Origin: Amoebophrya sp. A120 | Taxonomy: Eukaryota; Protista; Dinoflagellata | Reading direction: 5' to 3' | NCBI GenBank assembly: GCA_905178155.1 | Contig: CAJINV010000015.1 | Span: forward strand, 1,604,538 to 1,668,537 | DNA: 64,000 nucleotides | Shown: positions 1 to 64,000 of the stretch, piece after piece | Position numbering within the stretch: the first letter of the stretch is position 1 | Layout of the letters: each line of letters opens with the position of its first letter | Notes under the pieces: model-generated | What the model was told of the DNA's origin: nothing | The model's database searches: none | The model's input: the letters and a program-made list of their open reading frames with translations, nothing else | Program-made: the position numbers and the translations under genes

Positions 1-2364
1 GCACGACCCCAATCACTTCGAAATCTACAAGGGCCAGTATGAGAGTACACAACTCCCCCTCCCGCCCCTCATTTGTCATGCAGCACCCGACAACATCTAG
101 TCGCTGCCCTGTGGCACTGTTTCCATGACAAATTCCGGAAGCCCAAACAGTACTACATCAGGTATATCAATTTGTCATGCATATGCTCCACGTGTGCTGG
201 TGTTTGTATTGCTGTTCATGCCATACACATGAGGGGGACAGGGAGTTGTGCACTCTCATAGCCAGCCGCCGGGCTTGCCGCCCCCCTCCGGCGGCCCCCG
301 CCCGCAAACCGGCATGCACGCGGCCGGGGCGGTGGCAGGAGCTGGTGGAACCACTGCGGGCGGGCTTAAACCAGGCTTGCTCCCTGCGGGCATGTATCAA
401 CTGCAAAAATGTCTGGGTCTGGAAACTTGTAATGCTGCGTTGGGAATAGTGAATCAATGCTCTATAATGCGCAGGCAAGCATGAGAAATACAAATATCTG
501 CGCTTCTTTATGACAGGCAAAAGGGTCTGTTCTTGGACACGCATCACAAACTTTTTGGTCATGCCAGACAAGCATGACAAAATCTCAAATCTTCCAGACC
601 AAGACATTTTTGCATTTGATAGCATGGTCGCGGGACAACCGAATGATATCCGGAACGCGATCTCGGGCGCGGAGAAGGAACTGTCGACGAAGGTTTTGGC
701 CAGCATAATACCCGGCTTTGCCGGATCCACAGGGACTGCTGCAGGGACCAACGGGAAGACATTAAACGGGGGCGACCAGCAAGTGGCCCTAGACGAAGCG
801 GCACTGAATCCTCTGCTACTCGGGCAACAAATCCTGGTTAACGCAGCGGCGGTGGCGGCGACGAGTATAATAATGTGTTTTTGAGTGATCATCAACATCT
901 GTTTCTGTAGGAATGCTTGGTCAACATCCGCTCGTCTAGTTTGGGCTTAGGGTTTAGGGTCACCAGAAAAAGAATTTCAAATCACAAAGACACACATCAT
1001 CACCCCCACCAGGTACGGCCCAGTTGACCGGTGGGCACCTCGGGCTCGCGACCGCGCCCATGAAACTCACCGATTTGAACAACATCGACTGTGGCCAGCA
1101 GCGGTACGTTGGCATTGTGAAGTCGTTTGACAAGTTGAAGCAACTCGGCTACCTGCAGGCGGACGTTTTATCTAATCGCTTCATCGGTTACGACACCCCA
1201 CAGAAAATGGAAGTGGCGGTTATGAAAGAGGATTTCCAGCGGCTGAACCTGTACGCGGGCTGCATCGTTTCCTTCCAACTCGCGATATTCGCGCCGGACC
1301 ACAACGGCAGCTTCCGCGGCAAGGAAGAGCTGGAAGAAGCGGCGGCGGTTGGGAGTAGTGCTGGGTTGAAAAAACTGCCCTCGGTCATGGAGCTCGGCGG
1401 GGAGAAGAAACCAATCGTATAAATGAAGATGGATTCTCATTCTTTACTTACACGGCTTTTTTTTTTGATTTGGTGTCAAGCTCATGCACTGTATTTGAAC
1501 CGTTTGAAATTGTTGATGAGGTAAATCAATCACTACATTCGATTTCGAAAGACGTTGTGCAAGAAAAGCAGGAGTGCAAAATAGCATCAATTTCATCAAC
1601 CTCAACTTTTATTCCAGGCCGAACAAGTCGAGCTGGTCGACCCGATGTTGTTCGTCCCGGGCATGCCGAAGGTCGTAGCCAAGAAAAAAACGAAGAAGAA
1701 CCGGCAAGCCCTGGACGAACTGGAAAAAAACCTGCCAAACGCGATCGACTTGGCGCAGATTCTGAAAGACGTGGAAAACGTGGCGGAATTGGTTGAAAGC
1801 GAGCTCTTTGTCGTGGAAAAAGAAATTTTAACCCGGGACTTAAAGAACCTCGAGGAGCTGAAACGTGAAGAGCGAAGGTCGTTGAAGAGAATGAGGCGGG
1901 AACTGAAAGAAAAGGCGAGCAAAGATACAACTGGAGGCCGCGGCGGTGACAAGGACAAGAACAAAGGAGCTGCTGATGATGACGACAAGAGACGGAGTAG
2001 AAGCCGGTCCAGATCTAGGTCCAGATCCGACAGATCGAGGAGCAGTCGGAGTCGTAGCCGACGACGGCCGCGCAGTAAAGATCGACGGCGGAGGAACAAC
2101 AGTGGAAATAAACGAAGCGCCAGTCGCGACCGGCGCGGGGGTCCCCGGCCGCCAAGAAGAGACGGAACGAATTATTCGAGGAGTAGGAGTGCAAAACGAG
2201 ATGGGGATAGGAAGAACAGCAGGAGTAGAAGAGACCGCGACAACACGAGAGACCGGGGCGGGGGGAGAGGGAGAAGGGATAGTCGAGGCGGGGGTGGGAG
2301 CCGGAGGAGTCGAGGAAGAGGCAGGAGAAGGTCAAGGTCCAGATCGAAATCGAGAAGGAGGTAG
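1..2364 (+). CDS. 5'-partial cold-shock-domain-like protein with Arg/Ser-rich C-terminus (RNA-binding, SR-like)
   Basis: Spliced model: introners 38-260 and 395-621; GT-AG introns 865-1012 and 1417-1617. RYVGIVKSFDKLKQLGYL resembles the CSD N-terminal strands; RS-rich tail; stop at 2364. Confidence 0.65.
38..260. mobile_element. Introner family C (TIR TAT..GTGCACAACTCCCCC)
   Basis: TIR; TSD GCCAG. Confidence 0.85.
395..621. mobile_element. Introner family A (TIR TAT..TGCAAAAATGTCTGGGTCTGGAA)
   Basis: TIR; TSD GCATG. Confidence 0.9.
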
Positions 2365-2969
2365 GAACGAGAATTTGGCCTCGCTGTGAGGTAGAATCCT
2401 CGTCAATTGCTGCACCTGCTCCACATCATCGCTAATCGCAAGCTTGATGATTGAAACAAGGCCGTCAGTAACGTAAACGAGCGACATTGGTGTACCATAC
2501 TGTAGTCTTGTATTGCGAATGCACAAGCACAACGAAAAAATCATCACTCAACAAGCGCGGCGGCAATGAAGCGCACCACAACAATCTGAAAAACAGTGTT
2601 CGAACTTATGCGGGGGTGGAATTCAACAACAAGCAGAGAAGTTCGTGTACCAACGGAGAAGAAAGATCTACAACTGCACAAGGTCTACTTTTTCTGTTCC
2701 AGGATCGTTCACCAATCATGTGAAACAGGTTTAAGAAATAAAAGTGTTTCCGTGTCCAAAAAGCTTGTCAACAGTAAAAGCAGTTGTGTAGGTTCGACTG
2801 AAGTAGAAGCTGTACACCTCAGTTATGCTTTCTATGTGCCAACATTACAACTCCATCCAACAAGTATCTCGCCCCACAACAAAAAACAATCGATAGGTAT
2901 CGGCTCTGCTGTAGAAAAACAATTGTGGTCCTCCATATCTCTAACTCCAACTAAGCCTTGTGTTTGTCG

Positions 2970-5900
2970 ATGCTTTCAGTCAGTGCAAGTCGCAGAGCAT
3001 TGACTTCTGCTGGTGTTTTCTCTAGAAGTACTGTAGTGCGACAACCAGCAATACGATTGGTAAGGCAATTCTCCAAGAAAGATTCGTTATCCTTGCCTCG
3101 ATCATTTACGACAAATTTTTCCGCTAAAGTAAAAACTACACCGATTCATCGTAGAAACTACACGCTCAGCATTCCACCTCGTTATCACACATTATTAGCC
3201 TCACGATCCTTCCTTACCACTACCAGAGCCCCTGTTCTGACCAACAAGATGGCTCCCGCTGCACCCGAAGACGGCGCGGAAACCGCCGCTCTGCCGAGTT
3301 CTTTCACCGAGGAGGAAATGAAGGAGGATCCCTACCTCTACCTCGAAGAGGTGGAATCGGAAAAAGCGCTGAATTGGGTGATATGCATTGCAAATATGTT
3401 TGGGTCGGGAAGAATGCGTGTTCGTCATGCTTGTCTGGCATGATTCGAGAATCTGTGTTGCATAGACACGAAAAGGCCCTCTTACCTGTCATGCAAAAAC
3501 GAAGTTTGCCATGCGGAATACGTAAGTCATGGCAGCCAAAAAATTTGTCGTGCATAGCTGCGTATTGCAGTGCGTCTATCATTCACTTTTAGCATTACAA
3601 GTTTACAGACCCAGACATGTTTGCACTTGATAGGTGAAAGAGCAGAACAAAATCACTTTGGACAAGGTGGTTTCCATATCAAATGTAAAAATGTCTGGGT
3701 CTGGAAGAATGCAAGTTGTGATGCTGCATTTGGATTCCAAAAAAATCTGTATTGCATGAGCAGCAAAGGGAATGCAATTTTTTCTACGCGGAGAGGGAAT
3801 TTGTCATGCGGAATAGGCATCGCGAAGCCCTCAAAAAATCTGTGATGCTAGGGCATGCATCACAGACATCATGGCCAATGCAAAACATGCATGACAAGTC
3901 TCAGAATCTTCCAGACCCAGACATTTTTACATTTGATATTCCAAAACTGCTGCTGCTTCAAGCAACAAGTACACCAAAATCGTGATTGAGGACACGGAAG
4001 AATACAAGCGGTCCCTGCAGATCCTCGACTCCAAGGACAAAATAGCCCACGTGCGGAAAATTGGCTCGTATTACTACAACTTCTGGCGCGACGAGAAACA
4101 TGTGAAAGGGATCTGGCGGCGGACGAGTTTTTCTGAATACGGGGGCATATGGATTGCAAATATGTCTGGGTCTGGAAACTTGTGATGCTAAAATGTGCAT
4201 GATGAAAACACTTCCGAATGCAGTCCGGCACGACAACTTCCCAAAACGCTTTTTCATAGGCAATCCACATGAGAAACTGCGTTTTTGCATGACAAAAGAG
4301 GCTGCGACTTTTGTTAATTATGCAATACAGATTTTCTAGGTATGGAAAGCTAGCATTACAAGTTGCAACCTTCCAGACCCAGACATTTTTACAATCCATA
4401 GGGCAAGCAGGACCCGGAAAGCGTCGAGTGGGAAACGGTGCTGGATTTGGACGAGCTCAGCAAGAAGGAAGACAAGTCCTGGGTGTGGTCGGGGTACAGT
4501 TTGCTGCCGGAATTGGGGTTGATGGAACAAGATTCTGGTAGTACCACTGAAGTAGAGAATGCTGAGCAAAAACGTCCCCACCCCATAGTCAAGATGGAGA
4601 TTTTGCAACACAAACCTAGAAGTTTTGCGAGTCACGCATGACAAGTTGCAGGCTGTATTGTAGTGCAGTCTAGCAAGGATATCCGCATAACAAATCCATT
4701 TCCTCATCCTGTTTACAGCATTACAAGTTCCAAAACACGACAGAAAGTGCCTCACTTGGGGATGCGCATCACAAATGCCCCTGTACTTGCTAATCTGCAT
4801 GACAACTATAGAGTGGGGACGTTTTTGCTTAGGATATAGAGAAAAAAGACGTCATCGCGCTGCTCAAGCTCTCCCCCGGCGGGTCTGACGCGGTGGTTGT
4901 TCGGGAGTTTTCCCTGACAAAAAAGCAATTTTTGTCCGAAGACAAAACACGAGACAGCGCGTTCACGGTGGAAGAGAACAAAACGCAGATCTCCTACCTG
5001 GACCGCGACACGGTTTATCAACTGTAAAAATGTCTGGGTCTGGAAGAATACAACTTGTCATGCTAAATCTGAATGATGCAAAAATCTGTGTTGCGTGAGT
5101 ACCAAAAGCTGTCCACTGTTGACCAAGTTGAGAGGGAGTTTCTCATGCAGGAGAGGCATGATAGAGACCTCAGAGAATCTGTCATGCTAGGTCCTGCATT
5201 CCAGACCTCATGGGTCATGGAAAAGCTGCATGACAAGTCGCGCATTCTTCCAGACCCAGACATTTTTACACTTGATACGGTTTTTCTCGGCACGAAGTTT
5301 GAAAACGAGGAGTTCAACGGGCTAACCGACTCGTATAGCGTTCTCAACTGTTACATTCTCAACTGTTACATGGATTTGTGATGCAAGAATGGCAAAAGTC
5401 AAAGTAGGGAGGTTGCACCTGTAGCATTCCAAATTCCGCACAGATGTAGGTGCTGTTTAGCCTTTCCAAAATTTGTCATGCAGAGTAGCTTTATCTTGTG
5501 AATATTGATGTTTGTTTTGCATTACAAATCATGTAACAGTTGAGAATGTAACAGTTGAGAGCGCCATAACTCGGGATACCCCAGGATGGTGAAAATTTGG
5601 GCCCGGGGGAAAGAGAAAACGCAGTTAAAAACGATTTTCGACGGGAATAAACAGGATGTCGCGTCCGGCGGCCACGCGTATAGCTGGACACGGGTGGATG
5701 AGAAAACGCAGAAGAAAATCACGACCATCTACGATTCCATCGGCCAGTCGAAAACGTTTTACACCCGCGACCACTACATCAAAAATGGGTATTGGGAATT
5801 CGTCTACGACGAGAATAATTCTTCATCCAACGCAGATGTTACCCTTTCTTCCATCCGTAACACAGATTTGACCGATACATCTGTTTGCAAGAAATTCTAC

Positions 5901-8900
5901 CCGGACACGGAACCCGATAAGCTGATCCGATTGTCTGGCGTTCCCGACTCCGCGGACGTTTCTGTTTACCAGGACTACGCGGTGATTTCTCTGAGGAAAG
6001 ATTGGGGAGATAGTACAGACAAGGAAAACGCGGACTTCTTCTACCCGGGGGGATCGCTTCTTGTCGTACCGTTGAAAAAGTTGATCGATGTCGCCGGGGA
6101 GGTTTTGCCGACGTTCAAAGCGGACTCGCTTCCCGAAGTGACCGAGGAGAATGATTATTACAAAGAGAACTTTGTGAACAACGGGAAGACTTTACAGCTC
6201 CGGAAGATGTGCAAAATGCTGTTCAAGGGGGGAGTCGAGGGCGAAGCGCTGCAGGACACGTGCGAAACCAAGGACTACTTGATCATCCACAAGACCGTGA
6301 ATTTGAAGCCGGAGCTGGAATTTTGGAAGAAAGGAAATAATGACGGAACACCGAGCGGAGATTGGGTTTTGGACACCAGTGAAAAGACGAACTTTTTGAA
6401 GACCACAGGCGGAGCTGGGAAACATGACGCCGCGGACGAGAACATTTTTGAGTCGATTTCGCTCCGTTCGGTTGATTGGGACATGAGTTCGGATGATCTC
6501 TGGTTTACCTCCGAGTCCTTTTCCCGACCGGAACAGCTTTTTTACATTGACACCAAATCTACCACAACCTCCTATGGCGTTCTCAAACGTTACATTCTCA
6601 ACTGTTACATGGATTTGTAATGCAGGAACAGCAACAATCAAAGTGGCAAGACTGGAGCTTTCGCATTACAGACTTTCCACAGATTATCATGCTATTTAGC
6701 CCTTCGAAAATTTGTCATGCTAAGCACCTTGAGCAAGTGGAGGGCAATGGCAATTTTGCATGACAAATTCATGTAACAGTTGAGAATGTAACGTTTGAGA
6801 ACTCCATACCTCCACCGCGGAAAAGAAACTGTTGAAGTCCGCCCCGAAATTCTTCGACGACGATAAAGTCACGACGAGCCATATGGGAGTGTCAGAATCG
6901 AAATTGACAAAATCGGAAAACTTGTGATGCGCAAAATCGATGCCAGTTAGACCCACAGTTTGTAGTCGGCGCATGACAAATTCTCCTCGTCCTGGAAGCG
7001 AGTCTGTCATGCGGTTTAAGGCAAAAGAGCTGCCTTCTGTCATGCTAGTCAGCAGCCCAACACTTAACCCTTAAGTACCAGGACTACAATCCGCCTTCCT
7101 TGCATCCTCTGCAATAGAGTCGCTTTTTGCGTAGCATTTTGTGCATTACAGATCATTGCGATTTTGTCGATTTCGATCCTGACACTCCCATAAGCCAAAG
7201 ATGGGTCGTGTCGAAAGACGGCACCCGGGTGCCCTACTTTCTCGTCGGGAAAGACTTGACTAGTTCCTCCAAAAGCACCAAACCGCGCCCCACCTGTCTC
7301 TACGGCTATGGGGGGTTCGAGATATCCCTAACGCCCAGCTACATGGCGATCGCGGGTCAGCAGTGGATTGAGAAGGGAGGAATTTTTGCGCTGGCGAATA
7401 TCCGCGGTGGCGGGGAATTTGGGCCGCAGTGGCACCTATCCTCTGCAAAAGTATCGTACTCGTAGTAATTGTATGTAGTGAGGTCACCGAACGGTTCTAA
7501 CCGGGGAGTTTTTTTGCCACCTACCGTGAAAAACGACCGGCAGTTTTCAAGCGGCCGGAAGCGTTTTTTGACATAAAAGATTTTCAATTATCAAGCCTCC
7601 GGGGCTTTGAAGTCAAACAAGCCCGGTCGAAAACTATCGATTCGCACTGGATAAAACGACGCAGGGAAGCCGGCAAAAGGGGCGCCGTTCCGAGGCGCCC
7701 GCCGCCTTGGTTTCTGGCGATTTGGGGCGCCCAAAAAGGGGCGCGCAAAAAACGCGCCCAAAATCAGAACAGCGAAACAGCATGGCACGGCCGCGATTTC
7801 GGAGCATCTTGGGCGGCCGCGAAAGCGGCCGCCTTTTCGCCGGTTTTAGAGCCTGGGAAGCTTTGCAAAAAGCGCCGGCGTGAAAAATAAAAACGCGAAA
7901 AATAAAAAACGCCCCAGACGCGCAAACCCAATCCGCATGCTATGGGCCCGGTTTTTCTTCGCTTTTTGGGCGCCCCCCGTGGCACCCGGATCGGCCCCAT
8001 AGCATCGGGGCTGGCTTTCGGAAAGGAATTTGGGAAATGTGCCAAAATTTGTGATGTTTCCCAAGTGGCCGCCATACCGTGCGGCATAACGTTACTCACG
8101 GCGGTATGGCGAGCCCAGAAAAAACAAAGGCGTGGCCAAGGCGGCGGTCGGCAAAAAAACGCCCACGACCTCACTACCCCCGCCCCGGCGGCTATATTTG
8201 GTAAGTGCAGCCATGCATGACAAATGATCCAGCTTTCTACCCGAACACGCATGACAAATTCTTTTTCCGATAAATGTGTAATGCGATTTTCTCTTATCAT
8301 GATACTTTTGCAATGCATAGCACCAAGCCGCGTTGAAGGAAAACCGACCGAAGGCATACGAAGATTTCGAGGCGTGCGGAATGGACTTAATTTCCAGCGG
8401 AGTCACGACCAAGGAGATGCTCGGTACTTAGTTTCGTACGGCGCTCCGTTCCTGCTCGTGCAGTATCTCCTAGTTGTACACAGATCTCTTTTCATGTCAT
8501 GCAGTGTCAGCAACAGCATGGTAAGAAAAGCAAACAAATATGATGATGATGTCTTTCAGATGTATTACTCAATCGAACGGCCACCAACCCACCCCCAACG
8601 CCCTCACAGGTTGCATGGGCGGTTCCAACGGCGGGCTTTTAACCGGCAACATCTTCGTTCGCGGGGCCCAAAAACCCGAATTGATCTTCAGCGCCATTGT
8701 GTCCCAGTGCCCGCTACTCGACATGAAGCGGTTTCACAAACTCCTAGCCGGCGCGAGTTGGATGGCGGAGTACGGGAATCCGGACTTGGGCGAGTATGAG
8801 AAATTCATCAAAAATTTATGCACTGCAAAAGTATCGTAGTAGTATAAATCGCATGACAGATTTCCTCAGCATGAGAAATGGAATTTCTAATGCGCATCTG

Positions 8901-9866
8901 GCTCGAGAATGAAATTTGTAATGCATGAATGCGATTAGTACGAGTGCGATACTTTTGCACAGGATAAAACTACTCCCCGTACCAAATGATCGAAGCAATG
9001 GAAAAAGCAAAAACCCATTCCTATGCAAGAAAAAAACTGTGTGAGTGTAGGTGTCTTGGAGTTGTGACAGCATGACAAATTTGCTCTGCATGACAGAGAA
9101 AACCTGTCATGCAAACCGCAAAACAAACACATAACAAAAACAGGACTTCATGGCTGGCCAGGATGACAGGTGTATCTGTGTTGCATGCTTTGCATTGCAG
9201 ACTTGCAGCTACAGAGTTTTTTTCTTGGATAACTCCGCGATCCTCTTCACCACGTCCACCAAAGACGACCGCGTGCACCCGGGCCACGCGCGAAAGATGG
9301 TATCATTTGTAAAAACGTCCCCACCCCAGAGTTGTCATGCAACTGTGCAATGACAGCAACATTTGTAATGCGCAGCTCCATGAGAGGCATTTCCAATCGT
9401 GCTTTGGAATTTGTAATGCTGTACACAGGATGAGAAAGTGGCTTTCTAATGCGCCTTCCCTTGCCAACCAGCACTACATACACTGCAGAGGGAAGCTTGT
9501 CATGCACAGCTCCCAAAACTTGGTGACTTGTGTTGCTAGCTTTCCAACTTGACTATGGGGTGGGGACGTTTTTGCTTAGGATAGATGGTGAAACGGATCC
9601 AGGACATGCTGGAGCTCCCGAATGAAGGGGCCGCCGACATTGTCCGCTACTACGAAAACATCGAGGGCGGCCACGCGGGGGCGGCGGACAACAAGCAAAG
9701 AGCGTTCATGAAAACCCTGGAGTGGCTGTTTCTGTGGGAAAAACTTTCTGGCGGTCGTGGGGGAAAGGGCGGTAGTCGTAGTGTGTCGCCGTCGAAGAAG
9801 TCGCGCGGGTGCTGCGTGCCGGGGCCTAGTGACTCGTCTCCGCGGGAAGAAAACTCCTGCTTGTAA
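2970..9866 (+). CDS. Prolyl oligopeptidase (peptidase S9A), possible mitochondrial presequence
   Basis: After removing 12 introners and GT-AG intron 8424-8609: DPYLYLE, LSPGGSDAVVVREF, SGYPR, YGYGGF, NIRGGGEFG, GGSNGGLL (catalytic Ser), DDRVHPGH (Asp), EGGHAG (His). Confidence 0.95.
3382..3632. mobile_element. Introner family A
   Basis: TIR; TSD GGTGA. Confidence 0.9.
3677..3938. mobile_element. Introner family A
   Basis: TIR; TSD TTCCA; no GT/AG available at the junction. Confidence 0.9.
4148..4400. mobile_element. Introner family A
   Basis: TIR; TSD GGGCA. Confidence 0.9.
4558..4836. mobile_element. Introner family D (TIR ..AAAAACGTCCCCAC)
   Basis: TIR; TSD TAGAG; left end AA instead of TA. 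Confidence 0.85.
5016..5277. mobile_element. Introner family A
   Basis: TIR; TSD CGGTT. Confidence 0.9.
5334..5568. mobile_element. Introner family E (TIR ..CTCAACTGTTACATTCTCAACTGTTACA)
   Basis: TIR; TSD ACTCG. Confidence 0.9.
6573..6808. mobile_element. Introner family E
   Basis: TIR; TSD CCTCC. Confidence 0.9.
6882..7192. mobile_element. Introner family F (TIR TATGG..GTGTCAG..GAAAT.GACAAA)
   Basis: TIR; TSD AGCCA. Confidence 0.9.
7437..8319. mobile_element. Introner family B (TIR TAT..TGCAAAAGTATC) with nested insertion
   Basis: TIR; TSD GCACC; 883 bp. Confidence 0.85.
7475..8177. mobile_element. Nested MITE-like GC-rich insertion
   Basis: Inverted ends GTAGTGAGGTC / GACCTCACTAC; lacks the introner internal motif. 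Confidence 0.55.
8817..8966. mobile_element. Introner family B
   Basis: TIR; TSD AAATT/AAACT. Confidence 0.85.
9022..9231. mobile_element. Introner family H (TIR TAT..AAGAAAAAAACT)
   Basis: TIR; TSD ATTCC/ACTCC. Confidence 0.85.
9301..9583. mobile_element. Introner family D
   Basis: TIR; TSD GATGG. Confidence 0.9.
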
Positions 9867-10923
9867 ACAGCAGTTCTCGGAGGTGCGTGGTTGTACACGA
9901 GCTGATATCTTCTCCAATGTCGTGTCGGTTTAGGTCGAGACGACGACGCGAATAGGTTTTCTGTAGTTTCGAGAAATAAACGAATTTTTCATGATGCTAG
10001 CGAAGCATCTAGTTGAAACTTGTCGTCGATATGCGTCTTTTTCGCCTACATGCGGTTCTTTTTCTACGACCTGTCATGGAGTTTTTCAATTTCGAATCTA
10101 CAAGTGAGCGGTTGATGTTGATGTAAATGATTTTCAGCAGAATGATATCAAGGTGTCACGAGTGCGTCTACAGCAGGGTCGCCTTTTCTACAAGGTCGAG
10201 TATAATCAAAGTGCAGTGCTCGGCACAGGACGTATGTCTCATCTCCTCGTGTATTTGCTGAATGTACTCCAAAGATTTTTCGTCAGCTCAGCGGCAAAGT
10301 CGGTAGTAAAATATGCTCTCATGCTACGGATCAGAAAATAAAAGGAGAGAGAAAGACGAAGAAGAAAATCAAATATACGAAAAAGACAAGATCCACGAAA
10401 CAACAGAAATGATCATGTTCATCACACAAATCCCGGGTATGTGACCCGACGTCGGTAAAATTCAAACTCGATTGATCACGTCCTTTTTCCGGTCAAATTC
10501 AACTTATTTGCTGCTGATTATTACCGCCAGTGCACCATCTGTGACAAAAACCCGCTGCAATTATAAGCCTCAGAAAACGCCCCTAAAAGACCACAGCAGT
10601 GATTCTTTTTCTTGCACAAGATCAAAATTATAGAAATAAGTCAACTACTCTCTCTTGCAACTTTAAATTAAGCTGAAGCTGTGCGAGCTGCTAGATTTAG
10701 CACTATTTTGGTTCCTTTGCTACAAGAAGTAGAAGAAGTTCAAGTCCTTGCTATTCTCAATTAAATTGCTCGTTGCGCAAAGCATTTCCTGCAAAATTTC
10801 TTCCGCAAACTCCGTGTTTTTTTGTTGGACCTGCAATTGTAACAAGAGCCGACGGCTTTATTGCTGTAAATTCACACCAAATCAAAATCAAATAGATTTG
10901 CAGCTTTTTTGCTACACAAAATC

Positions 10924-13900
10924 ATGGCGCGTCGTCCTACTCTGTCCGTCCGAGGAGCACTCGGGGCCGCTACCGCAGCGCTTCTGCATCTCAGTTGTTG
11001 TGCCCCAGTCCCAGAGCACCCGGCACTACTTGTTGCAGCCGTCCAAGTAAAAAGGTCTTTCGACCGTCTCCTGGGGCCGCGACAGCCGCTAGACGCCACC
11101 TCGCACCGAAAGCTTGCCGCTGACAAGAAGAACGAGTTTGTTGTCACAGATCTGAAATCACGCCTCCTTGCGGAAGCGTGTTTTGGTAGCGAAGAGGCAG
11201 CAAAATTGCCGCACAAGTATGAGCCGGCGAAAAAAGACGAGCCATTGCTGGACTTGGTGAAAGGCGGGAAGATATGGATTGTAAAAATGTCTGGGTCTGG
11301 AAGAATGCAAGCTTTGTGATGCAGGTTTTCCATGACCCATGAGGTCTGGAATGCGAGGCCCAGCATCACAGATTCTTGGGGGTCTCTATCATGCCTTTCC
11401 TGCATGAGAGACTCCCTCTCAACTTGTTCAAAAGCGGACAGCTTTTGGTACTCACGCAACACAGATTTTTGCATCATTCAGATTTAGCATGACAAGTTCT
11501 AATCTTCCAGACCCAGACATTTTTGCATTTGATAGAAGAAAGACGGATCAAGTTGTACCACAGCATCTGCAAAGCCGCTTGTCTTGCGGGACAGCACCAA
11601 TGTGCGTGCGGGCAAGATGAACACATCGACTGGTGTCAACAACTCGTCCCCTTTTGGCTTCTCCACCGAACAAGCAGGTGCAACTTCTTCTACTTCTAGA
11701 GCCCCGTTTCTGCTGAACCAGACGCGCGACGCGGAAGAGTTCAGGACCCTGCGTCGAGACATTCACAAAAAGGAAAACCAGTTGGCAAATCCGGTGAAAG
11801 TCCTCGACCCGAGCACAAAACTCTCCGCGCTGGTGGTGGAGGACAGAAGTACTACAACTGCGGGTAGTAGTTCTTCATCTTCTAGAAGAAGTAGAAGTAC
11901 TAGTACAACAGCTGCAAAAGAAAACACCCTCGTCAAAAAGTACGGCCAGATTACGGACAGTTGCGCCTGCGTGCTGGCTATCACATGCAAATATGTCTGG
12001 GGCTGGGAACTTGTAATGCTGAATGGTCATGATTAAGTGCGGCTTTAAGTGCAGTGCAGCATGACAAAGTTTTCAGTCGCTTTCTCATGCGCAGCACGCA
12101 TTACAAAGACAAACTGCGACTTTGCGTGACGAACATGTGGCGCTTTTGCTGCTTGTGCAATACAGATTTTGAGGGCATGCGAAACACGCAATACAGGCTC
12201 AACCTGTTCGGACCCAGACACATTTGCAATGCATACTGGCCCAAGCCCTCCAGGACGAGATTCAGGTGGTGAATTTGGCGCGCGCAACGGACCTAAAGAC
12301 CTACCGCATGAGCAGCTCAAACAACACCTTTGCGCGCGAGGGTGGGGCCCAGGGTGAGAGCTTCTTCGGGGGACACGACCTCGAGCACGAGGTACTTTAC
12401 ACCGCGGTTTGCTTGCCTAAGTCCGATGCGACGATCGCGCAAGACCACAAGAGTGGGAAGCCAAGTGCTGATAGTGATGAAGAACTTCCAGACTTTGTCC
12501 ACGCTATGCCTTACGTGGCCGCCGGAGCGACGTACTTCAAAATAAACCCCCGAACGGGGCTGATTGCCGAGGACTGCGTGCCGACGCACGGTGTCGAAAT
12601 CTGGCAGTTGGAATCCGAGGATGGCAGTAGACCACGGCTTATCAAATGCAAAAAGGTCTGGGTCTGGAAGGATTCGAATTTGTGATGCGAAGTCTACATC
12701 ATGATAAAATCTGTCATGCATCATGGCTAGCAATAAAAAGCCTCACTTCTTGTTTCCGAGGGAGAGGATTTGTCATGCGGATTAGGCATTGGAATAAGTG
12801 CTTAAAATCTGTGATGCTAGAGCTTGCATGCCAGACGATCTGGGTCAGGCAAAAACTGCATGACAGATCTCGCATTCTTCCACACCCAGACATTTTTGCA
12901 ATCCATACGGCTGCTGCGACGATTGCCCTCTTCCGGGGGGATATCGCAAGGAAAAATCCCCCCTCCCCATATTGAAGAGGTAGGTTTTCGAAAATTTGTG
13001 TTGCTGATTTGAGGTCACAAATTACGTTTGTGTTGCAAGAAGACAAGGGCAACAGCTTCCGTCCCATTATGGAGGCGGATTGTCATGCTGTTGAGCCAAC
13101 ATCACGGACCCTTGTCATGCTAAACGCCTAAGTCAAAACCTCTCCGCTCAGGCTTGATATGGGTCTGCAGTCCTCTCCAGCAATACAGATGCGATCTGTG
13201 TACTCAAATACAGCAACACAGATTCCGCTTGCGATATGGGGAGGGGGGATTTTTCCTCACAATAGGGGATGGTCCGGTGTTTGGACTGGCACGAGTCTAT
13301 GCTGACCGCCGGCCGAGAGGACGGCACGGTCTCCGTCCACGACATCCGAGACCGGGATTCGTTGATGACCATCATCCCCATCTGCAAGCCTCTCGAAGGG
13401 GGGAAAACCAAGATGGAAACAGGGTTTGACAAGAAGCTGCACCCGGAAAACGACCCGATCACCCGCTTTGGCGGGCGCAAGCCCGCGTTTACCGATCACC
13501 GCGACCCGGAGGCCTTTCACCGCCGTGACTCGACCGGCCGGCAACCGCCGGTCCCGCACAACGCGGGTCTCCTGGCAGTCGGCACCGAGTTATGAAAGTG
13601 CACAATTCCCCCCCCCCCCTCATTTGTATAGAATGAACGGCAATACAAGCATCAGCAAGAATGCCGGTTTTGCATGACAAATTTCCACTGGATCTTAGTG
13701 CTATTCGGGCTACCAGAACTTGTCATGCAAACAGTGCCAAGAAGCAAAGGGTGGACTGGGTATTTCGCATGACAAATGAGGGGGAGGGGGAGTTGTGCAA
13801 TGTCATACCAGTCCGGGAAGGTTTGCGTTTTGGACATGCGGAACGTGATAGACGTGACCAAAAACCCCGAGGTCTACTCGACGCAGAGATATGCTGAGGA

Positions 13901-16337
13901 AAAACGTGGCCCACACCCCATAGTCAAGCTGGGAAATCTGCAAGACAAATCAACAAGCTTTTGCTGTTGCGCATGACAATTTTGGGGACGTAGTGTAGTC
14001 CTGTTTAGCTAGTGTGACCGCATCACAAATCTAGCATATCATGCTGATCGGAGCATTACAAATTTCAAAACACGACTAGGAACTGCTTCTCGTGGGGCTC
14101 CGCATGAGAAACATTTTGAGCATGCAGATTTGCATAACAGCTCTTGGCTGGGGACGTTTTTACGCAGGATAAGAGACTCGAGGGATTTACGTCTCCCGTC
14201 ACCGCGCTCACCTGGGGCGCCAACGAGAACGGCACGACCCTGGCCGCGGGAGATTTGAACGGTATGAAATGCAAAAATGTCTGGGTCTGGAAAGTTCCCA
14301 GGTTTGTCATGCATATTTTGCATAACCCATGAAGCCTGTAATGCATGACCTAGCATCACAGATTTTGAAAGGGCCTTCTGATGCGTATTCCGCATGAGAA
14401 ACGCACACTCCACGGAGCACAAACTGAACTCCTCTTGCTGGCCATGCAATACAGTTTTTTTTATACCTTCCAAAGACAGCATCACAAGTTGCAACCTTGC
14501 AGACCCAGACATTTTTGCATTTCATAAGCGGGCGGGTGAAGCTACTGCATCCGTTGGGTAAATCGAGTTGGTCGTTTTCCGACAGCGCTCCGGACAGTGG
14601 TTCTTGCACTGCTACCAATGCTATCAAATGCAAAATAAATGTCTCGGTCTGGAAGATTGCAAGGTTTGTCATGCTAGTCTGGCATGACTCTGAACTCTGC
14701 ATTGCGTGGCCGCGAAGAGCTCCTCCTCCCTGTCATGCAAAAACGGAGTTTATCATGCGGAATACGCAACTCAGAACCATGAAAAAAACTTGTCATGCTT
14801 GGCAGCGCATTACAGTGAGCACACTATTCCCTTCCTTGCATCACAAGTTTCCAGACCCAGACATTCTTGCAATCCATAAATGCCTCGACTCGCGCGGAAG
14901 AGGTAATTGGTACGGGAATTGGGGAAAACAAGCCGATCACCGGCCTGCAATTTTGCAACTTTCAGGACGGCGCCACGCGGAACGGGCACTATGAACTGCA
15001 AAAGTATCGTACTCGTATATATAAATGCATTACAAATTTCCGGAACATGAGAATATAAAATTTGTAATGCGGACTTGCCTCAAGAAAAAAATTAAAATTT
15101 GTAATGCAAGACTTGCATTTATACGAGTCACCACTTTTGCAATGCATAGGCTCCTGGCGGTGGCGACGCTGGGCGGCGGCACCCGAATTCACGACTTGGA
15201 AAAGGCTGCTGTTGATGCTGGAACAACTGCTCGCGCAAGAAGAGCTAGTAGTAGTACCTCCAGTACGGGTCCTCGTCCTTCAGGAACAACTACGCCGGCC
15301 TCATCAAGTCAAGAAAATACAACAACTCGTGGAAGCAGTAGCGGAAATCCGCGAAGTTCCTATCCAGTATCCTACACTTTAGGTGAGTCCACCAAGGAGA
15401 TACTCGACCAAAAGGGCGACGGTTCCCATGACAAGTCTCACGATTGGGACAAGCGACAGGTCTTCGGCCTGCAGAAGATTGTCGGGACGGATGCTGCCGA
15501 CGTATCCTCCCCCCAGCCCTACCTGGTCGCGCTGGCGCACGACGTATCAAATGCAAAAATGTCTGGGTCTGGAAGATTGCAACTTGTCATGCTGTCTTCG
15601 GATTCGAAAAAAATCTGTAATGCATGACCGGCGAGAGGAGTCCAGTTTTTGCCACGGCGAGAGGCCATTTCTCATGCGGAACAGGCATCAGGAAGCCCTC
15701 TCAAAGTCTGTGATGCTAGACCATGCATCACAGACCGCATGAGTCATGGAAAACCTGCATGACACTCTTCCAGACCCAGACACTTTTACATTTGATACGA
15801 CGGCATTGACGACCCGACGCAGTTGCGTTCGTACGGCAATCCCTACGTAGCGGACCACATTTATGGATGTGTCAGGATTGAAATCGTCAAAGTTGAAATA
15901 GTTAGTCATGCATAAACTCGATACCAGTTGGAAGCCCAATTTTCAAGCGGCGCATGACAAATTTCGGCACCGTCTAAATTCAGTTTGTCATGCTGTTTAG
16001 GGACAGAAGGCGTCTTTTGTCATGCTACTTTGTTTAGCAGCTCTACCGCAGACCCCAAACAGGCTGACAGTCGGCCTCACTTGCCATCCCTGCAAGAGAG
16101 GCACTTCATGCCTTGCAATTTATGCATGAGAAATTTTTTCAACTTTGTCGATTTCAATCCTGACACATCCATAACATTCATGAGTCGCTGGGCCTGTACC
16201 CTACCACCCCCACGCGGCCGCGGAAACGGTCAAGGGTCACTGGATCTGGTGCTCGGGGTAGTGCTAGCAGGAGCGCCTTTACACCATCCATGCGTACTAA
16301 TTATAGTACTCTGCCCCGCCGGGGGCTTAGGCTTTAG
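10924..16337 (+). CDS. WD40-repeat protein
   Basis: 11 introners removed. WD-like blades VRCLDWHESMLTAGREDGTVSVHDIR, VTALTWG..TLAAGDL.GRVKL, ITGLQF..LLAVATLGGGTRIHDL; hydrophobic N-terminus. Confidence 0.7.
11273..11534. mobile_element. Introner family A
   Basis: TSD GAAGA; reverse-complement relative of 5016-5277. Confidence 0.9.
11979..12235. mobile_element. Introner family A
   Basis: TIR; TSD CTGGC. Confidence 0.85.
12640..12907. mobile_element. Introner family A
   Basis: TIR; TSD CGGCT. Confidence 0.9.
12942..13264. mobile_element. Introner family G (TIR ..AAAAATCCCCCTCCCCATAT)
   Basis: TIR; TSD GGGGA. Confidence 0.9.
13591..13807. mobile_element. Introner family C
   Basis: TIR; TSD CGAGT/CCAGT. 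Confidence 0.85.
13890..14171. mobile_element. Introner family D
   Basis: TIR; TSD AGAGA. Confidence 0.85.
14263..14526. mobile_element. Introner family A
   Basis: TIR; TSD AACGG/AGCGG. Confidence 0.85.
14622..14878. mobile_element. Introner family A
   Basis: TIR; TSD AATGC. Confidence 0.9.
14990..15148. mobile_element. Introner family B
   Basis: TIR; TSD GGCAC/GGCTC. Confidence 0.85.
15545..15797. mobile_element. Introner family A
   Basis: TIR; TSD CGACG. Confidence 0.9.
15862..16173. mobile_element. Introner family F
   Basis: TIR; TSD ACATT. Confidence 0.9.
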
Positions 16338-17724
16338 GATAGTGTTTTGGTACTTCTACATCGTCGGAAAAACATGTTTTGATTACTTGTTCTACCTCAT
16401 GTACACAACCTCCAAGGTTGACTTGACACCCTAACAGCAAGAATGGTTTTTTGTCACAGATGCCGCAAACCGCACATTTTAGAAATTTGTTGATCCCTAT
16501 AGCAAGTAGCAACTTCAAATCTATGCTTGACATAAATCTTCTTCGTTGAAGATGACGCAACATCAAAAGTGAGAACCACAACCAATTTACTTACTACATC
16601 TAAGCAAACATGATAGTGATAGTTGACAAAAGCTGCGTCCCCAGCTTCTTCGACTTTTTGATCACTTATTCGTCAGCTTGACCCTCCTAAAAACGTGAAC
16701 GGATTGATTGATTGACAGCTGAGATATCACTCAGACTCACTTCTTCAAGGCTAATTTCTTCTTCACGCGCATTTCTGGAAGCCACGAAATCCCTATCAAT
16801 CAGAACCGGATTTTTATTTTTTGATTTCCTGCTAGAGCAGTTCTAATTAAATTCAAGGCGTTGACGAGTTCCTTTTATTATCCTAATTAAGGCTTCATCA
16901 GTCATTGAAAGTGAAGAATATTAAGCTTTTTCTTTCCAGCGCAACAAGAAATCACCCTCAGTAGCACGACGAATCTGTTGACACAAGACAAGTTGCAAAA
17001 ACGAAGAACGATTATATGACAACAAAGAGTACAGAATGAAAATCCGTATCCGCATGAAAAAAACAACGTTGGCGCCGTCGAGTTTCTGGCCGTCCTGGGA
17101 GTGATGTTGATACAGTGAGCCTTTTTTAGAGCATGAGCAGGTACAGGCAGTCCTCGTACCAGTGTCTGTTGTCAATTCACCGCTTTCTATTGTTGATGTT
17201 TTGCTTTTGGCTTGCTCTTTGCTCATTGCAGTTTTTGTTTCTCGATGAATGTGATTTGCTTCATTTTGGAGGGTCTAACGAGAAAGAAGTGATGAGCGCA
17301 GTAGAATGAGGTGCATCTTCGAGGAGCTGTGTTTATTTGCCTTTGTGCTGCAAGAGCAGGAGAGGGAAAGAGGAGAGTGTCAATCCCAGACAGTAGGTAG
17401 CTTCAAGCAACTATGTCCTGGAGGAGCTTGTCTTCGTCATTCACAATACGATGTAAGTTTTCTTTTGATTTAGTTTGTTCCTCTTTTCGACGTTTTCAAC
17501 CCTTGTTTACTGGGTAACATCATCATCGTCATCCCCTTCCTTCTAGGTATACCCAATGAAACGGCACCAGTAGTTGCTGCAACAACACTGCTCCAAAACC
17601 GAATTAAGTCGACGAGCTGAAGAGGATGATGTCAACAGCATAAAGTTTATCTTCCTTGTCAGTTCGATGCCCCATATAATTTAGTAATTTCCTTACCGTA
17701 ACAAGACCAGCCAACACTAAAAAG

Positions 17725-20700
17725 ATGTTGAACCCAGTTTCCGTCTTCCTCTACCTCCACCGCATGGTATGTCACACAAATTTGGACAATCTCGAGTTTG
17801 TATCAAATGCAAAAATGTCTGGGTCTGGAAAAATGCGAGTTTGTCATGCTTGTCTGGCATGACTCCTAAATCTGTGATGCATGAGGGGTCAGCAGGCCTC
17901 TTGCCTGTCATGCGAAAACACAGTTTGTCATGCGGAAAACGAAAAACAATAGCAGCCCAAAAATTTGTCATGCTTGGCTGCGTATTGCAGTGCGCCCACC
18001 AGTAAGACTTTTGCATCACAAGTTTCCAGACCCAGACATATTTGCATTTGATAGTTTGTTTCTCCAAGAAAAGCCTTGCTCATCGAGACAAAGGACTATC
18101 AGCAGACGCGAGATTTTGGTCGGAAACTACTGCAGAACGAACACGTCCTCGGCGACGAGAGATCATCTTTCGCTTGCGATCACAGCAATACAAATTTCTT
18201 TCGCTGCCTCCACGTCCAGTCCAGATTTCTCGCGCTGCGGAACGAGTACGAGACGCTTCTCGCGTATGCGTTGCAAAATTATCGAACTCGTAGTAGTTCC
18301 CCAGTAGTTGTATGTACTTAGTTCTGCATGACAAACAAGGTCCGAGCGTGGGGACAGGGTCCCCACGCGGGCCCTTGGCTTCGGTTTCGGCTTGAGGTTT
18401 CGGCCTGGGGCTTCGGCTTGGGGGTTTCATTCGGCCTGGGGTTTCTTTCGGCTTCAGGCGACGGCGACAGACTGACAGGCGACAGAGTTGGACGGCGGTG
18501 CGCCCTGTGCAGAAATGCCACCGCCGCAGAAGCGTGGAACGGGCTCTGCGCAGTTCGTGCAACACATCTGGACGCGGGGCGTTGCTCCCTCGCATGAAAG
18601 CAAGGGCCGACACACGAAGTCAGGAGGGGGATAGCCGGAGAAGCAAGGAGCGGAGCGTTGCAGGGCTGGCCAGCTGGACGGCCTTGCGGCCTTGGGTTTT
18701 CGGAAAAGCTGGCCAGCCTTGCAAAACTTTACCCACTTTCTTCAAGATTCACCGCCCTCGCATTCTGTTCCCTCGGCGAGGGTGTGGACTTGGGGCGCCG
18801 CGCGATAGCCGGCGAGGGAAGGAACAGAGCGGGCCAAGGTTGGCCAGCTTGCGGCTTTTTGGCCTTGGGCTTTCGCCAGGGCTGGCCAAACTTGAAAAAA
18901 TTTCATAAGTTTGCCCCAATTCTCCCCAGTTTCGCACTATCTGCGGCCAAAATGCTGCCGCGGGGCTTCGCGCAATGGCCGGGGAGGCAAGGAACAGAGC
19001 GGGGCAAGGCTAGCCAGCGAGCTCGCCCGCCGGACGGCCTTGCGGCGTTGGGTTTTCGGAAAAACAGGCCAAGCTTGGAAATGTTTTCCAGCTTTTTCAT
19101 GATTTCCCGACCCCGCAGCACCGACCTGCGGCCAACATGTGGCCTCGGGGCTTCGCGCGGTAGCCGGGGAGGCAAGGAACAGCCAGAGCGGGGCAAGCCT
19201 GGCCAGGTCGACGGCTTTGCCTTGTGGCCTTGAGTTTTCGCGAGTCTCGCGAGAGAAAAGCAGGCTGGCCAAACTTGTAAAAATTGCGCGCTGCAGGGTT
19301 TTTCAAGATTCCCGCGCCCGCTGCATTGCCTACGCCCATAATGGGCGTCGCCGTGGGGCTTCGCGCGATAGGCGGAGAAGCAAGGAGCAGAGCGGGGCAA
19401 GGCTGGCCAGCTTGACGGCTCGCGTTGTGGCTTTGGATTTTCGGAAAAGCAGGCCAAACTTGACGCAGCGGCCCAAGCTTTTTGCAAGGTTCCCACCCCC
19501 GCCTTCGCATTACCTACGGCCAGGGCGAACGCGGCCGCGCGCAGGGCTTCGCGCGATGGCCGGAGAAATAAGGAACAGAGCGGGGCTAGGCTGGCTTGCC
19601 ACCCTGGCGGCTTCGCGGCCTTGGCTTTTGCCAAAAGCCCGCCCCTAGGCGGGCTATTTGGGAAAAAAAAGCTGCCCAAATTTGCAACGGTTACGCTTTG
19701 AAGCTTTTCGCCCTTGGAGATAACTTCCCGCGCTCGCACTACGTACGGCCAAGATGCGGCCGCGGGGCTTCGCACGATAGCCGAAGAGGCAAGGAACAGA
19801 GCGGGGCAAGGCTGGCCGGCTGCGCGGTTTTGCTGCGGCCTGGGGCTTTCGAAGAAGCTGGCCAAACTTGCAAAGGTTTGCAAAGCCCCCCCGCTTTCGC
19901 ATTGCCCAGGGCCAAGATAGATGCGGCGCCGGGCGGGGCTTCACGCGGTAAGCAGAGAAGCACGGCACAGAGCGGGGCCAGGCTGGCAAGCTGGGCCGAC
20001 GGCTTTGCGGCCTGAGGTTTTCGGCTTTTCAGGTTTTCAAGAGTCCCAACCATCGCACTACCTCCGGCCAAAATGCGGCCGCGCGCGGGGCTTCGCGCGA
20101 TAGCCGGAGAAGGGGAAGCAAGGAAAAGAGCGGGGCAAGGCTGGCAAGCTGGACGGCTTAGCGGCCTTGGTTCTTCGGAAAAGCCGGCCAAACTTGAAAA
20201 AAATTCCCAAGCTAGTCCGAGGCTTCCCGCGCTCGCAGTGGCCACGGCTAAAATGTGGCCCCGGGGCTTCGCGCGATAGCCGGAGAAGAGAAGAACAGAG
20301 GGAGGGAGCGGGGCAAGGTTGGCCAGCTGTGTTGCTTCCTTTGCGGCCTTGCGTCGGTTTTCGGAAAAGCTGGCCAGCCTTGCCGAAGCTTTTCAGGCTT
20401 TTCAAGGTTTCCCGCGCTCGCACTCCCTACGGCCAAAATGCGGCCGCGGGGCTTCGCGCGATAGCCGGAGAAGCAAGAAACAGAGCGGGGCAAGGCTGGC
20501 CAGCTCGACGGCTCTGTGGCCTTGGGTTTCGGCGTTCGCCCGGGAAATCTAGCCAAGTTTGAGAAAGTTCCTCGAGCAAATTTGCCCAAGCTTTCCCGCC
20601 CGCCCCGCATTTTTTCCATACTTACCCTCCTACGGCACGGCCAAAATTAATGCGACCCACCGCGGGGCTTCCCGCGATAACCGGAGAAGCAAGGAACACC

Positions 20701-23700
20701 GCGGGGCAAGGCTGGCCAGCTGGACGGCTCTGCGCGCGGCTTTGGGCTTTCGGAAAGGCTGGGGGGCCAAACTTGACGAAGGTCCTAAGTAAGGCCATTC
20801 CAAGAGGTCCCGCCCTCGCATTAGTTGCCACGGGCCAAAATGTGGCGTAGGGGCTTCGCGCGATGGCCGGAAAAGCAAGGGGCAGAGCGGGGCAAGGCTG
20901 GCCAGCTGGATGGCTTTGCTTCGGCTTTGGTCGGTGTTTCGGAAAGGCTGGCCAAACCTCAGCAAGTTCTATTTTTCAGGTTTTTTCAAATTCAAGGCCT
21001 CCCGCGTGCGCATTACCTACGGCCAAGGTGTGGCCTATCCGTGGGGCTTCGGGCGATGGCCGGAGAAGGAAGGGGCAGAGCGGGGCAAGGGTGGCCAGCG
21101 GGACGGCTTATTTGCGGCCTTGGGTGCGTCGGTTTTCGAAAAAGCTGGCCAAACTTGAAAAAATTTGCCAAGCCTTTTCAAGATTTCCCGCGGCCGGTCG
21201 CATCACCTACGGCCAAAGTGTGGCCGCGGGGGGGGCTTCGCACGATAGCCGAGGAAGCAAGGAACGGGGCGGGGCAAGGCTAGCCAACTGAAAGGCTTTG
21301 ACTGCCTGCGGCCTTGGGTGTTCGAAAAGCTGGACAAACATGACAAAACTGCTCAAGTTCTTTCAAGGCTGGCCGCCCCCGCATTACCTGCGGCCAAGGT
21401 GTGGCCTCGGGGCTTCGCACGATAGCCGGAGAAGCAAGGGGCAGAGCGGGGCAAGGCTGGCAGGCTGGACGGCTTTGCGCCCTTGGTTCCCTCTTCGGAA
21501 AAGTTGGCCAAACTTGAAAAAAATCTGCAAGCTTTTGCAAGGTTTCCCGCCTTCGCAACACCAACGGCCAAAGTGTGGCCGCGGGGGTTCGCGTGGTAGC
21601 CGGAGAAGCAAGGAACGGAGCGGGGCGAGGTTGGGTGGCCAGCGAGCCCGCTGGAACGTTTTGCGGCCTCGGGTCCTCGGAAAAGGAAAGCTGGCCAGGC
21701 TTGCAAAACTTCCCAGGTTCCCCGCTTTCGCATTACCTGCGGCCAAGTTGGGGCGTCGCGCGATAGCCGGAGAAGCAAGGAAAAGAGCGGGGCGCGGCTG
21801 GCTAGCTTGGCGGCTTTGTGGCCTTGGGGTTTCGGAAAACTTGGCCAAACCTGCCGAAGCTGTTCAACTTTTTGCAAGGTTTCCCGCCCCCTTTTGCATT
21901 ACCTACGGCAAGGACGTGGCTGCGGGGCTTTGCGCGATGGCCGGAGACGCAAGGAGCAGGGAGAGTTGGGCAGGCCAAGGCTGGCCAGCTGGGCAGTTTT
22001 CATTGCGGCCCCGGGTTAGTTTTCGGAAAAGCTGGCCAAACTTGGCAAGGTTTGTTTTTACTTTGGGCGCCCCCAAGGTTTCCCGCCTTCGCATTACATT
22101 ACGCGCGGCCAAGCCGAGGCCGCGCGCGATGGCCGGAGAAGCAAAGAACAGAGCGAGGCGAGGGCGGCCAGCTGGGCGGCTTTGCGGCCTTGGGTTTCTT
22201 TCCGGAAGGGCTGGCCAAACCTGAAGAACATTGCCTCCCGAGCTTTTTCGAGGTTCCCCGGGCTCTCATTACCTCCGGCCAACATGTGACCGCGGGGCTT
22301 CGCAGGCACGATAGCCGGAGAAGCAAGGGGCAGAGCGGGGCAAGGCTGGCCAGCAAACTTGGCGGCTTTGTGGCCTTGAGTTTTCGGAAAAGCTGGCCAC
22401 ACTTGCAAAACCTCCGCAGGCGTTTCGCTTTTTCACCATTCCCCGCCGGCCCTCCCCTTGCAGTACCTACGACCAAAGTGTGGCCGCGGGGCTTCGCGCG
22501 ATGGCCGGGGAAGCAAGGAGCAGAGCGGGGCAAGGCTGGGCAGCTGGGCGGCTTTGCGGCCTTGGCTTTTCGGAAAAGTGGGCCAACCTTGAAACAGCCC
22601 CCCGAGTTCTTTCCCGGTTGCCCGCGGTCACACCCACTACCTACGGCCAAGGTGTTGCCTCGGGGCTTCGCGCGGTAGCCGGAGAAGCAGGGAACAGAGC
22701 GGGGCAGGGCTTGCCGGCTGGACGGCTTTGCGGCCTTGGGTTTTCGGATACGCTGGCCAAACTTGAAAAAAGCCCCCGAGCTTTTTCAAGCTCTCCCGCC
22801 TTCGCATTACCTACGGCCAACACTTGGCCGCGGGGGGGGCGTCGCGCGGTCGCCCGCGATGCAAGGAACAGAGCGGGGCAAGGCTGGCCAGCTGGACGGC
22901 CTTGCCGCTTTGAGTTTTCGGAAAAGCTTGCCAAACCTGCAAAAACTCCCGCACGTTCTTCCGTCTTCAAGATTTCCCGCCTACCTTCGCACTACGTGCG
23001 GCCAGGCTGCGACCCCGGGGCCTCGCGCGATAGCCGGAGAAGCAAGGGACGAAGCGGCGCAAGATTGGCCAGCGAGCTTGGCGGCCTTGCGGCGTTGGGT
23101 TTTCGGAAAACAAAGCGCGCCAAACTTGCAACAGCCCTGCCACCTTTTTCAAGGTTGGTGCCCCGCATTCGCTTTACCCACGGCCAAAATGCGGCCAAGG
23201 GGCTCCGCGCGATAGCCGGAGAGGCACGGGGCAGAGCGGGGCAAGGCTGGCAAGCTGGACAGCTTTGCGGCCTTGGGTTTTCGGAGATAGAAGCAGGCCA
23301 AACCGGCAAGGTTTTGTCAAGTTTTTTCAAGGTTTCCCACCCCCACCCTCGCACTACCTGCGGCCGGCCGAAATTAATGCGGCCGCGGGGCGTCGCGCGA
23401 TAGCCGGAGAAGCAAGGAACAGGGCGGGGCAAGGCTGTTGAGCCCAGACGGCCCCCACTATATACGTTCGCGAAATGAAGCGCAAAAGGAAGGCGAACCA
23501 TCGGCCAACCGTCGCCCCGATCGATCGGGCTGCCGCCCGTCTGTCGCCCTACACTTGCCATGTCTCCCGCTCCGAGTTCTCTGCTGTCGCTCTACGTCAA
23601 TGAACTGCCTGAGCTAGGTCCGGGCGGGCCCAAAGGAAAGCCTGGCACTGTGAACGAAGCCGAAAACGATGGCGCTCTGTGTTGCGGCAAGAAGGGAAAA

Positions 23701-26700
23701 AAAAACACGCGCCCCATCTGAGCCCGCGGAGGAAATAAAAAAAGAAAAAGCCCCACCGCCAAGAATCTGCCGACTTGCTTCGCGAAATCGCTTGCGAAAA
23801 GTTCGCAGAAACCCAGCCGAAACGACCCCCCGAAAAAAGTCGCGCGCGATTTTGGCAAGCGGGCGGGGCAATCTCGAAAAGAAATCGGGCGGGGGCGTGT
23901 GAATATTCTCGCACACCCTTGGCGGGCGTTCTCGAATAACCCGAAGGGGGGCCCGAATAATCGGGCCGAATCTTCTCGAATAGCCAAGAGGGGCAGCCGA
24001 ATACTGACTCAGGGCGAGCGTTCTCGAGCCAATATTCAAGGGGGAAGGCCGAACAACCAGGGGGGGCGAACGCTCGCCAATATTCAAGATGGAAGGAAGG
24101 CCGAATATGCAGGGAGAATAAACGGGCTCAAATATTCAAGAGGGGACGGCGAATATTCAGGGAGAACGCTCGCCAATATTCGAGAAGGGGCTCCGAATAT
24201 TCAGACGATGAATATTCAGGGAGAGGGAGCATCTCGCCGCATCTCTTCAAGAAGGAGCGCCGAATAGTCAGGGAGATAACCCCGCGCCCCCTCCCCAATA
24301 CCCAAGAAGGCGCGCCGAATATTCTGGGCGAGCGTTCTCGAATATTCAAGGGGGGCGCGCCGAATATTCACGGAGGGCATTCCCGAGTATTCAAGGGGGG
24401 GCGCCGATCACTTGGGGCGAGTGCTCTCGACTATTCCGGGGGGAGTGCCGAATATTCAGGAAGAACGCGCCCGAATATCCAAAGTAAGAGGCCCGCCGAA
24501 TATCCAGGGCGGATGTCCCTTCTCCAATATTCAAGAAGGCACGCCGAATATTCCGGGGGAATGTTCTCGAATATTCAAGGGGGCGTGCCGAATATTCAGG
24601 GGGGGCGTTCCTTCTCGAATATTCTTTCAAGGAGAGGCGCCGGCCGAATATTCAGGGCGAATATTCCCGAATATTCAAGGGGGCGCGCCGAATATTCCGG
24701 GAGAATATTCCCGAATATTGGCGGGGGAGCTGCGAAGATTCGGGGGGGATACTCTCGAAAACCCCGGGAGAACATTCTCGAGGATACATACGCAAGGGGG
24801 AATGCCGATCGCGTAAATATTCAGGGGCGGTATTCTCGAATATCCGCAGAGGCTTGCCGAATATTCAGGAAGGCAGCAGATTCAATGCTCGAATATTTAA
24901 GAAAGGCGGGGCGCCGAGTATTCCGGGCGAATGTTCTCGAACATTCAAGGGGGGGCGCCGAACATTCAGGGCGAGCGTTCGTTCTCGAATACCTGGGGGC
25001 GTGGGCCGAATATTCAGGGAAGCTGTTCCCGAATATTTCAGGGGAAGCGCCGAATATTCAGGGAGGGGCCTTCCGAGTACCCAAGGGGGAGCGCCGAATA
25101 TTCAGGGAGAATATTCCCCAATATTCCGAAGCATTTTCCGAAATCCAGGGGGAACCAATGCCACAGATCGGGGGGGATGCTCCCGAACCAATATCCAAGG
25201 GGGGGCGCCGAACATTCAAAAAGGGGCGCCGAATATTCAGGGCGGGTGGGTGTTCGCGAATATCCGAGGGGGAGTGCCGAATATTCAGGGTGAAGGCTTC
25301 TCCAATGTGATGGCGACAGGTGAAGACGACAGGTGGACGCGACAGGTGGGAGCGACAGGCGGGGCCGACAGGTGGCGGCGACAGGTGAGGGCGACAGGTA
25401 AAGGCGACAGGTAAAGGCGACAGGTGAGGCGACACGCGAAGCGACAGGCGAAGCGACAGGCGAAACGGCAGGCGAAGCGACAGGCGAAACGACAGGCGAA
25501 ACGACAGGCGACGACGACAGGCCAAAAGCCGCAGGCCTTCATGCGGTAGGCTCCGCACCAGCAGCAGCAACAAAAAAAATTAAAGAGCTAGCTACCTCCG
25601 CGAGCAAAATTGCAGCGCTTTTATTTTTTTTCACGTGCATAAAATAATAATAATTCCGATTTTTGGTTTTGTACATGAATAAAAATAAAAGCGCTCCTGC
25701 CTTTTTCTTCTCGGAGGTAAGTGAGTCGCTGCGTTTTTTGCTGCTGCTGCTGGTGCGGAACCGCGTGGGATGTTGCCACCTTTGGCCTGTCCCCGGCGCC
25801 TGTCGTTTCGCCTCTCCTTTCGCCTGTCGTTTCGCCTCTCCTTTCGCCCCATTACGAACAAACTCTTTTTTTTCATGGCAGGCGCGTTTTAATTTTCAAA
25901 AATAAATACTGGCTTACTTCTGAAATAAAGCAAATGCTATCTATTTTTGAAAAATAAAAAGCAACTGAGAAGCGCATGCTTTGGAATTTCTTCACTCCGC
26001 CTCAGGTCAATTCATTCACGTGCGTGAGGTAGTTACTTTTTTCGGATAAGAGCAAAGTAATTACTTTTTGCACGTGAATAAAATCGAAAGTAAAAGAATT
26101 ACTTTTTTCCTGTCGAAAGTCAGTAACTCTTTTATTTGTTTTTTGCTTTGAATGTTCGCGCTGCTTGTGCAAAACCGCATGAGAAGTTGCCATTTTTGGC
26201 CTGTCGTCGTCGCCTGTCGTTTCGCCTCTCCTTTTGCCTGTCGTTTCGCCTCTCCTTTCGCCTGTCGTTTCGCCTGTCGTTTCACCTCTCGCCGTCACCT
26301 GTCGCGGTCACCTGTCGCCGTCACCTCTCGTCTGGGGTATGTGATTACAGAACCCGGAAGTCAAGCAATATAAATATTAATCTCATATTCTACCTAATCC
26401 AGCATGACAAATTGCATTTTTCTGGTTTGAAAAATTTGTGATGCAACTCGTACTACACTAGTACGGTACTTTTGCAAATTGCAATGCATATCGCGGAACA
26501 AAAAGCCGCGGCAGTTCTCGTGGCGAAGCTGCACGAGGAACGGAGTATCAAATGCAAATCTGTCTGGGTCTGGAAGAACGCAAGACTTGTCATGCTTGTC
26601 TGGCATGACTGAAGAGTTTGTGATGCCTGTCCAAGAAGAGACCCTTTTGCTTGTCATGCAAAAACGCACTTTGTCATGCGGAAGGCGCAAGAACGTTAAC

Positions 26701-29700
26701 CCTTGCACATATTTCTCATGCTTAGCTGTGCATTACAAAACATTCACAATTCACAACCCAGCATTGCAACTTTCCAGACATACTTATTTGCATTTGATAC
26801 GGAAGCGCCTTCTGCAACAGTTTGTCGACTTGCGCCTTGCGCTGGTGGAGTTGCAGCCGGCGGGTGCAGATCATGGTGGTGCAACTGAAGAAAACAAGAA
26901 CCGAAAGGAACAGGAGAGGCAGACACAGAGTACGAGCGGAGGTGGTAAAAATCAAACACCTGGTCCTGATCAACACAATAATGCCGTCTATGAAACTGAA
27001 GCTGAACAACAAGATGTTGAGAATTACGAAAACGATGCCGCCAGGAGGAAGCGGCTCGCGGATTTTCTGTCGCCGCAGGTGCTGACAGGTTATCCTGAGT
27101 AAAAACATCCCCACCCCAGAGTCCAGATGGAGACTCTGCAACACAAACCTTGAAGTTTTGGGAGTAACGCATGACAAGTTGCAGGCTGTACTGTAGTGCA
27201 GCGTAGCAAGGGAAGCCGCATCCGTCTCCTTATCCTGTTTACAGCATTACAAGTTCCAAAACACAATGGGAAATGCCTCTCATTGGGATGCGCATTACGA
27301 ATGGCGCTCTTGTGCTTGCAAGTCTGCATGACAACTCTGGGGTCGCATTTTGTTTAGCATGACAACTCTGGGGTGGGGATGTTTTTACATAGGATACCGG
27401 TTTCTCTCTCTTCACCTTCGCCTACGTCGGACTGCATCTCGTTTTCCCTCGGCTCGGCCGGCGATTCGGCACCGTTCTGGCGGCTTTGCACCTCAGTCAC
27501 GGTCTGGTCGTGCGAGAGCAAGTGTTTGGAAAACCGATTTTAAAAACCCTCTGCGGACCGAAGCTAGAGCGGTGTAACTTCCACTACCGGATGCAGGACA
27601 GAATCGTCGAGATGCTTTTACTATGAACTGCAAAAATATCGTACTCGTATAAATGCATTACAAATTTCCTCAGAGTCAGAATGAGAATTAGAATTTGCAA
27701 TGCGGATTTCCCTTAAGAAAAAAATTTGTCATGCAACAATTGCATTTATAAGACTACGATACTTTTGCAGTTCATATTTACTCCTCGGGGATCGAGCAGG
27801 AGGAAGGAACAGTAAAGATAATGCTCCACCCTCCCCAGCAGCCATGGAGCTCCGTGAGGAGATCTTGAAATCGGTTGTGTCGAAAATTGTTCGCGTTTGC
27901 AAACTATGAAATGTAAAAGTGTCTGGGTCTGGAAGAATGCATGTTTGTCATGCTTGTCTGGCATGACTCTTAGATCTGTCATGCACGTTACCCAAAAGCT
28001 CTATTTCTCTGCGATGCAGAAACGCAGTTTGTCATGCAGAATAGGCAACACCTAGAAGCTCAGAAACTTGTCATGCTGAGCCAGCACTTGCAGCCTCATC
28101 ATGAGACGCCACCCAGCATCACAAGTTTCCAGACCCAGACATTTTTACTTTTGATACAAACAACTGCAGGAGAAAGTGCCGCGTCTGACTTTCGACTCGC
28201 TGGTGCAGCAATTTCCGGAACCGAGGAAAATGACAATTACGAGCAGAATTATCAAAGTGAAAAATCCCCCTCCCCACATCGAAAAGGTATGTTTCTGAAA
28301 ATTTGTGTTGCTGATTTGAGGTCACAAATCACGTCTGTCTTGCAAGAAAACAGGCGCAGAGGCTTCCGCACCACTATGGAAGCGATTTGGCATGCTGTTG
28401 CGCCTAGGGGGCACCCGTTTGCAATGCTAAGCAACTAGACCTATACGCCCGTAACTAGGCCGAGGATCTGACTGCGATGCCTTACTGCAAGACAGATCCG
28501 ATTTGTGTACCCAAATCCTGCATCACAGATTTCCACTTCGATATGGGGAGGGGGGATTTTTCCTTTTGATAAGAATAGAGTCAACATCTTCTGAACAAGC
28601 ACCTGCTCCTGTGTTAATGTTGGACGAGGAGGAACAAGGAGGTGCAAGCAGTTCGAATTTTAGTTACAGCAGCACTAGCACAGGCGCAAGAAGAACATCC
28701 TCGGCGATTCCAGATACAGATAAGGACTACAATTTTGACGACAAGAGCTGGAACTGCTATGCTTACCTCACTTCCCTCCTGGATTTCCTGTCTTTTTCCG
28801 CCGAAGCAGCCCAGTACGTCCTCTTTGATGCGATCGTGTGTTCCTGCGAATGGCTCACCCAGTCCCTGGTCTTCCGTGTGTTTTTCCACGACCTCTACAT
28901 TGCGGTATGGCTTTTCGTATGCACTGCAAAAGTATCGTGCTCGTATAAATGCATTACAAATTGTCTCAGCATGAGAAATAGAATTTGTGACGCAGATTTA
29001 CCTTAAGAAAAAGATTAGTAATGCATGATTGCAATACCAATACGAGTGCGATACTTTTTCACAGGATACTTCGACCCAGTGGGCTTACCATGGCTGGCGG
29101 AGGAAGTTGTCGTTTTTTTCATATCCACCGGCGCAGAAGTTCTTGTTCCTTCTGCTGTTGTAAATAGCTGTAGACAGCACGAACGGCGAAGTAATACTCG
29201 TACGATGATTCTTGCAAACGTCAAATATGACAATGTTCTGATGTGTTTTATTCCCAACTGTGTCCAGACGTGCTCTACTTCTACATCAATGCAGGTCCAT
29301 CAACCTTTTGCGGAACTTTCCATACCTCGAGGATTTCTACGACATCTATCAAAGTGAAAAAAGCCCCCACCCCATATTCGGAAACGGAAGATGCGCGAAT
29401 TTGTGATGCTGTATTTGAGTACACAAGTCGCCTTGTATTGCTAGAAGGCCAAGAGACGAAGCTGCGGCCTAAGTTGCAGGTAATCTGTCATGCTGTTTCC
29501 CACTTCCAGTTGCCTCCTGTCATCCTGGAGCTGCAAAGCTTTCCCACGCTAGACAGCACTACAGTCCGCATCTTTTGCCTTCTAGCATCACAAAGCTGAT
29601 TTGTGGCCACAAATCTGCATCACAGATTTCTGTTTTGATATGTGGAGGAGGCATTTTTCATTGTAATAACATCAGCGCTATCTTCGAACACTACGCGGGG

Positions 29701-29717
29701 GTGTTGTTGGCTTTTGA
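17725..29717 (+). CDS. Hypothetical coiled-coil plus transmembrane protein (paralog A)
   Basis: Continuous frame after excising 9 introners including 18265-26490 (…YETLLA|EQKAAAV…); 3' end uncertain (29717 or 29724). Confidence 0.65.
17801..18053. mobile_element. Introner family A
   Basis: TIR; TSD GTTTG. Confidence 0.9.
18620..23440. repeat. GC-rich tandem satellite, about 27 diverged units of about 180 bp
   Basis: Recurrent GGGCTTCGCGCGATAGCCGGAGAAGCAAGGAACAGAGCGGGGCAAGGCTGGCCAGC…TTTTCGGAAAAGCTGGCCAAACTTG. Confidence 0.95.
23900..25290. repeat. Degenerate minisatellite built on the palindrome GAATATTC
   Basis: Dozens of GCCGAATATTCAGGG / CTCGAATATTCAAGG units. Confidence 0.9.
25310..26330. 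repeat. 12-bp microsatellite blocks in inverted arrangement
   Basis: (GGCGAAACGACA)n-like at 25310-25520; (CGCCTGTCGTTT)n-like at 25795-25845 and 26200-26330. Confidence 0.85.
26546..26799. mobile_element. Introner family A
   Basis: TIR; TSD CGGAG/CGGAA. Confidence 0.85.
27091..27396. mobile_element. Introner family D
   Basis: TIR; TSD CAGGT/CCGGT. Confidence 0.85.
27622..27776. mobile_element. Introner family B
   Basis: TIR; TSD TTTAC. Confidence 0.9.
27905..28156. mobile_element. Introner family A
   Basis: TIR; TSD CAAAC. Confidence 0.9.
28250..28571. mobile_element. Introner family G
   Basis: TIR; TSD AGAAT. Confidence 0.9.
28918..29068. mobile_element. Introner family B
   Basis: TIR; TSD TTTCG/CTTCG. 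Confidence 0.85.
29347..29668. mobile_element. Introner family G
   Basis: TIR; TSD ACATC. Confidence 0.85.
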
Positions 29718-30923
29718 CTACTGATGAAATAGATCATCTCCGGGTTGGAAGACAAGATGAAAATGCCGAGCAGTTTGGGAGACATAAGTGCCGTAGTTAA
29801 CCACGCATGTAAGTCATCGACTGTCTGTGCGTGCACGTGTTTCATCGTTTCAGTCATTTCATTCTTGTACGCAATGTCAATCCTGAAAGTCTTCTATGAT
29901 CGAGACTGGCGAGAATATTTGTGTGGATCATGTACCGACTAATTCTATGGTACTAATGCCCAAAAGTCCATTTTCACGTTTCTTACTTTTCGCTTTCCCT
30001 GCTTTCCTCGTTTCTCTTGTTGAGGGAGATGGTATAGCAGCCTATCGAGAAGTTTCGACTACAATCGTGAGCACGTCGGGTTTCATAACCGCGGCGGTTT
30101 GTGACTAGAGCTGCGAAGATAAAGAACATTTTCAACTGCCCTCACCGCAACACGAGCAGCCACTAATGAAAAGAACTTCACAACCCGCTAATGACAAAAA
30201 TGTTTCAGTTCCCCCCGTTTCTAGCAAAGAAATCCTTGCTGCAGCTGGAGCTACTAGTAGCGCTGGGTCATGCAGCTGGCCTGACGAAATGCTCTCGGGC
30301 ATGACAGTATTTTTAGAAAACCACATTCGAGCTGCAGCTCGACTATCCTCGACTTACTGTCTGCTCTACCCTCAGTGTTCGTCTACAAAAACTTTTGTGC
30401 TCGTGCATCCTGTTTACTTATTTCAAATAAATTACTCTTATTGAAATTGATTGATTTTGACAAGCGTGGTTGTAGTTGGTTTTTGTTCTGCTTCCGTCTA
30501 CCAACCATTTGTTTTTTGTGTCGTGTAGTTTGGCGAACTAGTACTAGATCATGATCAAAAAATTTTTCATTAGCACCTTTCTTCCTTTTTTAGAATTCTT
30601 GGAAACTTTTGCAACTCCGTTGGGTCGTCTTCGTGTTGTTTCTATAGTGTGTTTCAAATTGTAGTCGCTTGTTTGAAGGTCGTTCGCGGCTTGCAGTGCT
30701 ATGCTCTACTATGCCTTTCGCAGCTGCAGGCTTAAAAGAAAGTGCGTACTTATATTGCGTAGCTCGAAAGATCGTTGAGTGCCAGGCTGGACCATAGATA
30801 CGTGGTAAGAGATGCAAAAATTTTCTCCTCCACATCCACCAGTTTTTGGACAACTTTTGCTCTATTTGTTTCTCGATAGCCTAGAAATAAACATAAAGCC
30901 CGAACAAAGCTACTGCGAAAATT

Positions 30924-33900
30924 ATGGTAGTAAAAATCCTGATAAAAGCGCACGCCGTCAAAGCTTCTCTCCTCCAGCTCTTCCTGGCAGCCAAAACGGT
31001 GAGACACCGGTCGCGGTGCTACGACTTGGGCTCGTCGGCGAAGAACGCGCTGACGCTGCACAAAATTGTGCTGACGGAAACGCAGGGCTACTTGGAGAGA
31101 AAGGAGTGGGTGAATCAGATTCACAAGCGGGACAGGAAACTCGAACGACTGCAGGATATGCTGGTGGCGGAACAGGTGAAACTAAAAGCTGCAGCAGATG
31201 TTGAACAACTACAAGCGCGTGGTCCCGATTCTTGGCCCGAGCAGCACCTCCAAGCAACATCCGATCATTTGAAGATGAGGACAAATAAAGCGGCCCGCGG
31301 TCCGCTTAGCCGCGTGAATTTTCATCCGTGGCGGCGCGCGCAACGCCTGGAAGACTACCGGATGATGCACGAACACCTCGCGGAGATGGAATCTCTGGAA
31401 GAAGAGCGCAAGAAGATCGTGGGCGCCAACGAGGAGACAAGCTCTTTGAAAAAGAAGCACGCGGAACTGAAGCGGACGGCAATCCGGCTGAAAAAGCAGA
31501 ATATCGAGAAGCTGAAGGAAACCGCGTATTACGCAAGAAAAAAACTATGTGAGTGTAAGTCTGTGATGCAGAAAATGCAAAAAAGTATACACCTGTCATG
31601 CTGGGTGTCTGTCATAAGCTACTCGCATACGTGTTTCCACGTTCTAGCTGCGCACGACAGGTGTTCCCTGCAATTCAAAACGAATTTGTGATGCTGCTCC
31701 TCCTACACCTACGCTTACACAGGTTTTTTTCCTTGATACGTATTCGGCCTTCACCACCGGGCGCGGTTTACTCCCCCTGCTCGGTATCGGGGGCGTGCTG
31801 TTTGGCTACTTCCACTTTCATTTCCGGTTCCCGGCCCTCGCGAAGCCCCTCGGGCACGTGCTCAGCTCTATCTACCTGTTCTACTATTGTGAGCAAAAAT
31901 CCCCCCTCCCCATACCAAAGCGGGATACTTCTGAAAATTTGTGATGCTGATTTGAGGCCACAGATCGTCTCTGTATTGCCAGAAGGCAAATCCAAAAACC
32001 TGGCCGCGTTCTGCAGGCAATTTGTAATGCTGCATGGCCTACCCCTACGGAGGATATGCCTGCCTTGCTAGGCGCCCACACGAAAACGCCCCTACTCCGG
32101 CTTTGTATCTGTTTGCAGTCCTCTATTGCAAGACAAATCCGACTTGTGTACACAAATCCCGCATCACAGATTTCCATTTCGATAAGGGGAGGGGGGATTT
32201 TTCCTTCTGATATCTACGCCGTCGTGTTACTGAAAGGAAAAACTCCCCCCTCCCCATATTGAAGAGGTACGTTCCCGAAAATTTGTGTTGCTGATTTGAG
32301 GTCACAAATCGCATCTGTCTTGCAAGAAGACACGGGCAGAAGCTTCCGCCCCATTATGGAAGCGGTTTGCCATGCTGTTGGGCCTGAAGGGGAGCCGTTT
32401 GCCATGCTGAACAACTAGAGCCATACGCCCCTACCTAGCCCGGGGATCTTGGCGCAATGCCTTCCTGCAATACAAAGCTGATTCGTGTGCACAGCTCCAG
32501 CATCAGAAATTCCGCTTGGATATGGGGAGGGGGGATGTTTCCTTTCGATGCGTGTTTCTCGAAAAGTGCTTTGGCGACAACGTGATCGACTTTCTCACGA
32601 CCAAGCTGCACGTGCCGCCAAGTTTCGCGCTGTTTGATTGGTTATGCATTGCAAAAGTACCGTTACCGTAACCGTACTCGTATAAATGCATTACAAATTT
32701 CCTCAGCTGCATGAGAAATAAAAATTTGTAATGCAGATTTTCGCTAAGAAAAAGATTTCGATTTGTAATGCAAGGCTTGCATTTGTACGAACGAGTACGA
32801 TAGTTTTGCAATGCATATTGGTTCTTCGACTACGCCCTGGACATCGACCGGAACAAAATCTTACTCTCCGATGATTTTCAAACGGTAGTGCGGGAGCTGA
32901 TGTTCCTTTCGCACACCCTGGCTATGCGGTTGGGCAAGACCTTGGAGGAAGTTTTACCCGGGTACGAAACCATGAATTTTGTGGAAGATGATGAGTCCGC
33001 TGGTACCGATCATAGTGTCGCCGACGCAACAACGGCGGGAGGTGTACTACCCGCGACCTCGACTGTATCCGGTGTCGGCGCGGTGCCACCCCAAACTACT
33101 GCGCTACTAGATTCCGCCACTGCCGCATCTTCCTCTGTAACAAGTGAAAACAACTCGTTTTTCGGAACCAGAGCCTCGCCTTCGAATGCGACCATAATAG
33201 GAGACGCAATACTCTACTACTTTTTCGGCCGCAGTAGAACAGACGTCGACGGGGTCGGGGTCGCCGGGAAAAATGCTGGTACGAAAGGCGATCACGATAA
33301 AAATGCTACATTGCCACGAGCAGCTGCAGCACTATTCCAACTGCTGGAAACTATACGAGATTTTCTGTACTATTTGGTCTTCTGGATTCCAGCGAGAGCA
33401 CTTCTTCTTATCTCCACCGGGGCGCATATGGATGTGTCAGAGTTGAAATCGACAAAGTTGAAATAACTTGTAATGCATAAAATCGATACCATGCGCAAGT
33501 CCAATTTGTAAGCGGCGCATGACAAATTTGAGTAGAGTCGAAATCCAGTTTGTAACGCTGTTTGGGTAAGGAGGACGCCTTTTGTGATGCTACTTGAGCA
33601 GCTCTATTTCTACCCCGAAACAGGCTCACAATCTGCCTCCCTTGCCTACTCTGCAAGACAGGCATTTTCTGCGTTGCATTTTATGCATGACAAACTATTT
33701 CAACTTTGACGATTTCAATCCTGACAGTTCCATAGCGCAGACAATAGGTGGCTTTTGCTCGGTCTACTACGGTATCCTGACCACCTGTCTCTCCAAGGTG
33801 TTTGCTGGCCTTCTGGGCACTTTCTGTCACGCATACATGTATTTCTTTCTGAAAAACCCGACGAGGCTCCTGAATGTTGGCATTCCGCTCGTCCTGCTCG

Positions 33901-33959
33901 CGGTGGTCTTTTTAGAACGGTATGTCCAGGGGGAAAAAAATGTCGTGCGGCTCGTGTAG
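30924..33959 (+). CDS. Hypothetical coiled-coil plus transmembrane protein (paralog B)
   Basis: Continuous frame after excising 5 introners; collinear motif similarity to the gene at 17725. Confidence 0.7.
31530..31738. mobile_element. Introner family H
   Basis: TIR; TSD CGTAT. Confidence 0.85.
31885..32212. mobile_element. Introner family G
   Basis: TIR; TSD TCTAC. Confidence 0.9.
32228..32550. mobile_element. Introner family G
   Basis: TIR; TSD CGTGT; right end TG. Confidence 0.85.
32643..32817. mobile_element. Introner family B
   Basis: TIR; TSD TTGGT. Confidence 0.9.
33427..33734. mobile_element. Introner family F
   Basis: TIR; TSD GCGCA. Confidence 0.9.
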
Positions 33960-35648
33960 TGACAGTGAGATTGTTCATGACAGCGTGTATTGTAACGATC
34001 CAACAAGATGAGCAACAGCAATCTTGTAAAGAGATCCTCGGAAAGAGATGTTGTAAGTACTACTCCTGCGAATGTAGTGATTGTCATGCATGCAGCTCGG
34101 AGGTAAGACGAAATAACTAAGATATAGATCATCATCCGAAATGGAGCGACTCCAAAAAAGACTCGCTACACTTCTGGGCCGCGGCGGTTCCTTTTTCCCT
34201 TGGATACACCGGTGTTTATCTGCACGAAGTATTTGGTGGGAAAACATTTGTTTTTCTTTCATCCCGGCAACATGTTTTGATTTCGACGAGCACTAATATA
34301 CGGGTGCTGATTTTTATAAAATCGTTTAGAAAAAGACCTGCGAGGAGGCCCGTCGTCCCATGTTGCAAGCCTGAACGTGTGGAGTTTGTGAAACATCGAC
34401 TCGAGAAACTGCTCTGGAGGGAAGCACAGCTCGGGCTCATCTAGAAGTACTGAAGTTCAGTACGTGCCCTTCAAGGTTTTGTTCGCGAACAAAGGCACTG
34501 CAACTGGCTGTAGAGGTGCCGGTAGATGAAGTTGTCTTCTGGCTTGTACCAAGTTTTTTTTGCAACATCCAACGACGAATATGTATTTTGATTTTCGGTT
34601 TCCATTTGCTTTTATTCTCGTAATATGAGGCCGACTCTGTCTCTGAGGACAATGAATACAACTTGGATCGGTTTTAGTTACGACGTCTCTAACATCATAT
34701 CATCGGTCCGGCTTGTTCCAAGCTTTCGTAGTCGTGCGCCTTTTGGTCCTCCTCGTCCACAGAAGTGTATCGTCATCGTGGATCTCTCGTCGTACGAAGG
34801 AGCATGGTTTTAATCATTCAGTCGGTCACCGTCACGGTATTGGAAGAAACGCTTGAATAAACCCAATATCGGCCCTAACGTCGCCACTTGATGGCCATTT
34901 TCGCGCACTAGGTGAGCACAAAACTGCCGCGCGAAATATTTACGATTCCTCTTTTGTTTCCGCAATCGTCCGGGCTCCTGTGGAGCCGAAGGTGGTTGCG
35001 TACATAGATTCATTGTCGTGACAACATAGCGTCATTGCGTCGCCTTCCGGAAAGGAACGTTTCCTGCATATAACTCCCTTTCCTCGATGTCGCTTATGAT
35101 CTTTGATGCCTCTTTGTTCTTCATTCCAACAGCCTCACAGCATCACCCCTATGTGGCTTCGCTTTTGATGCACCTCCCCCCCGGTGCGAAAAGCATAATT
35201 AAGTAGAGCAATCACAACTGTAGCATAACTTCTCTCGACCCCATAAGACAAAAACGACCGCAATTTTACTTTCAGACTCAAGAAACTCTTTTTTTTTACG
35301 CTTACGCCCCAAGACCGCTACTCCAGTATTTTATTTCTCCAACCTCTATGTACAGTAACAAAAACAATTTTTTTTCCTTTTTGAACTAACTTAAAATATA
35401 CTTTTTCGATTTCGTACGACACCAAGACACAAACTTTTTCGACAACTATCGAGAACGTGCTGAAGTTCCAAAAACAAAAAGAAGCTTTTCAAATGCACCA
35501 TCCACAGTATATCGCAGACGCCGCAGTCTTCTAGCATTTTCATTTTCTACTTTTTAACACCTACTATTTTTTATTCCTTTCACGAAGAAATCACATCAGT
35601 CGCAGAAGGCAAGAACTAGAACCAGCTTCAGAACTGCCACCGAGGACC

Positions 35649-49455: not shown

Positions 49456-52400
49456 ATGGAGACAGCTTCGAAAGAGGACGGCAATACTAAAGCCGCAACT
49501 CTCGTCCACCCAGGCGACACCTCCGCCGGTCCGTCTTCCGGTATCAAAAAGTTGCAGTCTCTCCGCACCCGCGCCGCGCAGAATGTTGGCGTGTTGCAAA
49601 AGCTCTGGTCGACGACGGACGAAAACAAACAGGACAAGTTTCTCCGAAACGTCAATTTCGTCGAGAACGAAACGGTGTACAAAGTCTCCTTAGACTTGTG
49701 GCTGTCCGTCGAATACCCTGTACAAGAGCATCGTACTCGTACTAATCGCAGTCATGCAAGACAAATATCTATGCTCAAGCTAAATTAGCATGACAAATTC
49801 CGTTTGTCATGCTGAGCTAATTTGCATTGCAAAACTACGAGCGCGATACTTTTGCAGTTCATATCGAACGGTATGGCGAACCTGCGGTACGGATTGCCCT
49901 GGAAACGATGCTCGACCGAGATTGCCGCAATCTCGTGCTGAACAACGACTGGCCGACGTTGGATCGGGGCGATAGGTTTAGCCAGGTCGTGCAGATGAAG
50001 AAAAAAAAGTGCAAGGACAACTACTTGAACTTGAAGAGCAGTAGCATCGACCTGGAGAACGATTGGAAGCTGAAATTTGAAGAATTAGCGGACGAGATGG
50101 AGAAACTGAAGACCAAACACGCATATCAAATGCAAAAATGTCCGTGTCTGGAAGATTCTAAACTTGTGATGCTGTCTCTGGATTGGAAAAAAATTTGTAT
50201 TGCGTGACCAGTAAGAGGAGTAGATTTTGTGTTCCGCGGGGATGGCATTTGTCATGCGGAATAGGCAACATGAGGAAGCCGAAGCGCTCTAAAAATCTGT
50301 GATGCTAGGCCATACATTACAGGCATTATGCAAAATATGCATGACAAACACAAATCTTGCAATCTCCCAGACCCAGACATTTTTGCACTTGATGACGCAG
50401 ATCTGGAGAAAACGAAAAACTCGTTGCAGGAGCAGCTGTGGAAGGCGCAGGCGAAACTTTATCAAAAGGAAAAAAGCCCCCACCCCATACCAAAACGGAG
50501 ATTTGTGTAGCATGATTTGCTACCACAAATCACATTGTCATGCTGGAAGGCAAAAGATGCGGACTGTAGTGCTGGCTGGCGTGGGAAAGCCTTGCACTTT
50601 CAGCAAGAGAGGAGGCAACTGGAAGTGGAAAACAGCATGACAAACTGCCTGCAGTTCAGGCCACAGCTTCGTCTGCTCTTGGCATTCTAGCAATACAAGT
50701 CGACTTGTGTACGCAAATCCAGCATCACAAGTTTACTTTTCGATAGGGGGAGGGGGGATTCTTCTTTTTGATAGTTTGGAGGGGGACGGGGATGAAGTGC
50801 AGGCAAAGGAAAAGGAGCTGACCGGCCAGGTGGAGGAATTAGAGGCGGAATTGGCGAAAATGAGGGAGAGGGGTATAGGTCTGACACGGATTTTAAAAAT
50901 TTGAAATTTATCGTGCTCTCTTCGTGATATTCGATTGATTTTCGACTGCTTGTCATGCGCAACTACCATGTACATCAATATACAACGACCCTTCGTAGAT
51001 CGTTTATCAACACGGTCACACGCTCACGGACAGGAATCTGTGATACAGAATAAACAACACATCTTCTATAATCAGCTTCCGCCTTTGAGGATTCGAACGC
51101 CGCCGAAACCAACAATCTCCGCGACCACTTAGACGACCTAGAGCAGAAATACTCCGCGTTGCATATGACCTGCTCAAACGTTACAATCTCAAACGTTACA
51201 ATAGAGTCTGAGACTTGTCTTGCATCATCGACATGACAGACTCGGACAGCATTCCACTTTCTGCAATACAAATTTCTCCAGATTGTATTGCGGATTGGGA
51301 CTCCTACTCCAGAACTTGTCATGCGTAATCCTGTGGGAGTAGGGTAGATCATGCACTTCTTGCAACACAAATTCTAGATTCTATTGTAACGTTTGAAATT
51401 GTAACACCTGAGCAGGTTATATTGCAGCTCGAGCTCTCTACCAAAGACGCGAAGATTGAGGAGTATGCATTGCAAAAGTATCAGTATTTTCGTACTAGCA
51501 GTAATTGCATCACAAATTAGCTCAGCATTGGAAATGGAATTCGTCACATATTTCGTTCTTGGGATGGAGATTTGCATATCATGCATGATTGCGATTACTT
51601 TTACTACCAGTACGAGTGCGAAGATACTTTTGCATGGGATACGGAGCTTTCCATGGCGATTCTGAAACAGCAGGAGCTAATGGAGGAGGAGCAGCAGAAA
51701 TTCAAGGACCAGCTTATGGCTTGCTCAGGTGTTACATTCTCAACTGTTGCATGAGTTTGTAATGCAAGACCGGCAAGAGTGAAAGGAGGAAGATTGCGCC
51801 TTTTGCATTACAAGTTTGGCGCAGATTTAGATGCTGTCTAGTGCTTCCGAAATTTGTCATGCGAAGCAGCTCGATCATCTGCCGGCTTAAGGTGCTTTTG
51901 CATGACAAATCCATGTAACAGCTGAGAATGTAACGTTTGAGAACGCCATACAGCTCCAGGCAAACACGACGGCCAGTAGCAACGAAGAGGAAGAGGCACG
52001 GGTCAAGAAGCAGCAATCCGTGAATGAGGAGGAATTTCAAAAAAGGTTGGAGAGAGCTTTGAAGGACCAGGAACTGAATATGAAGAAGCAGCTGCAGGAA
52101 AACGCGACGGAGGTGGCGTCGGTGTCGAAACAGCTGATGGAAAACATCAAGGACTTAGAAAAAACGCTGAAAGATTTGGAACTTGAAAACGAGGAAGTGA
52201 AGAACGAAAACAATATCGAATGCAAATATGTTTGAGTCTGAAAGGTGGATGTAAGGTTTGTCATGCTTGTCTGGCATGACTGGAGACTTTGTCATACGTG
52301 TCCAAAAAGAGACCCTTTTGCTTGTCATGCAAAACGCACTTTGTCATGCCTGCGGAAAGCGCAACAATAAGCCGCGCGAATATTTCTCATGCTTGCCTGT

Positions 52401-55400
52401 GCATTACAGAGAATTCACTACTCACAACTCAGCATTACAAGTTTCCAGACCCTCCAGACGTATTTGTATTTGATAAACAAATCTCTGAAGCAAAAACTGC
52501 AAGCGGAGAAAAAAGCCTCGGATTCCAAAATCATCGAGCTGGAACAGTTGAATCACCAATTGGAAACCTCCCTTGGCTATCAAATGCACATTTGTTTGGG
52601 TGGTCTGCATGATTGCATGCGTTTGTCATGCATCTTTTGGAGGAGCACGCAGATACTGTGGATGTGGAATGCGCACGCTAGCATTACAATTTTTGTTCAG
52701 GTCTCCGTCTCGTGATGCCTGTCGCGCATGAGAAACTCAAACTGACTACTTGTGTACGCCAAAAGTGGATAAGTTTTTGTGCTCATGCTGATCATGCAAC
52801 ACAAATTTTTGTGTGATCGGAGATTTTCATTTTCATGACAAGTTCCAATCTTTCCAGACCTAGACAGAGAGACATATTTGCAATGCATATTGGGGAGCTA
52901 CGAATTCGGCTGCAGGAGCTGGCGAAGAAGATTTCCGAGGCGGAGGGCCAGGGCGTGGACGATCTGAAGGACGTTTTAGAGACCTCTGGACTGTATGCAT
53001 TGCAAATATGTCTGGGTCTGGAAGGATCCAAACTTCTCATGCTGTCTTTGGATTCTAAAAAAATCTGTATTGCATGACCAACAAGAGGAGCCCAGATTGT
53101 GCTACGCGGAGAAGGCATTTGTCATGCCGAGTAGGCATCAGAAAGCCTTCCAAAAATCTGTGATGCTAAGTCATGCGCTACAGGCGCGATGGGTCACTCA
53201 AAATGTGCATGACAAACCCGGCAATCTTCCAGACCTAGACATGATATTTGCATTTGATAGGCTGCAGAAATTCCTCTCCGACTGCTCGAACAGTGGGAAA
53301 TCCATCCGAAAAATCCACGAGAGGCTGTACCAGGATTTCTTTAACCGGGCGATGCGGTTGCAGAAATTGATTGCGGAGTACAATTTGATGCGGGAAGTGG
53401 ATTTGACAAAGAAGATGGAAAATAACCAGATGGACAAACTATTCCCTCCGGCGAACAACGCTTTGGGCGTATACCCGAATGCGACGCCGACGAACAGCTC
53501 GGTGGTGCAAATCACCATGAGCGGCGATTTGGTCAAGAACGCCGCGCATCAGCACAAGGGCACGGATAATCATAGAGGGTTGACAAGTCCAACCTCTGTG
53601 GCAGCTTCGGGCACGTTGAGCAGCACAGGAAACTACAACAGCAACCAGAAGCCGCATTTGAGCATTCACACGAACCTCCACGCGGGTGGCCTGATCGAAG
53701 TCAGCAATAACGCACACACCGTCTCCCAAGCGATACAGCCGGCAATGAACCTCCCCGGCATGAACGGCAACACAATTTTGAAAAACCGCATGCGGGCCCG
53801 GTCGGCGAACTCTAAGCGGACCACGACCTCATTAGACCCGAGTCAAGTCCTCGTCGGCACACCGCAGCAGCTAAACCAGGTGCACATCGTCAGAATGCAG
53901 CCACACGACAATAAAGTTCAACCCATGCAGAAGAACGCGAACGTATTTGATTCGTCCTGGCTGATCGCGCCCAGTCCGACCAGTGTCGCGTTTAATACAC
54001 TGAATTTGCAGTTCACAGTATTGTGAAGAAAAATCTCGCCCCCTCCCCATATCGAAAAGGAAATTTGTGATGCTGATTTGTGGCCACAAAGACAAATTAG
54101 GTTTGTCTTGCGTACAAGGCAAACGGCAACCATGTGGCGCATTGTACAGCCAGTCTGTCGTGCGTTCTCGCCTATGTCAGGCTTGTTTCTCATGCTCAGC
54201 TGCTTCTAGCCGGATGCGTACCTCCCAATCCCAAACGGGCTTAGAATTATATGCCGACAAGCTCTCGCAATACAAGCAAGGCTCATTTGTGTACACATAT
54301 CCAGCAACACAAATTGTCTTTTGTGTATTGGGTGGGGGCTTTTTTCACTTTGATACACGGGAACCAGTCCAAACGGCAGTCCAACCAGCACGACAAACCG
54401 GAGCAGCACCCTGCAGAAGATGCAATTGTCGAATTCCAAGCAAAGGGTGATGGCGCAGACAGTTATGGAGGAGGAGCGGCAGATGAAAATTGACCAGGGC
54501 CGCGCTGCCGGGAGCTTCGTAGCAGGAGCAGGAGGAACAACCACGGCTTCCAGTAGATCACCGCCACCGAGGATCCCAAATCAGGGGTTAGTAGCTGCGG
54601 TCGAATCTTCTGACCCGCGAGCGGCGGCCGTAGTCGGAGAGGTGATCGGAGAGCAAGGGTCGGCTTTGCAGCAGCAACTGGAGCAAAGGAAGCTGCGTGC
54701 GCAGTCGGAGATGAGGCCTCCTGCTGTTTCTTCTAGTGCAAGTGCAACACAAGCAAATGTTGAAAACAATAACAACTCCTACCAACATATCAACTGCAAA
54801 AGTGTCTGGGTCTGGAAGAATGCAGAAGTTTGTCATGCACATTTTCCATGACCCATAAGGTCTGTGATGCATGTCCTAGCATCAGAGATTCTGCGACGGC
54901 TTTCTGATGCTCATACCGCATGAGAAACGCCCTCTCCGCGTAGCACAAATTGCGCCTCTTATGCTGTTCATGCAATACAGATTTTATGTAGAGTCCAAAG
55001 GTAGCATCACAACTTCCAACTTTCCAGACCCAGACACTTTTGCATTTGATACAACAAGACGCTTCCTACCGCACACCTTCCCCCGCGAAGCCAGCCGTTT
55101 GGGAATTCCGCCCGAATTTGCTCCAAGGCAGCTCTTCTACGAAAAATAGAGCAGATAACAACCACCTTGGGCTCTCGTTGAGCGACCAGATTAGCCAAAG
55201 TCTTTTCACCGGCGCGGCAAGCAGCTCTTCATCGCCGAGGGGTAGGACTTTGTTACGGGGTTCGGCTTACAGTATGCAGGGGATCATCCCGACCGGAATT
55301 TCGGCGAACGGACAGATTAAACGAACGCTGATGTCGACCAGCTTGACGAATGGAATTGGGAACAACGGAGTAGGTTCAACACCTGTGATCAACCTACAAC

Positions 55401-58400
55401 TAGATCCGGACGCTAAGTCAGTGGTTTCCGGTGTCGTGTCGTCCTCTTTGTCGTCCGGTAATATAGGTCATCTGGATCAGCTATGACAGTGCACAACTCC
55501 CCCTCCCCCTCATTTGTCATGCAAAATACCCATTGCAACCTTTGTGTTTGTCTCTTGGCACTGTTTGCATGACAAGTTCTGGTAGCCCAAATAGCACTAC
55601 ACTCCAGTGCAAACTTGTGATGCAAAACCGGCACTCTCACTGATGCTTGTATTGCCATTCATGCTATACAAATGAGGGGGAGGGGGAGTTGTGCACTGTC
55701 ATATCAACACCTTCCGCATTCAAAACTGAACCGCCCCTCGCCGCCCCCAGCTGCGGCGCTTTTCAAGAAAGGATCATTGACGGAAATCATCGAAAATCAG
55801 AATGCTTTGCAGAAAAGCGCACGAGCCAGGTCACTGAGCCCGACGATTAGTGGGGTGACGTCTGTGACGAGCGGCACAACTGCAACTGGAACAGCTGGAG
55901 CGGAAATGTTAAACAAAAACACGACCACAACTGGCAACCAGCTCTCCACTCAGCAACTTCAGCTGCCGATTCACCAAACACCGAAAGCACCAGCGAAGAA
56001 GCTGTCCGAAATTTTGCTCGAGAAAAACTGGACTCCCGGAGTGGGTGTCGCAGCAACTGGAAATAACGGTGGAGAGAAGACTTCTACCGGAACAGCAAAT
56101 GCAAATGGAACATCATCTACCACTTCAACCGGAGCTGGTAATCCCAGCAATGTGAAACAAGTCGTCGCGTCGAGTTCTTCCACGACGGCGCAAAACCTGA
56201 TCCGACTTCAAAACAGCACAGGTTCCGGCTCCTCTGCGGAAGAGGAAGAGAAACTCAACGAGTTACCGATGGGACTGAAATTCGGATCGGAATTCGCGAA
56301 GAAATCGTCCGTATCAATTGCAAATATGTCTGGGTCTGGAAGGTGGCAACTTGTCATGGTAAATCTGAAGCATGCAAAAATCTGTGTTGCGTGAGTGCCA
56401 AAAGCTGTCCACTTTTGTTTTTGACCAAGATGGAGGAAGGGAGTTTTTCATGCAGGATAGGCAAGGCAGTGGCAGAGACCTCGCAGAGTCTGTCATGCTA
56501 AGTTCCGCATTCCAGACCTCATGGGTCATGGAAAATCTGCATGGTATCTGGAAAATCTGCATGACAAGCTTAGTTACACTTTTCCAGACCCAGACATTTT
56601 TGCACTTGATAGTCCGCAATCCACTTGTATAGTCAGCACTGGCGGTATCGCCAGAAAAAACTGTTTCACTGTAAACTTGTAATGCAGAAATTGCATCTCA
56701 CAAGTGTTTGTCTTGCTACACATGCAAGACAGTGGATTTTTAGCTGTGTTTTCCCTTAGGAACCTTGCATGGCAAATTTTCTCTGTCATGCAGAACAAAC
56801 TTGTGATGCAAAACCTGCAAAATCCTTACAGTGAAACACTTTTTTCGTACGATAGGCGGGGACGGGAGAAAGTTTTGAAGAACCACTACAACAGTACTAG
56901 TGGTTCTGCGAATCATTCCCATTCCTGTTCCAACAATAATTCTATCAAATGCAAAAATGTCTGGGTCTGGAAACTTGTGATGCTGGGCGGCGTCTCATGA
57001 GGAGACCACAAGTGCTGGCTCAGCATGACAAGTTTGTGACCTTCTAGGTGTTGCCTATTCTGCATGACAAACTGCGTCTCTGCATGACAGAAAAATGGAG
57101 CTCTTGGGTAACGTGCATGACAGATATAAGAGTCATGCCAGACAAGCATGACAAACATCCACTCTTCCAGACCCAGACATTTTTGCATTTGATAAATTCC
57201 GTCCAGGAACCAAACACTCCCTCGATGGAAAACAACTCGCTCATTTCCCATATGCCATTCTCAAACGTTACATTCTCAACGGTTACATATTTTGTCATGC
57301 AAAATGCCTATAAAGCCGCCAGACCATCGAGCTGCTTCGCACGACAAAAAATTCTCGCTCGAAGGGCTAAACAGCATCTGAATCTGTGCCAAATTTGTGA
57401 TGCGAGACTTGCAAGCTCGCCCCTTTCCCTATTGCTTTTTTTGCATGACAAGTCTCTCGGTAGAGATCGCTTTGCCCGTGCTTATTCCACTCAGAGTTTG
57501 CTGGGTAGGTGGCTACCGTTTTAAGTTTATAAACGAATGGGACGCCCTGCCCTTAGCCTTCCAACATGACAAATCCTTGTTGTAGCAGTTGAGAATGTAA
57601 CGCTTGAGAATACCATATCCCATTCGATGAAAACCACCTCCCACTCTTTAGCCCCTTCCTTCGTCGCCCAGCCCAACAGCAAGGGGAATGTGGTGCAGTT
57701 CGGCACGCACATTTCCTTCTACCAACGAAGCGTGTCCGAGGATAGGTCCTTGACCAGCAGTGTGTCGGATAATTACCCAGATTCGATGCTGAACTCCCCC
57801 ATGTCCAGCATGTTCCGACGCAGCTTGTCACCGGGGACGAGGTTTTTTGCAACAAATTCTCTGGTTTCCCCCTACGCGCGGCAGAGCAGGAATTTAGGGA
57901 AGGGCACAGCTAGTAATATGCGGAATCAACAGCGGATGTTTCTCTTGCGGCCGGTGAAGCAAGAATTGATATTGGATGAGAACAGCACTAGTTGTGCGGG
58001 TCTTGTCTCGTCTGGGGGTGCAGGAGGTGCGGGAAGTACTAGTGGTGCAAGTGGTCTTCATGCTGTCGTGAACAACGCTATGCCCACGTCGGTACACAGT
58101 GCGCAGGTTGAGAAAATGAAAAACCAGCAACGGGAGTCGAGTGTGGGAAATAGTGGTGGTGCCGTGCGGGATCAGAGTGTTCCTGGGAAGAATCATCTTG
58201 GAACAAATGCGAATGCGAACAAATCCAGATCTCCCTCTCCGGATAACAAACAGAAATTTGTTTTACGCCCGAACGGAGTAGTCCTCTTCCCGACGACACA
58301 AAACAACAGCTCAGGAGAGCAGGGAGTTCTTCCGTTAGAAGGGATGTCAGCGCCAACGTCTGTGATGCAGGGTGCGAAAGTGATCGTGCCACCGGTGAAT

Positions 58401-59414
58401 TTGCCGCAAGTTGTGAACATCAATGCGTCGTCGTCTACTGCGTCGCTGACCAAAGTGGATCTCGGACTGCCACCGGTGATCAACGAGTATCAGATGCAAA
58501 AATGTCTGGGTCTGGGAGATTGCAAGCTTTGCCATGCATATTTTGCATGATCCATAATGCCTGTAATGCACGGCCCTAGAATCACAGATTTTTAGAGCGC
58601 TTCCGCATGGTGCCTATTCCGCATGACAAATGCGATCTCCGCGGAGCACAAAATCTATTCCTCTTACAACTGGTCACGCAATGGAAATTTTTTTCGAATC
58701 CAGAGACAGCATCACAAGTTTTGAATCTTCCAGACCCAGACATATTTGCAGTTGATAATGAGCAAGAGGATTCCATTTCCCAAGCGGAATCGTTTCTAAT
58801 GCTGCGATATGCATTGCAAAAGTATCGTACTAGTAGTAATCGCAATACAAATTAGCGCAGCATGACAAATGCAATTTGCCATGCTGATTCGGCTTGGTAA
58901 GGCGATTTGTCTTGCATGATTGAGATTAGTACGAGTACGATTCTTTTGCAATGCATATGCGATCGAGTATTTTGCCGCCGCCAAAGACGAATCCGAACAG
59001 GAGTAAGAACATATGCACTGCAAAAGTATCGTAGTCGTAGTAATTGCATTCATGCATTACAATTTTTTTTCCTAAGGTAAACCCGCATTAGAAATTTTAT
59101 TTCTCATGCTGAGGAAATTTGTATTGCAATTACTACTAGTACGATACTTTTGCAGTTCATAGAACAGTTGGACAAACAAAAATGCAGCGGTGAACAACCA
59201 CGCGACTAGTGGGGTGTCGTTTCTGAAGAGTAACATTAACAGCGCGGCGGGAGCGACGTCGTCCAAAGTAGATAATCGTCCTCCAGCGGCCGCAGTTATG
59301 AGCAGCATAGCGGCGAATAATGCAAACAACAAAATTGCTGTGCCAAAGTTAATCAATTTGGAGCCCTTTGGAGGCGGAGCCAGTTCTGGTGCCGGTGCGG
59401 GCGGTGCTGCGTAG
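49456..59414 (+). CDS. Large hypothetical protein: N-terminal coiled coil, low-complexity S/T/N/G-rich C-terminus
   Basis: Exons join after removing 19 introners and GT-AG intron 50873-51132; heptad-rich E/K/L segments; not every junction was translated by hand. Confidence 0.7.
49714..49863. mobile_element. Introner family B
   Basis: TIR; TSD TCGAA. Confidence 0.85.
50124..50394. mobile_element. Introner family A
   Basis: TIR; TSD ACGCA; right end TG. Confidence 0.85.
50460..50773. mobile_element. Introner family G
   Basis: TIR; TSD not recognisable (AACTT vs GTTTG). Confidence 0.75.
51164..51421. mobile_element. Introner family E
   Basis: TIR; TSD TTGCA. Confidence 0.85.
51464..51641. 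mobile_element. Introner family B
   Basis: TIR; TSD AGGAG/CGGAG. Confidence 0.85.
51715..51950. mobile_element. Introner family E
   Basis: TIR; TSD CAGCT. Confidence 0.9.
52214..52475. mobile_element. Introner family A
   Basis: TIR; TSD AACAA. Confidence 0.85.
52578..52889. mobile_element. Introner family A
   Basis: TIR; TSD TTGGC/TTGGG. Confidence 0.85.
52994..53259. mobile_element. Introner family A
   Basis: TIR; TSD GACTG/GGCTG. Confidence 0.85.
54019..54355. mobile_element. Introner family G
   Basis: TIR; TSD CACAG/CACGG. Confidence 0.85.
54788..55051. mobile_element. Introner family A
   Basis: TIR; TSD CAACA. Confidence 0.9.
55482..55703. mobile_element. Introner family C
   Basis: TIR; TSD TCAGC/TCAAC. 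Confidence 0.85.
56312..56611. mobile_element. Introner family A
   Basis: TIR; TSD GTCCG. Confidence 0.9.
56646..56854. mobile_element. Introner family H-like
   Basis: TIR; TSD GGCGG. Confidence 0.85.
56943..57194. mobile_element. Introner family A
   Basis: TSD AATTC; reverse-complement relative of 27905-28156. Confidence 0.9.
57251..57617. mobile_element. Introner family E
   Basis: TIR; TSD TCCCA. Confidence 0.85.
58488..58757. mobile_element. Introner family A
   Basis: TIR; TSD ACGAG/ATGAG. Confidence 0.85.
58808..58957. mobile_element. Introner family B
   Basis: TIR; TSD TGCGA. Confidence 0.9.
59012..59161. mobile_element. Introner family B
   Basis: TIR; TSD GAACA. Confidence 0.9.
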
Positions 59415-61060
59415 AAATTGCCCAGGGTGGAGATAATAAATTACAGAACGCTGTAGGGCTACGCATACTGTGGGTAATATACGCAGATACAACTACCTGG
59501 TAGGACAAACACACGCTAAAGCAGTTGTCAAAGTACTTTTAGCAAAGGACGGGCCTATAATTTCTGTTCTCATTTGTGGCACCACGAGCAAAGGTTTATA
59601 GCAAGCGATGCAAGTAGAAGTTGGAAGATTAACCTCGATTTTCGTTAAAAGCTTTACACGGTTTTACATTTTGTGAGCTCGTTCGTGCAGTACCTAGAAT
59701 AGAAGTTTCACAATCGGAAAAAGAACCTGCTTGATGATGAATCAGAATCGTTTTTTGAGAATCACATTTCACATCGATATAGCAGCACTCGTATGTGCTT
59801 TGCGTTTGAATCGTTTTTTGGTAATCATGTACATGTTTTTATGGCCATATGTTGTGAATAGACAAGTTTCGGATACCAAATATGCATTGAGTTTTTCTTG
59901 GATACTCTATTACAGCAGGAACGCTAGAGCTATGTTTCTTTCTCTGTACAATAAATTTGAATTTGGAAAAACGAAAAAATATTTATGACGCGTGATTCTG
60001 TTTCGCACTTTTTTCCGATTTCGTGACTGGGGCTTCTGTAACAACTGCGCTGGTCTTGTTCTCATCGTTACATGCTGTGAAGTGTATACTATTGCCAGAG
60101 ATAACTACGCTCCTACGCTTCAACGTTCTGAGCACATTCGTATTCTGTCGTAGAGTTTTTCGTATTGATGATCGCATTGGGTCTGCTCCTGCGGCGTTAT
60201 TTTGGGGTCGTCTGTCTCTGGAATAAAAGAATAAAGGGCCGCGGCACACAAAGACAAACACATCAAACACGTAGAGCAGTATAATTTCGGTTGAGAGAAG
60301 AAGACCATGAGAAAATCATGTGAATAGAAAAGTTTTTCTCGGTAGCAATCCTGCAGTACGTACGTTGATGAAAAAAATGAAATTTGCAGCTCCAAGTAGA
60401 ACGTTGATGAAGAAAATACAAATCAGGAAAGAGAGCTCGAGCTGTACTTCTAAAACTCTTCGGAAATAAATGGATCTACGTACGAAAAGGATTGTCTTTG
60501 TGAGTTTTTTCTCTCTGTACCTCCTGGTTTATTTTCCCGATGCGACTACGTACCGTATCTCAAAAAAACACAGTGACCCATTTTTTTCAGCAAATCTCGT
60601 CCCCACTAGTTAGCACCCAGCCTACCCTTTAGCCCCTTTTTGAGTAGTTTCATCCCTAGTAGCGACCTTTATAGCGTCAGCATCAGCGTCGGGTATTTCA
60701 TCAACTTGATTTGAAGACAAGGTGGGCACCCAACTACCCCTAGTATCCTTTGGCGAGACAGATTGCGGCTCTTTGTTCTTTGAGTACGAGTAGACGAGTC
60801 AGAGTCTGTGTCTATCTAGTAGACGAGGACTAGTTTTGAAGAAGATAAAGTATCAGGACGTCGAGAGTATTTTTGAACAAGCGGCCAAGCTACACAAACA
60901 TGACCTTCCGCATTTCCCAGTCTACAACTTTCCAGTAAAAGTCCCAGAGCAGAGTGTAGGGACGACCTCTGTTGAGAGCAGGACAACAACTGGAGCTGCA
61001 TCATCTACTACTTTCACCACCAGCAGACACCACTTGAGTAACAGTCAATCGAAGATCAAC

Positions 61061-62962
61061 ATGTTGTCCCTCACCGAGCTGAATTCCGGACTCCAGTTCT
61101 GGATGGACAGTTGCGAGCACAAGAATCACTGGGGCTGGCTTGTCTTCCACTACGCCATACTCGTGGGCGCGTCGCAACCAAGTCCGATCTGCGTGGTGTT
61201 AGCCGCGGTGATATGCGGCATCTCCGATGAGCAGTGGAAGACCTACGCGTTTGACTATTTTCATTTAGACGACAAGGACTTCGGGGTGCCCATGCTCTAC
61301 TGTGTCTGGGTGCCGTTGATGGTGGCCGTGACGTACTGGATAAACGGGGGCTTTCTGCTCGCGTTGGACTGGTCCAGGCCAGAGGTACAAATACTTCTGT
61401 GGTGTGATTGAATACGTTTACCACTTTATTTCTTCAGTTTGTCATGCGCAGGGACATTTTTTATTCCCTCTGCTGATGACAGTTCCGCATGGCAAATCTA
61501 CATCAAAAAATTCCATCAGGTTCTCCAGGGGTTTCGCCTCCAAGCGTCCAACAAGTTGACGAAGGAAAAAATCCGCAAGTTGGTCCGGAATATCGCGATA
61601 AACATCTTCCTCGTGCTGCCCTTCATCGGGTTCCTCTTTCTAGTCCTCCAGCTGAAAACGCCATTAGGCTTGAAGCTCGAGCTATGGAAAGAAAAAAGTT
61701 TGTCACAGTCACTAACTTGCAGGTTTTGCATTACAAATTTTTTTAGCAGCACAGTTTTTCCTTGTATTGCAGAAACACTAGGGTAATCCCCTATGAAGCT
61801 TGGCTGTCATGCATTTTTACGCATGACAGCCAATTTTGTATTGCAAAAATGCGCATGAGTGATCGTGACGCTCTTTTTCTGTTTGATACGAGCCAACACT
61901 CCCGAGCTACATGAGCAGAGCCGTGCACACGTTTATCTCCGTGTTCTTCGTCAACGAGGTGCTGTTTTTCTACGGGCACTGGCTCTTTCACGCGAACAAG
62001 TGGCTTTACAAAAGTATTCTTGGCAGATTTTTTTTTCTTGTTTCCATCAAGTTCTATCTAAATCTAACTTCTTGGTTCTATTTCCTTTTCGTTTTCAGCA
62101 TGAGAAATTCACTTTGTTTTGCAAGAATGGCATGACAAATCAAACCACAGACATCCACAAGATCCACCACGAGTTCACCGCCCCGAACGCTTTCGCCGCG
62201 ATCTACTGCCACCCGATAGAACTTACGCAGTGCAAAAGTATCGTACTCGTACTGAAACTGATTGCGTTTGTGCATTACAGATCTTTTTCTCAATGCAAAT
62301 CCGCATTACAAATTCAATCTGTAATGCTAAGTCAATTTGTAATGCAATTTATACTTATTAGTACGATGCTTTTGCAATGCATAGAACTCATCGTCTCCGA
62401 CTTCATCCCCCTTGGGGTGGGCCCGCTGCTTCTCAACTCTCACGTCTACGTCTTCCTCTGTTGGGCGTTGTTCGCCGTGCTCGGAACGCAGACCCACCAC
62501 AGCGGGTTCAAGTGGCCGTGGGCGAAAGGGTGGGACCATCAGCCCGAGTTTCATGATCTACACCATGCGAAATTTAACGGAAACTACGGGAACATCGGGT
62601 TTTTGGACTGGCTGCACGGAACTACACTGCACTTGCCAGTAATACCGAAGACGGTGAAGGAGCCGGTAGACAATGCAGCTACGGGTTCTACATCTACTCC
62701 GGATGCAAGTACAATAGAAGGTGCTGCAGCTTCTATATCATCATCACCAACAGCGACAACAGGTCCTTCAACAACAGCCGCAAACACCGCGGAAGCTGCT
62801 GCAACATCAGCGAGAAGTAGAATAAAGCTCACAGAAATGACGATGAAGGATAGGAGTGGGGCAATGACCACGACGTCAGGCGCCGGGAGTAGAAGTTCGA
62901 GCATCAGCACAACCACGCCGGAAGATGGGATTAAAAGTTCAGCGACGGCTGCGGTGAAGTAG
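61061..62962 (+). CDS. Fatty acid hydroxylase / sterol desaturase family protein (FAXDC2-like)
   Basis: His boxes HWLFH, HKIHH, THH, HDLHH; NYG..GFLDWLHGT. Introns 61385-61520 and 62013-62149 (GT-AG) plus 2 introners. Frame is open upstream to about 60836, so the start is uncertain. Confidence 0.9.
61683..61888. mobile_element. Introner family H-like
   Basis: TIR; TSD CGAGC. Confidence 0.85.
62224..62383. mobile_element. Introner family B
   Basis: TIR; TSD GAACT. Confidence 0.9.
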
Positions 62963-64000
62963 GAATTTCGAAAGTTGGCGGGGAGAAGTTTGCGCCGGAT
63001 TAGTTGTTGGAGATCGATGCGGAACGACCGAAGGAGCATACGGAGCAGAAGAAGGTAGCGAGACCGCTTTGTCGCCGCCTATAATCTGCAGCTTTTTTTA
63101 CTTCGACTACTCGCGGCGCCGCTTTCGAAAGGGATTTTGTGTGCAGGAACCATTGATTCTTATTTGAGGTCTGAAGGCGAAAAAGGTTTGTTGATCTTCT
63201 TGTTACGAAGATGCGACTAGGATTAAAACCTGCCTCTGTTCAGCGACCTTTCAAGAAAAAACCGGAAAAGCATGTGCTTTTGAATTTGAACGCGAAGCGC
63301 ATTTTACTGAGTACGCCCGTAAGGAGTGCGTACTTGTTTATCTCGTAAAGATTTTCGTCTGTCCTAACGGCGACAAAAGAACAACTGAACATGATCGAGA
63401 AGTGTCTTCAATTGTTGTTGTGGAGCTGTTTTTACAATGAGCTGCCGCAGTTTTTTGAGTGTATTGCCGTGTTCGCTTGCCATCGTTCCAGATGGACACT
63501 GTTAGTGAGGCGAGATGATAACTGGGAGAGCGACGCTGTTAGTGGCGGCGGAGTTGCTTCGGCCAGCCTCCTGCTTGCAGGAAGCACCGCGGTGCGCGCC
63601 GTCGTGGTCACTGCCGCGCGCTGGCGCCGTGCCCTAGCAGCTGCGCCGCTTTTCGAGGCGTAAGCGGGGCCCCGGCCCGCCTTTTCGGGCCCTCGCGGCC
63701 CATCGATCCGCCGAGGGACAGCGCCGCGGCGCGCGTTGCCCTTTCCTGGCTCGCTTGGGGCCCGCATTGGGTCGATGGCTTGCCTGTGAAAGCGGCGCAG
63801 CCCCTGCTGGGGACAACCTGCGCCAACCCCGCCCCGCTCCTTAAAGTGTTGAAGGAAGCACGCCGCCGCGCGTTGCTTGGTTGTGGGGCCGGGCGGGGCC
63901 TTCGGTCTTTCTGGGCCGACGAAATTGCGCCCCTGCCCATCGGGGGCGGCGGCGGGTTTCTAAATATCCCCCCCAAGCTGGGGGGGGGGTATCGGATGGC

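Follow-up and report, generated by a model that had tools for sequence, protein, structure and literature searches.

Introner elements and comparable introns

Introner elements of the marine parasite Amoebophrya sp. A120 were described by Farhat et al. 2021 (PMC7789003), and the available text of that paper gives them inverted-repeat (TIR) ends starting TAT-N7-AAA, direct repeats of 3-5 nt overlapping the borders, many families, a length of about 250 nt and RNA-supported, non-GT-AG junctions. The window considered here, 64 kb of A120 DNA, holds 66 TIR elements in eight families, likewise built and interrupting protein genes, and these are the introners of that paper, a class already known. The sequence-only reading had placed introners in Amoebophrya in general; the link is closer than it noted, and with the elements and their removal already published for this very genome the finding as first written is a rediscovery. 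What the present analysis appears to add is a fixed cut register and an N-U-A-Y donor, whereas the available text of Farhat et al. has splice sites that vary relative to the hairpin and carry no clear signature, although the register may have been foreshadowed in part by a phrase of that paper on four nucleotides upstream and by Figs 3 and S19-S23. The analysis there took in introns of 40-1,000 bp, whereas one element here reaches 8.2 kb. A search of the openly accessible literature returned no paper resolving the mechanism or stating a fixed register.

In Fritillaria borealis a modified, conserved U2 spliceosome removes non-GT-AG introns, and the MITE-derived introns there, as given in the accessible parts of Soo et al. 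2026 (PMC13326754) and of a review (PMC11282704), likewise have TIRs and flanking direct repeats (TSDs) and stand beside residual GT-AG introns. However preferred ends (AG-AC, AG-AT) persist in Fritillaria, as does a conserved U1, whereas in A120 position +1 and the last four bases are free and U1 has not been detected. Nonconventional introns of euglenids, in the accessible part of the same review (PMC11282704), are alike in that TIR pairing joins their ends, in their TSD-like repeats and in lengths of up to kilobases, but their junctions have a base-class consensus, their stems contain CAG/CTG and they leave as circles, whereas A120 junction bases are random and the stem starts UAU; neither a purine/pyrimidine junction consensus nor CAG/CTG near the ends was found in the elements. 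DNA-transposon-derived introns are also seen as the TIR introners of Aureococcus, Polarella and others (Gozashti et al. 2025, PMC12130899), a source whose available part places diverse TIR introners in A120 as well, one family having an integrase-like ORF. Most of those TIR introners carry or co-opt GT/GC-AG ends, whereas the window elements lack the GT or GC...AG ends of canonical U2 introns.

The elements and their host genes

With TA...TA ends, an exact 5-bp flanking repeat and no more than 3 mismatches per 12-nt TIR required, a strict search returned 37 matches, where 30 dinucleotide shuffles averaged 0.8 (maximum 2). Looser criteria raised this to 57, from which an internal sub-hit at 5367 was removed, and ten more from hand-paired left-over termini bring the total to 66, all of which have TIRs by construction, this being the selection criterion. 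Classing by terminus word returned the number of elements and families first proposed, with the same count in each: A 26, B 12, G 7, E 5, H 5, D 4, F 4 and C 3. In one F element the family word was recognised at a single end. TSDs are exact over 5 bp in 48 cases, have one mismatch in 17 and four in one (element 50460), and the 66 left copies all differ from each other. The 5' ends read TAT (61), TAC (4) or AAT (1) and the 3' ends ATA (63), ATG (2) or GTA (1), the terminal substitutions (TAC 4 vs GTA 1; ATG 2) being small numbers for judging strand asymmetry; the full TAT-N7-AAA motif is found at 48/66 left and 47/66 right ends. The elements recur as families across the genome, form clusters of 26, 11, 4, 4, 4, 4, 3, 2 and 2 with 6 singletons, and occur in both orientations. 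Bins within elements have a summed X1 depth of up to about 2e5, those on unique sequence 42-50, which is not to be read as copy number. A common internal word occurs at about 13.6 per kb inside elements and 0.36 per kb elsewhere.

All 66 lie in coding exons, as against about 58% coding sequence by approximate gene models, and 42/66 would shift the frame if retained (hand count). Mismatches in the TSD are synonymous in 10/17, from which constraint on both copies does not follow, given silent exonic changes. With TIRs, a TSD of fixed length and no coding capacity, the elements would be classed, on their sequence, as MITEs or non-autonomous TIR transposons. No autonomous element was found within the 64-kb window, and an Rfam search of 1-26,300 gave zero matches.

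All features are on the + strand. A partial frame at the window start (38..621, seen in sequence only) has elements 38-260 (C) and 395-621 (A). The prolyl oligopeptidase (POP) gene (3249..9866), placed by RNA contig-length sum and the orthologue in Amoebophrya A25, encodes 918 aa when spliced and has twelve: 3382-3632 (A), 3677-3938 (A), 4148-4400 (A), 4558-4836 (D, with the AAT start), 5016-5277 (A), 5334-5568 (E), 6573-6808 (E), 6882-7192 (F), 7437-8319 (B, 883 bp), 8817-8966 (B), 9022-9231 (H) and 9301-9583 (D). Spliced POP and its A25 orthologue P0004, a Peptidase_S9 and S9_N protein by Pfam, share 506/918 identical residues; Pfam on two POP exons taken singly gave no match, and no A120 POP protein was found among 581-2,000-aa candidates. 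A gene of about 830 aa, WD40-like by eye (10925..16334; RNA joints and contig-length sum for the last nine elements), has eleven: 11273-11534 (A), 11979-12235 (A), 12640-12907 (A), 12942-13264 (G), 13591-13807 (C), 13890-14171 (D), 14263-14526 (A), 14622-14878 (A), 14990-15148 (B), 15545-15797 (A) and 15862-16173 (F).

The gene for a 568-aa protein (17725..29717), matched by the deposited A120 protein P0006, has nine: 17801-18053 (A), 18265-26490 (B), 26546-26799 (A), 27091-27396 (D), 27622-27776 (B), 27905-28156 (A), 28250-28571 (G), 28918-29068 (B) and 29347-29668 (G). The second of these (18265..26490), identified from sequence, is 8,226 bp long, ends like the rest of family B and is flanked by an exact 5-bp TSD; its interior has tandem arrays with periods of about 174, 44 and 12-13 bp, Pfam on five of its long frames gave no match, and it is missing from P0006. 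A further gene (30921..33916), a single 564-aa open frame once its elements are taken out of the sequence, has five: 31530-31738 (H), 31885-32212 (G), 32228-32550 (G, with TAC...ATG ends), 32643-32817 (B) and 33427-33734 (F). Removal of one family A element (35881..36156) restores, at sequence level, the frame of the first exon of a kinase-like gene.

The Sec1-family gene (44226..48030; 621 aa, deposited A120 protein P0001, Pfam Sec1) has five: 44311-44572 (A), 45334-45654 (F), 45711-45973 (A), 46008-46228 (H) and 47394-47653 (A). A long coiled-coil, low-complexity gene (49456..59414) has nineteen, starting at 49714, 50124, 50460, 51164, 51464, 51715, 52214, 52578, 52994, 54019, 54788, 55482, 56312, 56646, 56943, 57251, 58488, 58808 and 59012, with predicted frames after removal of 244 aa (3 junctions) and 1,409 aa (16 junctions). 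A fatty-acid hydroxylase/sterol desaturase gene (61683..62383), whose last exon matches Pfam FA_hydroxylase, has its frames restored by removal of 61683-61888 (H) and 62224-62383 (B). That the host genes are conserved, as first claimed, stands for POP, Sec1 and the hydroxylase; the 568-aa protein of the gene with the 8.2-kb element has no Pfam match.

Ordinary GT-AG introns do coexist with the elements, as the sequence-only reading had it: one at 1417..1617 (donor GTAT; X4 RNA contig), one of 186 nt in POP at 8424..8609 (GTAC; contig-length sum and A25 colinearity) and three in Sec1 at 45051-45264 (GTAC), 46557-46714 (GTAT) and 47114-47328 (GTAT), the last three being the best fit to P0001.

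Evidence for removal from RNA

RNA without the element and 5 nt was found for 21/25 elements in 1-16,500, six by direct joints and 15 by contig-length sums. The direct joints, of the last six elements of the ~830-aa gene, skip exactly element plus 5 (287, 269, 262, 164, 258 and 317 nt), each with 729-1,048 reads and 113-152 start points in X10 and with an X4 contig, the reads coming from one library and one gene (10925..16334). In X11 there are 378 reads, mostly running on in unlike sequence, and 1-2 reads at two joints. Contig-length sums agree in 18 cases, of which three also have a direct joint among those listed and 15 do not (1572 = 1572, 2289 = 2103 + 186, 1641 = 1641): elements 12640, 12942 and 13591 are covered by the 1641, and over a 3,382-nt X4 contig spanning 2901-10143 the length removed equals twelve elements, each with 5 nt, plus the 186-nt GT-AG intron. 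That X4 is RNA is a guess, backed by its exon-joined contigs.

A further 14 elements are absent by the deposited A120 proteins (five by P0001, nine by P0006), which equal the spliced products to the residue, 621/621 and 568/568, across 14 junctions. In POP the motifs TDS|GYPR and QWH|QAALKE are rebuilt by removal, as had been claimed, and are colinear with the A25 orthologue. Frame tests come out alike for removal of element plus 5, plus 2 or plus 8, the 5 coming from the RNA and the proteins, and a count of elements within an ORF of at least 100 aa is weak in that wrong offsets also yield 50-56/66. The RNA data support precise removal at non-GT-AG ends.

The inferred cut register

Five mismatched TSDs suggest one common register, in which the intron would begin 1 nt ahead of the TIR's TAT and run on for 4 nt past its ATA, and the mRNA appears to keep positions 1-4 of the left TSD and position 5 of the right. 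Removal of the element and one TSD, as first stated, is right in length (element plus 5), but what is lost is apparently not one whole TSD.

Two of the five markers rest on RNA reads. In element 14263-14526 (14258..14531, +), with a mismatch at TSD position 2, the left base is kept (joint 14259>14529, 966 reads), and so it is in 14990-15148 (14985..15153, +), mismatched at position 4 (joint 14988>15153, 1,048 reads), where an available GC-AG pair, which would yield a different product, is unused. The other three rest on deposited gene models from the same genome: P0001 keeps the left base at position 3 for 45711-45973 and the right base at position 5 for 46008-46228, and P0006 keeps the right base at position 5 for 26546-26799, as predicted before the comparison. 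P0001 reaches 621/621 only with registers 3-4 and P0006 568/568 with registers 0-4, register 5 being excluded by the mismatch of 26546; the sole register fitting all five markers is 4. Mismatched TSDs are a free genome-wide marker of cut position, and a fixed register specifies the exact nucleotides to be joined by a lariat branch or a circle junction.

At register 4 the donor is N-U-A-Y (NTAY) in 65/66, positions +2 to +4 being TAY and the junction bases otherwise near uniform; G at +1 (18/66) and a terminal AG (5/66) are at chance level and GT-AG is found in 0/66. Over any of the six TSD registers GT-AG is possible in 1/66, GC-AG in 2 and AT-AC in 4, and the earlier view that TSDs are arbitrary and most junctions cannot be GT-AG holds. 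An A at −7 is present in 65/66 but is part of the TIR, and a branch-like YTNAY surrounds it in 28/66. All five verified host GT-AG donors are GTAT or GTAC, and the NTAY donor would seem to resemble them, a modest likeness taken alone because T at +2 arises by chance in one of six registers, and one that draws on only five canonical introns. In the available part of Table S4 of Farhat et al. 2021 (PMC7789003), T stands at +2 in 9/9 listed A120 non-canonical pairs, and 9/9 A25 pairs begin TT, A25 TIRs beginning TTA, which suggests that the two species share U+2 A+3 although their TIRs and offsets differ.

One relaxed spliceosome or a separate pathway

Our preferred reading, held at somewhat better than an even chance, has these non-autonomous TIR transposon copies removed at one set register by the host's relaxed U2-type spliceosome and not by a separate enzyme. 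A mobilising enzyme would insert the element with a 5-bp stagger, and the symmetrical TIR would offer the same signals whichever the orientation; TIR pairing would bring the ends together, the donor would be recognised by U+2, A+3 and Y+4 with the G+1 requirement lost, and the acceptor would be set by its spacing, counted either from the stem base or from the −7 A, with no part played by AG. An offset cut would restore the gene exactly because the TSD repeats exon sequence. In Amoebophrya 83/89 spliceosomal proteins are present and U1 is not detected; the Fritillaria U2 spliceosome acting on non-GT-AG introns and the fixed branch point at −8 in E. invadens are precedents. Against the spliceosome count the chance-level G+1 and AG, the YTNAY in just 28/66 and the donor bases, predicted to be paired in the terminal stem in 50-55/65, which would have to be opened. 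A stronger form, to which we give a little less than an even chance, is that a spliceosome without G+1 and 3' AG reads only U-A-Y at +2 to +4 and cuts the 3' end by a ruler 4 nt past the hairpin base, and any TIR transposon starting TAY would then be a perfect intron in either orientation and up to 8 kb. Were the spliceosome to act in that way, the known limits of its chemistry would be widened beyond Fritillaria, and, if true, this would explain how transposons fill exons at little cost.

The sequence-only reading had instead proposed a second, structure-guided pathway, here a hairpin-binding endonuclease and ligase, of the sort put forward for euglenid nonconventional introns, measuring from the stem base beside the ordinary spliceosome; we consider this unlikely, if a serious contender. 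A terminal stem closing the ends is predicted in 60/65 elements, with a median folding z of about −7 (only 8 shuffles each, and partly circular since elements were selected by TIR), as against −1.2 to +1.1 in the five GT-AG introns, of which that at 1417..1617 has no hairpin (+1.1). The lack of preference for G+1 or AG, the GC-AG ignored at 14990 and the shared internal word, which could be a protein site, also speak for such a pathway, as do the euglenid introns that come out as circles without lariats in the available part of the review (PMC11282704). However the cuts as placed here lie unevenly, 1 nt from the stem on one side and 4 nt on the other, and seem to follow the U-A word in A120 and A25 and not the helix end, and among the RNA joints listed there is no full-length circle. 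TSDs, being direct repeats, form no bulge-helix-bulge, the tRNA-endonuclease substrate, and we know of no hairpin-binding endonuclease and ligase of this kind in Amoebophrya. Precise non-GT-AG removal stands from the earlier interpretation, but U+2, A+3 and Y+4 fit one relaxed spliceosome at least as well as a second pathway, and the single spliceosome is favoured because the NTAY donor at a fixed register resembles host GT-AG donors.

Excision from DNA in some life stage, as for ciliate IESs, with RNA copied from the cleaned template, would suit precise, TA-bounded, transposon-derived elements in coding exons but is very doubtful. DNA reads had been proposed as the check on it, and run X1, DNA-like in its flat 42-50x depth on unique sequence, has contigs that cross from exon sequence to the ends of elements at 0 differences, and so retains the elements, and 0 contigs at the six RNA joints (one run, in which contigs lose rare forms and joint counts are incomplete). 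Ciliate IES excision moreover leaves one TA behind, whereas the TA ends are removed here.

That the joints are reverse-transcriptase skips over a hairpin between short direct repeats, a classic setting for template switching, with the true RNA retaining the elements, is scarcely credible even though all RNA data here are cDNA, given the 42/66 retained inserts that would shift the frame, the colinearity of POP and Sec1 with orthologues only once elements are removed and the crossover at a single position within mismatched TSDs. Hardly more can be said for an ordinary spliceosome using nearby cryptic sites, for although in 61/66 elements some GT..AG pair no more than 30 nt from the two ends would keep the frame, the RNA reads proposed for telling the two apart place all six joints, among those listed, at the TSD, beside which minor alternative joints may occur, and the deposited proteins agree to the residue across their 14 junctions.

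Identity of the elements

Inverted repeats ending TA...TA and flanked by an exact 5-bp repeat were found 37 times in a strict search of the window (0.8 in shuffles). Relaxed criteria raised this to 57, including an internal sub-hit that was discarded, and hand pairing of unpaired termini added 10, for a total of 66. Terminus classing of these 66 returned the same eight TIR families, A to H, and the same counts as the sequence-only reading. The elements (median 261 bp) occupy 39% of the window, or 31% if the largest is left out. TSD copies are identical in 48, differ by one mismatch in 17 and by four in one, and TSD sequence is random. All 66 lie inside plus-strand coding models, which are approximate and span about 58% of non-element sequence; family A copies lie in either orientation, 11 one way and 15 the other. 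Host gene models found in the window are on the plus strand throughout, which agrees with the abstract of Farhat et al. 2021 (PMC7789003), where unidirectional gene clusters are mentioned. That paper describes A120 non-canonical introns whose inverted repeats begin TAT-N7-AAA and which carry direct repeats of 3-5 nt. TAT-N7-AAA is present at 48 of 66 left and 47 of 66 right ends, and, judged by host and terminal motif, the window elements are the introner elements published for A120; the feature is genuine, and it has already been reported for this genome. When spliced, the Sec1 gene agrees with its deposited A120 protein at 621/621 residues, and the product of another gene agrees with a second A120 protein at 568/568.

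Removal from RNA

Reads and contigs were placed on positions 1-16,500, where 25 elements lie. The proposed exact removal from RNA at TSD junctions is borne out there: the raw RNA run X10 has six joints, all in one gene, each skipping exactly the element plus 5 nt (729-1,048 reads and 113-152 start points apiece), these being the ones among the joints listed, so that minor alternative joints are possible. Contigs of X4, taken as RNA, carry the same six, and the lengths missing from them add up as predicted, both in the prolyl oligopeptidase gene (12 elements and a GT-AG intron of 186 nt) and for six elements in the gene after it. RNA absence is so supported for 21 of the 25 elements, six by direct joints and 15 by length sums only, in which compensating offsets could go unseen; the element at 4558, among those removed, begins AAT, not TAT. 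A further run, X11, is nearly empty in this region. Deposited proteins support removal of 14 further elements, the 8,226-bp family B element included, and for the remaining 27 past 16,500 the evidence is restored reading frames alone.

Cut register

Where TSD copies are mismatched, the base in the product tells which copy was retained. In RNA the left base is kept at elements 14263 (TSD position 2) and 14990 (position 4); in the deposited Sec1 protein the left base is kept at 45711 (position 3) and the right at 46008 (position 5); for 26546, K and not R was predicted beforehand, and the deposited 568-aa protein carries K. Three of these five markers come from deposited, reportedly transcript-supported gene models of the same genome and two from RNA reads. 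A single common register, and no other, accommodates all five: in it the mRNA would hold left positions 1-4 and right position 5, and so the intron would read N + TAT...ATA + NNNN. At 14990 a GC-AG pair is possible at another register, yet is unused. With the introns cut at this inferred register, 65 of 66 elements have an NTAY donor, the +1 and last four bases are random, and A-7, T-6 and A-5 are almost invariant because they are part of the TIR. Five verified GT-AG introns have GTAT or GTAC donors and are without a hairpin fold. Farhat Table S4 (PMC7789003) has T at +2 in 9/9 listed A120 pairs, while 9/9 listed A25 pairs begin TT, A25 TIRs beginning TTA; by our own reading U+2 A+3 thus seems common to both, at different distances from the helix end. 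The available text of that paper describes sites variable relative to the hairpin and lacking a clear signature, in contrast to the one register inferred in the window. Neither this fixed register, the donor likeness nor the 8.2-kb member was found in searchable literature text, although published figures may show them; together they make the removal mechanism directly testable.

Mechanism

Insertion would involve a transposase or integrase making a 5-bp stagger; none was found in the window, and one of the TIR families of A120 has been described as carrying an integrase-like ORF (Gozashti et al. 2025, PMC12130899). For removal we lean towards the resident U2-type spliceosome working with relaxed rules, because the cut follows a donor-like U-A-Y word, because a nearly full set of Amoebophrya spliceosomal proteins is reported, U1 being undetected (PMC7789003), and because Fritillaria provides a precedent for a spliceosome acting on such introns (Soo et al. 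2026, PMC13326754) and some Entamoeba introns fix the branch-to-acceptor distance. Adaptation of the Amoebophrya spliceosome has been proposed, in the text available with no register stated. Against the relaxed spliceosome count the absence of G+1 and AG as rules at the inferred register, a weak branch motif (28/66) and donors predicted to sit paired inside the stem. The second, structure-guided pathway of the sequence-only reading is kept as a tentative rival, a separate nuclease-ligase guided by the hairpin as in the euglenid case; the relaxed spliceosome is preferred to it since the cut tracks the U-A-Y word. Excision from DNA fits poorly and is very improbable: run X1, which looks like DNA with its depth of 42-50 across unique bins, keeps the elements, its contigs passing from exon into element ends with no differences, and none placed on 1-16,500 lies at the six RNA joints. 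Reverse transcriptase skipping over the elements and cryptic GT-AG use, both poor fits, are close to negligible.

Unusual elements and other loci

The family B element at 18265-26490, absent from the deposited protein, consists mostly of tandem arrays with units of about 174 bp, 44 bp and 12-13 bp, the last in inverted blocks, and is far larger than the introns covered by the analysis of Farhat et al. (40-1,000 bp; PMC7789003). At 50460-50773 the flanks agree at one of five TSD positions and the frame is kept on removing the element plus 5, which bears on whether removal needs a TSD at all. Micro-exons of about 10-30 nt lie between elements (32212-32228, 12907-12942, 56611-56646).

A word type picked by eye, TGTCATGC/GCATGACA, is present in 64 of the 65 elements under 2 kb, every family represented, with a density of 13.6 per kb in elements against 0.36 per kb elsewhere. 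Outside elements it is at 8495, 46624, 50951, 61440, 62098 and 62130; several of these sites fall in GT-AG introns, either known or likely, and such introns may be decayed introners. The 3.4-kb exon at 37616-41025 has no element where about 10 are expected; it resembles a kinase weakly, with a Pfam E of 5e-5 that falls under cut-off. A likely 1.1-kb GT-AG intron at 36516-37614 contains an inverted repeat (36864-36977 / 37015-37128) that differs from all eight families. RNA reads from other loci match element parts at 7530-7590, 11448 and 13938-13978 and then diverge into unlike sequence, so element sequence occurs in transcripts elsewhere, as retained, untranslated or excised RNA.

What the first reader, a model, noticed from the sequence alone, without database searches (positions are those of the whole stretch)
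395..62383. One internal motif, TTGT(C/G/A)ATGC / GCAT(G/C/T)ACAA, is reiterated in all eight otherwise dissimilar families
Seen: despite different TIRs and bodies, essentially every element has several copies in both orientations (TTGTCATGC, TTGTGATGC, TTGTAATGC, CTGTCATGC, GCATGACAA, GCATTACAA). The motif is rare in exons, canonical introns and intergenic DNA. It explains the recurring FVMQ/LSC/HDK/MTN words in spurious ORFs. Inference: it is a multivalent binding site for a common trans factor (transposase, or a dedicated excision/splicing protein or guide RNA), i.e. a shared cis code for the system.
Basis: partly seen in the sequence, partly recalled or inferred. Interest (0 to 1): 0.85.

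Follow-up and report, generated by a model that had tools for sequence, protein, structure and literature searches.

The report
Spaced DNA code inside parasite introners
The short jumping elements that serve as introns in the algal parasite Amoebophrya carry several copies of one conserved 9-13-base motif at regular 16/32-base spacing, likely a landing strip for a DNA-binding protein that would help them move.

Summary
Confirmed and extended. The window is Amoebophrya A120-type DNA (one exon is 100% identical to a protein named A120) and holds 67 introners with TAT ends and 5-bp target duplications, a published system. The strict motif has 153 hits: 150 in elements and 3 outside, all in GT-AG introns. 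That is a 109-fold enrichment; shuffles give 1.5. It is as conserved as the terminal repeats (0.82 vs 0.61 for the body, 9 of 9 groups), and its middle base varies among C/A/G but avoids T. New: sites follow a spacing grammar. Direct pairs sit 31-33 bp apart in 9 of 9 families and inverted pairs 16-17 or 46-50 apart, repeated in 109 held-out elements. Against RNA-level reading: facing sites do not covary, and a family with all strong sites on one strand is spliced in either orientation. Best reading (0.5): multivalent double-stranded-DNA binding sites for the transposition machinery, like subterminal repeats but shared across terminal-repeat families. Rival (0.22): a host DNA-bound mark for these introns. 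No binding protein was found. I did not find the motif in the papers I could search.

The parts
38..62383 (.). 67 TIR introners with 5-bp target duplication and TAT ends; 150 of the 153 strict motif hits lie in them
27905..28156 (.). Family 8 example (26 copies, 227-312 bp); sites at 44+ 75+ 108+ 128+ 167+ 215- from the left end. Other starts: 395, 3382, 3677, 4148, 5016, 11273, 11979, 12640, 14263, 14622, 15545, 17801, 26546, 35881, 44311, 45711, 47394, 50124, 52214, 52578, 52994, 54788, 56312, 56943, 58488
8817..8966 (.). Family 7 example (about 150 bp); sites 38- 56- 72+ 103+. Other short members start at 14990, 27622, 28918, 32643, 49714, 51464, 58808, 59012, 62224
   Evidence: spliced
12942..13264 (.). 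Family 3 example (about 322 bp); three 32-33-bp direct pairs, 58+ 90+ 142+ 174+ 242- 275-. Others: 28250, 29347, 31885, 32228, 50460, 54019
   Evidence: spliced
9301..9583 (+). Family 10 copy with all six strong sites on the + strand; spliced
4558..4836 (-). Family 10 copy in the opposite orientation, all six strong sites on the - strand, same host gene; spliced. Others: 13890 (all -, spliced), 27091
5334..5568 (.). Family 1 example (235 bp); sites 46+ 94- 143+ 189-. Others: 6573, 51164, 51715, 57251
   Evidence: spliced
15862..16173 (.). Family 4 example (312 bp); sites 45+ 94- 127+ 159+ 234- 266-. Others: 6882, 33427, 45334
   Evidence: spliced
55482..55703 (.). Family 2 example (222 bp); sites 36+ 89- 137+ 169+. 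Others: 38, 13591
56646..56854 (.). Family 5/6 example (about 209 bp); sites 35+ 66+ 82- 125- 141+ 159+. Others: 9022, 31530, 46008, 61683
33921..34206 (.). Single-copy TIR cluster 9 with only one matrix site
7437..8319 (.). 883-bp element with family-7 ends and a probable nested insert (inner inverted repeat 7475/8177); no site in the first 600 bases; spliced whole
18265..26490 (.). 8.2-kb element with family-7 ends and a perfect 5-bp duplication; its 3 strict sites lie within about 100 bp of the ends; interior of tandem arrays; no Pfam hit in 9 of 51 ORFs tested; splicing not tested
61385..61519 (+). Candidate GT-AG intron with no called TIR, holding a +/- site pair 48 bp apart; matches the family-1 profile (E 0.0005)
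   Evidence: intron inferred from sequence
62014..62150 (+). Candidate GT-AG intron with no called TIR, holding three sites 16 and 16 bp apart
   Evidence: intron inferred from sequence
46557..46714 (+). GT-AG intron of the Sec1 gene with three degenerate sites
   Evidence: gap in the match to P0001
50873..51075 (+). Candidate GT-AG intron with one strict and one weak site
   Evidence: intron inferred from sequence

Best explanation
The motif is a conserved, regularly spaced internal repeat of Amoebophrya A120-type introners and is likely a binding site on double-stranded DNA for one protein that would serve the transposition of all families. Shown: 3-7 copies per element inside the terminal repeats, at family-fixed positions, on a grid of about 16 bp (direct pairs 31-33 bp, inverted pairs 16-17 or 46-50 bp), under sequence-specific constraint. 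Also shown: the elements are cut out of RNA together with one copy of the 5-bp duplication. Inferred: several protomers of a transposase, or of a TnpA-like or host helper, load on these sites in helical register, bend or bridge the 150-330-bp element and bring the two TAT ends together. The family-specific inner TIR would set which end-binding activity acts, and the motif would be the common module. Splicing would rely mainly on the ends.
For: Held-out identity is 0.82 for the motif, 0.82 for the TIR and 0.61 for the body, with motif above body in 9 of 9 groups. The middle position changes freely among C/A/G, but only 2-6% of its changes go to T, against 25-46% in the body; outside sites TATG is only about half as common as AATG or GATG. 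Spacing of 31-33 bp makes up 86 of 167 adjacent same-strand gaps, in 9 of 9 families, and 93 of 208 in 109 held-out elements. In 12 non-redundant architectures 35 of 45 gaps lie within 2 of a multiple of 16, and both a 16-bp grid and a 10.5-bp helix beat 1000 of 1000 jittered sets. A weak inverted site sits at +16 inside direct pairs in 7 of 9 families. Strand use is even (181 +, 157 -), facing sites do not covary (33 of 86, against 0.37 expected), and family 10 is spliced with all strong sites on either strand. With sites and TIRs masked, only 1 of 78 family pairs is clearly related. Per-copy deviation in the motif (0.047; 0.054 in the window) is near the duplication mismatch rate (23 of 325 sites), which fits decay after insertion. 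Precedent: TnpA and BED-domain subterminal repeats (PMC2613891, PMC10368747, passages).
Against: No protein was found. PMC7789003 (section 16) reports no putative transposase in A120 and argues against general transposase mobilisation. Known subterminal repeats diverge between families (PMC2613891), whereas this one is shared. Sites persist where no TIR is seen: 4 of 10 candidate GT-AG introns, and 29 strict hits in 109.8 kb outside element-like DNA in the related loci, where about 2.5 are expected by my arithmetic; several of these 29 lie in uncalled or cut elements. Across copies the motif decays with slope only 0.23 on the body, which also fits selection after insertion. Helical phase alone is weak in the window: 33 of 400 nulls reached it with one copy per family, and little remains without the 31-33 class. 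The 16-bp grid and the helix are confounded.
Confidence: 0.5

Rival explanations
1. The sites are read on DNA by a host protein that marks these introns in chromatin and recruits or licenses co-transcriptional splicing, whichever way the element is inserted. Elements keep the code because copies that lack it break their host gene.
For: All DNA-level evidence applies equally. One motif across many TIR families is simplest with one host factor. Sites survive, two sets in grid spacing (48; 16+16), in GT-AG introns without called TIRs. U1 snRNA and an A120 transposase were not detected in PMC7789003. The motif decays slowly across copies.
Against: Motif deviation is about equal to the duplication mismatch rate. 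The 883-bp element has no site within 600 bases of its 5' end yet is spliced. 6 of 10 candidate GT-AG introns have no site. I recall no precedent for such a mechanism.
Confidence: 0.22
2. The motif is read on the pre-mRNA by a splicing protein or a guide RNA.
For: The elements are spliced exactly (21 of 21 element junctions tabulated) without fixed splice dinucleotides. Weak inverted sites exist in most families, so either strand may offer some site.
Against: Family 10 copies with all strong sites on opposite strands are both spliced. No single base pairs with C, A and G but not U, so a guide does not explain the middle position. Rigid 16/32-bp spacing is not expected on single-stranded RNA. 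No Rfam RNA is in the window; small RNAs elsewhere were not searched.
Confidence: 0.1
3. The inverted copies serve as stems that fold the intron and bring its ends together.
For: 140 of 334 sites are predicted to pair in register with an opposite site; mean pairing probability is 0.76 against 0.56 for the body.
Against: Such pairing follows from the sequence alone. The middle bases of mirror pairs do not covary (33 of 86, expected 0.37). Family 10 has 0 of 23 paired sites and is spliced. Pairing would not need the same motif in every family.
Confidence: 0.05
4. The motif is a functionless relic: the families descend from one ancestor built from a duplicated 32-bp module.
For: The spacer of direct pairs shares a weak cross-family consensus. 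Some families with different TIRs share an architecture.
Against: The motif is conserved like the TIR while the spacers diverge, and T is avoided at one position. Masked bodies are mostly unalignable. Descent may explain the origin but not the upkeep.
Confidence: 0.07

Closest known systems
Amoebophrya A120 introner elements (Farhat et al. 2021, PMC7789003; Gozashti et al. 2025, PMC12130899)
   Same: Same organism by protein identity. TAT-N7-AAA terminal repeats, short direct repeats, about 240-bp non-canonical introns in many families, removed from RNA.
   Different: The passages, sections and supplement text I saw describe the ends only: no shared internal motif and no spacing rule. Here the duplication is a full 5 bp and excision is element + 5.
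CACTA (En/Spm, Tgm) subterminal repeats bound by TnpA-like proteins (PMC2613891, passages)
   Same: Many copies of a short motif in direct and inverted orientation inside the TIRs, acting as cis determinants in non-autonomous elements.
   Different: No CACTA ends; 5-bp rather than 3-bp duplication; the motif is shared across TIR families instead of diverging with them; no protein is known; the elements are introns.
hAT Hermes subterminal repeats bound by BED domains (PMC10368747, passages)
   Same: [quoted passage not shown]
   Different: The Hermes site is 4 bp and element-specific. Here it is 9-13 bp, fills the whole short element, and the duplication is 5 bp (hAT typically 8 bp, recalled).
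Sox-Oct composite element (recalled, from no call)
   Same: TTGT-N-ATGC core.
   Different: Animal transcription factors; probably coincidence. At most a hint that a bending domain plus a helix-turn-helix could read such a site. Not tested.

Membership tests
Amoebophrya A120 introner elements | Host genome is A120 or its near twin | tested here: met
   Sec1 exon 100% identical over 132 aa to a protein named Amoebophrya sp. A120; 83% and 77% to two other Amoebophrya
Amoebophrya A120 introner elements | Terminal inverted repeat beginning TAT, 7 variable bases, then a run of A | tested here: met
   442 ends: T99 A100 T98, then A 85-93% at positions 11-13. The finder asked for TAY ends, so the first three figures are partly built in; families 1 and 4 depart from the A run
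Amoebophrya A120 introner elements | Direct repeat of 3-5 nt at the exon border | tested here: met
   5-bp duplication, perfect in 46 of 65 window elements under 500 bp, one mismatch in 17
Amoebophrya A120 introner elements | Removed from RNA without GT-AG | tested here: met
   21 of 21 tabulated element junctions skip element + 5; one further row in run X10 gave + 4; 0 of 67 read GT..AG when cut at -1
Subterminal repeats of TIR transposons (CACTA TnpA, hAT BED type) | Multiple short copies in both orientations inside the TIRs at fixed positions | tested here: met
Subterminal repeats of TIR transposons (CACTA TnpA, hAT BED type) | Bound by the element's transposase or TnpA and needed for transposition | not testable with these tools
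   No autonomous element or protein found
Subterminal repeats of TIR transposons (CACTA TnpA, hAT BED type) | Motif specific to a family, diverging between families | tested here: not met
   Same motif in all 10 window clusters and in TIR types absent from the window
CACTA superfamily | CACTA ends and 3-bp duplication | tested here: not met
   TAT ends, 5-bp duplication
hAT superfamily | 8-bp duplication (recalled) | tested here: not met
   Excision length and flanks give 5 bp

The most novel reading that the evidence does not exclude
A120 defines tens of thousands of introns on the DNA, not on the RNA: a host protein bound in a 16/32-bp array inside each introner marks it for co-transcriptional removal in either orientation and stands in for the missing U1 snRNA, so the motif is a DNA-encoded splicing code that also licenses new insertions.
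Probability: 0.2. Interest if true: 0.92.

Novelty: new variant of a known kind. Interest (0 to 1): 0.62.

Why it matters
How A120 introners move without a detected transposase, and how they are spliced without U1 or fixed splice sites, is left open in PMC7789003. A shared, selected motif with a defined spacing rule gives a direct bait for the missing factor and a clean mutant control (middle base to T). It also shifts attention from RNA hairpins to double-stranded DNA. A single internal code across many terminal-repeat families departs from the usual family-specific subterminal repeats.

Tried and rejected
No whole genome was held, so there is no genome-wide count and no search for a transposase or DNA-binding candidate. 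No listed holder of the stretch was on record as RNA; raw-read runs X8 and X10 did cover two genes, while X9 gave only 380 reads, mostly 90-95% alike. Viral scan: 2 hits, both tandem repeats without element ends. Prokaryote scan: 66 hits, listed only and not examined. Metagenome scan (17 of 64 parts read): of 125 loci, 157 of the 158 elements called came from one assembly and the other was a spurious repeat; two other loci that I read were minisatellites. That assembly may be the same organism, so it adds loci, not a second species; A25 could not be tested. Using duplication mismatch as an age proxy did not separate old from young copies (body 0.097 vs 0.099). One homologous pair of loci (L013/L023) had an identical element inside a 450-bp identical block and was uninformative. 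A strict alternating 32-bp lattice did not beat its null (386 of 1000). No Rfam hit. No Pfam hit in 9 ORFs of the 8.2-kb element. A 5-hydroxymethyluracil link: the passages of PMC11572971 give only a TA/TC preference, no such motif. Earlier findings of this scan: none returned.
Full report
Observation. The strict motif occurs 153 times (83 +, 70 -). A scan for inverted ends with a 5-bp flanking duplication gave 60 candidates. I dropped one that lies in a tandem array and added 8 by coordinates, for 67 elements in 9 TIR clusters, 10 after splitting one by length. 147 hits lie in 66 short elements (8.5 per kb), 3 in an 8.2-kb element and 3 in 38.5 kb outside (0.08 per kb); shuffled elements give 1.46 on average. 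The three outside hits are in GT-AG introns. A weight matrix widens the motif to about AAW-YTSYVWTGC-D with 359 sites, 5.4 per element, and T at the middle position in 3 of 359.

What the elements are. A Sec1 exon is 100% identical to a protein named Amoebophrya sp. A120. The ends match the TAT-N7-AAA repeats described for A120 introners in PMC7789003 (abstract, passages, sections 12 and 16 in full, supplement text searched). RNA runs show excision of element + 5 bases at 21 of 21 element junctions tabulated, 9 and 12 (checked). 18 of these have raw-read support and 3 rest on contigs. For one of those 3 (element 4558), run X10 gave + 4 instead. Each call printed only its 15 best-supported joints. 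At 5 of 5 junctions with a mismatched duplication the RNA keeps the left copy, and every cut is compatible with position -1 or 0 before TAT. The system is therefore known; the question is the internal motif.

Constraint. Sites were labelled from one copy and identity was measured among the others: motif 0.82, TIR 0.82, body 0.61, with motif above body in 9 of 9 groups. The middle base is as variable as the body (0.62), but only 2-6% of its changes go to T, against 25-46% in the body. Outside sites TATG is about half as common as AATG or GATG (119 vs 265 and 218), too mild a depletion to explain this. With sites and TIRs masked, 1 of 78 family pairs is clearly related and 4 are borderline. The motif is thus maintained by selection on its sequence, not merely inherited with the body.

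Spacing. In the window 86 of 167 adjacent same-strand gaps are 31-33 bp, in 9 of 9 multi-site families. Of 102 opposite-strand gaps, 35 are 16-17 bp and 28 are 46-50 bp. A weak inverted site sits at +16 inside direct pairs in 7 of 9 families (mean score -12 vs -27 background). A pattern scan fetched 125 metagenome loci. Fifty loci of one assembly held 157 more elements, 156 with two or more sites, including TIR types absent from the window. After dropping elements that contain the search pattern, 93 of 208 same-strand gaps in 109 elements are 31-33 bp. One architecture per group (12 groups; 4 near-relatives left out) gives 45 gaps, 35 within 2 of a multiple of 16. A 16.3-bp grid (R 0.65) and a 10.5-bp helix with a 6-bp strand offset (R 0.59) each beat 1000 of 1000 jittered sets. 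Against a helical reading: with one window copy per family and a scanned period, 33 of 400 nulls reached the same-strand score, and little signal remains without the 31-33 class (11 of 1000 in the held-out set). The firm result is the 16/32/48 module; helical phase is suggestive. Families may share ancestry, so the gaps are not fully independent.

DNA or RNA. Sites are strand-neutral (181 +, 157 -). 140 of 334 are predicted to pair in register, but mirror pairs share the middle base in 33 of 86 cases, against 0.37 expected. Family 10 has no paired site; copies 4558 and 13890 (all -) and 9301 (all +) are all spliced. The 883-bp element has no site in its first 600 bases and is spliced whole. 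A 'not T' position fits a clash with the thymine methyl group in a protein-DNA contact (inference) and not guide pairing.

Transposition or host function. Private deviation at otherwise fixed columns is 0.047 in motif, 0.042 in inner TIR and 0.099 in body. Duplication mismatch is 23 of 325 sites in the window. This fits neutral decay after insertion with selection only on mobile lineages, but the duplication may itself be constrained and my finder favours matching flanks. On the other side, motif deviation rises with body deviation at slope only 0.23 (83 copies). Four of 10 candidate GT-AG introns keep sites, two of them in grid spacing (4 of the 10 introns are supported by RNA or by P0001). 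And 29 strict hits lie in 109.8 kb outside element-like DNA in 58 related loci, some in uncalled elements and some in intron-like DNA without TIRs. I give transposition 0.5 and a host mark 0.22.

Known systems. It works like the subterminal repeats of CACTA and hAT elements (PMC2613891 and PMC10368747, passages) but fails membership of either on ends and duplication length, and it is shared across TIR families. I did not find the motif described in PMC7789003 (figures, including Fig. S25, are not held), PMC12130899 (passages; 12 of 14 supplements searched; 22 of 58 A120 rows read), PMC12005148 or PMC11282704 (passages), or in the listings of nine searches (one search listed 25 of 506 papers, none with the motif strings). 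Roy et al. 2023 (Curr Biol), theses and subscription papers were not seen.

Verdict. A real, selected and apparently undescribed internal code in a known introner system: new variant of a known kind, interest 0.62. The mechanism is inferred; no binding protein is in hand.

Noticed in passing
element junctions 3376-16174; 46003-46233: RNA keeps the left duplication copy at 5 of 5 informative junctions, and P0001 reads the right copy's fifth base at element 46008, so the intron likely starts one base before TAT (N-TAT) and ends with four bases of the right duplication.
   Followed up: partly
8424, 45051, 46557, 47114, 50873, 61385, 62014: 7 of 10 candidate GT-AG introns begin GTAY, i.e. G plus the TAY that starts the introners: one donor signal N-UAY may serve both intron kinds, and some canonical introns may be old introners.
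   Followed up: partly
4552-4842: Contig runs give a 284-base skip (in frame by my reading); raw reads of X10 give 283 (141 reads). Strain difference in an A run, mapping artefact or shifted cut: unresolved.
   Followed up: no
18265-26490: 8.2-kb element with introner ends around a roughly 174-bp satellite (about 18.6-23.4 kb), a 21-44-bp array (24.3-25.3 kb) and 12-13-bp arrays in inverted arrangement; if spliced it is a very long introner.
   Followed up: partly
7475-8177: Probable nested high-copy insert with its own 11-bp inverted repeat and no evident duplication, inside a family-7 element.
   Followed up: partly
all element ends: TIR positions 5-9 vary freely, even between the two ends of one element, while 1-3 and 11 onward are fixed: a two-part end (tip, spacer, family-specific inner part). 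Target sites show no base preference.
   Followed up: partly
L074:1260-1410, L045:5335-5487: A TIR type absent from the window has the same length and site layout (38- 72+ 103+) as family 7, suggesting TIR swaps on a common body plan.
   Followed up: no
L013:901-1350 and L023: Two homologous contigs differ by about 4% but are identical over a 450-bp block holding an element: gene conversion or assembly collapse.
   Followed up: partly
36516-37615: 1.1-kb candidate GT-AG intron with no motif site and internal inverted-repeat-like stretches; not examined.
   Followed up: no

What the first reader, a model, noticed from the sequence alone, without database searches (positions are those of the whole stretch)
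5016..11534. Same introner occurs in both orientations within + strand genes, so the excision signal appears strand-symmetric
Seen: 5016-5277 contains ATCTGAATGATGCAAAAATCTGTGTTGCGTGAGTACCAAAAGCTGTCC, and 11273-11534 contains its reverse complement. Other inverted pairs are 27905-28156 / 56943-57194, 395-621 / 52214-52475 and 13591-13807 / 55482-55703. All host genes are on +. Established: spliceosomal donor, branch point and acceptor signals are directional. Inference: recognition relies on the symmetric TIR hairpin and TSD, or removal happens at the DNA level as with ciliate IESs.
Basis: partly seen in the sequence, partly recalled or inferred. Interest (0 to 1): 0.88.

Follow-up and report, generated by a model that had tools for sequence, protein, structure and literature searches.

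The report
Reversible transposon introns, fixed cut register
In a parasitic dinoflagellate, known hairpin-ended transposon introns sit in genes either way round and are removed from the RNA in both orientations without normal splice signals, likely at one fixed offset from their ends that gives a handle on their unknown removal machinery.

Summary
Observation confirmed. 5016-5277 and 11273-11534 are 90% identical as reverse complements, two of 64 catalogued elements built as 5-nt direct repeat + TAT...ATA inverted ends. They match the introners described for Amoebophrya A120 (PMC7789003); window exons match source-named A120 proteins at 99-100%. The family of 5016 lies 9:7 by orientation, and RNA skips copies of both orientations to the base. 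DNA-level excision is disfavoured: a DNA-like run keeps the elements at single-copy depth. Inverted ends give either orientation the same directional 5' and 3' motifs, and two-way introners are already known (Aureococcus, Polarella). Not found in print: six sites where the repeat copies differ all fit one register, a cut 1 nt before TAT and 4 nt after ATA; one of them ignores an available GC-AG. That puts TAT where this window's canonical introns have (G)TAY. Machinery unproven: U1-less spliceosome about 50%, nuclease plus ligase about 30%. No G-U bias supports selection on the RNA stem. The scan noted similar hairpin-bounded introns in other genomes.

The parts
5016..5277 (+). Introner, family 0, reference orientation; flanking 5-nt direct repeat at 5011-5015 and 5278-5282; in the prolyl oligopeptidase gene
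11273..11534 (-). Introner, family 0, opposite orientation, 90% identical to 5016-5277; direct repeat at 11268-11272 and 11535-11539; host gene on +
   Evidence: RNA contig joint 11267->11535, 267 nt skipped; fold z -7.4
3250..9860 (+). Host gene: prolyl oligopeptidase (S9), 12 element-type introns and one GT-AG intron (8424-8609)
   Evidence: Pfam PF02897/PF00326 hits on exons; tblastn to P0006 and P0007
10924..16334 (+). Host gene with a weak WD40 match; 11 elements, all absent from RNA
   Evidence: 852-codon ORF; 10 joints listed, the 11th (11979) by exact length accounting, 1002 = 1002 nt
12640..12907 (+). Family 0, same orientation as 5016
   Evidence: 323 joined reads in X10
15545..15797 (+). 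Family 0, same orientation as 5016
   Evidence: 875 joined reads in X10
14263..14526 (-). Family 0, same orientation as 11273; repeat copies differ at base 2 and RNA keeps the upstream copy
   Evidence: 966 joined reads, 14259->14529
13591..13807 (-). Family 6; repeat copies differ at base 2 and RNA keeps the upstream copy
   Evidence: 284 joined reads, 13587->13810
14990..15148 (+). Family 2; repeat copies differ at base 4 and RNA keeps the upstream copy; an available GC..AG register is not used
   Evidence: 1048 joined reads, 14988->15153
26546..26799 (-). Family 1; repeat copies differ at base 5; database proteins carry the downstream copy (Lys)
   Evidence: P0004 and relative P0005
45711..45973 (-). 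Family 0 in the Sec1 gene; copies differ at base 3; database protein carries the upstream copy (Ala)
   Evidence: P0001
46008..46228 (-). Family 3 in the Sec1 gene; copies differ at base 5; database protein carries the downstream copy (Thr); orthologs have Pro, with the same second codon base
   Evidence: P0001-P0003
27905..28156 (-). Family 1, inverted partner of 56943-57194 (91.7%)
   Evidence: absent from protein P0004
56943..57194 (+). Family 1, inverted partner of 27905-28156
   Evidence: frame restoration only
55482..55703 (+). Family 6, inverted partner of 13591-13807 (87%)
   Evidence: frame restoration only
395..621 (.). Family 1, inverted relative to 52214-52475 (70%); host strand unsettled
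52214..52475 (-). Family 1, partner of 395-621
   Evidence: frame restoration only

Best explanation
These are non-coding, MITE-like elements with a 5-nt direct repeat and TAT...ATA inverted ends that lie in either orientation and are missing from the RNA in both, likely removed from pre-mRNA at one fixed register by a divergent, U1-independent spliceosome that is predicted to use the end-to-end stem. Shown: anatomy, both orientations, exact removal from RNA, retention in a DNA-like run, no GT-AG. Partly shown (six sites): the intron starts 1 nt before TAT and ends 4 nt after ATA, so one repeat copy is left and the host codons are restored. Orientation is neutral because a flipped element presents the same two ends. 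Inferred: insertion by a DNA transposase making 5-bp duplications; the stem replaces U1/U2AF in bringing the ends together; N-TAT is read like the canonical G-TAY with +1 relaxed; the 3' site is set by distance from ATA. Confidence by step: RNA-level removal 0.93, one fixed register 0.75, spliceosome-derived chemistry 0.5.
For: RNA: X10 raw reads join across 9 elements with 284-1048 reads each, and depth is 0 at the 9 listed positions inside 4 of them. Family 0 is removed both ways: 12640 and 15545 (+), 14263 (-) in reads, 11273 (-) in contig X3. Register: upstream copy kept at repeat base 2 (13591, 14263) and base 4 (14990) in reads, and at base 3 (45711) in P0001; downstream copy kept at base 5 in P0001 (46008) and P0004 (26546, predicted before retrieval), each backed by a relative. 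No orientation bias in family 0: 9/7 in the window, 12/11 in 23 strand-called copies elsewhere. 5' and reverse-complemented 3' arms do not differ at any of positions 1-20 in 144 sense-oriented copies (lowest p 0.13). 6 of 6 canonical introns located start GTA[CT]. PMC7789003 section 10 reports nearly all spliceosomal proteins and the snRNAs other than U1 in A120.
Against: No branch-point enrichment at the sense 3' end (CTRAC 6 vs 10 antisense, of 144), and no preference for G at +1 (41 of 144) or AG at the end (11 of 144). The TAT/GTAY match may be coincidence, since TAT is simply the transposon end. No sign of selection on the RNA stem: G-U 139 vs A-C 130, and the sense fold is more stable in 71 of 144. 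Three of the six register sites come from annotated proteins, not reads. No single site fixes the register; under independent random registers the six outcomes have probability about 0.05. A mirror model (register tied to element orientation) keeps about a 1 in 8 chance because no family has informative sites in both orientations. Only 15 of 2331 joints were displayed, so minor registers are not excluded. Reads were laid on 1-18200 only.
Confidence: 0.5

Rival explanations
1. Spliceosome-independent RNA route: a structure-specific nuclease cuts at the base of the stem (1 nt on the 5' side, 4 nt on the 3' side) and an RNA ligase joins the exons, as proposed for euglenozoan non-canonical introns.
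For: No dinucleotide or branch-point signal in any register; an available GC-AG is ignored at 14990; families with unrelated arms share only TAT, an A-tract and pairing; ends pair in 63 of 64 folds. PMC12621601 (Discussion read) proposes RNase III- or tRNA-splicing-like routes and cites circular products in Euglena.
Against: The 3-nt 3' overhang implied by the register is not the 2-nt overhang of RNase III (recalled). TA at arm positions 1-2 is nearly invariant (63 and 64 of 64) and falls on canonical +2/+3. No G-U bias. No such enzyme was looked for.
Confidence: 0.3
2. Purely sequence-directed splicing with the hairpin incidental: the machinery reads N-TAT and T-tract-ATA-N4 separately; complementarity is only the legacy of transposition.
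For: No strand-specific selection on stem pairs; arm positions 4 and 7 pair in only 37 and 31 of 64; an 8.2-kb element is joined across in P0004.
Against: The shared motif is very short and would occur often in exons; predicted stems are very stable (z -10.3 and -7.4), so single mismatches may be neutral.
Confidence: 0.12
3. Polymerase slippage between the direct repeats: either reverse transcriptase in library making (artefact) or RNA polymerase II skipping a DNA hairpin.
For: Direct repeats around a strong hairpin are the classic substrate for such artefacts (general knowledge; papers seen only as a search listing). Forward skipping would keep the upstream copy, as observed.
Against: Reverse transcriptase would be expected to keep the downstream copy up to the stem, the opposite of bases 2-4 here (inference). 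Conserved proteins need the removal: 57 of 64 elements have stops in all three frames. At 14990 the joint ends on a mismatched base yet has 1048 reads. Element sequence from other loci is present in RNA runs.
Confidence: 0.05
4. DNA-level elimination, as for ciliate IESs: the elements are cut from the expressed genome.
For: TA-containing ends with short direct repeats resemble IES ends (recalled). Only one DNA-like run was laid; it may be the source of the assembly, contigs drop rare variants, and some of its joints were not counted.
Against: X1 has flat depth of 43.5-55.4 in element-free bins, and single-copy contigs of depth 38-48 bridge 7 exon/element boundaries by 31 nt or more on each side, including ends of 13890 and 14990, which RNA removes. 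It has 0 contigs for all 10 listed RNA joints. The register runs with the transcript at six sites. PMC7789003 treats these as RNA-seq-supported introns in DNA assemblies.
Confidence: 0.03

Closest known systems
Introner elements among the non-canonical introns of Amoebophrya sp. A120 (Farhat et al. 2021, PMC7789003; sections 10, 11, 12, 16, 25, passages and supplement passages read)
   Same: Inverted repeat starting TAT, seven variable bases, then AAA; 3-5 nt direct repeat (5 bp in Fig. S19 legend); about 240 nt; non-canonical ends; hairpin proposed to join exon ends; MITE likeness. Window exons match source-named A120 proteins at 99-100%.
   Different: Nothing in kind. The text I read does not report orientation of copies (its 4 main-text and 3 supplement uses of 'orientation' that were displayed concern genes) and calls the splice position variable or unknown; here the position is narrowed to one register. 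Figures could not be seen.
Two-way introners of Aureococcus anophagefferens and Polarella glacialis (10.1101/2020.10.14.339549, passages read)
   Same: Transposon-derived introns with target duplication that work in either orientation.
   Different: They use GT/GC/GA and AG sites taken from the element end or the duplication; here 3 of 64 could, and one tested site does not.
Non-canonical introns of Fritillaria borealis (via review PMC11282704 and 10.1101/2025.08.15.670264, passages read)
   Same: MITE-derived introns with inverted ends and duplications; splice sites correspond to the inverted repeats.
   Different: There dominated by AG-AC/AG-AT ends after an exonic TAC; here the end dinucleotides are free.
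Non-conventional introns of euglenids and diplonemids (PMC11282704 passages; PMC12621601 Discussion)
   Same: End-to-end pairing, repeats at the junctions, cut offset from the stem, unknown machinery.
   Different: Euglenid junctions follow a pyrimidine|purine rule and are excised as circles; no such junction rule here, and the product is untested.
Ciliate internal eliminated sequences (recalled)
   Same: Short transposon-derived inserts in coding DNA, precisely removed leaving one repeat.
   Different: Those are removed from DNA; these stay in the DNA-like run and are missing from RNA.

Membership tests
Amoebophrya A120-type introner | Inverted repeat joining the two intron ends, starting TAT + 7 nt + AAA | tested here: met
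   T/A/T at positions 1-3 in 63/64/60 of 64; A at 11-13 in 52/54/60
Amoebophrya A120-type introner | 3-5 nt direct repeat over the exon/intron boundaries | tested here: met
   46 of 64 perfect and 17 with one mismatch in the window; 194 of 253 perfect in a scan that did not require it
Amoebophrya A120-type introner | Repeated in families and removed from RNA at non-canonical ends | tested here: met
Canonical U2-type intron | GT/GC..AG ends | tested here: not met
   possible in 3 of 64 in any register; not used at 14990
Canonical U2-type intron | Branch-point motif near the sense 3' end | tested here: not met
   three recalled patterns: 6 vs 10, 82 vs 83, 12 vs 15, sense vs antisense, of 144
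Canonical U2-type intron | Lariat intermediate, snRNP dependence | not testable with these tools
   needs lariat sequencing or inhibition
Aureococcus/Polarella-type two-way introner | Creates introns in either orientation | tested here: met
Aureococcus/Polarella-type two-way introner | Canonical-type splice sites from element end and target duplication | tested here: not met
MITE (non-autonomous DNA transposon) | Inverted ends, target duplication, short and non-coding, many copies | tested here: met
   about 510 database stretches estimated to match one end motif
MITE (non-autonomous DNA transposon) | Cognate transposase and empty DNA sites | not tested
   no whole genome held; orthologs were compared only as proteins
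Ciliate IES | Absent from the expressed DNA | tested here: not met
   one DNA-like run, contigs only
Euglenid non-conventional intron | Pyrimidine|purine junction rule | tested here: not met
   base composition of repeat positions 4 and 5 near uniform apart from fewer T at 4
Euglenid non-conventional intron | Excised as full-length circles | not testable with these tools
   needs RNase R-treated RNA

The most novel reading that the evidence does not exclude
Tens of thousands of nuclear introns in this parasite are cut by a ruler mechanism keyed to the base of a transposon hairpin (1 nt before, 4 nt after), with no donor, acceptor or branch sequence, by a nuclease-ligase or a rebuilt spliceosome, so that any TAT...ATA transposon becomes a perfect intron at any site and in either orientation.
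Probability: 0.3. Interest if true: 0.85.

Novelty: already known. Interest (0 to 1): 0.42.

Why it matters
The elements and the hairpin idea are published, but how they are spliced is open. Two details seen here were not found in print by searches: removal of one family in both orientations, and a single offset of the cut from the stem. A fixed offset turns ambiguous boundaries into defined ones, lets gene models be corrected at imperfect repeats, predicts the ends of the excised RNA, and separates spliceosome from nuclease-ligase models. It would also explain why these transposons could invade genes at any sequence. The library lacks most subscription papers, so prior report cannot be excluded.

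Tried and rejected
No whole genome was held. The run search listed no holder on record as RNA among indexed runs; run X11 gave almost no on-target reads (339 of 356 only partly laid). Idea that imperfect repeats are offset by an extra closing base pair: suggestive in the window, lost in the larger set (63 of 268 perfect vs 22 of 73 imperfect). G-U versus A-C test for selection on the RNA stem: null. Directional k-mers in 144 sense-oriented copies: best 4-mer p 3.6e-4 among 120, borderline and confounded by family relatedness. Test of the mirror model with database loci: strand and frame were confident for only 80 of 277 copies; 8 of 123 flanking exons had Pfam hits; the SNF2 site lay at a variable residue and the others were synonymous or at base 1; the planned look-up for L042 (family 0, + orientation, base 4) never ran because the queue was full. 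The mirror model therefore stays open at about 1 in 8. Literature on the transposon superfamily (listing only) gave no assignment. No earlier notes on this genome.
Full report
1. Observation. A self-comparison and a scan for TAT...ATA inverted ends with a flanking direct repeat (64 hits, 0 in each of 2 block shuffles) show a dense element population. After dropping 4 hits and adding 4 by eye, the working set is 64 elements of 150-367 nt; two long ones (7437-8319, 18265-26490) were found later. The repeat is 5 nt and abuts the ends: 46 of 64 perfect, 17 with one mismatch, 1 with four. Clustering on interiors gave no inconsistent orientation edge. Seven of the 10 families with two or more window members occur both ways, and the family of 5016 lies 9:7.

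2. Host genes. Removing each element plus one repeat opens + strand frames of 793, 852 and 1409 codons across 8, 11 and 16 elements. Exons hit prolyl oligopeptidase, Sec1 and fatty-acid hydroxylase in Pfam (10 of 19 exons with a hit at E 0.01 or better). The excised sequence aligns without a gap across the 5016 site to ortholog P0006. Intron lengths fall evenly in the three frames and 57 of 64 elements have stops in all three, so removal is needed. The host strand of elements 38 and 395 is unsettled.

3. Identity. Window exons match proteins that their source names Amoebophrya sp. A120 at 99% and 100%. The anatomy matches the A120 introners of PMC7789003 (sections 10-12, 16, 25 read; supplement passages; figures not seen). 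That paper proposes hairpin-joined exon ends and MITE likeness and reports U1 missing. They hold 253 elements, 194 with a perfect repeat although the scan did not ask for one.

4. RNA. Four runs from three studies were laid on 1-18200 (15 of 2331 joints shown). Raw RNA reads of X10 skip element plus 5 nt at 12640, 12942, 13591, 13890, 14263, 14622, 14990, 15545 and 15862 (323, 297, 284, 727, 966, 769, 1048, 875, 841 reads). X10 depth is 0 at the 9 listed positions inside four of these. One contig of X3 (RNA by guess and by pattern) has the same joints plus 11267->11535, and its length accounts exactly for 11979 too. Family 0 is thus removed in both orientations (12640, 15545 versus 14263, 11273), as is family 1 (11979 versus 14622). 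X10 did not cover the prolyl oligopeptidase gene. Elements beyond 18200 are untested by reads.

5. DNA. X1 is not on record as DNA but has flat depth (43.5-55.4) over element-free bins. Its single-copy contigs (depth 38-48) bridge 7 exon/element boundaries by 31 nt or more on both sides; at 5016 and 11273 they reach only 25 and 24 nt in. It has no contig for any of the 10 RNA joints. Caveats: some joints were not counted, contigs drop rare variants, and X1 may be the source of the assembly. Bulk DNA excision is disfavoured, rare excision is not excluded.

6. Register. Where the repeat copies differ, the product shows the cut. Reads keep the upstream base at position 2 (13591, 14263) and position 4 (14990). 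Protein P0001 keeps the upstream base at position 3 (45711) and the downstream base at position 5 (46008, where two orthologs share that codon base). I then predicted Lys at 26546, and P0004 and its relative P0005 have Lys. All six fit a cut after four repeat bases: the intron begins 1 nt before TAT and ends 4 nt after ATA. The database gene models were built from transcript alignments, so these three sites are second-hand. Random registers would give this pattern about 5% of the time, and a register tied to element orientation keeps about 1 in 8, because my attempts to obtain a decisive site failed. At 14990 a GC..AG register exists and is not used.

7. Signals. GT/GC..AG is possible for 3 of 64 elements. 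In 144 sense-oriented copies (64 window, 80 strand-called loci) the two arms do not differ in composition, branch-point patterns are not enriched at the 3' end, and G at +1 or AG at the end is at chance level. All 6 canonical introns located in the window begin GTA[CT], so the register places TAT at +2 to +4 as in those introns. Both named copies fold end to end (z -10.3 and -7.4), as do 63 of 64 in either orientation. Against selection on the RNA stem: G-U 139 versus A-C 130. A 9-nt internal motif is about 30-fold enriched in elements (179 in 16.1 kb against 18 in 47.9 kb) and flips with the element in some families, so it is more likely a transposase-binding repeat (inference) than a directional splice signal.

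8. Reading. What is unusual is the lack of dinucleotide signals, which is published. The likely added fact is a fixed, asymmetric offset that follows the transcript. I favour a U1-independent spliceosome-derived reaction (0.5) over nuclease plus ligase (0.3, as proposed in PMC12621601), sequence-only recognition (0.12), polymerase slippage (0.05) and DNA elimination (0.03). Nothing here tests the chemistry.

9. Novelty. The elements are already known. Orientation independence and the register were not found in searches or in passages of PMC12130899, PMC9860276 and PMC11282704; most subscription journals and bioRxiv supplements are outside this library. Two unchecked scan notes describe similar hairpin-bounded introns in other genomes. 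Interest 0.42.

Noticed in passing
window 18265-26490: An 8226-nt element with family-2-like ends and a perfect 5-nt repeat encloses satellite arrays (about 174-nt, 21-44-nt and 13-nt units). Protein P0004 joins across it in frame, so the ends appear to define an intron over 8 kb; no reads were laid across it.
   Followed up: partly
window 7437-8319: 883-nt element with family-2-like ends and a roughly 700-nt nested insert in the prolyl oligopeptidase gene; perfect 5-nt repeat.
   Followed up: partly
window 50460-50773: Only 1 of 5 repeat bases match, yet removing element plus 5 nt keeps the frame; if spliced, the direct repeat is dispensable. Frame evidence only.
   Followed up: partly
all elements: 9-nt internal motif shared by families with unrelated ends, often about 31 nt apart, about 30-fold enriched over flanking DNA; a few copies lie in canonical introns.
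   Followed up: partly
arm positions 4-7 of families 0-2: The two arms of one element often carry different variants (position 4 pairs in 37 of 64, position 7 in 31 of 64), suggesting end swapping between copies.
   Followed up: no
17 single-mismatch repeats: 10 of 17 mismatches fall on synonymous third codon positions.
   Followed up: no
window 37609-41022: 1138-codon + ORF with no element, with a kinase-like C-terminal half by eye; not searched.
   Followed up: no
window 958-2361: Two + ORFs upstream of the prolyl oligopeptidase gene match the N-terminal part of P0007, which also contains the peptidase: conserved neighbourhood or a fused gene model in that source.
   Followed up: no
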